DNA from: Zootoca vivipara | Taxonomy: Eukaryota | Direction of reading: 5' to 3' | Assembly: GCF_963506605.1 (NCBI RefSeq) | Contig: NC_083290.1 | Location: 33,852,001-33,916,000, forward strand | DNA length: 64,000 nt | Part shown: piece after piece, positions 1 through 64,000 of the stretch | Layout of the letters: every line of letters begins with the position of its first letter | Position numbering within the stretch: position 1 is the stretch's first letter | The notes under the pieces: model-generated | Seen by the model: the letters and a program-made list of their open reading frames with translations, nothing else | Told to the model about the DNA's origin: nothing | Database searches by the model: none | Made by a program: the position numbers and the translations under genes

Positions 1-716
1 CATGCCTCCTTCTTCCCCCAGCCAGGCTACAAGCCCTCTGGCAAAGACTGTCCTGCAGTGTCCTTTGAAAGGTGAAATACTGTAGATTGCAATCATCAGA
101 GGCTCTTCAAGCAAACTGCTCTGGTCTTGTCCCATCACCTGGGAGGCATGAGCTTTAATGGAGAGATGCAGGGAATGTCTCTGGCCCCTGGTGTGAAAAG
201 ATCACACCCAAGCCCTTGGTGATGCTGTTACTCAAAAATGCATCGTGCAAACACCTTGGCTTCTCTCATTTAGCTACATATACATACCCTCCTCCACCAT
301 TTCACAGGTGAAAGCAGGGACGTGCTTATAATGCCCCAGCTACATAACAGGGATCATTACCTTAGTCTTTCCCGCTGTGACACATTGCTGAAGGCTCTAC
401 TTTGCCTTCATCTTAATGCCATATTCATTATTCTGCGGTCGCCCATTCCCCATTGCTTTCAAAGTCAAGAGGGTGATGGTTCCTTTGGATAAATTTATAG
501 TAGGAAAGAACAGAATTGCTCTCCAATAGGTTATTATCATGTCAAAACACACCTCAATGGCTCCGGCGTGCAAAACAGTGGCCCATGCGCTACATGGTGT
601 CGTAAGGTTCAATGCATTTGTGTTCGCAATAAAATGGTGCAAACTAGATTTGATGCAGCTGGCAACTGTATGCATGGTTATCTGGATTGGGACCTTGGTG
701 ATGCAGGGGTAGGAGG

Positions 717-1163
717 CATAGCTGCCAAGTACCCCATTTCCCCCGGGAAACCCCCGTTTTTACTTACCTTTTCCCGGTGGTCCCCTGTATCACTTCGTCT
801 CCTGTTTTTCTCCGTTATTATCTCCTGCCGGCGGCCATTTTTTTCTTTCTGATTTGCCCTTCTATGGGCGCCAGAAATGGCCGCCGCCGGCTTCAAAAGT
901 CGCATCTACGCATGTCCAGAAGTGCATAGACGCGACTTCCGGTGTCGGCGGCGGCCATTTTTGGTGCCCATAGATGGACAGAGCGACACCGGAAGTTGCG
1001 TTGATGCACTTCCTGACATGCATAGAAGTGACTTTCGAAGCCGGCGGCGGCCATTTTTGGTGCCCATAGAAGGGCAAACCAACACCGGAAGTTACGTCGA
1101 CGCAACTTCCGGTGTCACATGGCTGCCGCCCCGGATTCTGCAGTCCGGGACTTGGAAGGAAAG
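717..1163 (+). mobile_element. Non-autonomous hAT-like element (CATAGCTGCCAAG family), copy 1
   Basis: Starts CATAGCTGCCAAG, ends with decayed CTTGGAAGGAAAG; perfect 8-bp TSD GTAGGAGG (709-716/1164-1171); homologous to 3434-3880 and 59134-59452. Confidence 0.8.
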
Positions 1164-1727
1164 GTAGGAGGGTTTTAACTCTTTGCCCCCCGCCCCCGCC
1201 CCCCCCACTGCAGACCTGACTCAGTTTGGCAAGGCCTAGCCTTGTTTTTTTGCATTGTATCCTCCCCCCATGGCAAATAGCAGGGCCAACCCCCCCCCTG
1301 ATCTAGGCGGTGCCATAGTGTGCAGGAATGTTTAAAGCCCTCTGCTCCCCATATCGGGGATCTTATCTGGAATGGGGCAGCTATGCCAACGTTTTCCTAT
1401 TTTAAAGGCATTCAGGCAATTGTTAATTACATGTGCAGCATCACATTGATCTGGGCCCCAATTTCTAAAGGTCCAAGGGAGAGAGCTCAGCTCTGAGCAA
1501 CTCACAATAAAAATTATAGCACAAGGCCATTCTGAAAAGGCTGAAATAGAAACCAAATACTACAGTTCGGAGCCATTTTAGTTAGCTTTAGCAACACAGA
1601 ACCATGCATCTAACTCAGGCTGCATCTACACAGCTATTTTAAAAACGCTCTGAAAATGTTCTGAAAAAAACTGTTTTTAAAGCTCACAATGGAAAATTTC
1701 ACAGAGTTCCAATTTCAGCTCTACAGT

Positions 1728-2113
1728 TAAAAGGTGACAGTAAAGGACCCTTGGATGGTTAAGTCCAGTCAAATATGACTATTGGGTTGCAGCGCTCATC
1801 TCTCTTTCAGGCTGAGGGAGCCAGCATTTGTCCACAGACAGCTTTCCGGGTCAGGTGGCCAGCATGACTAAACCACTTCTGGCGCAATGGAACACTGTGA
1901 TGGAAGCCAGAGTGCACAGAAACGCCGTTTACCTTTCCACTGCAGTGGCACCTATTTATCTACTTGCACTGTCGTGCTTTCGAACTGTCAGGTTGGCAGA
2001 AGCTGGGACAGAGCAACAGGAGATTACCCCATCGCATGGATTCAAACCGCCAACCTTCTGATTGGCAAGCCCAAGAGGTTCAGTGGTTTAGACCACAGCG
2101 CCACCCGTGTCCC
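1728..2113 (-). mobile_element. Sauria SINE, full length
   Basis: Minus strand begins GGGACACGGGTGGCGCTGTGG, contains GCAAGTAGATAAATAGGT core, ACCTTT-type tail; approximate TSD AGCTCTACAGT/AGCACTACAGT. Confidence 0.9.
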
Positions 2114-3282
2114 TAGCACTACAGTGCCACCTGGTGTCACAGCGTTATAACACATTTATAATGTTTTATTTTTACTAATGTAGCTGAGTCCTCAGCAATG
2201 TTCATACTGACTGGCTGAGGCTCTCCAGGGTTTCAGACCCAGCTTAGAGATGCTGGGGGTGGAACCTGGGACCTTCTACAAGCACAGCAGATGCTCTCCC
2301 ACTGAGCTAAAACCTCAGCAATGTAACATGTAGCACACACCAGCCAGTCACTTATTTCAAACCAGCAAATCTTAAAACCTTGCAGCAGCATTTCTTCTAA
2401 CATGATGGTGTACAGATTCAGGATGAGATTTTGCTAAATCCCAAATAGATGTTAAGCTACTTTATGAGTTACTTTGATGTTAGCAAATTTGTTTGTTTGT
2501 TTGTTTGTTTATTTATTTATTAAAAATGGTAGGCCAATGTTTGCCCATCTTCAATGTACGTGGGAGATTATTTCCCCCTCACAGTCCATGACTGTGGGCA
2601 GCTAAATAAATAGCGAGGGAGATAGTAAACTTGATTATTACCACAGTAACAGAAGAATGACTTATATAGGATCTTACAAATATGGCATCAGTTAGAACCA
2701 AGCTGGTGTCAGTGCTATCCTTAAAGAGAACCCACCTAACTAAATATATTGTCCAGCCCACATTTGATAGCATAGATGTGATTTACTACAGGGCCTTTTA
2801 AAAAAAGACAATCTAGAACTGCCTAATGGTATGTGATGATAATTTGTGCAAACATTGTATGTGGCTACAACACACACCTGCATTTTCCTTGTGGGTAAAT
2901 ATGTTCCTTTTTGCTTGTAGTTGCATTCCGTGACATTTAGAAGCCTATAAAGAGTGGGAGAAAGCCCTCAGAACTTGGAATTCGACAGCACTGATGTAGA
3001 AAAGTACCATATTTGCTTCTGATTAGAAACACTGGCTCTGTGGCGAGTACCACTGAGACAGCCAGGAGTGTCTTTGGCAAAGGGGGGGGGAGTTGGGTGG
3101 CACCTGGTTCACTTTTCACATTGTTATCAGTCCCTTTTACTATCACCTAACATCTGTCATGGCTGGTGCCCAATGTTGCTGGGAAGACAGAAAGGAGGGA
3201 GCCCAAACAATGGGTGGAGCCAGAGCCAATGACAGGCAAAGCCAAGTAATGCTACTTTTGCCCAGTGGCCTAACATGGGTTA

Positions 3283-3967
3283 CAGAGCTGTCTTAAGCGC
3301 CCCTGGCGCTGTGGTGCGCCGAATCCCTCCGACGCCCTCCTGCCCCGTTTTCCAGCGCTGTGGGCAGGTGGGCCCACAGCGCGGTTGCCATGAGCGCAGC
3401 TGCGCGGTGGACCGGCCAGGCAGTGGGGGTGGGCATAGCTGCCAAGTATCCCGTTTCCGCCGGGAAAACCCCTTTTTTCCTACTGTTTCCCAGCGGTCTC
3501 CCGTTTAGTTTTTAATCCCGATATTCTCCCTTAAATCGACTTCTGCCGGCGGCCATTTTTCTGGTGCCACTTTGCCCTTCTATGTGCACCAGAAAATGGC
3601 GGCGCCGGCGCCGGAAGTCGCTTCCGCGCATGACCGGAAACGCGTAAAAGTGACTTCCGGTGGCGCTTTGCCCTTCTATGGGCATCAGAAATGATGGCGG
3701 CGGTGCCGGAAGTCGCTTTTACGTGTTTCCGGTCATGCGTGGAAGCGACTTCCGGCACTGGCGCCGCCATTTTCTGGTGCCCATAGAAGGGCAAAGTGCC
3801 ACCGGAAGTTGCGTTCACGCAACTTCCGGTGTCGCGCGCTGCCGATCCCGGATCTTTCCGTCCAGGACTTGGCAGGTATGGGGGGGGGCGCAGCTTGCGG
3901 CGCCCTCCTGGCGGGCTGGCGCCGTGGTGCCCTGCGCCCCCCCAGCCTGAACGTAGGGCCGGCCCTG
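3283..3967 (+). mobile_element. GC-rich hAT-like element (CAGGGCCG family), middle layer
   Basis: Ends CAGAGCTG...CGGCCCTG; perfect TSD ATGGGTTA (3275-3282/3968-3975); homologous to 49814-50095. Confidence 0.8.
3434..3880 (+). mobile_element. hAT-like element (CATAGCTGCCAAG family), copy 2, innermost layer
   Basis: TIR CATAGCTGCCAAG...CTTGGCAGGTATG; TSD GGGGTGGG/GGGGGGGG. Confidence 0.8.
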
Positions 3968-4555
3968 ATGGGTTACCAGTGCCCAGAGCCGTGGCGGGGG
4001 GGGGGAGGAAAACAGATGGAATAAGCATGCACGTTCAACTGTCTAATGGCATCCACATCACCTGGGAGACCACAGCTGCAGAGATAAGAAAAGAAGAGTT
4101 GTTCCATTGTCTGGAGAGGTCACTTCCTGGCTTGCATAAAGAAGCCATTTTCAATGAACCCAGCAATAGAAACACACAGCTGTATTGAGGCAACTCCGGG
4201 TGTTGAAATCTTGCGCCCCTAACAATTTTGCACCCCTGGCAACTGCCCCTATGCCTCCCTACACTACGCCACTGCTTTTGCCCCACCCTCCTCCCTACTG
4301 AGTTCTGTAGGGGCAACTCTGGGACAATGGAGGGGAAGCTGACAGGCAGTGCCATCATCTGGACTGCCTAGGAGTAGTTAGGTGGGTACGAGTTGGCTGA
4401 AAGCAGACTGAGACTGATGGGTCATTGTCCTATTTGGCCTAATGAATCAGCCTCCAATATCGCACAGCATATGGCTTTTGCATGACTTGAATTTTGGAAC
4501 TGCCCAAATGTTCTTTCTTAGCTTCCCGTTTCCCCCCTGTAACTGCCCTGTCTGG

Positions 4556-4603
4556 CTCCTCCTCCTCCTCCTCCTCCTCCTCCTCCTCCTCCTCCTCCTC
4601 CTC
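4556..4603. repeat. (CCT)n microsatellite
   Basis: Direct read. Confidence 0.95.
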
Positions 4604-4984
4604 TTCTTCAACTTCATTTACTAGAGACCGATACCAGAAGACAGGGCCTGTCCTTGATGAAGAGGGAGAATCGGATCATAGCCACCCATCTTGCCCTTTA
4701 GCCCGAACTGCTGCTACAGTAATACAGTTCTGAAGAAGATGGGATATCTATCAGGTGTCACCAGGGCGGGAGTTTGGGGCAGACACTAGAGCCCCTCTCA
4801 AAGAATGAGCAGGAAGGCCCAAAACTGTACACCAAAGTTTGAAGAAAGGCAAAGTAATACACATTTCCATTTAAAAGTGCCCACTCCCAAATAATTCCAG
4901 ATTCTGTTGTATCAACTGCCTGGGTACTGAAGCTCAACAGAAGATGCTCTCCTGGTAGCTCCTGTGTTAAATGAAGTGTGTAAT

Positions 4985-5243
4985 GTGGGGGGGGGGGTCT
5001 TTGGAAGAGCCTTTTCAGTGGTGGCTCCATGCCTGCAGAATGACATTCCCACTGCCCCCAAGTCTGTATTTTTTCAGACAATGTTATTTTTTATTATTAT
5101 AAAAAGACCCTACTTTTTTCACTGGGCTTTTATTGAGCGGATCAGTAAAGCCATTTTTATGCTGTTTTTAATGATGCTAGATATATAATTTATAAGAAGT
5201 ATTTTTAAGTGTTTGTTTTGTATTGTTTTTCTGTTATCTTGGG

Positions 5244-5302
<59 letters not shown>

Positions 5303-5365
5303 CCACCCTTTCACTGTTTCCTGATGAAGGGCAGTACAGAAATCCTTAATGAAATAAATAAGCAA
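4985..5365 (+). mobile_element. Degraded L2 LINE 3' end with embedded (TG)n (about 5248-5299)
   Basis: GAGCCTTTTCAGTGGTGGCTCC...AATG motif shared with other L2 tails in the window; A-rich end. Confidence 0.55.
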
Positions 5366-6219
5366 TGCTACCTCTTGCCTTGCAAACTACCTCTTGCCTC
5401 AGTCTTTGCCCATCTGGTCCCAAGTTGGCTGGGGCTGATGGCAGATGTGGTCCAAAACATCTGGGAAGCACCAGGTTACAAGGCCTCCTTTTCACTAAAT
5501 GCATAGCATGCAACTATGTCTGCAGGCTGCTGTTTTTTTTTAAATTATAGATGGGGGTGGGGGTGGGGGGGTTGTGGTAAGGACCACAGTGCACAAGGAA
5601 GGGAACTTTATTCCTTCCCTCTCCAGCAATTGGGACATGTTTCTGTGAGGCTTAGCAGACAAAATTACCATCGATGCCAAGGGCAACTTTTTTTAAAAAA
5701 AAGTTTCATAGCTGGCGTGGGCTGGGGGTTTAATTCAGATTGTGGCTGGGGAATTGGGGGGTGGATTAAAGCTCCCCTCCTTGCATTCTGCACACTGTGC
5801 ACTTAGCACAATGTAAGCCGACCCTAAAATTACCCAACTGCACCACTGGAGAAATGGAGATTCTAGGACTGCACCAGCTGGAGTCTTGTGTGTGCCTGTG
5901 TAATGCACAAACATGCCTGTTTGCGTGCGCTCTCTCTCTCTCTCTCTGCCCTGTTTTGAGGATTAGGCTGCTGTTGTGCCATTACTTTGATTTAGCATGT
6001 ATTTAAAGGTCGCCAGGTGATGTAGTGAAACGGCTCGCGATTCAACAGCACTGACATCGGCTCTGTTTGACCTTGCTGCTGCAGTTAATTAACTTGTGTT
6101 GAGATAAAGCTGGCTGTGACTCCTTCCAGCAAAGGCAGACTTTTATTTCTCCAGTCTATTGTCAGCGGAGAGGGAAGTGGAGACTTAGCTGAAGCCTTCA
6201 CATCTCTTTGTAGGCTATA

Positions 6220-7776
6220 CAGTGGAACCTCGGTTTACGAACACCTCGGTTTACGAATTTTCGGTTTACGAACCATCATAAACCGGAAGTGTAAACCGAG
6301 GTTTCCAAGGCCTGGGCCACAGCTGCGGAGGTGCTCTGATGCCTTCGCGAGCACAGAGCGATGCAAGCGCGCACAGAGGGTGCCGTCTGCTTTCCCCTCC
6401 TGCTCCCGACGCCGCTCCCCGACTCACCTCCGCCACCACCGAGCCAGGCTGCCCGCCCTGCTTGGAGTTGATCCGGCGTGCCTGGCTGCCGCCTCCTTCC
6501 CCGACCCTGGCGCTCGCCTCCTACATGCCCGCCTTGCTCCTTTTAACTGCCGGGCTTATTTATTGGGGGGGCATTCATACCTCGGGGCCGCGCAGAAGCT
6601 TAAAGCGGCGTCCGTGAAGCTTTCGCCAACCCCTGACCCAAAGCAGCTCCCGCCGGCAGAGGCTGTGGCCTTCGAAGGAAGCGCTTTCTTCTTCAGGGCG
6701 CTGCGGTTCGTTTAAAAGTGCTGCCGGGAACTGCACCTCCGCGAGGGGATAAAGCGCAGAGCCAGGGATTCTTTCGAGGGAGAAACGAAACGGCAGAGGC
6801 TGTAGGAATCCGGCTCATTTCGATCCTCTCAGGGAAACTTCCATGTGCTTTATCCCCTCGCGGAGGTGCAGTTACCGGCAGCCCTTTTAAACGAACCGCA
6901 GCGCCCTGAGGAAGAAAGCTGAGGATGAGCTGCCATTGCCGGGCTACTGCATGCCCAGCAGGGCCAGGATCTCGCGACGCTGTTGCCCACTGAGGCGTCA
7001 CTGCTGGGGTGGCTGCTGCTGCAGGCAAGAGGCAGCCTGCTGCCGGTCAGGGCGGGTCATGTCCGGGGCTGAGGTCTTCCCGGCAGCCCCTGCGAGCAGG
7101 GCCAGGATCTCGCGCCGCTCTCGCCCGCTGCGGCGTCGGCTGCTGCTGCTGCTAGCAGCAAGAGGCAGCCTGCTGCCGGGCTGCTGCCGGTCAGGGCAGG
7201 TAATGTCTGGGGCTGAGGTCTTCCCGGCAGGGCCAGGATCTCGCACCGCTCTCACCCGCTGAGGCGTTGCTGGTGGGGCGGCGGCTGCTGCTGTGGACAG
7301 GAGGTGGTGGCGTGGTTTGACGCCCGGCGGGCCCAGGGCTCTCCCACCAGCAGCAGCATGAGGAAGAGCAAGGGGATTGGGGCTGGCAGGAGCCGCATCC
7401 TGGCGCCCAGCTCGGCAGTGGTGGCAGCAGCAGCCCGGCCAGGACGCAGGCTGATCGGGCGCGCCGCGGCCGGCGGGGCGGCCCTTTAAGCGGCTCGAGG
7501 CGGGCTAGGCAGCCGCTCGCTTCCTCCAGCCCTGCCCTCCGCCGAGCGACGGTGAGGGGCCCTGAGCACGTGCAGAGTGCCTCCCCTCTGCCAGGAGCGT
7601 AAAAGACAGTAAAATTTGTGTTGCCTTAGCCCCCTAAGGCATCGTTTTTCCTCGTCTGGAACGGATTAATCCACTTCCCATTACTTTCAATGGGAAAGTT
7701 TGCTTCGGTTTATGAACACTTCGGTTTATGAACAGACTTCCGGAACCAATTGTGTTCATAAACCGAGGTACCACTG
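6220..7776. mobile_element. Tc1/mariner (pogo/Tigger-type) non-autonomous element with ~1.3 kb GC-rich captured cargo
   Basis: TIR CAGTGGAACCTCGGTTTA...TAAACCGAGGTACCACTG, TA on both sides; ends match the 241-bp element at 40350-40590. Confidence 0.85.
6950..7398 (-). pseudogene. Captured BMP8-like (BMP5/6/7/8 group) exon-1 fragment, partly triplicated
   Basis: From ATG at 7398: MRLLPAPIPLLFLMLLLVGEPWARRASNHATTSCPQQQPPPHQQRLSG*ERCEILALPGRPQP; copy 2 RRSGRERREILALL/GLPGRPQPRT*PALTGSRLP; resembles recalled BMP8 [31 protein letters not shown]..SRLP; stops fall at CGA>TGA-type positions. Confidence 0.7.
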
Positions 7777-8063
7777 TATTGTGATGCTTTGGTGGGTAAT
7801 TACCGAGGGTAATTATCATCCAGGGCCAGCTCCAGGTCTGAGGTGGAGCCCTTCTGAGGGGAGGGTGCTATCATGCCTTACCTGTTGAGTAGGGCAGGGG
7901 TTCCCAACAAAATTTTCTCGAGGACCCCTCATTGAGCCGCTATTGTGACAAGGACCCCCATTAATTCCGGCCATGACAGCAGATTTTTGCCCTGCTTCAG
8001 GGCGGCAGCGCCCGTTGGCGAGCTTGGCTTTCGCGCGCTTTTTCTCCCCTCACGAGGCGGAGC

Positions 8064-8634
8064 CAGGGGCGTACCCAGGATCAAAACTGGGGGGGCAGGG
8101 GGGGCAATGCACAGTAGGGGAGGGGCCACATGTATCCAAATTTTGCAGTGATCCTCCAAAACAAAGGAGAATGCAAGTAATAGGGAAACATGTGCTTCAT
8201 AATGAATATATTGGTGAAAATAACATACAAAATGCAGAAATTACTTGCAAAAATGTAATGTCACACAAGAAGCTTTAGAAGAAATGTGCATTGAAAGGCT
8301 GCAGTTTTTTTGAGGGTTTTTTTAAAGGAAAAATTTGCAAATTGCTAAAGAAACAACCAAATTTAAGATTGGAAAAATCAGGAAATGGAGAGAAATGAAA
8401 TGGACAGGTACTCACAATACTGCATCACTGTGTTCAGAGATGTTACTGACTGACAAGCCTAGGAAAGCTTGCAGTGGGAGTGAATTTCAGAAAACACAGA
8501 AAACACATCCCAAACTTTCAGTGCATAAAAATTGAGAATGTCAGCAAAAGGGAATCTAAGCAAGTGTCATTTTCATGTGTGCCATTTTTTGCATAGTCAG
8601 TTGCTGCTGTTTAACGTGGTGAGCAAAAACAAAC

Positions 8635-8676
<42 letters not shown>

Positions 8677-9251
8677 GCTCTGCTCCCTTGCATTGACATG
8701 GGGGGGGGGAGGTTTGCTCACTAAATTCCTGCACAAAATTACCTAAAAACATGCCAAAGTGTCATCTAAAAGCATGCCACGGGCACGTAGGAAAATGAGA
8801 GGAAGCTGCGACTGGGGACTTCTTTCCGGGCAAGGGCGGAAAGAACGAGCCCCACATAGCAGTAGCAGCAGCAGCTCTTCCCTTTGGCTTGCTGGGCTGC
8901 TGTTGTTGCCCCTCCGGCCAGCCTGCCCCGCGCCCTCCAGCCTGCCCCGCGCCAAGGAAGAAGCCGGCCAAGAGCAGCGCTGCCTGCGGGGCTGGTGGGC
9001 GGAGGTGGAGCACAGCCCAGCGGAGCAGAGCGCGAGTTCGGCGTTCCCGCAACGCCACGCTCTCTGGTTCCCCGCCGCGCTTGGCCTTGCCGGAGGGCGC
9101 GACGGGGAGCTGGAGGGAGGACGCGGCGCGGCGGGCGGGAACGGTGAACTTGCGCTCCGCTGGGCTGTGCTCCGCCTCCGGCTCTGCCCACCAGCCCTGC
9201 TTCTAGGGAGGGGCAACTGCCCACCCCTTCCCCGCGCTGGGTACGCCCATG
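8064..9251. mobile_element. Nested hAT-like element carrying mixed genomic cargo
   Basis: TIR CAGGGGCGTACCCAG...CTGGGTACGCCCATG; perfect TSD GGCGGAGC (8056-8063/9252-9259). Confidence 0.85.
8635..8675. repeat. (TAT)n microsatellite
   Basis: Direct read. Confidence 0.95.
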
Positions 9252-10898
9252 GGCGGAGCAAAGAGAAGCTGAATGAGGCGGAGGGAAGAGCCTTTCCGCC
9301 TCCGCCTCATTCAGCTTCTCTTTGCTCCGCCTCGTGAGGGGAGGAAAAAGCGAGCGAAAGCCAAGCTCGCCAACGGGCGCTGCCGCCCTGAAGCAGGGCA
9401 AAAACCTGCTATCCTCTTGTAAAAAGCCGCGGGGAGCACTGGGCGGCGGGTGGCGGGCAGGCTGGCCAGCGCCCCTCCATTCTGGCTCCGCCAAGTTGCG
9501 GGCCCCTCTGGCATAGCTCGCGGACCCCTGGGGGTCCGCGGACCACCTGTTGGGAAACACTGGAGTAGGGAAACAGTGGCTGTACTCTGGTGAACACTCA
9601 GACACTTGGAGACTCCATTTAAATTTCCCAGAGTGCCCCTGATGTAGTATCACTCTAGGACTGCGTTGGGAACCTAAAACGACATTTCTAGCATGCCTGA
9701 AACTTATTGGAGCACTGCAAACGTCTAGCTCAGGTATGGCTGCCATGCACTCTGCTTTACAGAGCACATCCGTGTATTTTTGGCAGGGCTGGGTGGTGGG
9801 TGGACTTCCAGCCCATGGACCTAATCTGGCCTGCCAGGCTTCCTTATCTGGCTTATCATAGCATTTTGGGCAAGCCTACTCCTAACATCACACATATGTG
9901 TTGCATATGCATTCTAACACTGTGACACCAGAGGGTGCTGTGGAGTTCCGTTTTTGCCAACCCAATTTCTCCTACAAAGTTTACAATGCGTTGAACTGAA
10001 ATGCCTTTTTGATATGTCTAGATCCAGCCATCTTCTTTAAAACCACACCAGCAGTTTTTTGGGGGGGTTTTTTTAGGAAGAGCTGGGACTGCCCAACAAC
10101 TTGTTGCTCATGAGGCTACTCCTCCAATATGGACCCCCTTTTTCAGTTCTTGCAGAAACCCCTTGGATTACTTGGCTGTTGGGCACCAGTAGTTCTTCAG
10201 TCTATGTGCCAGAGGGCGATCTCTCATCAGCTTTTGCTTACTGGGGCCTTAATTATTCCATCCTGGTGTCTTCCCTCCTCCTCCTCCTCCTTTTTGGATA
10301 TGGTGAAATGCAGTTAACAGTTCTCTATGGCACTAAGAACCTGGTGATGAAGGGTCCTTGATTATAGCCAGCCAGCTCTTTTGGCCTCAGACACTTGACT
10401 GGAAATAGCTGCCGTGTTCATTCTTTCATAGCCTTCTCTGTAGAGGATATTCAAAGGCTGGGCTCCAAGTCTATGATATCCTGGAGAACTAGGGAAAGCA
10501 AATGTGTTAGAAAAGAATGTGGCTCAAAGGCCAACTGGCTACAGCTCAGTCGGAAAAGATGTTTAAAGCTGTGGCCCAAAGACCATGAACCCGAGAGAGA
10601 GGAACCACAGAAGCTTATTCTTTTAGATGTTGCCAAGGGCTGCATCTTATTCTGTATGTAGATCCAATGGTATAAAGTAAGCTAACAATAGCATTTGTAC
10701 CTGGCTAACCATTGTGGCAAATCATCTGAACAAATGGTGGGATAGCCTTAACTATGTTTTTTTCTCACAGCAACCTTCTGGGCTAGACCATCATTATTTC
10801 CGTTTTTCAGAAGGGACTGCTGAAGCTGAGACATAATGGCCCAGTGTGGACATCATGCTAACCCATAGTTTACTGCTTTAAGATTAAGCCTTGGTGAG

Positions 10899-12289
10899 CA
10901 GAGCTGGCCCACCTATGAGGTGGGGTGAAGGAGCCACCTCAGGTGGGGGCCTTGCCCACCTCATTGCTTCCACTGCTGCTCCAGGTAAGTGAGGCTGTGG
11001 CGGTGGCAGAACAGCACAGTTTCGCTTATTTATTTTATTTCATTTTATTGAATTTATATACTGCCCTATACCTGAGGGTCTCAGGGCAGTTCAAAGAATA
11101 GAATCAAGATATAAAACCACAAAGTACATAATAAAAACCCAATAGCCCCCCCCAAAAAAACACATTTTAAAAGGGCATAGTATGTCAATCAGATCAACCA
11201 AAGGCCTGGTTGAAAAGGAACATTTTTGCCTGGCGCCTAAAGGTGTGTAATGAAGGCGCCAGGTGAACTTCCCTGGGGAGAGCATTCCACAGACGGGGAG
11301 CTACTGCAGAAAAGGCTCATTATTGTGTGGCCACCCTCCAGACCTCTTGTGGAGGAGGCACACAAAGAAGGGCCTCAGAAAATGATCTCACCCACTAGAT
11401 TATATGGAAAGAGGCGATACTGTGGCCCTGAGCAGTTTAAGGCTTTATAGGTCAAAACTAGAACTTTGATTGAGCCCGGAAACTAGCCAGTGCAGTCGGA
11501 CCAGGATCAGTGTAATATGCTCAAACTGTCTTGCTTCGGTGAGCAACCTGGTTGCTGAATTCTGCACTAGCTGAAGTTTCTGAACCTCCTTCAGAGGCAG
11601 CCCTACGTATAACACATTGCAGTAATGTAACCTTGAGGTTACCGGAGCATAGACAACAATAGCTAGTCTATCCCTGTCCAGATAGGGGTGTAGCTGGGCC
11701 ACCAGCCGAAGCTGATGGAAGCCACTCTGGGCCACTAGGGCCACCTGAGCCTTGAGCGACAGCAAAGGATCCAGGAGGACTCCCAAGCTACGAACCTGCT
11801 CCTTCAGAGGAAGTGCAACTCCACCAAGAGCAGGTGATCTCCCATCCATCTTGTCTAGGGAACCACCCACTAACACTGCCTCAGTCTTATCTGGATTGAG
11901 CTTCAGTTTGTTGGCTCTCATCCAGTCCATTATCAAGGCAAGACACTGGTCCAGCACTTCCACTGCCTCACTTGTAGATGTAAAGGAGAAATAGAGCTGA
12001 GTGTCATCAGCATACTGCTGACAATGTACTCTGAACCTCCAGAGAACCCCACCCAGTGGTTTCATGTTGGTCTCCACCCCACCTGGGCAAAGCCTTGCCA
12101 TTCGAATGCCCCCTCTGACTGAGAATCTCAGCAAGAGGGAGGCATTTCAGTGCACAGCTCAGCATCCCGGTGGGGTGGCGAGGCTTTGCAAGGGCTTTTC
12201 CTTGCGGGGAAGCTCTTGCAGAGTCTCATGTCCCCATCACAGGGGCAGCAGTGAGGCCTCAGGCACCAAAACATCTCGGGCTGCCCCTG
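10899..12289. mobile_element. hAT-like element interrupted by an L2 insertion
   Basis: Ends CAGAGCTG...CTGCCCCTG; perfect TSD TTGGTGAG (10891-10898/12290-12297). Confidence 0.65.
11027..12085 (-). mobile_element. 5'-truncated L2 LINE (RT C-terminus plus 3' tail)
   Basis: ORF 11445-12134 has QQYADDTQLY, WMRANKLKLNPDKTE, LGVLLD, KLQLVQN motifs typical of L2 RT; (AATAA)n tail. Confidence 0.9.
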
Positions 12290-13389
12290 TTGGTGAGCCT
12301 CATTCTGGGGAACTCTGCTCTCCAGCATAGCTGCAAGAAGGAATTGAGAAAAGTTTGCTTTTGGTTTAGATTAATTGCCGCTTGCCACATTGTCTGAACC
12401 TGGGCAAACCGTGCTTAATCTTAACTATGGCTCATGGAAATAAGTCCAGCTTCAGACTGATTTATGAAGCTGACTTCTTTTCACTAGTCCTACTTAATAT
12501 TAACCACGGTTTATGTTTTGTAAATAATCGTAAACCGTGGTTAATCTAAGATAAGAGAAGCTTCCAATCTTGTTCTCTTGGCTGTTATGGGGGAGAAGTG
12601 GAAAGGGGAGCATGTAGGTCCAAGACTTGCTCCAACTTTCCCCCATAACTTTAGCACATGCTTAGCCAAAGGTTTACATAAGAACCACCCACTGTGTTTA
12701 AGAAGGAGGTGTGGCTTAATTACCCAGTCTTCCAAATTAAGATTTGTGTAATCAGATTGTGGGTGAGCTTCAGGCTCCAAAAAGAAATTAAAACCCCAGT
12801 GTTCCACTAATGTGTGTTACATTTATGAAGCAAAAGAATATTTGCAAGAATCCCAGTAACCAGCGCCGACCACCACAAACTAGCCAGTGTTACCTAGTGG
12901 AATATGAATACCCTTAAACGGTCTCCCCTGTGTCAGCTCGCATGGGCTCATGAATATTATGGAGGGTGGGGAGGGGAAACAATGGACAAGGATTCTTTGA
13001 AAGAAAGTTTTTGGCAAAGCCTACAGGGAATCTTGCCAAACATTTCTGCCCTTAATCTATTTTGAACTGCCACCGTTGCCAGCTTTTGCAGTTTTTACTG
13101 CAAGTCTCAAAATGTTAGGGTTTTTTTTTTCACCCTTAATGTTCAGTGGGCTATGTTACTTCATGCAAGCTCAAATTTCATTTTCTCCAAAGTCATTTTC
13201 CAAGCCTCATAGCTATAAAGAAAAATCTTTCAACGTGAACCAAAAAATGTGATCTGAGAGGACCCCAGGGCTAAACAAACTGATTTTTTTTATTTTGTTT
13301 TTTTTATTTTTTATTTTGTACATATGCAGATATAGGAAAGACCATATGATATGTAACCCAATCTCATGAATATTTCTGGCATTGATTCA

Positions 13390-14440
13390 GTATTTGTTTT
13401 TTTAAAAAAATAACTATTGGATTTTATCAACAAGGATCATAGGAGTAATAAATGAGACAAATAATCAGATCAAGTCTTCTAATGTCATTTGTACATCACA
13501 AAAACAGCACAATAAATTTGCAGCAATATCTACGACATATGGTTCATTATTAGTGGTCAGTCTTCAAGTTCTTGGTTCATGAAGTATTTTAAATATAAGC
13601 AATAACAAAACAAAGGGGAAACAGGACAGAACATAGTTAACATTCAACATCACATAGCTAAAAAGCCTAATCAGGAGACATTGCACCGTAGTTGTGCTTA
13701 AATTAAATATGCGTAATAATATTTTTTTCCATTTATGTTACCAATGAAACAACATAAAGTATTGGTATATTGATGAACATGGGAGAGGGGATTCAAAGTG
13801 AAGATAATAATTTATGTTTAAATTTAAATTTAATAAAGCTAATTCTGGTTTGACTTCAAATTGTTGTTTTGTTATTTTATTAATTTTCTGGAATATCAAA
13901 TTCTAGAAAGGCTGGATTTTTTGTGCCTTCCCACCACATGTGGAGATATGTACTGAGTGTGGGGCAGCCCCTCCGGCAACGTGGTGTGGCACCAGGATTT
14001 ATCATTGCCAACTTCCTTGGGGGTTAGGTACCACTTATATATGAGTTTTAGGGTTAATTCTCTATTGCCCAGCAAAATAGACTCAAAGATTTTTTTGTCC
14101 AAAGTCTATTCCATTGACCTAGCTCAAGTTCATAGCCGAAACCACTTTCCCGCTGATGTTTAATAGGTTCAAGTGAATCCACCGAAGCACTGAGTATAAT
14201 TTAATAGATTGCAGATATATACCAAGGTATTATTACAAGCCTTTCAAATGGGGCTGGCTGGTGGTCTTGTGACTGCCTTACTGGGTAATTGGGTTTGCAA
14301 TAAAATAAAATAAATAAAGTGCAGATTTGGTGGAATAGCAGCCAAGGGGTTTGCAAGTTTCCTAGTTTAGTCTGTATTTCTTTGTATGATAGTGGTGTAT
14401 TTCTGTTATAAAAGTCACGTAATTGACACTGAAATCCCAT
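13390..14440 (-). mobile_element. Degraded L1/Tx1-type LINE ORF2 3' region
   Basis: KLIYKWYLTP and GTYLHMWW-like C-terminal zinc-knuckle region on minus strand; AT-rich; boundaries approximate. Confidence 0.65.
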
Positions 14441-15249
14441 GATCCCAAGCCAGAAGTTAACAATCTCCCTTGGCTTACACAAAAGGATCACAAGTCCAGC
14501 CATGTTTGTATTCTGCTTCTTCAGCCCTGCACAAAAAAATGGCGACCCTCTCTTTATTTGAGGAACCTAAACTGCTGAACTCTGTGACTAGCTAGCTCCC
14601 CAGAAATGCAGAAGGTACAAGACGTTAAGGGGGAAAGAGACCAGTCTGAGCTACACTGGCACCCACCTCTAGCCAGGGAAGCTGACACAGAAGTTTTTGC
14701 TTTTTGCTGTTCTGTCTTTTGCTGCCATTGTTGTTTCTGTTAAAGGGTTGTGACTTGTGTTGAGTTCTATCAGTTTCGTTTCCATTGGAAGCATTAGTTT
14801 TATTTCCAAGCATTTTTAATATGCTCCTTTATGACTTCTTGTTGTTCTGCAAATTCTTCTCTTAACATATTGTTACCCTTTTCTTTCTCCAGTGAGGGAG
14901 AGGCCTCTTTTGAGGTTAGTGCCATCTTGGCTGCAACCTGCATTGTTGCCCTTACTGAAGTGAGCCTTCTATCTCTGGGCAGGAAGAATTGAGCAACATC
15001 TTTTATTTTCAGCTCTTCTGAATCCCTATGTATCCCCCAGTCCTTTCTTCAAAGTTTGGGGTTTTTCAAGACAGCAGGGGCTTTTCTTTCAAGCTGTTTT
15101 TCTGGGCCTTGGAGCAGAGTTTAGAGTTTAAGTGGCATCTCCCTTCATTCATGGCCATGCCCCCACTTGAGTCAGTATTTGCGAATGCTAAGTTATTAGC
15201 GAGGTTGATCAGGGGGGAGGCCTTAGTGAAGGGGTAGGGCTTGTTTTGC

Positions 15250-15524
15250 AAGCTAATTCTGGTTTGACTTCAAACTGCTGTTTTGTAATTTAATTAATTT
15301 TGTACAAACTGCTGTTTTGTAATTTTATTAATTTTCTGGAATATCAAATTCCGGAAAGGTTGTATTTTTGTACCTTTCCACCACATGTGGAGATATGTAC
15401 CGAGTGTGGGGTAGCTCTTCCAGCAATGCGGTGAGGCACCAGGATTTATCATTGCCAACTTCCTAGGGGTTAGGTACCACTTATATATGAGTTTTAGGGT
15501 TAATTCTCTATTGCTCAGCAAAAT
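15250..15524 (-). mobile_element. Second copy of L1 ORF2 fragment (similar to 13836-14078)
   Basis: Closely similar to 13836-14078; ORF ...KWYLTPRKLAMINPGASPHCWKSYPTLGTYLHMWW. Confidence 0.8.
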
Positions 15525-16818
15525 TGGGGGAAAGGCCTTAGTGAAGGGGTAGGGCAGCTGTTTTGCAAGCAGAAGATCACAGGTTCAATCCCAGGCATCT
15601 CCAGATAGGGATGGAGGAAGACCATTTTCTGAAATCTTGGAGCTCAGTCGGTATGTGAAGAATACTGAGCTAAATGGACCAAAGATCTGACTTCCATTTC
15701 GTCCTTGCTGCAGCCACAAATCAGGAAACAGTTATTAAATGTGCTGTGCAGCCTGGTTTTATACACATTCATGAAGATTCCCACTGAGTTAAATGGGGCT
15801 TACTTCTCCCCCAGCACACACATGCACAGCTAAGTGTCAGGACTGAAGTTTAGTGTAATCAATCTGATGTCAGATCAGCATCTTAATCTTTCTGCCTTGT
15901 CCTTGGTGCAGGTAAACATCAGGCAATTAAGAAGAAAAAGACATCATGCCCTGCATCCAGCATTCCTTGTCCACTAGTGCAAATGTTCTTGCACTAGGGG
16001 ACGGGTGAGTTTTCATGTTGGTGGGTTTTGCTGGCTGCATCTCTTGTTCCTTATTAATTGTCTTAAGAAACTTTGCGTCGAGGGCAGCTCAATGCACTGC
16101 AAAATGCGATGCTGTGGAGCTGCTAGCCGGCAAGCCACCACCTTAATTTGCTCAGAGGCCCAAATTTGTATCTCTACATATAAATTAGTACACAAATTTT
16201 ATACAAATTTGTGGCATAGTCTAGTGCCCTAGATCTTTTAATAACCAAGCAATGCCCCTGGTTCTTAGGATTGTAACCTCAAATCCCTTTTAGCTGTTCA
16301 GCACTAACCAAGGACAGATTGTCAAGAACGCATGCCATAAGCTAATGGGAAAGGGTTGCAAACTGGCCAAACTGCCAATCCCTTTCCTAGAATGATGCCA
16401 CATTAAATTAAATCCCCTGGGCTCCTTCTACAACCTATTTTCATTGTGGATTTATAGCAGATGCACAAAAGAGGGAGAGATTTTGAAATTTTGTTTGAGG
16501 GTGGTTAATATCCGCAAGTGACCGTGCATCGCAAGCAATTTGGAAATGAATGTTGGGCCTGAGAACTTCCATTCTTCAGGAATGTGTTTTCTTCTCATGG
16601 TTCTGAGTGTCTTATTAGACTGGAAGGGTGATTCAGTAACATTAAATACTTGGTAGGTTCTGCTGGCTGGGAAAGTGTGTTTTCAGGAGTGGATCCAACT
16701 TTGCCGTGATGTGCCTTGAATCTGAACAGAGAGCTGTTCTCTCCCTTGTTCTGGACAAAGAGTGACTACCTTGTTTTTATCCATGCAGTTACTTGCAAAC
16801 CACAGCAAGCTTATGTTA

Positions 16819-17157
16819 AAAGGTAAAGGGACCCCTGACCATTAGGTCCAGTCGCAGACGACTCTGGGGTTGCACACTCATCTTGCTTTACTGGCCGAGG
16901 GAGCTGGCGTACAGCTTCCGGGTCATGGCCAGCATGACTAAGCCACTTCTGGCGAACCATTGCAGCACACGGAAACACCATATACTTTCCCGTCGGAGCG
17001 GTACCTATTTATCTACTTGCACTTTGACGTGCTTTCGAACTGCAGGAGCAGGAACCAAGCAACGGGAACTCACCCCGTTGCCGGGATTCGAATTGCTGAC
17101 CTTCTGATCAGCAAGCCCTAGGCTCTGCAGTTTAACCCACAGCGCCACCCGCGTCCC
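16819..17157 (-). mobile_element. Sauria SINE (POM-type)
   Basis: GGGACGCGGGTGGCGCTGTGG head, GGACCTAATGGTCAGGGGTCCCTTTACCTTT tail, 12-bp TSD AAGCTTATGTTA. Confidence 0.95.
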
Positions 17158-17486
17158 AAGCTTATGTTACAGGCTGCTTAAACTAGAGCTGTGTGCAAAT
17201 GGAGGATCTCAAGATCCTCCATCCTATTTTCATCTGAAAAAAGTGGGCTTCGGTCCATGAAAGTTAGGCCGTAATAAATTGGCTAGCCTTTGAGATGCAA
17301 TAGGACTCTTTGTTTAAGTTTTCAATTCCTATGAAACATCAAGCTGCATGAACTGAAACGAAAATAGCTTGACTAATTTTCTCTAGCCAGTGTAACTGAG
17401 CGGTGTTGGGATAGCACAGCACTCACTACTAAATAAAGTTTGGCGGATTCAACAGTGTTATGTGACAAGGGTTTCTGCATGAGCAG

Positions 17487-18505
17487 CAGAAGAGCCAATT
17501 CCAGGGGGGCATGGGTGCCTGAGCACCCACAATAATACAGTTGTGGGGGCTGGGCACCCACAAAGTTAACGAGGAAAGCCAGCAGGTGGCAGACAGTGCT
17601 GTCTCGGAGAAGCAGTTCAGCTCCACCCTCCACAGACATACAGACAGGCACCCTTTTCGGAGGGGTGTGTGTGTATGTATAGAGGAAACGCGGAAGACCA
17701 TTGTAATTTCGAGGAGTTAGGTGACATGTCTCTTTCCCTTTCACATCCCCGGTTTAAGGTTTGCTGATTTATGACAGTATAATTTGTTTTTCACACACCT
17801 GTGCCAGGAGTTTCTTGGGTCTCCTGTGTTCTAAGTGCTGATTGGCTAGTGGGGAGGATACCCAGTTGCAGTGGGTGGGGTTGGAGACTCTAAGCTGCTC
17901 CGCATTAGTCTCACCCGGCATCCTGGGCTGACCATGAATGATGCCCGCTAACCAGGTGCACTCAATTGCATCAAAGTTGGCTATAAAAGCTGTAGATTGA
18001 AGGGGCTCAGTGTGCTTCTTCACAGATTGAGGTACCTGATGTTGTGAGACTGTTGGCCAGGGTCTCTCTCGCTACTCTACCTGGAAGTCTGAGCAGCTGA
18101 AGGGGAGATTGTGTGTAACTCCTGTCTGGTATGCTATAATTTGTGTTTTGTATGCCTGCTGTTATTTGTTGACCTTATGATAAAGCATTGCTTTTTCTTC
18201 ACCCTCCGGCGTGCTTATTGGCTCCAGATCCAGAAAGAACCCTGCCCTCGGCAGAACAGGGGGATGCTTGGACATGGAGGTAGAGTCTCTCTGCCTCTGA
18301 GTTCAAGTCCCTCCCTGCAGAAAAGGGTGCTTCACTGGCTATGGAGAGGAGGAAGAAGTGGTGTCGCCGCTGCAGCACAGACATGCCATGTTACATGCAC
18401 ACACCTGCACATAATGCATGTACATGCAGGCAAGCACTTGTGATGTCATGTTTCTGTGTTAGAGCAGTGGGCGCCCACAACTCTGAGGGTGAGGTGGCAC
18501 CCCTG
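17487..18505. mobile_element. hAT-like element with an LTR-like internal segment
   Basis: Right end GTGGCACCCCTG, decayed left end CAGAAGAGCCAA; perfect TSD ATGAGCAG (17479-17486/18506-18513); interior has TATAAAA near 17982. Confidence 0.6.
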
Positions 18506-20521
18506 ATGAGCAGCGGAACATTCTTCCCCTCTCTTCCCCGAACACCACACCAAAATCTGTCCCAGGGGTTTCCCAAACTCTTGGGAGCAGATTTGGGGAG
18601 GATATAGGTTGCATGTGGGAAGAGGGGTGGGTGGGTCCCATTGCAGAAATCCCTGCACTGGTGACCTGTGTTAGTTGAATACTGCCTACCGTAGGGCTTC
18701 CATTTGTATTGAGCCGAACTGGTCAAAACTTTGACCATGGTCAGTTGCGTCATTGGAACATATTGGCATGAGAGAGATGCAGTAACATTAATGTAAGCTT
18801 AGAGAACTGGCCTTTTTCATGGGGCTCATTTGACACATGGACTGTCATCTGACTTTGTTTGTTTCCCTGAGAATGGAATTATAAGTCGTGCTGTGAGTAA
18901 AATCAGCCCAAGCAACGTCCTTGGCAAAGAAGCCACTTGGCATTGATAGAGAAAAACCTTGCTTCCAGGGGAGATATAGGCATTTCAATTTCCAGTTTCT
19001 GGGTTTCTGTTTTGGCAGCGATCTCCAAACCACTTATTCTGGACCAGAGCCATAGAAGTCAGTGGGGCAGCCCCAGCATTGCGGGACTGTAGCTTTGAAT
19101 TCCTTGCAGTGCACTGAAGCGGAGAAATCTATCTCTGCGACCTCGGAGGCTGCTTTATACATACTTCAATCCTTCCCCACTGACGTGGAGCCTCGGTCTC
19201 CAGGGTGGGGTGTCAGTATAATGGATTAGTGGTGCCTGCTATCTTCTTCATCACCAGCATCATCGCCTATCTTCATATATAAATCAGCATTGCAGATCAT
19301 GGTCTTCGGTTATTCTGAGCAGTTTCTGTGGGAACCCATTTACACTAGTGTAATCCTTTTTAAGCCAGCGAAGCTTCACCAATGTGCGTGGCCATTGAAC
19401 CAGACTATGCTATTAAACCGTGCCAAAATTAGCCTTTATGTTTGGGGCTGGTGGGGTGTTGTGTTTTGAAGAAAGAGGCAGCTAGGTGGTATATTGGACC
19501 CTAGGCTCACAATAGTGTTATCTTGGCATTATCCTGCGGTCCTGGTGCCCTCCACAAAGAAACGAACGAAGGAGGTAGAGAAATGTTGGCTCAGCCTTCC
19601 CAAGGAGAGCAGGGAAAATAGCATCGCCTGTCAAATGGAAAGGGATGAAAACAGCAGGGAGAGGAATTACATCTCCAGGCTTTCAGAAGACGATTGCAAT
19701 CAAACGAAAGTGTGTAGCGTTTGACAGTTTCCCTTTTAAAATGGCTCAATTAAGGAAGAATCTGGAAAGATCTCTGGATGCCTCTCCTGCAATTAGAGAT
19801 GTTATTACACCCCCACCCCCCACTGAACATTAGGCTTGTCATCTTGAGTTCTGAAGGGCCAGCTGCAATGGAGGGAGTCCAAAGGATGCTTGACATGAGT
19901 GGGAGACGATAGGTGCTGAGATGAGGAGGTGATGTAGGGAGGGGTGCTTTGGGACAATAGGATGCATTGTTACTGGAGGAGTGTGTTTTCCATCTTCAGC
20001 AACCTTAAAAAAAATATTGGACATTCCCCTATGGCAAGGATGCACAACCTGCGGCTCTCCAGATGTTGTTGGACTCCAACCCCCATCAGCCCCCAGCCAA
20101 CATGGTCAATGGTCAGGGATGGTGGGAGCTGTAGTCCAGCCAAATATCTAGAGTGCCACAGGTTTCCTATCCATGCACTAGGGAATGCTCTAGCATGTGA
20201 CCATGTACCTTCCCAAACGATTATTTGTGGTAAGGTGCTAATTTCCAAGGAAGCTGCTTTTTACTAGGCCAGAATACTGGTCCATCTGTATATTCTGATT
20301 GACAGCCGCTCTCTAAGATCTCAAGGCAGAACTCTTTCCCATCATCTGCCTCCTGATCATTTTATTTGAAGTGTTAGGGACTGACCCGGGAGCCTTCTAC
20401 ATGCCAAGGGTGTACCCCACCACCGAATTGTGGTCCCTCCCACCAGTGATGTTCAGGCGTTATTAGGTGTTCTGTGGTTCGTATCTGAAGACAACAACAC
20501 CCCAAAGACAATTTCTAATTA

Positions 20522-20815
20522 CAGTGGTGCCTCGACTTACGAATTTAATCCATTCCAAAGGCACCTTCGTAGGTCGAAAAATTCATAAGTCGAAAAGCTC
20601 CATTGGAAACGCAATTTCCCATAGGAATGCATTGGAAACGGAAAAATTCATAAGTCGAAGCAACCCCTTCTAAAAATTTGTAAGTCAAAAAAACTATCTA
20701 AAACCGCCACAGTTTCCGTTCGGATGTCGATAAATTCGTAAGAATGCGGCCATTTGCCCCATTCGTAAGTCGAAAAATTCAGTTGTCGAGTCGTTCGTAA
20801 GTCAAGGTACCACTG
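20522..20815. mobile_element. Tc1/mariner (pogo-type) MITE
   Basis: TIR CAGTGGTGCCTCGAC...GTCAAGGTACCACTG, TA TSD, internal TTCGTAAGTCGAA repeats. Confidence 0.9.
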
Positions 20816-21130
20816 TAGTCTTCCATTACTGACCTTTCGTTGCTCAAAGAACCGTCAAATACAGTATATTCTAGGGTGAACTTCAGTTTGCAGACATAGC
20901 ACAGTTAACTTGCCTCCATGCTGCTGGTCCCATTGAAATGGAAGGAGAGATACTGATAGTGTAGGACATGTAACAACTGGTGGGGATATTTTTTATCAGG
21001 ACTATGGTGCATAGGACAGGCTTGTATCAAACCCCAGGTTCAGTTCCCAGCATCTTCAGGTAGAACTGGGAAATACTCTTCCCTGAAACCCTGGAGAGGC
21101 ACTGCCAGTCAATATGAGATGGACCCGGGT

Positions 21131-21266
21131 CAGCCTTTCTCAATCTTGGGCCCACAGATGTTTTTGGACTTCATCTCCCACCAGCCCTGGCCACTGGTAC
21201 TGCTAGCTACGGATGGTGGGAATTGTAGTCCAACAACATCTGGGGACCCAAGGTTGAGAAAGGCTG
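21131..21266. mobile_element. hAT-like MITE inserted in an old tRNA-derived SINE
   Basis: TIR CAGCCTTTCTCAA...TTGAGAAAGGCTG. Confidence 0.75.
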
Positions 21267-21659
21267 ACCTAGATGGACCAGTGGTGTGATTCAGTCTAAG
21301 GCAGCTTCCTATGTTCATATGGGTCAGGGAAGAGCTGTAGCTGAGTGGTAGAGCACATGTTTTGCATGCCAAAGGTCCCAGGTTCAGTCCCTAGCATCTC
21401 TAGGTATGGCTGGGAACTAGCTCCTGTGTGAAACCCTGGAGAATCACCACCAATCAGTGCTAGGCAAGATAGACCAATGGTATAAGTTGCTATAGGGCAG
21501 CTTCCTATGTTCCCCTACCCAAGTGCTGAGATGTTCAATCCAGTTGCCCTCACCATTGACTGCTTTTTTAAAAATAAAATAAAATAAACAAGCTACAAAT
21601 GGTGGGATATCCTATTTGTTCAATTTAGCCCTTTGGAGGACACTATCCTGCATTGTGTT

Positions 21660-22090
21660 TAGGGATTTGGGAGTAATTTGATTCGGTTTGCATTCAGAAC
21701 CAAACCTACCCAATGTATACTTTCAAAAACAACACATGAACCAAAATTGAGGCAACCACCCTGTGAAATTTACACTTTTCCAAATTTTGCAATGCAGTTC
21801 TTCAGCCAACTAATGTACATAATTGCATATATTGGGGTAAAATGTGCGTTGAAATGCATATATTTGCGAAAACAGCATACAAAAGTGCATTACAGGAAAC
21901 TTGATTTGTAAAAATGTGTATATTGAGCAATATTGCGCACACAAATGTGCGTCTTATGAGAAATTCACACTAAAAGGCTGGTGAATTTTCAGGAGAACTT
22001 TAAAAGACTCCCAAACTCTTGTAGAAGTGTGATGAGCTGAATATTGGACAAATGAGAAAGTGTGAGAAAGCAAAGCTAATGGAAATGTCT
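21660..22090 (+). repeat. Old AT-rich interspersed repeat (related copies about 8130-8410, 23465-23820, 26985-27380)
   Basis: Shared AAATTTTGCAATGCAGTTC and AAAATGTG...ATATT motifs across four loci; boundaries approximate. Confidence 0.55.
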
Positions 22091-24605
22091 ATCCCTTGTT
22101 ATGTTATCCTTCAGCTGCTACATACAAAGTACTAGCAGGAACCAGTGGGGTGATAGGGACAAAGAGAATGGGAATGTGCCCCTCATTTTAGAATCTCTTT
22201 AGTCCACCTTTAGTCCCCCAACCTGCATGGAAGCCTATGTTTATGACAGCTTACAAGCCCATGGGGGCAAGGAACTAGTGGCCTTACAGATGACTACAAA
22301 TCCCATCATTCCTGACTCTTGGCCATCCTGGATGTGACTTGTGTGAGACCACAGGCTCCTCATCTCTGGCTTACCATTTCAGACAACGATTTGACCCCAA
22401 ACACTTTCAGTTCCTTCAAAACCCTCCAGTTACTATGGCTAGAGAACAATTCCCAAAAGTGGCCACGTGAATGGAACTTGGATCCTATGGCCCATGTTAG
22501 CAGGGCTTCAAACCGAGTTCTTGTTAATTAATTTCTATACCACTTATGTGACCAAAATGGCTTCTAAGTGGTTTACAAGTACAAAACCAATTATAAACTA
22601 TCTATGCATCATTGACACATCCACACCCACACACCCACACCAGTGAAACATCCTTAATTAAAATATACAATAAAACAAGCTTGTCAAAAAAGCATAAAAA
22701 TTGAAACATTTAAAAGAGCGATTAAAACAATTAGATCAGGAAGTTCAAGTTAAGGCTGGAGAAGGAGCTGAGCTGAAAAGTGCAGTACTGTATAGATTTC
22801 CAAGCATCCTAAATAAGCCAAATGGTGACATCATCCTGCAGCAAAAAAATATATTAAAAAACTTAATAGAAAGGGATATTAATTTACCTACATTTCTATA
22901 CAGAAAAGGAAGGAGAATGGAAACGAGAGAGTTCGAGTAGTGAAGCTATGAGATGGGATTATGATCTACTGAGCATAACTGTTTGGAGTCCCATAATTAG
23001 AATGTCAAAAATTGATGGCTAAGATTTACACAGGGCAGCGCAGGAGGGAAGAGGTAGCATTGCGATGTGCTATTTCAACAGAATGAGCTAAGGCAGCTAT
23101 ATACTTTCATTATGAAGATGGCGTAAAAGCATTGGACACATGGAACTCAGAACCAAGGAGGAAATTATAGATGGGATCAGCTCCAGCCCCTGCAGACTGA
23201 CGATGAATGATGAGGCTGAAATTTCCCTAGACGGCTAAGTGAGGAATTTAGAAATCACTCGGTGCTTGTTCTCACAAGTGTCTTTAATTGGCTTAAAATG
23301 AACCAAATATGCAGAATCAAAAGTGTTTGAAGCTGTGATAAAAAGGCAATGTTATGATTCAGAATATAGAACATCCACCTGGAGGAGAAATCACCCTGCA
23401 GTCTGAGGGCATTTACAAGTCTGGTGTGTTACGAATATCACTTTCTGCTGAGCTCCAAAAGTTAAAAGCAGGGCTGGATGAATCTGTCACCTTTGGCTTC
23501 TCTCACATTCTCTTTTTTCCCCATTTTAAGTTCAGTTTGCTTAAAAACAAAAACAAAAACCCGTGGATATCTGTTTGCATTTTTGTGGGCATTACTCCTA
23601 ATATATGCATTTTTGCACACAATCTCACCTAACATAATGCAATTTTGCATGCTGTTTTCTGTATCTGTTTTTGTGCGCACTTTTCCTTGATATGCATGCT
23701 TTCATGTGCCTATTTTGCTTGGAGATTTGCTCTGCAAAATTGGGAGAATTGCAAAATTTGAAGGATAGCTGTATTTTGGATCACACATGGTTTGGGCAGG
23801 GCAAATTGGATCGTTTTGCACTATTAACTACTAGTTAATAGATTCCTTGAGACAGAAATGGGGGTTGCAATATTCTGTTGGTGGAAAACAGCCTCCATGA
23901 ATAAAATAATAGGGGGGCTTGCACACCCAGCACAAATGCCACAAGATCACATTGCATGAAAGGCAGAAAGGCAGGTGCAGAGACTAGCTGAAGGCTACTG
24001 CACAAGACCAAACTGAGTAGATGGGGCCATACCTGCCACCTCTATGGAGCTGGGATACCTTGCCCCCCAATTCCTCTGGGGGCTCAACCCCCGCAGTATT
24101 TTCCCCACCCTGCCTGTCCCTTCTTTCCTTCCTTGCTTGATCCTTCCCTCCATGTGGCTTGGCACGGAGCAGCCAAGCAGGAGGACATGGGCAGGTGGGC
24201 AAGCCAGCAAAGAAGGCGCCTTCCCGTGGTGGGGGCACCAGCCTCTTTGGAGCCACCCCCCAAAAAATACCATGGTTGCAGCCAGAGCGAGAGCACCTGA
24301 CCAGCAGGCACTGGCAGCTGGCGTAGGAGAGGCAGGCGCCCGGCTGGCACCTGAGGGAAGGAAAGAGGAGAGGCAGGCAGAGCAAGCAGCCTGACCATGC
24401 TGTTGATACTGCCACCAACTGTCTGCCTGGGCACGCTCCGTCCTGAACCCCCGGCTCAGAAGGAGCTGCTGGGGCCACGTCATTGCCATGTTTAGCTCTG
24501 CCCAATGTCGTAACATCATCAGGGCATTGCACAGAGCTCTCCAATCACCTTAAGAAGATGGCAGCCATGGATGGGACAGAGTTTCATACTGTCATGTGGT
24601 GGAGA

Positions 24606-25053
24606 CAGGGCCAGCACGTCCATTAAGGCGAACTAGGCAGCTGCCTAGGGTGCCAAAATGGAGGGGGCACTGGCCATTCTGCCCGCCTCCTGCCGCCTCC
24701 CGGTGCTGCCTGGGGCTGCCTCCACTGTGCCTCTCAGCTGTTGAGCAGCTTCAGGCCGCTATCCAGAGGCGCGTGGGGAGCGCGGACCTGGGGCCGCCTC
24801 CGCTGAACAGCTGAAAGGCGGGCGAGGCGGCCCCAGGCCCGCGCTCCCCGCGCACCTCTGGATAGCAGCCTGAAGCTGCTCAACAGCTGTTCAGCGGAGG
24901 TGGCCCCAGGCCCACGCTCCCCGCGCGCCTCCAGAGAGCTGCCTGAAGCCGCTGTGTTTGGTGCCCCTTCCGCGCCCCTGATGGCCGGGGTGGGTGGGTG
25001 AGTGCCAGAAGGTGATCTCGCCTAGGGCGCAAAAAACCCTAGCACCGGCCCTG
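24606..25053. mobile_element. GC-rich hAT-like element with internal inverted/tandem repeats
   Basis: TIR CAGGGCCAG...CCGGCCCTG; perfect TSD GGTGGAGA (24598-24605/25054-25061). Confidence 0.85.
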
Positions 25054-25894
25054 GGTGGAGATGAACAGGGGTGGCCTTCTGAATGCAAATGGAAACTTGC
25101 ACGAGGAATCTCTGATGGTGTGCAGCAAACGGATGTGTCTGCGCCCTCCTAGTGTGGATTTTACTGAGCATCTAGATCCCAAAGCCTATGCTGCCGCTGT
25201 GTGTGTCTTTTCTGAGTATAGTATTTTCTGAAGGGGAGTCTGCATCTGCATGCCAGTTGCCGAGAATCTGCTTGGGGGCTTCCCATGGGCATCTGGTTGG
25301 CCACTGTGAGAACGGGGCGGGTATTCAATTAACATGTTCCATCAGCGCAAGGATTTCTGCTTGCGCAACTGAAGAAAACAACACCCCTTCTATGCTCTCC
25401 CCATGCCCTCCTCAGATCTGCCCTGGAGAGTTGGGGAACCTGTTCCTTATTCCTTTTTGTATCACATCTTGTTAGTTGGGAGCCTGCAGGCAGGGACTGC
25501 TTTAGTTTTCCATATATGTACTTTATACCACTTTAGAAGAGTTTAGCAGCAGCAACAATAGCAATTCAAATTAATAATTATCAGAATTGTGGTAAATAGT
25601 AATTGTGAAGTTCGCAACTACGTACTGTAAGGCATACAAAGAACTTCCAACACTTGAGTGCTATATAAATGTTCAGTATTCTCCCCCTCCTCCTCTATGA
25701 TGATATATTCTTCATGTTAAGTGTTACCCATCATGCTGCTTGCTTGAAAGCTTGGATCAGGTCTCAGTCACTTGATGAAAAGAGGCATTTATTTTATGAG
25801 GCCCAAGTCCAGAGGATGAGCACATGTCTTCTGCATGCAAAGGCCCCAGGTTTGCTCATTCTTCCTCTTTCTTTTTGCTTAATAGATAATGGAT

Positions 25895-26030
25895 CAGTCA
25901 GAAGAGCAAGAGACTCTTAATCCCAGGGTTGTGGGTTCAAGTCCCACCTTGGATGAAAGATTGCTGCATTGCTGGGGGGTTAGACTAGATGGTCCTTGTG
26001 GCCCTATCCAACTCTAGAATTATACGATTC
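25895..26030 (+). mobile_element. tRNA-Lys-derived SINE with CR1-like tail
   Basis: GAGACTCTTAATCCCAGGGTTGTGGGTTCAAG head followed by CCAACTCTAGAATTATACGATTCT tail. Confidence 0.7.
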
Positions 26031-27758
26031 TATTATTCTTTCTCCTTTCAGACCAAAATTGTCTCCCAGTCCCTGGCATCTCCCTTGTGAAAAGGACCAG
26101 GTAGTAGGGGATATGCAAGACCCCAGCCCACCCTGTACAAACACATCTGATACCCCAGAGAGCCACTGCCAGTCACACTACTGGGCCACCTAGACCAAAT
26201 GTCTGACCTGGTATACAGCAGCTTCCTATGATTCTATCTTCTCAGAAATGGAATAGCACCAGAATTTGTTGGTGCCTTCCTGTCTGGGGACAGTAAAATC
26301 ATGAACGAAGATTCCCATAACAGAAGAGGGCTCTAATAACTGATAAAGCATGATCTTGGAGGAGCTGGTTTTCATAACCTTCTTCCTGGAACTCCACTCA
26401 TATTAGGAGACGAGATATAAAAACTTCCCTTTTCAGGGCTCTGCCTGCCTCCATCCTGGGCTGAGTGAGATCCAGCAGCTGAGATTAATCTCTTTATTTC
26501 CCCAACCTGCATGGAAGCCCATGTTTATGACCGCTTACAAGCCTAGAGAGGCTCCCTCTCCCCTCTAGAGAGACAGCTTACAAGCCGAGATAGGATGTTA
26601 GGCTAGTTCAGCTTCAGTCTTACCCCTCAGAAGGTGCTTAATTTCTGAAGTGAGGTTGCCTGGATGTTGCACCTTCTGCTCTGCACACAGCACCTTGTCC
26701 CCAATCTCACCTGAGTGGTGGGAGATGACTGTATTTATTCTGTGACTGGGGGAGGGGGGAAGCAGTTTGCACATGCATAAAGGTGCTCTATTCCCTTTGT
26801 GGCTCTTTCACTTGTTACTTGAGTTGAGACAAAGCAATAAAAACAGCTGGGGAACTAGCTGGCACCTCTGTGACACTCCATGCGATGCTGCAGGCAATTA
26901 TGGGGAGGGCAGAAGACAGCGATATCAATTCTGGGGGACTTGGAAATAATTGGAAGCCCATCGACCTCTGGATAACTAGGATAAGCATGGATGAAGTTGT
27001 TGACTTCAGTTTTTCATTTTTCCAATCTTTAAGTTCAGTTTGCTAGGCTTCCTCATCAGTTTGCTTAAAAAAGAAGTCTTTACAAGAATTCATTAGCATT
27101 TCTTCTAATGAACCAATTTTAATGCAATCTAGACAATTTCTGTAAGTAAATTTCCCCAATTCGATGCATATCTGTATGTTATTTTCCCTAATACACATGT
27201 AGTTTTGTGCACTTTCCCCATGAATACTATAGCAATGTGTACATTATTTGCTTGGAGAGCCATGCCACAAAAGTTTTAAGAGAACTGCAAATTTCAAAGT
27301 TGTGTTTCAGGTCATCTATCGTTTTGGGAAATATGAACTAGGCGGTTTTCATTAAAATATGAACTGAACTTCATTTCTCCGCCCCTCCACCCCCACTTCT
27401 GAAGAAGCAATATTTTCTTCATTATTACTTCCTGGAGAAATCCCAGACCTTCCTGAGGGCACAACTGTGTGAGATGATGCTTTCCTACTCTTTCCAGAAC
27501 GCCCCTTGTGGTTTCTATCTTGATTATTTCTCTGTGGGATGTCAATAGCCAGCACAGAGTGGACACCAGCCATAGATGAGGGGCCCGGCCACATCAGACT
27601 GGTAGGAGTCTGGTGTGAATTATGCACTGTGAAGTGAAAGTGGATAGAGATATGTTTTTCTTCCACTCATAATACTAGAACTTGGGCGGCATGTCATCCA
27701 ATGAAAATGATCAGTAAGAGTTTTAGGGCAGGCAAAAGGAAATTCTTCACATGGAACA

Positions 27759-28389
27759 TCACCTATATATATATAATGTAAAAAGGACATGTGGGTGTGT
27801 TTCCACTTTTCACCCAAACCGCTTGACCGATTGAGGTGAAATTTTGACATGCGAATGTCCGAAGGACATAGGAAAGCTTGCTAAGACAGATGTCACACCT
27901 CCGCTAGGTAAAAAACCCCAAAAACCCTGTTCCAGAACGCACCGCTCAGCCAAAAGTGCATGCTGGGAAAAGAACCAGGTTACAAACCAGCGCCCTCTAG
28001 CGGCAGCTACACTGGTACTGCACCTATAAAACCTTCCCTCTCAACAGCACCTTGGCTCCCGTTTACATACTAAGCCGAAGCCTTTACAAGCTAGGCCGAA
28101 TGGAGGTACTGACTCTCCTGGGTGGGGGTTGGGAGGAGGAGGGGACGGGATAGGTCAGGACACGGTGGGACCAGTCACAGGGATGAGCTGGGGGGTGGGG
28201 AGAGAAGGGGGCGTGATGTGTCATGGGTTGGGACAGAGAGAGGGATATCACAGGGATAAGCCGGGGGTAGGGGGAGGAGGGGGGAATCACAGGGGTAAGC
28301 CGGGGTGGGGGTGGGATACATCATGGGTCGGGACAGGGTAGGGGAAATCACAGGGATGAGCCACAGCAACGTGTGGCAGGGCCAGCTAG
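27759..28389 (+). mobile_element. Non-autonomous Helitron
   Basis: 5' TC..CTATATATATATAA start; 3' hairpin GCCACA-gcaacg-TGTGGC (28360-28377) 8 nt before terminal CTAG; no TSD. Confidence 0.75.
27987..28005 (-). promoter_or_regulatory. CTCF-like motif inside the Helitron
   Basis: Minus strand TGCCGCTAGAGGGCGCTGG fits the CTCF core consensus. Confidence 0.6.
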
Positions 28390-30779
28390 AATTGGTTGCC
28401 ACCAGATTCTAGTAGCATAGGGAGCTTCAAATTCAAGGTTAGATCTACCAACCTTTCAAGTTCAAAGGGGGCTTCTCAGAGGCATTTGGTTGGCCACTAT
28501 GGGAAATACCATACAGTATTGGGCTAGATCAGGGGCAGGGGGAGGAATCCTCTGGCCCTCCAGATGTGGCTGGAGTACAGCTCCGTCACCCCAACCATTT
28601 GCCATGCTGGGTGGGATGATGGGAGTTGGAATCTAGAAATATCTGGAAGGCCACAAGTTCCTCACCCCTGGGCTGGACAGACCTTTGGCCTGATCCAAAA
28701 ATGTTTCAATGTCCTTCTGCATCTGCATTGTATGGCGCTCTACAACTCATCCTGAAGGCAACACCTTGACAACTTTTGAGCAATGCCCCTTATTGCACAC
28801 AACCAGTTTCTTTTGCAGAGATGGGGAACCTGTATCTGATATCTGATTACTGGTATCTGATTACTGATACCATACAGCCTGAGTCCATCTTTCCAAAGGG
28901 GGAAGGGTCTCTGTCCTCAACTCCTGCACACCAATACTTGTTCCTAGGCTCCATCTCCTATCATCTCTAATCATTGGTCATGCTGGTTAGGACTGGTGTG
29001 AGCTGGGAGTCCAACAACATCTGTGGGACCAAAGGTTCTCCATTCCTATTCTATACAATGGCACCATTGGTTGAAATAATCTTACTCTCCCTGCTCTTTC
29101 CTAAGACATATTTCAGGTGGATTGCCCCACCCCAAGGTCAATTGCAAGGTAATGGTGGAATCACCTCCATTCCTGCATCGTTAGCGTTGGCAAGCCCCTA
29201 ATTTTCATTCATGTGGGGCTCCAATAAGCCAGGCACCTCGATTTAATGCCGAAATCACTCCTCTTTATACCTGGAGGCTGGTGCTCTCTGTTAATTTAGT
29301 AACAGATTTGCATTTTTATCACTTTCTTGGCTTAACTGATGAACATTAATTCTGTGCAAGTTTCTGCAATTGCTGGATACTTAATTATTTGGCCAAAACC
29401 TTCTGCAGAGAGAATCTTGTGCTATAAAAATGGCCAATTTCCATCTTGATCTATTTTAGTACTTTTCAGAAGAAAAGAAAGCGGGGGGGGGGGGGAGAGA
29501 GAGAGAAAAGAAAGAAAGAAAGAAGCAGGATTGATCCCTGAAGCAGCTCCTGGCCTGCGACTCGGTGGCAGAATAAGAAGAATGGGTGAATAATCTGTCT
29601 GATTTCTTTAGCTGACGAATGTCAGTTCCATTTTTATATTCAAGTCTGTCGACATTGCAACAGATTTCATCTCTGCCATTCGTTCATCAACAGCTATTCT
29701 GTTTCTTTCCATCACTCTTGCAGGCTCCCCCCCCCCAATTTGAAATGGGAAAGGGGGCTGATGGGGGGGGCGGGAGAAAATTTGTGCAGAAACTGTTTTT
29801 CTTTTCGCTCTTCCAGAAGCTGAAAACCTGGGTGATTGGTATTTATCACAAGGCAGGAATCTTAAGTCTGCATTAGATACTGTTACAGAAAGGTACATAA
29901 AAGATGGATATATCATTTGCCAGGGCAAAGCCTGCCGGGCTTCTTCTAAGGGGTTAAAGGTCACATGAACAGTGGCGACACGTTTAAAAAGTAATAGCGT
30001 TGCTTAAAAGAGGATTGATCAAGTGCAGAACTACACCCCTCCCCCCCAAAAAATATATTGAGAGATGGTATCTGCTGACCAAGCGCTGACCTCAGCTTCG
30101 CACAGGCTGAGGCTTGAGTTGAATGGAGTGTATCTTGAGATGGAAGAGAGCAAGGCACTCCACAGGCAGAGGACAGAAGGTGCACAAGGGCCTGAGGCAT
30201 TGTATGTGTGAGAGAGGAGGCTACTTGTCATAACCTGGGAAAATCTTGGTGTTTATATTAAACTGCATCACCTCGAAATGTCCTGATGGCAGGGGAAATG
30301 TTGAAGGGGAGGAGAAGGCTCAGAAATGATGACAATGACGGTAATTTGATTTATTACCCACCCTTTAGCCTGAAGTGCAAGGCCTTCTGAGGATGGAATT
30401 TTTGTATCCTTACATGCTTCTACATGGCACAACCACAGTCATAATAACAAAACAAAAAAGGTGTGTGTGTGTGTGTGTGTCTTGTTTATTGACATTCAAA
30501 TCTTATGTGTGACCATAGGAGAAGGCAGCTGCCAGAGCTTTTTAATTACCTGGGTGGTGATGGGGGTGGGGCAGGGTCCCAGTCCTGCCCTTAATGAGTT
30601 GTTGGACAAGTTAGATGACATTTGCCAGCTTATTAGCCCTTCCCTTGGAGGTGGTTTCTCTTCATCAGAATCACCAGGTCTGCAGGGCAATTGGGTACCT
30701 GCGTCCCGGTTTGATTTGTTTCTGTTTCTGCAAGGACAAAAACGAATTGCTTCATATTACAGGGAAGGTCAGTTTAGGC

Positions 30780-30917
30780 CAGGCATCCCCAGACTTCGGC
30801 CCTCCAGATGTTTTGGACTACAATTCCCATCTTCCCCAACCACTGGCCTGTTAGCTAGGGATCATGGGAGTTGTAGGCCAAAACATCTGGAGGGGGGCTG
30901 CAGTTTGGGGGTGCCTG
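30780..30917 (+). mobile_element. hAT MITE (CAGGCATCCCC family)
   Basis: TIRs and perfect TSD GTTTAGGC. Confidence 0.9.
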
Positions 30918-31937
30918 GTTTAGGCCAAACATTCACCAAGACCTCCCGAACTATACAAGCGACCCATCAAACCAGCTGAGGAAATTGGGGAAACTCTTTT
31001 CTCCTTGCCCCCCAGAAATTTCAAGGGGGGGGGAACAAGTCAGGTGCATAGATGTAGGTTTTGTAAAGCCAATTGGTCATTGCGAGGAGAGCACATTCAT
31101 CTCCCCCTGAGGTATGAATTTAATAAGATGCCTTGTGGTGATCCAGGCTATTGGTCCAGTTTCCTCGGAACTAGCCATACTTGCCGGCAATACAGTAGAA
31201 ACTATCCAGGTCTAAGGCAGAGGTCACTTTTATACCTGGTACCTGATATTCTGTGAAGGGAAAATGCTGAGTGGAAAATACTCAGCGGTGAACTGGACTT
31301 TGAACAGGAAGAAGTTGGGTGGGATCTTTTGCTTTTGAAGTATCCATTACTGGACCCTTCTATCCGCTTTATCCTAACGTAATGTGACTCTGGGCTAGGC
31401 GCTGAAACTCACAGCCAGTAAGGGTGGGTTGGAATCTCTTAACTCCCCACCCCTGGAAGGCCAAATTTGACAGGTGGGTGGGGTTGCCCACTTGCCAATC
31501 ACCTGACATAGTGATGTCAGGTGATGCTGCACCTTGAAAAACTGACTGTAAGGATTTCAAAGAGAAGCATGGGGGCAAACAGGTTTTCTAACATGCCGCT
31601 CTTTGAGCCTTTCAAAACCAGAGGTTGAAAGAGCAGCATGGGGCTGTTTTGTAAACAGGGTTTTCAGCCCAGCACTGAGCTTTGGCTGCATGAGCCTGCT
31701 CCAGTGGAAGAAGGAAACCCCACACACGTCTATTGATTGGCTGGCGAATTTGCTTTTTAAAAATGACCCCATGGTCAAAATTGGACCAAACTCTTCCCCT
31801 CACGTGGTGACAATTTCCAGAGTTCCTTTGGAAGAGGGTTTGACTGTTAAACTAATCAAGGGATTGTAGTTTTATGAGGGGAATTGAGGCCTCCTAACAA
31901 CTCTCAGCACTCAGGATTCTTTGGAGGAAGACATGAC

Positions 31938-32175
31938 CGGAGGCACCAATTTGTGCCAAAGATTAGGGGAGCCAGTGTTGTGTGTGTGACATCACATGCT
32001 TGTTGCACATCACGTGATGTCACGTCACCATGTCTGGAGGAGCTGCGGCAGAGCGGAATGCAGTGCCAGCATGGCTTCAACGGCCGACTGCTCTTCCTCT
32101 CTGGTGCTTGGCCTCCTCCTGCTGTTGCCATTGGGGGGTCCAAAAGAGCTTGGCCCCTAGGACATGGCACCCCTG
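31938..32175. mobile_element. hAT-like element rich in E-box/CRE-like words
   Basis: Right end TGGCACCCCTG; TSD GACATGAC/GCCATGAC. Confidence 0.55.
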
Positions 32176-32444
32176 GCCATGACTACTTAAAGTGGTATGA
32201 AACTGTTTTAACCGTATAGTGCAGATGGTTGCAGCAAAATGAACCATCTGAGAAAATGGGCTCTGGTCCATTTGAAGCTTATGCTATAATACATCTGTTA
32301 AATCTTTATGGTGTCCATAATAATGATAGCTGTCAAAGGCACGGAAGGTCTCTTGCTATCTCCCTGTGATGCTAGAAAGAATGGGATCATAAGGCCTGGA
32401 TCCAGACTAAGTTAGCTGAACTCAGGTTCAACTAATATTGGGCT

Positions 32445-32786
32445 CAGGGGCAGAGGAAGGGGGGGTGCGATGGGGGCAGTTTGCCCTGGGTGTCACCACT
32501 GAGGGGGGTGACAAAATGCCGGGTGGCACTCACTGTGGGGCCTGCAGCGCACCCGAGCCACACATCTCTCTTGGGAGTGACATGGTGGATTGGGCCCACA
32601 GGCTCCACGCTGCCCCAAACTCTCTGCCTGCCGCCTCCCCCTCAGCTGCAGGGTGGCTGAGTGGGAGGAGGCGGGCAGACTCCTCGGAGGCCCCGCAGAG
32701 TGTCCTGCGCCGGCTCGTCCTGCCCCACGGGTGGCTGGCCCCACCCCTGGGCACAAGGCATGCCCGATTGGCTTGCTCCACCGCTG
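32445..32786. mobile_element. GC-rich hAT-like element
   Basis: CAGGGGCAGAG...CTCCACCGCTG; perfect TSD ATTGGGCT (32437-32444/32787-32794). Confidence 0.75.
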
Positions 32787-33163
32787 ATTGGGCTGTGGCC
32801 AACTAACCTCTACAGTAGACCCTTTGAAAATAAAGAACCTAACTGACATGCCTATTAACTTCAGTGGGTCTACTCTAAATAGGACTGGCATTGGATACAA
32901 CCCTTGGTCTGGATCCATGCCATAGCCCTCATGGATATTTTCTTATAATAAGCATATTCCTTTAAAAAGAGTCTTATGACACTGAACAGTCAGAGCATTT
33001 ATTCTGATATACGCAATTGTAAACTGATGAAAAGGACTCTTGTCCTTGAAAGCTTTTTGCACACTGGCCTTTTAAGATGCTTTTTTTGGTATTTGCTTTA
33101 GCAGACTTCATATAACTTCACCTCTAGAATTCGTTTCCCTATTTCTTACATTGGCGGATTGAG

Positions 33164-33165
<2 letters not shown>

Positions 33166-33212
<47 letters not shown>
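33166..33212. repeat. (TG)n microsatellite
   Basis: Direct read. Confidence 0.95.
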
Positions 33213-33215
<3 letters not shown>

Positions 33216-34439
33216 GAAGCTGACATCTCTCAGTGGCTTCCCTAATCCTTGTTCGTGGACTGACGGTGACGGCTTCAGCAGTCCTTTTGCAAGGAACACC
33301 TTTTGCTCCTTGTTTTGCTAACTTAGCACTAAACTGGAAGCATGTTAAATGGAAGGTGCTGCTGCAGGGCTAACCTCTGTAGAGGGTTTAAGTTAGGGTT
33401 CACCAAGCAGGCCCCAAATCTCCAGAATCGACTTTCACATACCTAGATCATGCAAAATAAGGAAGAATCAGTGCCATCGGTTAAAGTGATTTATAAAAGT
33501 ATGAAACGCCCTGTCCTAAGACAAAATGAAGACTATCTCACTTGTGGACTAAAAGAATCTTTCAATATACACAGAGTGCATTTCTTTAATCCATTACAAA
33601 GTTCACAGGCCTGCTCCACATACTGTATCTGGAATCGGAGGGCACGGCTGCCAAATCAAAGGGCATGGCTTGTCATAGCACCTCTCCTTTGCTGCATTAG
33701 GGAATAATAACAACAGCTTTCTCTACTGAATGCTAAGCAGCGCAGCCTGCCGCCTAGACTGGTTGCACCGAATGAGCAAAATAAATCCACCCAATGTCTT
33801 TAGAGACTCTGCACCTACCCAGGGGGAGCAATTTTTTCCAGGCTTCATCCCATGTGTCACTTTTCCTCCACAGGCATACAGTGACATAGGAAAACACCTA
33901 TATACACTGCCATCATTTCATGTAGACGCTCACAGTGAAAAATGGGGGTCAAGTGGAGAGTGGAATTGAGGTCACAGCCATATTTCTCCTATCCATCTCC
34001 ACACCTTCAGCTGAAGATGCGCACAAGGTCTACCCCATGTCTAAGTTGTACACCTGTGGGCTCTCTATGCGCAGTTAGGGACCTTGTTCTGGACATTATA
34101 TTAAAAGTGGATGGTGTATGGACAGGAGAGGGCAGGATCAAGCCTTGCTGCCTTGCTCCCCATGTTTTGGCTTAATGTCTGAATAAACTTGTGTGTGTGC
34201 AAACTGCACATGTGACAAGGACCCTCACTTTTCCAGGGTATCATGAAGAGAAAGCTCAATTATGTGCAAGAATTCTTTAGGTGAACCAGTGGAGGTCAGG
34301 CGCAAGCATAACAGGTGTGATCCTAGTTATCCCCCCCACACGTGCACACTGAACGTCTGGATGGTGAAAGCTCGCTTTCCGCCAGCTTCCAAATTGGTGA
34401 ACTACAAACGGTTCTCTTCATGGGTGAGAGAGGAGCACA

Positions 34440-35720
34440 GCAGCAGAAAACCCTAGTCGGACTCGTCCTCAGGTTCGCACGCAGGGACGTAGGTCAGGGG
34501 CGGACCCTACTGCCGCGTTGCCCCTCCCACACCTCCCTGCGTTTGTTCTAACGCGGGCAGAACACGCACCCTGCCTTCTCACATGACAACGGTGCACGCT
34601 AGCGGAGGCGTTTCCCTTACTTCTCATACACGCGTGTAGCAAGAAGATTACTGTATCAGGCGGGCAACGGAGGACCCCAACGGGTTGTGATTATTTCGCG
34701 CGTCGGAATTGCCCTTGCGCCCCGAGCGGGTTGCAAATTCAAATCGAGTCGCGTTGACTGGCGACTTGATCCGGCGTGAGCCAGCGAGAGCGCTTCCCCC
34801 CTGCCCCTCCGTGGGGCGACAGGGGCGGGGAGCAGCTCGGCAAGCGCGTCCCTCCGGCGTGGCTGCTGGCGCCGTAGCCAAATCTCGCCCGCCCCCCATC
34901 CTGGTTCGACTGCAGCCAACTCCTCTCGACCCGCGCGTTCTCCGGGCGAGGCGGGTCGGCGTCTCTTTCAGCCGCCGCTGGGGGAACCAGCAGCCTGACA
35001 AAGGGGCCGGGGCAGCGGAGTTGAAGCAAGTTCCACGGCGTGGCGGCTTCTCGGCTATCGCGCCCGGGCGAACAGGCACCAGCCAGGCGTCCGGAGCAAC
35101 ATCAGCATCAGCAACGTGCTTGCTCCGCCGGGAGTCGCTCCAGAAGTGCTGCGCTCGCCCGTGAGCAATCGGCGCCTTGGAGTTGCTTTTCCCAAAGTGC
35201 CGGAGCTTGCCTGGATCGCGTGCCTCTCCCTCTCCCCACCCCTCCCCTGCTGAACCCGAGGACCGCCTCCCTTCCCTCTCGCCACGGCTGGGGGCAGGTC
35301 CCCGGAGCCGACCCGCCCCCCTGCTGGGGAGCCGCCGCGAAAAGGATTCCGCTTTCCTCTGCTGGATGCGTCCCTGGAGGAGCTGAGCCATGCGGCGGCG
35401 GCTCCCGCTTTGGCTCCGGAGCTTCCTGTGCTTCTTGCCGGCCTTGGTGGGACCCGCTGCAGGTAAGATGCGCTTCGCAAGCCGGGCGCTTCGCTCCCAG
35501 CGCCTGATCTGAAGATCTCCTGTTAATACTCCCCTCCCCCCTTACACCCCCCCCAAAAAAAAGAGCTCTCGGGAGAGACCGCAGCTCCGGAGCTCCCCGT
35601 CGTCTAAGGGAAAGCGCAGTTTCTGGGCACAGCTGGGCAGGAAAGTAACATTCAGAGGCGCACGATCCGGATGCGTTTGGCTTCCTTTCTTTTGGAGACG
35701 GGTCCCTTGTTGTCCGGGGA
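34440..35720 (+). promoter_or_regulatory. CpG-island promoter and 5'UTR
   Basis: Dense CpG over ~1.3 kb with no TIR/TSD, GC boxes (about 34822, 34888, 35312), E2F-like TTTCGCGC at 34694-34701, encloses first coding exon. Confidence 0.85.
35390..35462 (+). CDS. First coding exon of a secreted or type I membrane protein (signal peptide)
   Basis: GCCATGC Kozak context; MRRRLPLWLRSFLCFLPALVGPAA+G has basic n-region, hydrophobic core, small-residue cleavage end; strong donor CAG|GTAAGA, phase 1. Confidence 0.8.
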
Positions 35721-38215
35721 TCCTGCGGTTGGTCAAGGCCAGGGACAGCTCAGTGCGCCACAGTTCTGGAGTTTGGTGGATCTCTAGTTGCAATTGTATC
35801 ATATCTTTTCGCTCTGGAAATCTGGGAGCAGGGAAACACCGAGGGAGGTGGCTAAAGGCTGCCAGGCAATCTCTGGCACCCGCTGGAGTAAATGGAGAGC
35901 CATGCTTTGGGGGTGGTAGTTTCAAGTCTTGATGAAAAGGCAAGAGGGGTTGGTTGATGTTGGTGATTACGACCCTATGAAAGGATGATAATGGGAGACC
36001 GACAAGAGGGCATTCAGGTCTGGGCAGTGTGGGAAGGAGGTCCTCTTTTTTCACTGTGTCCCCCTTCCTCCCTGCCCCATTCTTGTCTTTGTGAGTTTGT
36101 CCAGAGTCTGTTAGACCACCAATCCTGACCCACTGTGTGTCACTTCGTAGATCATTCCCTTTACAGAGCATTTGTCTGTGTAGGAAGATTGGAGCAAAAC
36201 ACGTGCAGATTCTCATGAAAGCCCGTTTGTAGTTTGCCATTATTTTTGTGCCTGCGGTGCATACAACATGCCGGGATGCTACATTTATTTTTATTTTTTT
36301 TCTTCTGGTGCACGTTTGATCCACAGCAAAATATATGCACCTGCAGTGGTTGCGCTTTCCCTGTCCGAAAGGTGTAACATGCAAAAAAGTGCTGTGCATA
36401 TACTCCCCAATGCGCAGCTGCCACGTTGTGGAGTCAACTCCCCCTTCCATGTCACCCAGAATTGAGCACTCTGCCTGCGTGCGGTGAGATCCAGCCTCAC
36501 CCAGAGGCTCTTCTGCTTTGCACTTTCCATTGAGGTAACAGATGGGCCCAAGTGTGATAAAAAGAAGTGCACACAAGGGGATGTGACTGGGTAGAGAAGA
36601 GGCTGTCAGCTGGAGGGTGACTGACCTTTCAGATCCCTGACAATTGAAGGCTCCAGGCCTCCCCTGGCTTGGGGTTCGCACACAGCTTTCCTTAGCAAGA
36701 TTTGTACCAGTCCTTCTCTCTGTGGCCAGAGACAGTGCTACGGTTTTCTGTATGCTCTTTATTTGCTTCCTACCAAAGCCCTTAGTAGTCTCCCTCCCCC
36801 TTTTCTGTGCATGTGTGCGGAAACAAAAATCTTCAGGCCACAAACTCTCCCAGAATCTGTCCACTAGAGGAGGCATCAAGACACACTTTGGAAAAGGATG
36901 CAGCAGCCCGAGGGTACAGCTGGAACCATTGTATGTGTTGGTTTTAAAGCAAAATCAAAAGCTGCAAAACATGCAATGTTGGAAATAAAAATAACCCATC
37001 TTTATTTACCATGGAGGGAAAGTGAGGGATTTTTTTAAAAGTGTTTTAAATTATGGGGCAGTAAAGTGTTCTTGTTTAGAATTTAGGCAGATTTGGTGGG
37101 TGGGTTGGGGGCTGAGAGCTGAGAGCTGAGTTCCAGCTCTTTAGGAGTGAACGGAAAAGAGTTTCAGCATCCCTCTGACCCCCCCCATCTGAATTTCATT
37201 TACAGATGTGATTTTTGTCACTGAAACTTGAAAGGTGATCAGTTTGAGGCTAGTTCTGTCCTGGAGGGTGGGGTGGAAAAGACAAGAAAGGTGAGATTCC
37301 TAGAATTTTATTTTTAGACCCCCCCCCCAAAAAAATTATTACTTGGCCATCTCATGCCTTTAAGAAGCAACCGCTGACAGTATATTCTTGTTGGCGAGGA
37401 GCAGAAAGTTCCATTGAGTGTGGGGCTGTGGACGAGTGTCTCGACCTAGGTCCTTTTTATTACATTGAATGCTATCAAATCTGTGAATGTTGCATGCCAG
37501 TTAGTGCCCTCGCAACTGGCTGTTCCCAATCTCCTGTACTGTGAACATCGAAGGAATGATTTAGTCTGAATGACAATGGCTGCTGAAGGATAATGCCAAG
37601 TGAAAGGCGTGATGGATTCACATTTGCAATGTTTTTTTTTTAAGGGGGGGGGAATGTGACTGATTTTTCATTGCACGTTGCTTCCAGCTGAGAGCAGGCG
37701 CTGGCAACAGGATCCGAGGGAATATGCTGCTCCTGCAAGCAGGGCTGTCGATTAGCTGTGTGTCTGTTCTTAGATCAGCAAACAGGAGCCTGTACTGCTT
37801 CATTAATATTTGCGAGTGTGCAGAGAGGAAGCTGAGTAGACTCCCACAATGAATAAAGTATAGGGTTTTTTTTTTTTAAAGAATTAAACCTGTTGGAAAC
37901 GACACTGATTCAAAGGTTGGCTTAATTCTGCCAAACCCAAAACTCTGTGACCTTTGGTATGGTATTATTAGGGTAAGATCAGAATCAGATATTGTTGGCC
38001 TTGCAGGAAGCATGTGCAAGATAAACTGTGGATGTCAGAAACTCACAGGTACTTTTACTCAGAAGTAAGCTTGTAGTGTATTGAATGAGAATTTTCTTCC
38101 AGGAAAGTGTGTGTAGGATTGGAGCATAAAACCATAAACCTAGGCACACTTTCTTGGGAGCAAGCCCTATTGAACCCGCTGTGACTTGGTTCCAAATTAA
38201 CATACCGTACATAGC

Positions 38216-38399
38216 TACAGTATATTCCTGCGTATAAGACTACTTTTTAACCCAGGAAAATCTTTTCAAAAGTCGGGAGTCGTCTTATATGCTGGGTCGT
38301 TTTATTAATACAGTGAGTATATCCCAAACTCTATATTTTAGCTGGAAAAGTTGGGGGTCGTCTTATACGCCCAGTCATCTTATACGCCAGAATATACGG
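38216..38399. mobile_element. Tigger/mariner-like MITE
   Basis: TIR CAGTATATTCCTGCGTATAAGA...TCTTATACGCCAGAATATACGG flanked by TA. Confidence 0.75.
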
Positions 38400-39081
38400 T
38401 ATGCCTTTTTTTGCATACTGTAGTTAACACCTTGCACAGCTCTTTCTGTCTGAGTTTGCCTTGTTCTCCTGTGGAAACTTCATTGCACACTGGAGAACCT
38501 CGTCGGATGGCCTAGGTTGGCTAGAATTTGCAGATGTGAAAAACAGGATGCCTTCAGGAAGTCCGAGGAATTTTCTTCCACCCATAAGCCTCTGTCAGAA
38601 AGCTTTAGAGGGGAAGAATTATGACAGGGGCTTTCGGAACAAGTCTTCAATGAGTTGCTTGAGACTAGCTATGTGTGTGCATGTTGATTTTCTTATGCTG
38701 CCTGCCACGCTATCCTGACCCCAAAGATGGTTAAAAGGGATTGGATTCAGTGTGGACGTGTGCTTTGTTTGTCAATGCAATTGGATGCTGGTGTCAAATT
38801 ATCGGGGTGTGCCTGAGTCTTGAAGTTCTTAATATTCAGTGATCACTGGTTTTTAGGTTGCTGGTTGTACTTTGGCTGACTTTTTCCATTTGCAAGCCAG
38901 ATTGTCCAGTGGTAGACAATGTGCTACCTTCAGATGATGATGGACCGAAACTCCCATCATCCCTGAGTGTTGACCATGTTGGCTGGGGCTAATGAGAAAA
39001 TGTAGCCCAACAACATTTAGATTGTGCCTTGTTGGCTATCTTTGGTTAAGCGGTAAATAACAAGAATGTACTGGTACTTTC

Positions 39082-39433
39082 GGACGCGGGTAGTGCTGTG
39101 AGTTAAACCACTGAGCCTAGGGCTTGCCGATCAGAAGGTCAGCAGTTCGAATCCCCGCAACGGGGTGAGCTCCCATTGCTCGGTCCCAGCTCCTGCCAAC
39201 CTAGGAGTTCGAAAGCATGTCAAAGTGCAAGTAGATAAATAGGTACCGCTCCGACGGGAAAGTATATGGCGTTTCCGTGTGCTTCTCTGGTTTGCCAGAA
39301 GCGGCTTAGTCATGCTGGCCACATGACCCAGAAGCTGTATGCCGCCTCCCTTGGCCAGTAAAGCGAGATGAGCACCACAACCCCAGAGTCGTCCGTGGCT
39401 GGACCTAATGGTCAGGGGTCCCTTTACCTTTTT
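39082..39433 (+). mobile_element. Sauria SINE (POM-type)
   Basis: Head GGACGCGGGTAGTGCTGTG, B-box GTTCGAATCC, CCTTTACCTTT tail, TSD TACTGGTACTT. Confidence 0.95.
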
Positions 39434-40349
39434 TACTGGTACTTCAGTTCTGTGTTAAGACTGAATAAGAAGGCAAGTCAGGGTGATTTGCAGGGTCCCC
39501 TAAGTCAAAGTGCAATGGCAATATGCTGTCCCAAGTCAGATCGGAGCCCCTGCAAAACCTTGTTTTTCTCTGTTTCTTTGCTATATATATCTCTGTGTTT
39601 CTCTAGGTCCATGGGTTTTGCAAGAATTGAGACTGTCCAAAATGTTGCCCTGTAGAGCACTGAAGAACTCTGAATTGTGCTTTATTAAAAGCACAGCAGT
39701 GGAGATGTATTTTTTTGTTGAAAGTTGAAAGCATCGTTTATGTTTTAAGAAAACAAAAAACAGCGCCATCCTAGAATTCTTCAGAACTCTGCTGGGAGCA
39801 TGCTACTCAGCCTTGCATTGTAAAGCCTATCAGAGACCTGTAAAGGCCTATCAGAAGACACAAACAGCCACCAGAAAGAAAGGTGGATGTGAAGCTGCAG
39901 AGTTTTAAAAATGTACAAGCAAGAATGCACTCCACTTGGTCGCTGCTTAATTATTTTAAGGCGAGAAAGAGACAAACCCATGTACCCCACCCCAGAAAGG
40001 ATTATGGAGGAAGTGAATCACTTTTACTTCCCTTACAAAAGACCCCTATATCTATTTGTCCACAATTTGCTAGGGTTAATCCACTCTGGAGAGATTTCTC
40101 TACCTGTAAATTTCATCCAATTATATTTCATCAATTCCCCATTATAGTGAATGGGAACCAAGGGCTCTGTTTGTTTCTTTGTTTATTTTGTAAATACACA
40201 GTAGCTCAGAACATGAAATATCAAAGTAGAGAGAACATAGAGCGACTCAGAAACAGATCACTTTTTTTAAAAAAAAAAGAAGCTACAGATACAAGGCTAG
40301 TCTTGAGACATGTGTACACCCCTAATAAATAACTTCCACCAGAGCTATA

Positions 40350-40590
40350 CAGTGGTACCTCGGTTTAAGAACAGTCCGGTTTAAGAATGATTTGGTTTAC
40401 AAACTCTGCAATACCAGAAATAGTGTTTTGGTTTGAGAACTTTACCTCGGTCTAAGAACGGAATCCGAATGGTGGAAGGGCACCGGTGGCGGGAGGCCTT
40501 ATTAGGGAAAGTGTGCCTCAGTTTAAGAATGGTTTTGGTTTAAGAATGGACTTCCGGAATGGATTAGGTTCATAAACCGAGGTACCGCTG
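40350..40590. mobile_element. Tc1/mariner (pogo-type) MITE, short relative of 6220-7776
   Basis: TIR CAGTGGTACCTCGGTTTA...TAAACCGAGGTACCGCTG, TA TSD. Confidence 0.9.
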
Positions 40591-41555
40591 TACTCTGCAC
40601 TGTCAATTGGCTTTTTCTTGTTTCCATGTGCTTTCACCTCCCTCTAACCCCCCCCCCCTATAATTTTTAGTTGTCTTGAGAAACTTGAAGCTTTTCAGAA
40701 GAAGCCCCACTTTGAATTGTCTGTATCTGACGTTGGAAGCTGTCTTATATGAAGGATCCCAGTAATACCTACTCTGACTGGCAGCAGTTCTCTAGTGTCC
40801 TAAATAGTTAATTTCCCCCACCCTACCCCATCACTTTCTACCCGGATTTTTTTTACTGGAAGATACCAGAGATTGAACCTGAGAACATCTCCATGCAAAA
40901 CATCTACTTTACTACTGTGCTATTAATACAGCACAGAATGGACTAGAAGGTAGGCAATTGGAGTCGAAACTGTATTCACGTTAGGCTAATCATAAAGGGC
41001 ACGGCTTCTCTGTAGCTTTCAGTGCTTGACTAGGAGTGAAGATGCCGCTTCCCTATGGCGTTTGGTCACCCTGGCTTTTTCATCCTCTCCCACTGAATCA
41101 TTGTGCAGCCTTGGTCATGTCCCTCGGCCTTCATTCTCCTCCTATAACTTGGGGAGTTTCCTCCTGGAGCTATTTCCCAAATATTGACAGTTAAGGTTGT
41201 AAAACACTTAGAAGCACTTGAGGAACATCATATAAATGTGTAAGTAGTAAGTGATATGTGGTGAGAATGGCTTATGAGCATCTTCAGTGTAGCGCCTGAG
41301 CAACTGAAGAAAAGACGCAGTAGTAAAAGTTAGACATTCTCTGGTCCTGTGCTTTTAAACATCAGCTTGGTATGGAGCAATGATCAGCGTATGGATAGAA
41401 GTATTATCATTTGCTGATGTTTGCCCATAAAGCTGCTGTGAGAAAGCACAGAACAGGAGCTGGCAATGGATCTGAAGCAGTCTAGCAATGCCAAGCTTGA
41501 CTCAGGTGGCATTGCACAAAGGATGCTGAGACAAGTACCAGTAGTTAGTTTTATT

Positions 41556-41963
41556 CAGTGGTACCTCCGGTTGCGGACGGGATCCGCTCTGGAGGTCCGG
41601 TCGGATCCCAAGGTTTCTGCAACCTGAGGACCGCTTCTGCGAAAGCGCAGACCACTTCTGCGCATGCGTGCGCGGCAAAACCCAATAAAATGCTTCCCGG
41701 TTTGCCCCGCACGCATCCCAAAGTTTACGTAACCAGTCGTACCTCGGAAGTCGGACGGAATTTGTTCCAGAAGTCTGTTCAACTTCCAAAACATTCGGAA
41801 AACAAAGTGCAACTTCTGATTGGTTTGCAATTGTGGCAGGCGCACCGGAAACAATAGCAGAAGCCGTGCCAGATGTTAGACTTCCAAAAAAAGTTCAAAA
41901 ACCGGAACACTCACTTCCAGAACGTTTTGACTCCCAAGGCGTTTGGGGGCCGAGGTACGACTG
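41556..41963. mobile_element. Two abutting pogo-type MITEs (left half 41556-41733; complete element 41734-41963)
   Basis: CAGTGGTACCTC start; second TIR pair CAGTCGTACCTCGG...CCGAGGTACGACTG. Confidence 0.8.
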
Positions 41964-42305
41964 CACTGTGCTACCCGCCAACCACTTTGCCAACTCTCCT
42001 TCCTCCACACCTGCCAACCCATTCTCCCTCTACACCTGAGCAAACATCTCTCCCTTTACACCTTGCCCACCCCCTGGCCTATCCCTTCACAGTTTGCCTA
42101 AACCTCAACTTGCCCTTCATTCACAGCTCTCCCCAAGCCTCACCCCCTTTTAAAGCAGGGGGGGCTGCACTTCAGAGAGGGGTTTGGCAAACTGCTCTCT
42201 GAAGCACCTCCCTCCCTTAAACAGCTTGCCTGGCCATTTGCCATCCATACTGATTGTTCACCTGCCTACTGTTCTGTAGTCACACTGGAGCTGGCGTTGC
42301 CACCT

Positions 42306-42400
42306 AAAAGGTAAAGGTAAAGGGACCCCTGACCATTAGGTCCAGTCGTGACCGACTCTGGGGTTGCGCGCTCATCTCGCATTATTGGCCAAGGGAGCCA
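42306..42400 (-). mobile_element. 5'-truncated Sauria SINE
   Basis: Matches the 3' end of the 16819 copy. Confidence 0.9.
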
Positions 42401-43348
42401 AAACAACTATAGCATGATGACAGCCTTACATGTTTATGTATATAGGAAGACATGGAGAAGGACTGCAGCTCAATGATAAGAGTAAATGCAGCCAGTAGCC
42501 ATCGGCTAACTGAAGATTTATTGATGTTTGTGTGAAAGAGTTTTGTCATCCTGAAACAGCAATTAAAAAAACAATAGTGAGGCAGGTCTTTCTAAAATAA
42601 TCCAAGTCTTTTTCTCTCTCTGGAATTTATTGTTACCAGAATGCTCTCTGTCCCACCTATAGCTCAAAGTCAGTGCAATTTGTGTGTCTCTGTGTGAATA
42701 TCCTTCCATATAATCCAAATACTAGAGTTCCTCCTTCCTCCCCTGGAAAGCTGTCTAGCTAATTGAGGCCAGGCAGTGCTTGGCTGTGTCACCCGCTAAG
42801 AGGTTTGGCTTTTTTTAAAAAAACAAAACATCTGAGAGTTTGGCAGACTCTAGGCTTTTCAATTTCATATGGTGGCAGATGATGCTGGTGGGAGGTGAGG
42901 GGGAAGAAGGAAATGGCACCAGCGGATTCCTCGACAGTTGCTGACTGCTACTGTTTTTGCGTCATTGTTTCGAGTTCCTGGGATCCTTATATGGGCAGAT
43001 CTCAGACTGGATCCTGTTCGCAGATCCTGGGAAGAAAGGGACATAACTCAAGGGCAGAGCACACATTCTTTGGTGTGTGCATGTGCCCAAAGGTCCAATC
43101 CCCAGCATCTCCAGGTAGGACCAGGAGAGACTTTTGCCTGGAGTGTCACTGTAGCGTACAAAGCACTGAACTACATGGAGCAATGGCCAAAAATCATAGA
43201 ATTGTAGAGTTAGAAGGGACCCCAAGGATCATCTAGCTCAGTCACAGCCAGCATTGTCAAAAGTCAGGGATGATGGGAGTGGTAGTCTAGAAACATTTGA
43301 AGGGCACAAGTTCTTCACCCCTTAAGCTAGAGCAGTGGCTCCCAATTA

Positions 43349-43586
43349 CAGCGGTACCTCTACTTACGAATTTAATGCGTTCCGAACGCACATCCGTAAG
43401 TCGAAAAAAATTGTAAGTTGAATCCCATAGGAATGCATTGGGAGAAAAAATTCGTAAGTCGAAGCAACCCTATCTAAATATTCGTAAGTAGAAAAAATCT
43501 AAACCGCATCCAAGATGGCGGACGGAGCTCTGTTCGTAAGTAGAAACATTCGTAAGTAGAGTTATTCGTAAGTAGAGGTACCACTG
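43349..43586. mobile_element. Tc1/mariner (pogo-type) MITE
   Basis: TIR CAGCGGTACCTCTACTTACGAAT...ATTCGTAAGTAGAGGTACCACTG, TA TSD; related to 20522-20815. Confidence 0.9.
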
Positions 43587-43935
43587 TAGCTAACTACTGC
43601 AGACCCTCTGTTTTTCAAAAGCCAATTTAAAGTGCGGCTTATATTCATGACCTTACGAGCGTCAGAGCGGCGCCCCACCCCCCGAGCAGCCCAGGAGCGT
43701 GGGGCAATGGCACACCACCTGCCTGCCTCTCTCAAGCCTCTCCTGAGTGCCGGAAAGAAGGGGGCAGGGGGGAAGGCTGCCAGCAAAGCGGTGTGGTCCC
43801 CCCCCTAGGAAGCAGACTGGGTATTGTCTTTTCCCCCTCCCCCCTTTCAATTTTAAAGGTGTGGCTTATTTTCAGGTGTGGCTTATATTCGGGCCAATAT
43901 GGTAATTCCCAGTTCTATCTGGAGATGCCTGGGAT

Positions 43936-44180
43936 GAAGAAGAAGAGTTTGGACTTGATATCCCGCTTTATCACTACCCGAAGGAGTCTCAAAGCGGCTA
44001 ACATTCTCCTTTCCCTTCCTCCCCCAAAACAGACACCCTGTGAGGTGGGTGGGGCTGAGAGACTTCAAAGAAGTGTGACTAGCCCAAGGTCACCCAGCAG
44101 CTGCATGTGGAGGAGCGGAGACGCGAACCCGGTTCCCCAGATTACGAGTCTACCGCTCTTAACCACTACACCACATTGGG
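43936..44180 (-). mobile_element. Squam3-type tRNA/CORE SINE inserted in an older SINE
   Basis: Minus strand TGGTGTAGTGGTTAAG A-box, GGTTCGCGTC B-box, CORE-like GTGACCTTGGGC, (TTC)n tail. Confidence 0.8.
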
Positions 44181-46431
44181 ATTGAGACCTTCTGCATGCG
44201 GAGCAGATGTCCAACCGCTGAGCTATGGCCCCAACCCACCCCAAGGCTCACTATTTTCTTCTCATCAGCCAAAGCCCAGGACAAACCTTGCCTTCTGCTC
44301 ATGGTTTGTTTGAAGAGGAACCTACATGTCATGAGCAGGGATTTCAGCCCCCAGCCCCACACGCTATCGGCTGCACCCCACTGTTTATTGGAAATGATCA
44401 GATGGAAAAGCTGGAGGCAGAGCCAGGAAAAGTTCTGCTGTTCCACTGCTTCAGAACTTGCAGTGCTGACCCCCCCCCTTTCCACTCTTGTCAGAGGTGT
44501 GAATCTGAAAAATGATGAAGCTGGTTAAGGGAGCCAAGGCAAACAAAATAATTTTAGCCTACATGCTGCTCTTGTGGAGACAAGAGGGTGACTCGCAAAT
44601 GTTCCCAGTAAGCTCTGGTCACCTCCCTGACCTGCTTTGGTGGTGGGTAGAGAAAAGGCCTCTTTAAGCTATGGGATGTAAGAAGTAGCCAGAAGCAACT
44701 TGGGGAGGGACCAAAGAACACAGGCTTTTGTCTTTCTTTCCTTGTTATGGGGGTGGGGAAATGGCCTCCATTGTGCAACTCTTTTCTCTCTTTCTGCTGC
44801 TGTAATCTTGGGGAGGGTGAATTTGCAACTGAATTCACAGGCACTGTTAAAGGACACCAAAAAAAGAGAAAGAAGTGGTTTTGTTGTTTCATGGGTTTTT
44901 CTTTCTTTCTCTTCTTCTTCTTTGCTAGGGGAAAATGGCCCTGCTCATTCTTTGCCTTGTTAGGATCAAGACAGATTAGCTGTTTTTAAGGTGTTCTTTT
45001 GAGTCTGACGTCTATAGCAACAGTTGGAGGCAGGATCAGAATGTGAAATGGTTGTGGGACCCTGAATGCTGAAGCGTCAAACAAATCGAAGTGTCCAAGG
45101 GTTGGGAGGTGACAACACTGAATGTGTTGGGTGGGTGGGTGTATAATGTGTAATTGGGTGTTTTGGGGAGGTAGCAGAGTAAGATACTGAAATCCCACTC
45201 CAGAGCCACACCTGAGATGTGGAAAGTTCAGGTGGCACTTTTTCTTACTCATTCCTGCAAGCTGCAAATTACCGGTACTTTCTTTTAGCCGTTGTGCATC
45301 ATCTTTCCAGCCAGAGCAGCTATCAAGGCTGCTTACAATAAGGTACAGATAAAAAAGGATACAGAGCTAACCTGTATGAGTGATAAAAGAAGCAGTAATC
45401 ATAAAAAAGGAGTAAAATTGAAGGCTCGGTTGAGTAAAAATGACTCGGCAGTGGCCATAGCAGCTAAATTTTAACAGATCTGCGGCCACCATGCCCTGTA
45501 ATGTTGTTGAGCTGCGGGCAAGTCTCATTTCAGTTGTTTGTGGGGGTAGAAGCAGCTGTTGGTTGCTAATGGGTTAACATTCTGCAGCCCCCTGGTTCAT
45601 TTTTATAAACATCTGCTAAAAGTAGAAGATTTGGATTTTCTCTGTTCACAAAGGATTTGCATGTCCTTGATTCAAGGGCTTCTGATGGGTTTTATTTCAT
45701 TCCCGGATTAATAAACTCGGAGTAACCGGCTGCCGCATGGACAGAGTTACTTAGCTAGCTATCAGCATTAGTTGGCATTTGGGAGTGGTTTCAGACTGAA
45801 GCCAGCTCCAGTTCCTGTGTGTGTAAGCACTAAGTGGGGGAGAATTGACAGTGGCAGAACCCTTGAAATTATTCCTCCTGCTGGCAGCCTCCTGGAGAGA
45901 TGATGGAGAATGGAACTGAAGGTCTTTGAAATGTGCTGGGATAATGGCAGAGGAAGGGAAAAAAACTCATTTCACCAGGTCATAAAGTGTCCAGCCTGAA
46001 TTTAGCTCTTAGCCAGCATGTGGCAACCTGTGTACTGTACAAGGACGGGGGGGGGGGGGGGATGGGAATTGATGTATCGCAGCCTGTGTGCCCATGACAG
46101 TCGACAGTAGCCCAATGACCCTAACATCTTCTACTTCAGGATTGTTGACATGTGGCGAGCAGGAGGATACATTGATCTTTCTGCATCTGAGGTCTGAACC
46201 GTGAAGTAGTAGTAAAGCATGCCACTAGGCATGTGAAGAGTGACTTTCTGTATTCACTGAAGAATTTGTAGCTTCACTGAAGAATTTGAAACCTAAGGGT
46301 TTCTGGGTTAAAAGATATGACTTGGAGGCAGACTTGAGCCTTATGTTTCGCAGGGCCATGAAGTCTCTTTTTCTCCATCTTGCCCCCAGGAAACTTTGTT
46401 CCATCTCTCCTAGTTGCTGCAACTTCTAAAG

Positions 46432-46567
46432 CAGGCATCCCCAAACTTCGGCCCTCCAGATGTTTTGGACTACAATTCCCATCTTCCCCGACCACTGGTC
46501 CTGTTAGCTAGGGACCATGGGAGTTGTAGGCCAAAACATCTGGAGGGCCGCAGTTTGGGGATGCCTG
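46432..46567 (+). mobile_element. hAT MITE (CAGGCATCCCC family)
   Basis: Long near-perfect TIRs; perfect TSD TTCTAAAG. Confidence 0.95.
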
Positions 46568-47501
46568 TTCTAAAGACATTTCCTTCACAATTCTGAAGCT
46601 ACATTGATGAGGGCTAGAAACTTGATATTTTTAAAAGTGAGTTTAAGCAACCAGGGTGGGATAGAAGAATGCACTCAAAGCCTTGAAAGTAGCATTCTCT
46701 TCTGCCCTCCCCTTCCCACATCCTTCACTGCTCAAGCCTTGTCTCCTCCTCCTCAAAGCCTTGCCACTCTGCTTCAGACATCAGACCTTCTAAGGAGGAC
46801 TCCCGACGCTTTGTGTCTTCCATACAGCACTTAATACTGGTGTATAATGGCTGGTGTATAAGAAATGCCAAATGGTAGCAGTATAATTGTTTGCAGGGCT
46901 GTTTGCTCAAAATGTGGAGTTTTCCAATTTGTTTAGGAGCAGTAGCCCAAATGCTAAGGGGGCTGGAGCAATGCATGAGACTATTTTGTTGGGAAGATGC
47001 ATAAGTGGGGGCTTGATATGACAGAAGCTTGCAAACTTATGCATCGTGTGGAGAAAGTGGATATAGACCTGTTTTCCTACTGCATTTCAAAATGCCAGAA
47101 CTAGGGGTCATCCAGGGAAACATGCAGAACATTTATAGCACTATTATACTATTTTAGGGGAGTATGGGGTGTTAGGGGAGGGGGTAGTACCTTTGAGGGA
47201 GACACATAATGCTCCTTCTGGGGCAGTTTGCCTGTCTTTGGTCCCCACCTGCTCTCAGCTCTCACCTGTGGCTCCTAGAAGCTGTCGGCATGTGACAGTG
47301 GCCACATCCCGGAGAATGGCTTCGACTGGCAGGCTAAACCAGGTGAAGTTAGTTCATGGGTCTCAAACCTTCAGTGAGTTACAGACTTCCCCTGCATGAG
47401 AAGACAGGCTCTGGTGAATTGAGTGTTCAAGAAGGTGGTTTCTGCATGTGCTGCAGAGGGAAGTGAGGGCTCATCAACCTGGGAAAGTGTTCCATCTAGG
47501 A

Positions 47502-47637
47502 CAGGCATCCCCAAACTTCGGCCCTCCAGATGTATTGGACTACAATTCCCATAATCCCTGGCCACTGGTCCTGTTAGCCAGGGATCATGGGAGTTGTAGG
47601 CCAAAACATCTGGAGGGCCGCAGTTTGTTGATGCCTG
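47502..47637 (+). mobile_element. hAT MITE (CAGGCATCCCC family)
   Basis: TIRs; perfect TSD ATCTAGGA. Confidence 0.95.
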
Positions 47638-48734
47638 ATCTAGGAGAAGGAAAGTTCTGATCCTAAACATCCACTGCCTTGCAAGAGAAGAAAAGGCTAA
47701 GGAGTAAACCCAACACAAATCTCAGTGGAGTCCCTAAGACAGTTGGATTTGGCACCTGGTACACTGCCTTCTGGCAACTCCTGCAGCCAAGCTGGTGTCA
47801 AACGTTTTGCTCTGCTTTCTTTTGGACCACATCAGCGAGGCCGAGAGGGGGTCTTTTCGTCTGGGCAGCTCAGGAGTTCCATAAACGCTGCCTAGGCTTG
47901 TGCCCTGAGCAAGTCACTTCGGTGCTGCTAATGCAGCCGTTTTACTTCACCACTAAAGAAATACTCCATTGTCTCTTGAGGCAGATGGATGCCAACGACA
48001 ATACCACTTTGATTGTCTTGGCTTCCACCAAAGACTCCTGGGAACTGCAGTTTAAGGATGCTGAGAGCTGTTAGGAGGCTCATCGCAGAGATCAATTTCC
48101 CAGTGCCTGTAGCAAACTACAATTTCCAGTGGTTTAAAATGGATGGTGTGGATGCGACCTCGGTGTCTCTACCAGCTAAGGCTTGCAAAGCACGAAAGTG
48201 CATAAGAAGGACCTGGTGAAATCTCAGAAAGCACAGGGGTGTGTGTGTCCAAATTAGATTTCCAGTGGGTGGGGCCTCACTGACATGCAATCGCATTGTT
48301 CCCTCCCCACAATTAGGCTAAGCAGAATAAATTATACATAAGGTGCAAATGGGCTTAATTTCCATAATTTATACAAATTGCAGACAATGATGGCCGAGGA
48401 AATTTCTGTGCCTGAGGCAGAAAATGAAATGTTGCATACTCCCCCTGCACAATATAAATAGTAATGGAGCTGTCACCTGATTCATCAATTAATTGGCAAA
48501 GATCTTTGTTTCTTTCTTAATTCATTTATTTAAATTTGTGGTTGCATATAAACAGATGCTCCGAAGCATTTATCTTTTCTTAGGCGATGCTTGGGTTGTA
48601 CTAGAGATCTTCGCCTTAGAAGAGGCCTTCTTTCCTGTGTGGGAAAGATGGTAGGAATGCTGGCAGGATCTACCAGGTCTGCCTATCTAGATCTGCCCTG
48701 GGTAGGAAGAGGTCTTTCCTGGGTCTCAGCCGGT

Positions 48735-49095
48735 GGATGGCTTTTCCTTAGCACAGGCTGAACGTTGGAAGATTGAAAACAAGCCAAAGAAGGTACTGCT
48801 TCACGCAGTGCATAATTAAACGATGAAATTTGTTCCTGCAAGAGGCAGCGATGGCCACAAACATGGATGGCTTTAAAAGAGGATTAGACAAATGCATGGA
48901 GGATAAAGCTATCAATGGCTACAAACCTCCGGGGATGAAGGCAGCATGCTTCTGAGTAACTGTTGCTGGAAACCACAGGGAGAAAGTGCTGCTGCACTTG
49001 GGTCTTGTTGGGTCTTGCTGGGACTTCCCATAGGCATCTAGTTGACCACTATGAAATGCTGGATCAGAGGGGCTACTGGCTGATCCAGGAGGCTG
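48735..49095 (+). mobile_element. CR1 LINE 3' fragment
   Basis: GATGGCTTTAAAAGAGGATTAGACAAAT..ATGGAGGATAA motif; homologous to 61615-62170. Confidence 0.7.
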
Positions 49096-49233
49096 CACTT
49101 ACATTCTTATGGCTGCATCAATATATTTTGCTGCTCAAGGCAAAGGACATGATGGCATATCCCCCCCCCCCCAATTCTGTGTACAGAAGTTGAATCTTCC
49201 TTCAGTACTAGCAGTGGGATTATGTTCTCATTT

Positions 49234-49375
49234 AGAATCATAGAATTGTAGAGTTGGAAGGGGGCACAAGTGTCATATATTCCAAGCCCCTGCAAAGCAG
49301 AATTATTTTGCCCAACGTGAGACTCGAACCCACAGCCCTGAGATGAAGAGTCTCATGCTCTACCAATGGAACTGT
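49234..49375 (-). mobile_element. tRNA-Lys-derived SINE with CR1-like tail
   Basis: Minus strand GGTAGAGCATGAGACTCTT..GGGTTCGAGTCTCACGTTGGGC then CCTTCCAACTCTACAATTCTATGATTCTA. Confidence 0.75.
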
Positions 49376-49813
49376 TTGGACAGAGGCCGGCACAGTTAGG
49401 GGGATGGAGGATGAAATGCGTGGCATGCTTGCAGCTCTATCTTCCAGCAAAAGGGAGCTCATGAGGGACAGCTGGGGGACTGTCACCGCTGCCCCTTAGT
49501 ATTTTATTCCCGGGAATCATCTCAAACCATGAAAAAACAACATTAAAACACATGTGAATACAATCTCTATGTCAATGTATTTAGAGGATTGAAAATCTCC
49601 ACTTAAAAGGCTTGTTGGAAGAGGAAGGTCTTCGATAGGCACCCAAAATACTGCAAAGAGGGCACCTGTCTGATATGTAATGGGAGGGAGGTCCAGAGGG
49701 TGGGCGCCACACTCTGAAAGTACGATTCCTACATCATACAAAATGGACTTCCCAATAAGAAGGCATCTGCGGAGTGCAGTAGTGAACTGGATTGCAAGGG
49801 CGGAGACTATATT

Positions 49814-50095
49814 CAGGGCCGTCTTAAGCGCCCCTGGCGCTGTGGAGCGACGGATCCCTCTGGCGCCCCCCCGCCCCGTTTCCCAGCGCGGTGGGCAGGC
49901 GGGCGGGCGCAGCGCGGCTGCCACAGGCGCTGCTGCACGGCGGGCAGGCAGGCACAGCATGGCTGCCGTGGGCACAGCTGCGCGTCGAACCGGCGGACCG
50001 GCCGGCCAGCGGGCAGGCGCAGCTCACGGCGCCCTCCTGGCGGGCCGGCGCCGTGGTGCCCAGCACCACCGGGGGTCTACCTAGAGCCGGCCCTG
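49814..50095 (+). mobile_element. GC-rich hAT-like element (CAGGGCCG family) inserted in an old minus-strand L2 (about 49500-50330)
   Basis: TIR CAGGGCCG...CGGCCCTG; perfect TSD ACTATATT; KLQQVQNA motif in the flanking L2. Confidence 0.85.
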
Positions 50096-50340
50096 ACTAT
50101 ATTTTAAGTATCCTGGTCCCGAGCTGTATAAGTCTTTGCCTATCAGTACAACAAGCACCTTGAGTTTAGCCTGGCAACTAATTGGCAGGTGGCAGCAGTT
50201 TTTCAGCAGAGGCATAATAGGACAGCAATGGTCTGCCCCAATGAGCAGTTTAGTCACTGCATTTTGCACTTGCTGTAATTTATGGGCCTTGCACTTGGAG
50301 TACATTGCCATAGCCCAGCCTTGAGGTTACCATTGTTCTG

Positions 50341-50625
50341 CCCGGACACTGAGGTCCAGTGCTGAGGGCCTTCTGGCGGCTCCTTCATTGCGAGAAGCCA
50401 AGTTACAGCGAATCAGGCAGAGGGGCCTTCTCGGTAGTGGCACCCGCCCTGTGGAACGCCCTCCCACCAGATGTCAAAGAGAACAACAATTACCAGACTT
50501 TTAGAAGACATCTGAAGGCAGCCCTGTTTAGGGAAGCTTTTAATATTTAACAGACCATTGTATTTTAATATTTTGTTGGAAGCCGCCCAGAGTGCCTGGG
50601 GAAACCCAGCCAGATGGGTGGGGTA

Positions 50626-50667
<42 letters not shown>
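50341..50667 (+). mobile_element. Young L2 3' end with (AAAT)n tail
   Basis: AGGGCCTTCTCGGTAGTGGCACCCGCCCTGTGGAAC...GGAAGCCGCCCAGAGT...(AAAT)n. Confidence 0.85.
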
Positions 50668-50670
<3 letters not shown>

Positions 50671-52667
50671 ACCAGTGCATTGATGACAGTGGTCCGGGTG
50701 TCCCAATCCTGAAGTGGCCATAGCTGTGTTACCACTGAGATTACTTGGGCCTCTAATGACAGAGGTAGATCTGGGAGCACCTGCCTCCTGAAGTGGTTGT
50801 CCCCTCCTGCCCATTGGTAGGACTGGCCCTGTATTATCCTTTACCTGCTATTGGATCTTTGGCAGTGCTAAGGATTGAACCCAAGACGCTATGCATGCAG
50901 AGATGGTGCTCGGTCCATAAGCTACAGTCCCTCCCTTAAGTTAGCAAACTTATCCTACCTCGCTTCTGTAGGACCGAAGACAGGGACATGAGATTTCCAG
51001 GCAGACTCCTGTACAGTCACCAACCGGCTTAGCTTCAGCAATATTGTCATTTAGACTGTCATATGCTGTCAGAACATGCCTTGGGACACATTATTTTAAG
51101 ATATTACTTGCCGGCTGCATTTTTTTTAAAAAAAAAACAAGAACCTTGTATTAGTATTATATAATTTAAATTTTTGTGTCCAGTTAATGGGAAACTCTGG
51201 TTTAATTTAATTAACCCAATTAAATGAAATGTTCTAGCCATTTAATCATTTAAATGGTGCGGTCCTGTGCATGTCTACTCGAAAGAAAGCCTCATTAAGT
51301 TCCATGGGGCTTATTTTTAGGTAAGAGTGTATATCACTGCAGCTTAAATTTTGCATCCCTAACTGGCAGCTTACTGTCCTAGCAGACTGTCTCCCCCTGT
51401 TGAATGACAGGGCCGGCTCCAGTTGCAGAATTTGTCTCCTTGTTACCATAGCTTTCTTGGCACAGATTATTTTTTTAAATTTTGCATGCAGAGTACACAC
51501 AGCCTTGTCAACCAGATGGTGGAGAGAGACAAATAGATGTGAGGATGAGAGGGACTCTCTCCTTTGCCTTTTGCAGCAGCCAGATGTCTGAATGATGCTT
51601 GGAGAGGCCTTGTTTCCTTCCAGTAGCCAGAGGCAAGAATGGATATTGGATTTCACATACCTGCATGTTAGAGATTCTCAGATCGGGGTTAAAAAATGGC
51701 TCTTTGATGGGAATCCCAGAACCTTCCCTTTCCCTGAAGGTGGTTTAATATTTTGAAGGCTCAGGGAGAGATGCTGTTTAGCACATTAACCTCTCATATA
51801 TGAGAGGGTGTGTGTTGCATAAACATATCAAGACTTTACTGCTGACATACCTTTGTGGCCTTCTGCTGATCAATATTTGTTAAGCTTTCAAGTGAGTAGG
51901 TGATCACTTCCAGCCGTGCTGTAAACTTAGCTGGCATGTGATTGGCACCTGTCATGATCCTAAGAAATAAACCCGAATGCCCAGGGAAGAGCTATGTGTA
52001 AATGTACAGTGCATCTCCACAGCAGAAGGCATAAAAAGATAATGCTTTACTGATTTACACCTGTTGCATTCAGAGGCCATTGGATGATAGACAGAAGCAA
52101 ATAAAGGCCCTCCAGCTCAGAAGTGGATGGAAGACAAATGGAGCACTGAGCAATTTCTAGGGCGCCACCAAGGACAGGGACAGCCAAAGGGCTTCTCCGA
52201 GGCTGTTGTTGGACCACAATCCACATCACTTCTGGCCACTATAGCCAGAATGGTCAGGGATGTTGAGAACTGGGGTCCAGCATCACAGGTTCCCCCATCC
52301 CTGGTCTAATCCAGCAAGACACTCCTTATATTATTAAGCATGAGTACATGCTCAGGATCAGATTCATTATGCCATAACTGTTAAGAGATCCTGTGTATGT
52401 AAACTTACCATAAAGAGAAACTTCTGGATCAAACCAAAGGTCCACATTGCCCAATACCTTCTGTCCCATGGTGGCCAAACAGAAGTCTCCAGGAAACTCA
52501 CAGAAGGACTTCAAAGCAATTGCCTTTTCCATGTTTTCCCCCCATACACACCCATAACAGGTATTCAGTGACATTGCTTCTGAACCTGGAGGTTTCCATT
52601 TAGCCTGAAGATTTCCATTTAGCCATCATCGTGGCTAATAGTCACTGTCGTAATACCCTTCAGTGCG

Positions 52668-53071
52668 GACCAAGCTTACCGAGTGGCTGCTGGGAGCATA
52701 TAACACAGTCCTAAAGGATCTACACTGGCTCCCAGTATGTTTCCAAGCACAATTCAAAGTGTTGGTGCTGGCCTTTAAAGCCCTAAATGGCCTCCGCCCT
52801 TTGTACCTGAAGGAGCATCTCCTCCTCATTCAGCCTGGACACTGAGGTCCACCTCCAAGGGCCTTCTGATGGTTCCCTCACTTACAGAGAACCAGGTAGA
52901 GGGTCTTCTTGGCAGTGGTACCCTCCCTGTGGAATGCCCTCCCATTGGATGTCAAGGAGGTAAAGAACTACACATATTTTAGAAGACCTGAAGGCAGCCG
53001 TGTATCAGGAGGTTTTTAATGCTTGACATGTTATTATGGTTTTATATGTGTTGGAAGCCACCTAGAGTGGC
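52668..53071 (+). mobile_element. L2 3' fragment truncated by gap
   Basis: LHWLPV..FKVLVL..KALNGL motif of L2 ORF end. Confidence 0.85.
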
Positions 53072-53228
53072 NNNNNNNNNNNNNNNNNNNNNNNNNNNNN
53101 NNNNNNNNNNNNNNNNNNNNNNNNNNNNNNNNNNNNNNNNNNNNNNNNNNNNNNNNNNNNNNNNNNNNNNNNNNNNNNNNNNNNNNNNNNNNNNNNNNNN
53201 NNNNNNNNNNNNNNNNNNNNNNNNNNNN
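53072..53228. other. Assembly gap (N run)
   Basis: Run of n characters. Confidence 0.99.
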
Positions 53229-55941
53229 CTGTATGATGGACTGAGTGGGTGTGATCTAGGCACAAAGTTTTCTCTTGCCTGAGCAGCAGAATGGTACCTT
53301 CTGCCCTTGAGGGTCTTTCTACCTTCTCCACAATAAACCTTCACAGATGCCTGACTTGGATCCAAGTGCAGGCTTGGCAACTCTGTGATTGGTCCCAGCA
53401 CCTTGTCAGTTCGTGGAAGAACCATGGCACTGTGGTAGACGCTGAGCACATGTTTTTGTGTGCAGAAGGTCCCATGTTCAATTCTTGGCATCTCCAGGGA
53501 TCAGATAGCTGCCAGCAGGAAAGACCACTGCCGGATACCCTGGAGAGTAGTCAATACTGGACTGGGCTACCTGGATAAATAGTGGCGCAAGGCAGCTGTG
53601 CTCCCAGGGACAATTTAGCTGTTGAATAGCAATTCTCCTCTCCCCTCAAAAGTTTCTGCAGCAATGAAGCCAGTGCAGTGTTTGCAATGGGTTTGTGCTT
53701 CCATTAATCTCCCTCAAAAAGTAATAATTAAAAAAAAAATGTTCCAGACCTCTGCAGGTGCTTTTGTCAACCTAACAGGAACCTGCTAATTGCTCTCACG
53801 GGTGGCTAATTTAAGCCTTGTGCTGTCATCTCTCGCTGTAGTGTTGGAAAATAAATGTTGGGATGCTTGGATGCTAAGAAAAGCCAGTGGGCCGCAGCAC
53901 ATAAATCAAGGACCACGAGTTGCCTTCTAAGCCTTCCTTTCAGCATGACTCTTGTGGCTGCAGCTGGGTTTTTTTTTGGCCCGTAGCGCCTTGTCATGAG
54001 TGGAAACTGCTGGTGTTGGTTTTGACACACCGGTTGTGTGAATTAGCCCTAAGGCTATGCATTAGAGCACAGTTCAGCTAGCATGGAAGTCACTACAGAG
54101 TCCCATAGATCTTAGTCTTTAGGCCATGTCTGTAGAATAACAATCCATTTAACATCTGTGCGTGGCAGGGATGAGGCTGCTGTTGGCATATGGAGTGCAG
54201 CTCAAACTTCTCTTTCAAAAACAAATCTGGATTTCTCTGAGAAAGGGCTAAAGGAATTATTTGAAGTCTTCTGGGGAAAAAAGAATCTTAAAATGCCCAG
54301 GATTTTTTTTAAAAAAGAACCCAGTGTATTTAAGCTTCTCAGAAACAATCTGAGCATCTTGATTTTAAAGGGCGAGGTTGTTTGCAGAGAGGAAGAAACT
54401 CTGACTTAGCAACAAGCTTTTGGAAAAGAAGCTTTTGTGTGCTTTGAAATATTTCTCGCAGATGTAGCTGTTCTCCTCCTCCTTCCCCTCCCCTAATTTT
54501 ACACGTTCTGAATCTAAAGAGACAAAGTGAGCTACATAACTCTGGGGATATGTAGTTAAGGGTGGCGAGAAGTGAATAGATTTCATGCCAGCTAAACTGC
54601 TAAAGTAACTTACTACAGTTAAAAATGAGCATACCTTTCTTTTAAAAAAAACATGTTCAGCTCCTGATATTGGGGGCTACCTTCTCAGAAACCTCAGTTT
54701 ATTTCCCCATTACTATTTAAAGGGATGTCCTCTTATTCATTACCGCCCCCGGCTAATGGAATGCTGAGGAATGATGACATTGGACTGTTACAAAAAGTAT
54801 AGCCACCCCCAACCTTCCAGATGTTTTGGACTACAGTTGCCATCACCCCTAATTGTTGGCCATGTGGGCTGGAGCTGATGGGAGTTGTTGTCCAAAAGAT
54901 CTGGAGGGCGCCTGGTTGCGGAATACTGCTCTACACCAGAAGTCTTTGAAAACCCAGGCTCATCCCACTTTAACCCACGTGTGCATTTGGGGACCCCTTT
55001 CTTAATCTTTTGCCATATATTTGCGTGGTGGTAGTGCTGTGGTTAACGTGACCCACCGTGGAGGAGGCTGTCACCCTGTTGAGATTTCCAACGCACCATC
55101 TGAAGACCATTGGGCTACACCGTATTGTAATTAAACAGTGTGAAGCGATTTCCTGCATTTCAGGGCCACCTGCAGTTGAGGCAAGGCTCAGGTATGTATC
55201 TGCTTAACAGTAGTACCACATGCCTCTTGAAGACAAAGTGACGCTCTGCCGGGAAACTGTTCCCTTTCTCCGTTCTGAGATGCGATAACTCTGTCTGATT
55301 TGCGGGGCAGACGCGACAAGCCTGCCAGATGCATATCGCATGATGAGGCAGAGTGCTGAAATTGGCTTAAAGGGAAACCCGAGAGTCCTCTATTGGAGGC
55401 CGTGCCCCGTGAAAAGGGATTTCCTAGGCAGCAGGGAAATGACTATACTAGGGGCGGCCCACCCCCCAGATTCCCTAGCTCAGGGATAACCAGCACGGTG
55501 CCCTTCAGACATCATAGGACTCCAACTCCCATCAGCCCAGGCCAGCACGGTCAATGGTCAGGGATGATGGGAGTCGGAGTCCAACGCCATCAGGAGGGCA
55601 CTGCATTGCCTGCCTGTGCCCCAGCTCATTCTGACAGCATAGATGGGCCTTTGCCAACCTGGCACCCTCCAGGTGTTTTGGACAGCTGGAGCTTCTGGGA
55701 GTGGTAGTCCAAACCTGGAAGTCACCAAGTTGGAGACAGCTGGCATAGATGCCAGATGATTCAGGAATTACAAGAGGAGGGGAAGGGAAAAGAAATCAGT
55801 GCGTCCTTCTTAAAACACAAGTTTAGTCAACGTGGTAAAGGTGGAGAACATATTTTTGGATGTCCAGATGTTTTTGTACTCCAATGTCTGCTGGCTGCAG
55901 GCACCATGGCCAGTGGTCAAGGAATGAAGGGAGTTCTAGTC

Positions 55942-56075
55942 CAGGCATCCCCAAACTGCGGCCCTCCAGATGTTGGCCTACAACTCCCATGATCCCTAGC
56001 TAACAGGACCAGTGGTAGGGGAAGATGGGAATTGTAGTCCAAAACATCTGGAGGGCCGAAGTTTGGGGATGCCTG
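55942..56075 (-). mobile_element. hAT MITE (CAGGCATCCCC family) inserted in an older MITE
   Basis: TIRs; TSD TTCTAGTC/TTCTAGTA. Confidence 0.9.
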
Positions 56076-57297
56076 TTCTAGTATAACAACATCTGGAGAG
56101 CCATTGGTTCCCCATCTCTGTGGCAAGGTATTGTGCTATCACCTGTTGCAACTGGGGGCTCTTGCCATAATCTTTGAATGACTTTAGGAGCCGCGGCTGT
56201 GTTTGTGCCCACTTTTGGAGCACAGAAAGCTGCCTTATAGTGAGTCAGATTATCAGTCCATTGAGCTCAGTACGGCCTACACTGACTGGTAGTAGCTCTC
56301 TAGGGTTTCAGCCCGGGGGGGTGGGGGTGTCTCTCCCAGCCTCACCTGGAGATGCTGGCGATTGAACCTGGAGCCCCTTTGCCTGTGAAACAGATGCTCT
56401 ACTACTGAGCTATGACTCTTCCCAGAGACAATGATGGTAGGAACATGGGAAAAGGTCTTTTTCGAGCCAGATTTTCAATCCATCTAGCTCCATATTGTCT
56501 ACACTGACTGGCAGAAGCTCTCTGGGGTTTCAGGTATGAAGTCTGTCCCAGCCTTGTCTGCAGAAGAGAGAAATTGCACTTGAGATCTGAGGCATATTTA
56601 TTTATAAAAGTATTCGTATGCTGCTCTCTCACAGAATGGCAGGGCAGTGCACAACAACATTTAAAAACCTTTTAAAAGCAATGCAGAACAATTATCAAAA
56701 TGGCCAGCCACTCAAGGAAATTCTAAACAACTGCCTGTCAGCATAAAAACGTCTTTAAGAGACACAGGAAAGCCAAAAGCAAATCATCGCTGGAAGAGTG
56801 TTTACGGTATGGGACTTGTGACACTAAATGGGCGACTTCTGGTCTGAATGAACTCAGTGACGAAGCTGGGATATTTTATTTTAAATTAGTTTTTATTGAA
56901 GTTTTTTGTGTTACAAAACATACAGATAAACTGGGAAAGGTACCTCTATCGCCTCCACTGTCAGTTTATAGTCTTTTTCACAGTTTCCTTACACTTAAGT
57001 GAAGGATGCCTTTTTCATAGACATCTTGCAGTTGGGGGAAAAGACAGGGGAGGAGAGAGAGGTGGGGGTATTGTTCTTTTGTTCTGTAGCCTAGTGAGTG
57101 TAGGGGTTTGTGCCTGGGTCCTTTGCTTCTACTGTATATATATCTATATATCTATATATTGATATTGCGAGAGATCAGGCGATCCCAAGCTTCGTTGGCT
57201 GCATTTAGTTGACTGCAGTGTGACTTGTTTGTATGCATTGGGCGGGCGGGCGGGGGGGAATAGGTTGTTGGGTCAGGTTAGCATGTTGATTCGTATA

Positions 57298-57603
57298 GGG
57301 TCGCGGGTGGCGCTGTGGCCCCATGACGGGGTGAGTTCCCGTTGCTCTGTCCCAGCTCCTGCCAACCTAGCAGATCGAAAGCATGCCAGTGCAAGTAGAT
57401 AAATAGGTACCGCTGTGGCGGGAAGGTAAACGGTATTTCTGTGCACTCTGGTTTCCATCACGGTGTCCTGTTGTGCCAGAAGTGGAAAAGCTGTTTGCGG
57501 ACAAACGCCGGCTCCCTCGACCTGAAAGCGAGATGAGCGCCACAACCCCATAGTCACCTTTGACTGGACTTAACTGTCCAGGGGTAATTTACCTTTACCT
57601 TTT
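57298..57603 (+). mobile_element. Sauria SINE with internal deletions (B-box lost)
   Basis: Head GGGTCGCGGGTGGCGCTGTGG joined directly to CCCCATGACGGGGTGAG; ACCTTT tail; approximate TSD TTGATTYGTAT. Confidence 0.9.
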
Positions 57604-57644
57604 TATTGATTTGTATGATTTATTGATTTACCTTTACCTTTTTA

Positions 57645-57822
57645 TTGAACAATTACCAGACCTTTAGAAGGCATCTCAAGGCAGCCCTGTTTAGGGAAGC
57701 TTTTAATGTTTGATGGATTTCTGTATTTTAGAATTTCTGTTTTTTTGGAAGCCGCCCAGAGTGGCTGGGGGAACCCGGCCAGATGGGCGGGGTATAAATA
57801 ATAAATTATTATTATTATTATT
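57645..57822 (+). mobile_element. Short L2 3' end with (ATT)n tail
   Basis: Homologous to 50485-50630. Confidence 0.85.
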
Positions 57823-59133
57823 GTGTGGGGATAGGTCATTGTCCTGTTGTGCTCTGTATGTAATAAAGAGGAACCACACCGGGGTGAAGACTTCTTCCTG
57901 TGCTTGCCCCATGCTAGTTTAAGTTTGTTGGTTAACTTCTCTAGTAGGGCTGTTTCCCATACATTTTAGTCCTGGTGGTCTATATGGACTCAGGTGATCC
58001 TTAAGGTGTCCTGAACAGATCCCTTGATGCTTATGGTGAGAACTACGACATGTGAGTGTGCTGTTTTCTTCAAATTGGTATCAGCCACAGAGAAAATAGG
58101 CATCATTCATATTCAGTTAGAGCTGGCACAGACAGAGAGGCCTATGATCCCTGGGGATTCTCCCCCCCCCCCCAATTTTCAGTAAGTAAACAGGTTTTTG
58201 CTCCTTCTTGCTTTGCTGTGTAGCTCATTGCAGCTTGCTCCGGTCGTTCCCCACCACACTGATGGCATTTACCCACTTTTTATTCTAATCCTGCTTTGTC
58301 TGTTTGGCTGCAAAGCTGCTGTTTGTAATTACACTTAGGACGGAAGGCATTCCCCCTGCCCCAGCCACTAATTCTCCATCTCTTCCCCCCAGATTTCCTC
58401 TGGATTTACGGAATATTTTCAATGGCGAGAAATTATCTGTGATGCAAACGGCTGCTTTCAGAGCCACTGAAATTAGAGGCAGCTTAAGTGCGCTCCTCTG
58501 GAAAAAGCGCTACAGGAGATCTTGATAATAACAGCATCGCACGTCTGTGCCGTACCTTCAGTGCTCTCTCCCGCCAGCACATTGAACACGATGCTGCTAT
58601 TTTAACCATGGGTTTGTAAAAGGAATGTTGAAGTTGGCGTCATTGCGAAACCCGCCGCAGGATCAGCAAGGAGATCTTGTTTTGGCATGTGTGGGATAAA
58701 TTTCTGTTTGAGTTCTCAGCTGCGAAATAGCTTGGCTGGACTAGCAATGGGGATTGAGGGCAGTTGGCATCCTAAGAGTGGGCGCAAGTTTGCAGGCTGA
58801 GATGCATCAGAAAAAGCGTCCAGAGAAGTAAAGAGGCATGAGGTCTGATGAATTCTGACCGTTATTTCCCTTATGCACACCCCTTGGCCTGGTTCAGACA
58901 ATCCTTATAGCCTTCGCAAACCATGGTTTACTAAGCAGGGAACGAGCACTGTGGCTGGGCACTCCCTCCCCTCCTCCTGCTGTACAGTGGCTTTTGACAT
59001 GAAGATTTTGGCTTAAGGCAGGGTCCCGTTACACCTGAACCAGAAAACTCTGACTCTGATGTGGTTAACCATGTTGCCTCACCTTGTTTTCCAGGGTATC
59101 AGACAGGGTGTCTCCTCCAGCTTTACCTGCAGA

Positions 59134-59452
59134 CATAGGTGCCAACTCCCAGATTGAAAAATCCGGGATCGGCAGCGGCGCGGCACCGGAAGTCGCACTG
59201 CGGCCATTTTGGAACTGGGCAGAGCTGCACCGGAAGTTGCTTCTACGCATGCTCTGCCCATTTTCAAAATGGCCGCAGCGCCAGAAATCACTTCTGCGCA
59301 TGTCCAGAGACTCCAGACATGCGCAGAAGGAGCCTCCCCGGGCCGGTAAGAATCCGGGGGATTTACGGGTTTTTTAAAAATCCGGGCTGCCAGTGGGAAA
59401 TGGCTGGAAAAATTAGGGTTTCCCGGGGAATACGGGAGACTTGGCAGCTATG
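59134..59452 (-). mobile_element. hAT-like element (CATAGCTGCCAAG family), copy 3
   Basis: TIR CATAGGTGCCAA...TTGGCAGCTATG; perfect TSD CCTGCAGA. Confidence 0.85.
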
Positions 59453-60449
59453 CCTGCAGATGATGGCGATTGAGACAGGGACCTTTCACATGCAATGCTC
59501 TATCCCTGAGCTGCAGCCTTTCCCCACTGTTTAGAGCATGAAATGCTAGGCTAGGTAGATCCTTAGTCTTATCAAGCAGAGGTTGTTAACGACTTGGCAT
59601 TTGTAAATCACCAGAAAATGCACACACATAAATGCCATTCTCAACAACCATTGCAAAAAGAATGTAGGCTAGCAGCCGATGTTCACATTAGGCAGAATGT
59701 GGTGGTAGAGTTCCTTGGGCTGTGCCACTTGAGATGGCAGGGGGGGGGGATGATGGTCCTATTTTCAAATGCTCGCCAATACAAAATGTTCATTGCATGT
59801 TGAAAGCAAGCACGTATGGTTAGCAACAGCCATCTCCCTGATGTGCTAATTTATTACCAGCAGGGAGGTGTGTTATATGGGTGAGTATTCAAAAAGATGT
59901 GCACATACATATATAGACACTCCAGAATTCTACAACCTCGTTTATACCATCTCATTTTGGATAATGAGTAGAATGGCTCTCAACCTCTGGAATTTTTCAT
60001 ATGGCTGACACAGCCTCTTTTTTTTTTTTACAAACTCTGAAACAACCCATCTAATGACATCTTTTAGTACGCTGTATCTGGAGGCAATGAAAGTGGTGTT
60101 TATTTAGGCACTTTTAGACTCTGGATTTGCAAGTCTTGTGTGTGTTGTGGTGGTGAGGGGAGGGTTGCCCTTCAGATGGCGATGTGCATTACTTCACTTA
60201 TTTCAAAATGTGGTAAGCCACCCACCCCCCAACGCTGCATTTGGGAACTTTCCTGCTCATTCTGCTGAGTGGGGCCCTGGACCTCTGCCCCCAAAGGCCC
60301 ACTCAGTGGGGATGGAGTCTTTTGGAGATCAATTTGAGGGCTGGGCTGAGTCTTGGCCTAATGTTGGAACAGGGAGGCTGGTGTGCTTACCTAGGAGTGC
60401 CAGTTTTAAAGGGGAAATCATTCAAAATGCTTCTACAGTCATGCCTCAT

Positions 60450-60694
60450 GTTACATCCGCTGCGGGTTATGTCTTTTCAAGTTACGGACGCGCCGAACCC
60501 GGAAGTCCTGGAACGGGTTACTTCCGGGTTCGTTGCGCGTGCATGCGCAGAAACACTAAATCACACTTTGCGTATGTGCAGAAGCGCCGAATTCCGTCAC
60601 ATGTGTGTGCAGATTTGGCACTTCAGGATGCGGCCTTTTCATGTTGTGAATGGGCCTCCGGAACGGATCCCGTTCGCAACCAGAGGTACCACTG
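60450..60694. mobile_element. Pogo-type MITE, left end degraded
   Basis: Right TIR GCAACCAGAGGTACCACTG+TA, matching the left TIR at 41556. Confidence 0.75.
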
Positions 60695-61614
60695 TATTTC
60701 CAAGAGGTATTGGCTGAAAAAGGAGGTGATTTTTTTTTATTTGGTGTGCATCCAAATGGGTTGGTTTAACTTGGCTGTTTTTTGAATCTGAAACACCCTG
60801 GCCTAGTGGTAAACCTTTACTTCATACTGTAGATGGGGAGTCACTTGACTGAATGCTCCCCAATATGAAAAAAGGAATCCTGTGTATGAAGAATTAACAA
60901 ATCAGAGAACACTTTCCTATGATATAATTGCATATTCCCCTCCTCCGTTTATTCTGGCCTCCATTTCTCTCCTCTTCTTCTGACCCCCCCCTGGTTTTTA
61001 GAAGATAAGTCCCTTGGGGGAAAGGACATATCCTGCCTATTCTTGTTAAAGTACTGTGCCATAGAAAATAATAATATCTGGATGAGCCTTCCCAAGGTGG
61101 TGCCCTGCAGATGTTGTTGGATTACAATTCCCATCGTATCTGACAACTGGCCATGCTGGCTGGAGCTGATGGGAGTTGTATTCCAACAGCATCTGGAGGG
61201 CACAAGGTTGGCAAAGCCTGACCTAGATGCAGAGGTTTTGTTTTTCATGGGGAAGCATCTGGTCATGTCGTCACATCCACCTGTAGCCTGAAATGCAGGT
61301 TTACCACCTCAAAGAGGACTAGTGGCTTTCCTTTTAGTGAGAGGGCAAGTGTTCTCCGTCCACCACACAAAGCCATTCAGCTCTTGCATAACCCCTTCTC
61401 CGTTGCTGTGGCCGCCTTTGTGCTCTTGCCCCAGCTAAGCAACCTAGAAAGTAATGGGTCCACAGTTCTCCTGAGGACTGGATTGTTTGGCCAAGAAACT
61501 TGTTGGAACAACATTTGCGGCTGGTTTGTCCTCAGGAAGCCAAGTGCTTTCATCTCCCTCTTGGAGCCTGCTGCCATTGGGGAACGTGGTGCCTGAGCAA
61601 TTGCAGAACATGTC

Positions 61615-62170
61615 ATAGCCTAAAGCTCTGGTCACCTCACTTCAAAAAGCATATTGATCAAGGAGATGGAGCGACTCCCCTTTGAAGAAAGGTTGCAGTG
61701 TTAGGGACTTTTCAAGTTACAGAAAAGTCAAGTGAGAGGTGACATGTTAGACGTTTGTAAACTTACACATGCCATGGAGAAAGTGGATAGAGATAAGTTT
61801 TTCTTCATCTCTTAAAACACTAGAACTCATGGATATCCAACAAAACAGAATGTTGGACGATTCAGGACAGATTGAAAATGATTCAAACAGCGCATAGCTG
61901 AACTATGGATCCCCACAGCTGGCGGCGAGGGCCACCAACTTGCATGGTTTAAAAAGACAAATTCATGGTGGAGAGGGCTATCCATGGCTACTAGCAATGA
62001 TGGCTATGTTCTGCCTCCACAGTTGGAGTCTAAAGCTTCGGAATACCAGTTGCTAGAAATCACAGGAGAGGAGAGGGCTCTTGTGCTCGGGTCCTGCTTG
62101 CGGGTTGCCCATAGACATCTGGTTGGCTGCTGTGAGAACAGGATGCTAGTCAAGATGGGCCTGATCCAGA
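61615..62170 (+). mobile_element. CR1 LINE 3' fragment
   Basis: EERL..LGLF..RGDM-like CR1 RT end, ACTAGAACTC..GG motif and 3'UTR shared with 48735-49095. Confidence 0.75.
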
Positions 62171-63472
62171 AGGTTCCTCTTATGTTCTAAAGCAGGCAAG
62201 GGAAACCTGTGATCTTCAGGCCATTGTTGTTCCTCTTTCTCATGTTGTGACTGCTATGTTTTGAATGCTGCTGGTCCTCCAGCTCCTCTTGGCATGCTGC
62301 TCCTTGAAGCTCCCTGTGGTTTATTGCAGGTGTAGCCAAAATGGTGCTCTCCAGATGTTGTTGGATGACAGTTGCTGTCATGCCTGGACACGGGCCATGC
62401 TTTCTGGACCTGGTGGGAGCTGTCGTCCAGCAACATCTGGATTCCCTTGCCGTATTGGGCCTCTGATCTTACAGAAAGGGTCATGCTGCTTCAGTGACTT
62501 CATGAAGCCAAAAAGTAAAATCTAAATGCTTTGATTAAATATCAAGCCTTTCCCGCTGACACGAGTGTCTCACGAGCAATGACCCAGCCAGCTAGTGACA
62601 CCATTCGCAGCTGGAGGCTCATGCCTGAATTCTGCCCCAGGGAAGGAGCAGCAGCAGGCAGTGTCTGCTTTCCCCAGCTGGGATTCCTCTCTCTGACAGC
62701 TCTTGAAATGTGGCGCCTGGCGAGAGGCAATAGCCTGACTTGCATGCCAAATAGCCACACCAAGGACCAACTTGGGTTGTGGGGGGAGTAGGCTTAGGAG
62801 TGGAATTGGTGTGGAAGGATGTTAGCAGGAATACAAGGAGTCTGGGGCCATCTCCTTTGCATTCGCAAACCTCCCTCTTTGAAACATCTTGAGGATTCCC
62901 CTCTCCATCCTGGAAGTAGGCCAGTGGAAAGACGCCCGGTGCAATCCATAAGTAAACCAAGGAATGGCACAGCCTCTGTGTAGACCAAGCGGGAAAGGAT
63001 TCCCTTTGCGTCTTATGCGAAGGGATCAGCATTGCTGATTTCTGCCTGCCTGCCTGGTTTTTTGGTGGGTCCAAGCAACTCAGAATGGCAAGGGCCATAT
63101 CATGAATATTTCAAGGGTGGAGGTCCTCAACTAATTGCTGCTGTATCCATCTTGGACCATGAGTAGATGGCAGCAGTACGGTTGGTTTTCTAAAAGATCA
63201 TTTTTCTAAAAAATGGCCTGTGAATTTAAGAACAAAAGAGTTGAGGCTAGTTTTGAAGGTCTTTGCAAGTAGATTTTCCAAAAAGAAAAAAGCAATCCTT
63301 TTACTTTCTATACTATAATGTAGGAGTAGTCCACATGTTGTTGGAGCACTGCAAGCATAGTGGAGGAGGGGAATTGTAGTCCAATGCCTGTTGGTGATGT
63401 CTATTTTAGTGAGTTTGCTGTCACATTCTTGAATTTCCACATCTTATTTCAGTGTCTCACCTCACTGTAGAC

Positions 63473-63609
63473 CAATGTTTCCCAAACTCCGAATCTCTGC
63501 CTGGTTTTGGACTACAATTCCCATCATCCCTGACAACTGGTCCTGCTAGCTAGGGATGATGGGAGTTGCAGTCCAAAAACAGCTGGAGTCCCAAGTTTGG
63601 GAAACATTG
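63473..63609. mobile_element. hAT MITE
   Basis: TIR CAATGTTTCCCAAACT...AGTTTGGGAAACATTG; perfect TSD CTGTAGAC. Confidence 0.9.
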
Positions 63610-64000
63610 CTGTAGACGCCTTGAAGTCTGTCTGTTACATGCTGCTTCAAAGATGGAGAACCTGTGGCTCTCCAGATGTTAATGAGCCATAACGCCTGTC
63701 TTCCTTGACTGTTGGCTGCACTGCCTGGGGTTCATGGAAGCTGGAGTTCAACAACATTTGATAGGTTCGCCATCCTTGTGTCAGGCTGCTGCCAACAACT
63801 CCCACGGCCAGTTGCCCAGGAACGTACAAAGACAAGGAATGTTTCTTACCGTCCGCTTTCCCCACAGTATTTACAGAGAGGTTTTAGAACCCAGCCTCTT
63901 GGATAATGGCATTGTCCCGAGTGAATCTCCACTCCCCCGTCTCTCCCACTTCCTCATTCATCCTCCTCCTCACCTCCTCTACGGGTGCCCTCTGCCTTTG

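Follow-up and report, generated by a model that had tools for sequence, protein, structure and literature searches.

MITEs of two superfamilies in the lizard genome of Zootoca vivipara, hAT and pogo/Tigger, carry ETS, NRF1 and YY1-like words, and we propose, with a probability of about 0.5, that the reason is more frequent mobilisation of source elements to which housekeeping factors bind, while inserted copies lose their CpGs. This proposal rests on the identity of the families, the enrichment of the words, the decay of CpGs, the ETS site of transposase-coding Tiggers, and the absence of the shared module from the ends of coding hATs. The motifs thus likely aid the movement of source elements and not the openness of copies. 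The original prediction, that these elements mimic promoters, is partly supported: the motifs are real, whilst the proposed mechanism found no support.

All words named in that prediction were present in the window (the whole 64,000-nucleotide stretch analysed): CCGGAAGT (ETS) at 989, 1085, 3611, 59186 and 60499, ACTTCCGG at 1105 and 3653, AAAATGGCGGC at 3593, GCGGCCATTTT at 951 and 59200, TGCGCATG at 59295 and 41659, CAAGATGGCGG at 43511, and GCATGCGCA at 60541. Their assignment to housekeeping or CpG-island motifs held. The YY1 words at 951 and 59200 are variants: the reverse complement of GCGGCCATTTT is AAAATGGCCGC, with a GCCATNTT core and not the strict ATGGCG word, and the NRF1 match at 59295 is a half site only (TGCGCATGTCCA); the full NRF1 word was found in none of 8 hAT-CATAG families.

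The copies at 717, 3434 and 59134, previously taken for one hAT-like family, belong to three related families. Family A (717..1163; CATAG-type TIR, 8-bp TSD GTAGGAGG) has an interior made up of a ~96-bp unit, with ETS words at 935(-), 989, 1085 and 1105(-) and the YY1-like GCGGCCATTTT at 831, 951 and 1047; genome-wide we counted 1,746 exact 3' ends of this family, against 1 for the control. Family B (3434..3880), analysed from one copy without a consensus, belongs to the same TIR group and contains six ETS words (3611, 3653(-), 3706, 3748(-), 3802 and 3822(-)) and YY1 words at 3593 and 3765(-). Family C (59134..59452; TSD CCTGCAGA) has ETS words at 59186 and 59230, YY1-like words at 59200 and 59266, and, at 59295 and 59318(-), NRF1 half sites that belong to a module common to other groups. 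The commonest hAT MITE type, ~140 bp long with a CAGG TIR, is exemplified by 46427..46572 and bears a THAP11/ZNF143-type word, ACTACAAYTCCCA, at 46469 (motif sequence taken from PMC3627581); the word recurs at 21217, 30817, 47539, 56026 and 63511. The 8-bp TSD was seen in most of 30 hAT MITE loci and was shortened or lost in a few, and no empty-site joint for the copies at 717 or 3434 was among the joints listed for two contig sets. A coding hAT partner (PF05699 loci) has the CATAG-type 3' end in three of four related loci, plus a homologous 5' end. YARNG, the terminal motif of hAT elements (PMC3014272), fits the CAG group and the 5' end of the coding partner at one locus (L409), whilst the MITE ends CATAG, CATAC and CTTAC deviate from it. 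A P-element origin of the CATAG group was dropped, as hAT transposase loci share its ends. No reads from two RNA runs fell on the unique flanks of window positions 200-4400, and reads on the elements themselves derived from other loci; at a family A copy elsewhere (L410), 109 RNA reads exit the copy in the manner of a start site, but 16 also cross its other junction, and the likeness cut-off can produce such a pile.

The elements originally labelled Mariner-type are of pogo/Tigger type: they have a TA duplication and a TIR starting with CAGT, common to an element with a DDE_1 and CENP-B-type transposase. Two loci (L196 and L199) supply the Pfam evidence for Tigger transposase domains, which differ from those of hAT transposases, and a third is a broken coding Tigger of 2.7 kb with both TIRs kept. 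The T1 copy (60436..60695, TA TSD) has an ETS word in the left-end slot at 60499 and its mirror copy at 60520(-); the two NRF1 sites of the T1 consensus have decayed in this copy, that at 60541 being partly left, and 16 CpG transitions have accrued over 76 CpG bases. T2 (41557..41735) lacks one end and holds an NRF1 word at 41659; it adjoins a second Tigger MITE (41733..41964) with a CCAAT-box-like word, CTGATTGGTT, at 41817. The element at 43350..43587 (TA TSD) carries its YY1 word, at 43511, directly past three left-end repeats, the ETS-site position of other subfamilies. At 40350..40591 the ETS word (40550(-)) sits in the right-end subterminal box, where it is merely one among several variants, and a long non-coding Tigger element with GC-rich filler (6220..7776, + strand) has one ETS word at its left-end slot (6283) and another within the right-end box (7736(-)).

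Although TIR elements make up 3.9% of bases in a random 1 Mb, they hold 54/58 CCGGAAGT (ETS) and 30/31 GCGCATGCG (NRF1) matches; extrapolated from this 1 Mb, a density of 58 per Mb gives tens of thousands of copies of CCGGAAGT genome-wide. An unselected panel was built from the 31 TIR families with a member in the same 1 Mb, after removing 4 non-TIR entries and excluding entries >700 bp. Set against dinucleotide shuffles, the check proposed with the original prediction, the ETS word occurred in 8/31 families (0.26 expected, maximum 3 in 1,000 shuffles) and the NRF1 word in 4/31 (0.13 expected), family counts that overstate independence as members of a group are related. CCGGAAGT ranked first of 5,136 8-mers, with occurrences in each of the three TIR groups. 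For YY1, the strict word showed no enrichment (1/31, p=0.25) and the relaxed word a weak one (3/31, p=0.022); the control word FOX reached p=0.026, and NFY, BANP, CRE and E-box words showed no enrichment in this panel. The 23/31 families from which ETS is absent still amplified well. Among non-TIR repeat families, ETS and NRF1 each scored 0/30 and YY1 1/30. In a larger panel of 61 families CCGGAAGT was again first, of 12,753 8-mers, and present in 23/61; because this panel contained 5 targeted families and 10 hand-added sequences, the 31-family panel is the fair test. The larger panel also held CCAAT in 5/28 Tigger and THAP11/ZNF143 words in 3/25 hAT-CAG families, with no AP-1, GATA, MEF2 or CTCF words. 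CpG-island motifs therefore exceed chance in these TIR families for ETS and NRF1, and weakly for YY1.

The original prediction described the families as unrelated and the motifs as convergent. The same words do occur in two superfamilies, but convergence holds only in part: for NRF1 the likeness is not limited to the motif, as independent convergence would have it. At Tigger left ends, 15/53 clusters carry the ETS word when decay is allowed for, in 13 cases at offsets 48-50 or 64-65, and a YY1-like word replaces it in 4/53. Examination of 30 coding DDE_1 loci yielded seven with a recognisable 5' TIR, five of which have the ETS site or a decayed form and two of which do not; as it stands at the left end of transposase-coding Tiggers, the Tigger ETS site is inherited. 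By comparison, neither ETS nor NRF1 words were found in the ends of the coding hAT partner (3' end, 3/4 related loci; 5' end, 2 loci). The NRF1 module is shared over 14-25 nt between two hAT groups and Tigger, and a 40-nt match of 85% links the two hAT groups; this sharing suggests exchange between the groups. A 16-mer comprising the NRF1 half site and 7 further bases has 1,211 matches genome-wide (control 0), and 16 sampled loci fell into hAT-CATAG (10), hAT-CAG (4) and Tigger (2), the first 12 consecutive matches giving 9, 2 and 1, respectively. Counting all 8-mers common to the three groups gave no excess over shuffles (101 vs a mean of 112); only longer words did so, with three 14-mers common to all three groups and none in 100 shuffles. 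In these module-sharing tests, no flank was shared around the Tigger left-end and hAT ETS sites.

Instead, the words might be subterminal repeats to which the transposase binds, their likeness to host motifs being coincidental; this we consider unlikely. Pogo-like transposases do bind MITE subterminal repeats (PMC1636448); in some Tigger subfamilies the direct repeat is similar to the ETS word, some repeats reading ACTT(A/C)CG; the left-end site partly coincides with a half repeat in reverse orientation; and at right ends the ETS word is one variant of several (3/15 clusters). However, an identical 8-mer in hAT and pogo elements is hard to reconcile with their different transposase domains, the ETS word stays constant while the direct repeats flanking it vary between Tigger subfamilies, the coding hAT partner has none at its ends, and the NRF1 and YY1 words are interior. 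The interior module does not consist only of transposase repeats. Somewhat improbable too, in our judgement, is a neutral-cargo origin, in which MITE families took up one or a few pieces of a host CpG-island promoter (or of a nested element), duplicated them into palindromes and swapped them with one another, the words having no function for the elements. The spread of the 16-mer and the 14-mers over all three groups and the 40-nt match fit such cargo, as do the absence of visible protection in copies and the filler capture and inter-family recombination of Anolis non-autonomous hATs (PMC3014272). Yet cargo leaves unexplained both the fixed position at which diverged left ends of Tiggers, and coding elements too, carry the ETS site and the different housekeeping words (THAP11/ZNF143, CCAAT, YY1) of different families.

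That copies imitate promoters, remaining open and unmethylated in the germ line, we regard as highly improbable, genuine as the motif enrichment is. Across five families with the motifs, CpG transitions were ~7-12 times as frequent as transitions at other C/G bases, the SINE subfamilies giving 10-15; with bootstrap intervals, the ratio was 8.2 for family A (6.5-10.7; 29 pattern-picked copies) and 10.2 for SINE (8.9-12.2), and reached 12.0 in C, 9.4 in T1, 7.6 in T2 and 8.0 in D. MITE ratios lie a little under those of SINEs, with overlapping intervals. These values supersede an initial analysis in which pooled subfamilies gave low ratios. Motif CpGs decayed like the remaining CpGs in three of four informative families (A, 49/230 vs 195/910; T1, 76/172 vs 397/925; T2, 68/139 vs 304/602), whilst in family C, sampled as best hits with a bias to the query, they were less decayed (19/116 vs 189/667, p=0.006). 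None of 28 pattern-picked family A copies had <4 CpG transitions. For young family D, a ratio as low as 2.8 was a subfamily artefact and rose to 7.3 when private changes were counted (16 CpG transitions, 3 others); one older D subcluster of 6 copies gave 2.2 (interval 1.1-7.2). Source lineages retain CpG: the CpG-to-other transition ratio was 1.7 for pairs of MITE consensuses and 3.0 for internal arms, compared with 9-17 in copies, but SINE subfamily consensuses give 3.5, the MITE pairs compared being more diverged and noisier, so CpG retention in source lineages is not MITE-specific. As their CpG loss matches that of SINEs, motif CpGs included, most MITE copies are by this measure methylated in the germ line. 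Given this normal decay, which is half of what was named as refuting the original prediction, germ-line protection of copies is rejected, and the promoter-mimic interpretation is largely refuted for most of them.

We return to selection on source elements. The left-end ETS of Tiggers may have been the parent's host-factor site or a promoter site for its transposase gene, whereas the interior ETS/NRF1 module would have been acquired by MITEs, multiplied via internal duplication and handed between families. Rare copies that are unmethylated or newly inserted could be opened to transposase when GABPA/ELF, NRF1 or YY1 binds them, and selection would then act on source elements rather than on the bulk of copies. 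Such licensing would help explain the success of short elements, non-coding and with orphan interiors, in competition with their coding parents. In this genome, by extrapolation from 1 Mb, tens of thousands of transposon-borne ETS/NRF1 words, a large reserve of latent promoters, would have to be masked by methylation. Were the words neutral cargo, they would still be a clear example of hAT and Tigger MITEs exchanging sequence. More tentatively, and with more doubt than confidence, vertebrate DNA transposons of different superfamilies may be under element-level selection for chromatin-opening CpG-island motifs (ETS, NRF1, YY1, THAP11/ZNF143, NF-Y), trading a portable module across superfamilies, and methylation-silenced MITEs would thereby be the main genomic store of such sites.

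A literature search covering papers outside subscription yielded no report of housekeeping motifs shared among vertebrate MITEs. The Anolis non-autonomous hAT and Tc1/mariner families (PMC3014272) are alike in their 8-bp and TA duplications, orphan interiors, filler capture and inter-family recombination, and the TIR of family D is that given for hAT-HT2_AC; the CATAG-type and CAGTGGTACCTC TIRs are absent from the tables consulted in that report, and its passages on these families do not discuss promoter motifs. Other vertebrate repeats are described with host-factor motifs, usually masked by silencing: enhancers from Kolobok and piggyBac in Xenopus (PMC5655803), YY1-bearing repeats in Poecilia picta (PMC10760456), ZNF143 sites in MLT1J (PMC3627581), and retrotransposons bound by GABPA/YY1 once silencing is lifted (PMC7605266). 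As described there, these cases involve either one family at a time or developmental motifs, with chromatin data, whereas here several DNA-transposon groups, known from sequence, share housekeeping words. In Brassicas, MITEs amplified E2F sites, and other plant MITE cases involve bZIP60, PIF3 and TCP15/23 (PMC5950925); there too, several families of non-autonomous TIR elements hold an outsized share of a factor's motif copies. The present elements differ in being vertebrate, in bearing CpG-island housekeeping words and in their much larger share (54/58 and 30/31 in 1 Mb), whilst E2F binding in the plant case was demonstrated in vivo and binding to the lizard words is predicted. ETS/GABP, NRF1, YY1, NFY and THAP11/ZNF143 are listed as cardinal or CpG-island promoter motifs (PMC3820735; bioRxiv 10.64898/2026.05.04.722487), and the NRF1 site of FMR1 (PMC3820735) matches the T1 consensus site. 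Unlike CpG-island promoters, however, the lizard elements appear to be methylated repeats and not unmethylated islands.

Housekeeping motifs in MITE families are a real observation. The genome that contains the window (G000:C15:33852001-33916000; 1.44 Gb, 48 contigs) was searched using consensus words for the motifs. The choice of factors was taken from PMC3820735 and bioRxiv 10.64898/2026.05.04.722487; the papers quoting the site sequences are PMC3820735 for NRF1 and PMC3627581 for THAP11. In a random 1 Mb sample (100 evenly spaced 10-kb stretches), CpG observed/expected was 0.36, indicating genome-wide depletion, and elements with terminal inverted repeats (TIRs) covered 39,309 bases and 1,832 of 17,256 CpGs. 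Inside these elements lay 54 of 58 matches to the ETS word CCGGAAGT, 30 of 31 to the NRF1 word GCGCATGCG, 11/16 to AANATGGCGG and 64/73 to ACTACAAYTCCCA, the median share for one-CpG 8-mers (n = 1,677) being 5%. By this share CCGGAAGT ranked fourth, below three 8-mers that look like terminal-repeat words. Across an unselected panel of 31 families, ETS was found in 8 (four hAT-CATAG, three Tigger, one hAT-CAG; 0.26 expected) and the NRF1 word in 4 (0.13 expected); the GC box was also enriched (5/31), a FOX control word was marginal, and strict YY1, NFY, BANP, CRE and E-box words showed no enrichment, BANP not reaching significance. The proposed excess over chance therefore holds in this panel for ETS and NRF1, and fails for strict YY1. 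As panel families within one group are related, these counts represent few independent origins. ETS and NRF1 words were absent from the 30 non-TIR families examined.

Every motif word cited in the original prediction is present at its position in the window; however, the "NRF1" word of the hAT copies is only half of the site, and the ATGGCC variant accounts for two of the three cited YY1 words. The three cited hAT copies are hAT elements with 8-bp duplications, yet form three related families rather than one, of which family A (717-1163) has 1,746 exact 3' ends genome-wide. Of the two RNA runs, one has reads spanning the junctions of a family A copy elsewhere (L410:1059-1500), 109 on one side of it and 16 on the opposite side. 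The supposed mariner elements, including T1 (60436-60695) and T2 (41557-41735), are pogo/Tigger MITEs, sharing TIR and TA duplication with elements encoding DDE_1/CENP-B-type transposase. Two long non-coding TIR elements, a Tigger (6220-7776) and a hAT (7895-9562), have captured filler rich in GC and contain inverted repeats in their interior. A fourth, previously overlooked housekeeping motif of THAP11/ZNF143 type occurs in each arm of the most abundant hAT MITE (21124-21271, 30773-30920, 46425-46572, 47495-47642, 55933-56080 and 63467-63614; 64 copies in the 1-Mb sample). Family D (L302-L330, e.g. L042:5362-5760) is a hAT MITE that is GC-rich and very young; it carries NRF1, ETS and GC-box words and has 1,965 exact 5' ends, and the lack of any counted change from consensus in 10 of 29 best-hit copies suggests recent activity. 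A 90-bp CATAG-type MITE (L026:156-246 and 22 other copies) carries a BANP-like word.

The expectation that copies are open and unmethylated in the germ line was not borne out, MITE CpGs decaying like those of SINEs. The ratio of CpG transitions to other C/G transitions was 8.2 (6.5-10.7) for family A (29 copies chosen by end pattern), 8.0 for D (30 pattern-picked copies), and 12.0, 9.4 and 7.6 for family C (59134-59452), T1 and T2 (29 best hits each, uncorrected), compared to 10.2 (8.9-12.2) for 69 SINE copies and 9.6-14.7 across five SINE subfamilies. The window's main SINE presumably resembles the lizard Sauria/POM type. Motif CpGs were lost at a rate like that of remaining CpGs in A, T1 and T2, and decayed less in C alone, whose copy set is biased toward its query; the T1 copy in the window has lost 16 of 76 CpG bases, some within its NRF1 sites. 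Judged by substitutions, MITE copies do not escape methylation, though a small protected minority may exist. The window's true CpG island (about 34.4-35.7 kb; 34400-35700) contains GC boxes and likely holds a first exon, with its ATG close to 35391 and a splice donor close to 35462; exact ETS, NRF1 and YY1 words were not found within it.

Among 53 Tigger end clusters, which include a few mis-typed right ends or false ends, 15 carry the ETS site AACCCGGAAGT at the left end directly after two or three direct repeats, mostly at two offsets spaced one repeat apart despite differing direct repeats, and in 4 a YY1-like word occupies this slot instead. The site or a decayed form precedes the transposase start in 5 of 7 coding Tiggers with a recognisable 5' TIR, so the MITEs inherited it. 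Several Tigger transposase genes (L193-L199) have intact frames of 549-648 aa and a single clear TIR, and are possibly domesticated. Near-identical pogo-type transposase copies at several loci (L221-L225; 452-aa open frames) have a TIR type unlike that of motif-bearing Tiggers. Both MITE ends recur in the coding hAT-CATAG partner (L175, L185, L169, L408, L409), but ETS and NRF1 words were not found in its own ends; to judge from this small number of copies, the MITE interior would therefore have been acquired later. The 5' end of one coding hAT copy is separated by about 500 bp from a host CpG-island-like stretch (L408:1-1000), which contains NRF1 half sites and two YY1 words in opposite orientation. 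The two hAT groups have in common up to 40 nt surrounding an ETS-like word and NRF1 half site, and Tigger families have 21 nt of this module; one of its 16-mers is present 1,211 times, in all three groups. The shared stretch extends beyond the NRF1 motif, pointing to exchange between groups or selection on a longer site.

We favour selection acting on source elements, which fits the fixed slot, the preference for housekeeping rather than tissue-specific words, and the retention of CpG in source lineages (CpG-to-other transition ratios 1.7-3.0, versus 9-17 for copies). Such retention is not confined to MITEs, SINE lineages giving 3.5, and the words could be neutral cargo, although we consider this doubtful given the slot. 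That they are transposase repeats is unlikely, the left-end site persisting while the direct repeats beside it differ. The original open-copy model agrees with the motif excess and, in view of the decay ratios, is very improbable. Under source-element selection, housekeeping factors would bind copies that are intact, unmethylated or newly inserted, rendering them accessible, and in coding Tiggers might drive the transposase gene. Methylation-dependent binding of NRF1, and of GABPA and YY1 at repeats, is described in PMC7605266.

None of the papers listed by our literature searches reports housekeeping motifs common to vertebrate MITE superfamilies, an ETS slot at the left end of Tiggers, or a module common to hAT and Tigger. 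In plants, MITEs are known to have amplified factor sites (PMC5950925), and motif-bearing transposons have been described in frogs (PMC5655803), fish (PMC10760456) and mammals (PMC3627581).

Follow-up and report, generated by a model that had tools for sequence, protein, structure and literature searches.

At positions 6220 to 7776 of the 64-kb stretch of lizard DNA that was analysed as a whole (the window), a TA-flanked element opens on the plus strand with CAGTGGAACCTCGG and closes with CCGAGGTACCACTG. Its inverted ends (6217–6244 and 7752–7779) are 28 nt long and 93% complementary, and TA stands immediately outside CAGTGG...CCACTG at either end, a 2-nt repeat that would be weak evidence alone. 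Both the ends and the TA dinucleotides were read where a preliminary description of the locus had placed TA-flanked TIRs. Several 16-nt subterminal repeats of the CGGTTTAYGAAC type occur at both ends, and TRF recognised a tandem array at 6227–6273 within the left one. The TIR pattern was found 6 times in the window, where 0.00 occurrences were expected by chance, and one TIR pair encloses a complete, TA-flanked short MITE of 241 bp (40350–40590); the left end of our element resembles positions 40350–40404 of that MITE and the right end positions 40505–40590. In reads from the same species, both ends gathered summed depths of 1e5–4e6 (1e5–1e6 over the left end), the mark of a very abundant family.

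The TA duplication and the CAGT-type inverted ends are Tc1/mariner hallmarks, and the sharing of these ends together with the duplication points to a MITE family as found in the Tc1/mariner superfamily. By its TA duplication and terminal sequence, the only characters used, the element is thus classed as a non-autonomous Tc1/mariner element, as the first half of the earlier label “mariner/pogo-type MITE” had it; the second half would correspond to the finer, putative term “pogo-like” for a CAGTGG-ended element. No transposase sharing these ends was found within the 64-kb window.

Table 1. Parts of the TA-flanked element, in window coordinates
Feature	Positions	Strand	Basis or remark
Left TA target-site duplication	6218..6219	.	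TA directly before CAGTGG
MITE left end: TIR and three 16-nt subterminal repeats	6220..6273	+	TIR pair, repeat family
Inverted MITE-like piece (ATCATAAACCGG...TAAACCGAGGTTTCC), fold-back of subterminal repeat	6274..6305	.	Inner boundary approximate
Cargo piece 1, GC-rich, without coding start	6306..6682	-	CpG o/e 0.82
Cargo piece 2, inverted duplication	6683..6919	.	76-nt arms, 95% complementary, 85-nt loop
Three decayed tandem units of ~135 bp	6925..7300	-	Unit 3 incomplete
48-codon ORF: ATG, hydrophobic signal-peptide-like stretch, CPQQQ..., TGA	7255..7398	-	Translation
GC-rich DNA upstream of the ATG	7399..7654	-	Putative leader and/or promoter of parent gene
MITE right end: TIR and subterminal repeats	7655..7776	+	6273->7655 joint, TIR
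Right TA target-site duplication	7777..7778	.	CCACTG then TA

Elsewhere in the window we noted two remoter MITE relatives (20540–20815 and 60440–60694), which have CAGTGGTACC ends and other subterminal repeats. A 445-codon open frame on the minus strand (35542–36879), long for chance in DNA of 48–61% GC, matched no Pfam family and scored low for protein-likeness in a protein atlas. Also on the minus strand, 11445–12134 holds a fragment of a reverse-transcriptase ORF (RVT_1, E 6e-8). The tRNA-like matches at 21331–21402 (+) and 49309–49381 (-) may be SINE heads, and a run of 157 N occupies 53072–53228.

The GC-rich interior of the element

We mapped two contig sets (X1 and X9) and two raw RNA-seq runs (X16 and X17), all from the same species, onto positions 5700–8300. 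The common form of the MITE, which would usually be some 190–240 bp long, joins 6273 to 7655 via 12 bases, GCCGCGGACCCA, that are absent from the element described here; this joint was supported by 465 + 25 reads in X16, 154 + 34 reads in X17 and 9 contigs in X9. The dominance of the joint indicates that ~1.38 kb has taken the place of the MITE centre at this site. Within this insert, the fold-back piece (~32 nt) lies in a bin of high depth (6222–6308), and depth falls from 6309; once the piece is subtracted, the true cargo comes to ~1.35 kb (~6306–7654).

With a GC content of 0.656 and a CpG o/e of 0.74, as opposed to CpG o/e values of 0.21 and 0.36 in the two flanks and 0.38 in the whole window, the cargo is CpG island-like in composition. 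It contained no match to a transposase or to any other Pfam family, and a transposase remnant was ruled out as its source by this lack of a Pfam match and by the CpG-island composition. With GC-rich foreign DNA in place of the middle of a MITE, enclosed by transposon ends and a TA duplication, the locus can be classified as a Pack-type element, and the earlier claim of a Pack-type capture is supported by the TIR ends, the TA duplication and the CpG island-like, non-transposon interior.

The interior is built of several pieces. On the minus strand of cargo piece 1, near 6428, stands a splice-donor-like GGCGGAG/GTGAGT. The inverted duplication at 6683–6919 has a DNA fold of -106.8 kcal/mol (z -18), and one 1058-nt contig matches 6726–6845 alone, with ~90% identity, a hint of a parental copy elsewhere in the genome. 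At the other end of the cargo, CpG o/e is 0.72 over 7300–7654, the last ~55 nt of the upstream piece (7600–7654) being AT-richer filler.

Five further CpG island-like blocks (GC>=0.58, CpG o/e>=0.65) were seen in the 64 kb, at 901–1300, 3201–4200, 8701–9700, 34401–35800 and 49601–50300, and the block at 8701–9700 sits in a hAT element. So many islands in a transposon-rich stretch would fit repeated capture of CpG-island DNA. Within a GC-rich block, long inverted repeats are nested at 3559–3820: one pair has 102-nt arms that are 92% complementary and lie 45 nt apart, and two further pairs accompany it. The nest is rich in CCGGAAGT and ACTTCCGG motifs and is built like the hairpin at 6683–6919.

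Reading frame, tandem units and likeness to BMP8

On the minus strand, the signals named in the preliminary description (a TATA-like CTTAAA at 7490–7485, an Inr-like TCAG at 7454–7451, the ATG at 7398–7396, the signal-peptide ORF and three tandem copies) were all present. The ATG, in the context CCAGGATGC, is intact and has A at -3, and the 48-aa ORF that it opens reads MRLLPAPIPLLFLMLLLVGEPWARRASNHATTSCPQQQPPPHQQRLSG, with SCPQQQPPPHQQRLSG after the hydrophobic, signal-peptide-like core, before it ends at a TGA (7254–7252). The three tandem units are spaced 131–138 bp apart; across their breaks they read ...QRRLSGRERREILALLGLPGRPQPRT.PALTGSRLPLA, and the longest stop-free stretch over them is 168 aa.

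Each unit is damaged in its own manner. Unit 1 has lost 9 nt in frame (LGL), carries an 11-bp duplication at 7170–7190 and shows TGA and TGC in place of the CGA and CGC of unit 2. Unit 2 reads RRRSGRERREILALL, after which 4 extra nt (GCAG) shift the frame to GLPGRPQPRT, a TGA and PALTGSRLPLA. Unit 3 likewise has TGA instead of this CGA and ends abruptly after ILALLG. Between units 1 and 2, identity is 89%, and CpG-type transitions make up 7 of the 13 mismatches, which fits the decay of a methylated repeat after duplication. The broken reading had been attributed earlier to CGA-to-TGA stops and a frameshift; the frameshift is there, and the stops at 7254–7252 and 7000–6998 align to CGA in another unit, but the TGA at 7059–7057 aligns to TTA in unit 1, so that CGA>TGA does not explain every stop.

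In BMP8, of the BMP5-8 subgroup of the TGF-beta superfamily, the start of the prodomain shows a signal peptide followed by CPQ, RRL.G.RERR, (D/E..Q)REILA.LGLPGRP.PR and SRLP. The cargo has the same order (signal peptide, CPQ, RRL.G.RERR, EILA.LGLPGRP.PR, SRLP), and its ILA (not ILS) and LPG (not LPH) are residues of the BMP8 rather than the BMP5/6/7 type. Against this BMP8 sequence, ~21 of 25 aligned residues are identical when CGA-derived changes between units are allowed. The cargo differs from it in lacking a stretch of four residues after RERR and before EILA (DVQR in the human protein), in spanning ~70 codons only, without the latency lasso, furin site or cystine-knot domain, and in a reading broken by stops and frameshifts.

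We measured this likeness by frameshift-tolerant protein-to-DNA alignment, using as the query the BMP8 motif as quoted in the preliminary description rather than a database sequence. Against the cargo the motif scored 59, in an alignment ending at 7063 on the minus strand, in unit 2. Permuted versions of the motif scored 35.6±4.4 (maximum 55), none of the 300 reaching 59; the motif itself scored 33.8±3.9 (maximum 51) against 150 composition-matched resampled cargos, and at most 35 against both strands of the window outside the element (128 kb). The match is therefore a clear outlier within the window and collinear beyond chance, for a motif that was quoted, not drawn from a database, and chosen after the fact.

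Database searches, for which separate pieces were used (the joined reading was compared in the frameshift-tolerant alignment only), returned no relative. Four stop-free pieces gave sub-threshold noise alone in Pfam at E<=10 (GemA, DUF2380), neither pieces nor profiles found a BMP prodomain among PDB sequences, the protein atlas offered no usable match, and the BMP7/8 motif strings were not found in full-text literature. Nothing matched the 48-aa ORF or a 108-aa antisense ORF in a set of 5.8 billion proteins; that search covers proteins of 0.55–1.75 times the query length, so that full-length BMPs (~400 aa) lie beyond its reach even from the 168-aa stretch. A 49-column mosaic profile found no BMP or TGF-beta match among 1.84 billion representative proteins, and its two matches, tandem-repeat proteins that sum a short ERERCEI-like match, were rejected as spurious. 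Since the stop-free pieces hold at most ~24 homologous residues, such blanks were to be expected and carry little weight either way.

These data bear on whether the capture is real but its likeness to BMP8 fortuitous, the cargo having come from one or more other CpG islands. GC-rich DNA encodes peptides rich in R, P, G and L, the similar stretch is ~25–35 residues long and is obtained with one frameshift and the reading through of a stop, Pfam, PDB and the large databases gave no match to TGF-beta family members, and among the permutations of a motif that was matched after the fact one did score 55. A chance origin of the likeness nonetheless has to contend with a score above 300 of 300 permutations, 150 of 150 resampled cargos and the best value outside the element, as well as with the order of features of BMP8 and the A in ILA and G in LPG, which fit BMP8 over BMP5/6/7. 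We consider chance rather unlikely and, on the strength of the quoted motif, a BMP8-type origin of the 5' fragment likely. For the earlier description of the cargo as BMP8-like, the motif score thus speaks in favor and the blank protein searches against.

The BMP-like reading covers ~35 codons of the prodomain and stops short of the conserved PLFMLDLY, with no splice donor at its end, and the furin site and mature cystine-knot domain are absent from the cargo. An end at this point makes it a gene fragment, not a member of the TGF-beta family. A native BMP gene at this place was rejected: the flanks are single-copy but the cargo is not, the reading stops short of PLFMLDLY with no donor, and transposon ends bound the block.

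Copy number, transcription and template

In the X9 contigs, fifteen cargo bins had summed depths of 242–1464, against 10–21 in the unique flanks. Single X9 cargo contigs had depths of 54–249, and a 164-nt contig over 7249–7412 with two differences had a depth of 187; up to 7 variant contigs were seen per cargo site, and a two-unit form of the cargo was also found, its joint (7012->7161) skipping one tandem unit. In the shallower X1 set, the ratio of cargo to flank depth was ~3–10. The excess over unique flanks amounts to some 10–70-fold, although a depth summed over contigs does not give a true copy number. No second copy of the cargo exists within the 64-kb window. An even excess across the cargo, set against single-copy flanks, is best accounted for by cargo-bearing copies numbering from about ten to several tens, and the element is thus probably multicopy; so many copies would in turn mean that the chimera moved after it had formed.

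The depth could instead stem from parent loci and other repeats, the interior having been filled in at a single locus by gap filling independent of transposition. Nearly all Pack-TIRs in 100 animal genomes are single-copy (4/370 multicopy; PMC8277862), depth summed over contigs cannot be equated with copy number, and no contig joining the cargo to a different flank was seen among those mapped, as follows from the breaking of contigs at MITE ends. A handful of parent loci would, however, yield an excess of ~2-fold, whereas the 10–70-fold excess is fairly even across the 15 bins, including those without simple repeats; near-identical contigs of 113–164 nt over the ORF have 5–20 times the flank depth, and X1 contigs cross the boundaries between cargo and MITE (6279–6416 and 7421–7682) at more than single-copy depth. 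A single-locus origin therefore appears improbable to us, and we favor a multicopy element.

For transcription we relied on the two RNA-seq runs (tissue unspecified), ~6% of each of which was read. Essentially no reads fell on 7092–7613 (depth 0 over 7440–7613 and at most 0.2 over 7266–7439), and traces at depth 0.5–3 lay on part of the remaining cargo. The near-absence of RNA from the ORF and the DNA upstream of it leaves the capture of a working promoter, as claimed in the preliminary description, unsupported; the TATA and Inr motifs on which that claim drew are weak consensus matches. Were the captured 5' end nevertheless to work, the element would be spreading an active promoter and a signal-peptide exon. 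Its CpG-island character, the intact ATG (A at -3) and the 48-codon signal-peptide ORF would suit such a role, and a proportion of animal Pack-TIRs is reported to be transcribed (PMC8277862). The depths just given (from ~6% of each run), the closure of the ORF after 48 codons by a CpG-decay stop, the frameshifted units and the weakness of the TATA and Inr matches all argue otherwise, and we regard an active promoter as very improbable. The BMP-like fragment looks dead, with no sign of function.

A pile of RNA reads less than 90 nt wide was observed at 6396–6482 (25 reads in X16 and 4 in X17). Every one of these reads differs from the element at 6450 (T>C) and at 6467 (G>C), both variants being common in the DNA contigs, and the two fixed differences identify their source as another copy or the parent of this piece. 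A short expressed exon ~97% like 6396–6482 exists elsewhere, perhaps in the parent gene.

As to the template, the BMP8-like piece might derive from mRNA or cDNA rather than from genomic DNA. It starts in a possible 5' UTR, which might account for all of the 250 bp upstream of the ATG, and it ends within exon 1, so nothing in the piece demands genomic DNA. On the other side stand the absence of poly(A) and of an exon-exon junction, as well as the exon/intron-like junction GGAG/GTGAGT (~6428) in a neighboring piece of the cargo, a donor-like junction that favors genomic DNA as the source of at least some of the mosaic. We consider an RNA template for the BMP8-like piece rather unlikely, the piece itself being compatible with RNA as well as with the DNA-level capture put forward in the preliminary description.

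Proposed origin and known counterparts

Our overall reading, which we hold to be somewhat more probable than not, is that a Tc1/mariner-type MITE had its middle swapped for a GC-rich mosaic of host DNA, including a BMP8-like 5' end, and was then multiplied. In this lineage, the 12 bases in the middle of the MITE would have been replaced by ~1.35 kb of GC-rich host DNA, probably during repair or replication with several template switches, since such switches would account for the fold-back of the MITE, the inverted duplication with 76-nt arms and the presence of at least three unrelated pieces. One captured piece would be the 5' end of a gene for a secreted protein (leader, ATG, signal peptide and ~35 prodomain codons), broken off inside exon 1 and afterwards triplicated in tandem. 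With both ends retained, the chimera could be mobilised by a transposase acting in trans, and it may by now number from about ten to several tens of copies. Within the window, its copy is decaying through CpG-to-TpG stops and small indels, and transcription of it was not detected.

The capture of gene fragments by DNA transposons has been well studied in plants. Like the Pack-MULEs and other Pack-TYPE elements of plants (Pack-CACTA), the lizard element carries GC-rich 5' gene fragments, of which a plant element often holds several, and would share with them amplification by a transposase in trans. Unlike them, it is of the TA-duplicating Tc1/mariner type rather than Mutator or CACTA, its host is an animal and it comes with no evidence of expression.

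In animals, to our knowledge, gene-fragment capture has been catalogued at scale only once. That survey reported 370 Pack-TIRs in 100 animal genomes, 115 of them in TcMariner elements and four multicopy; one of the multicopy cases, from a frog, is a hAT element that carries a 5'-UTR fragment of 291 bp and occurs at three loci, and gap filling and fork-stalling/template-switching were proposed as origins (Tan et al. 2021, Nat Commun 12:4280, PMC8277862). The lizard element resembles these Pack-TIRs in that non-autonomous TIR ends enclose duplicated, non-transposon host DNA, in a breakpoint in the middle of the transposon, in template switching as the proposed origin and in a cargo drawn from the 5' part of a gene, comparable to the CAPSL 5'-UTR piece of the frog (PMC8277862). 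It differs in copy number, the four multicopy cases among the 370 having few copies each whereas depth here suggests ten or more (PMC8277862), and in its cargo, which combines three or more pieces in a mosaic that includes a fold-back and an internal tandem triplication. The main text of the survey mentions no squamate case (PMC8277862).

On its own, the copy in the window is a decayed, silent fragment; what sets the element apart from its known counterparts is solely the apparent number of copies and a cargo that is mosaic and triplicated. It adds a vertebrate (squamate) example of gene-fragment capture followed by apparent spread. A broader idea, which at present we find doubtful, is that pogo-like and hAT MITEs in the lizard lineage pick up CpG-island 5' gene ends time and again and, in contrast to nearly all animal Pack-TIRs described to date, multiply them to tens of copies, some of them perhaps active or exapted. 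If this were true, the present element would be one instance, and such MITEs would have dispersed possible promoters, along with first exons for signal peptides, through the genome. The element also hints that lacertid lizards could be well suited to the study of how such chimeras form.
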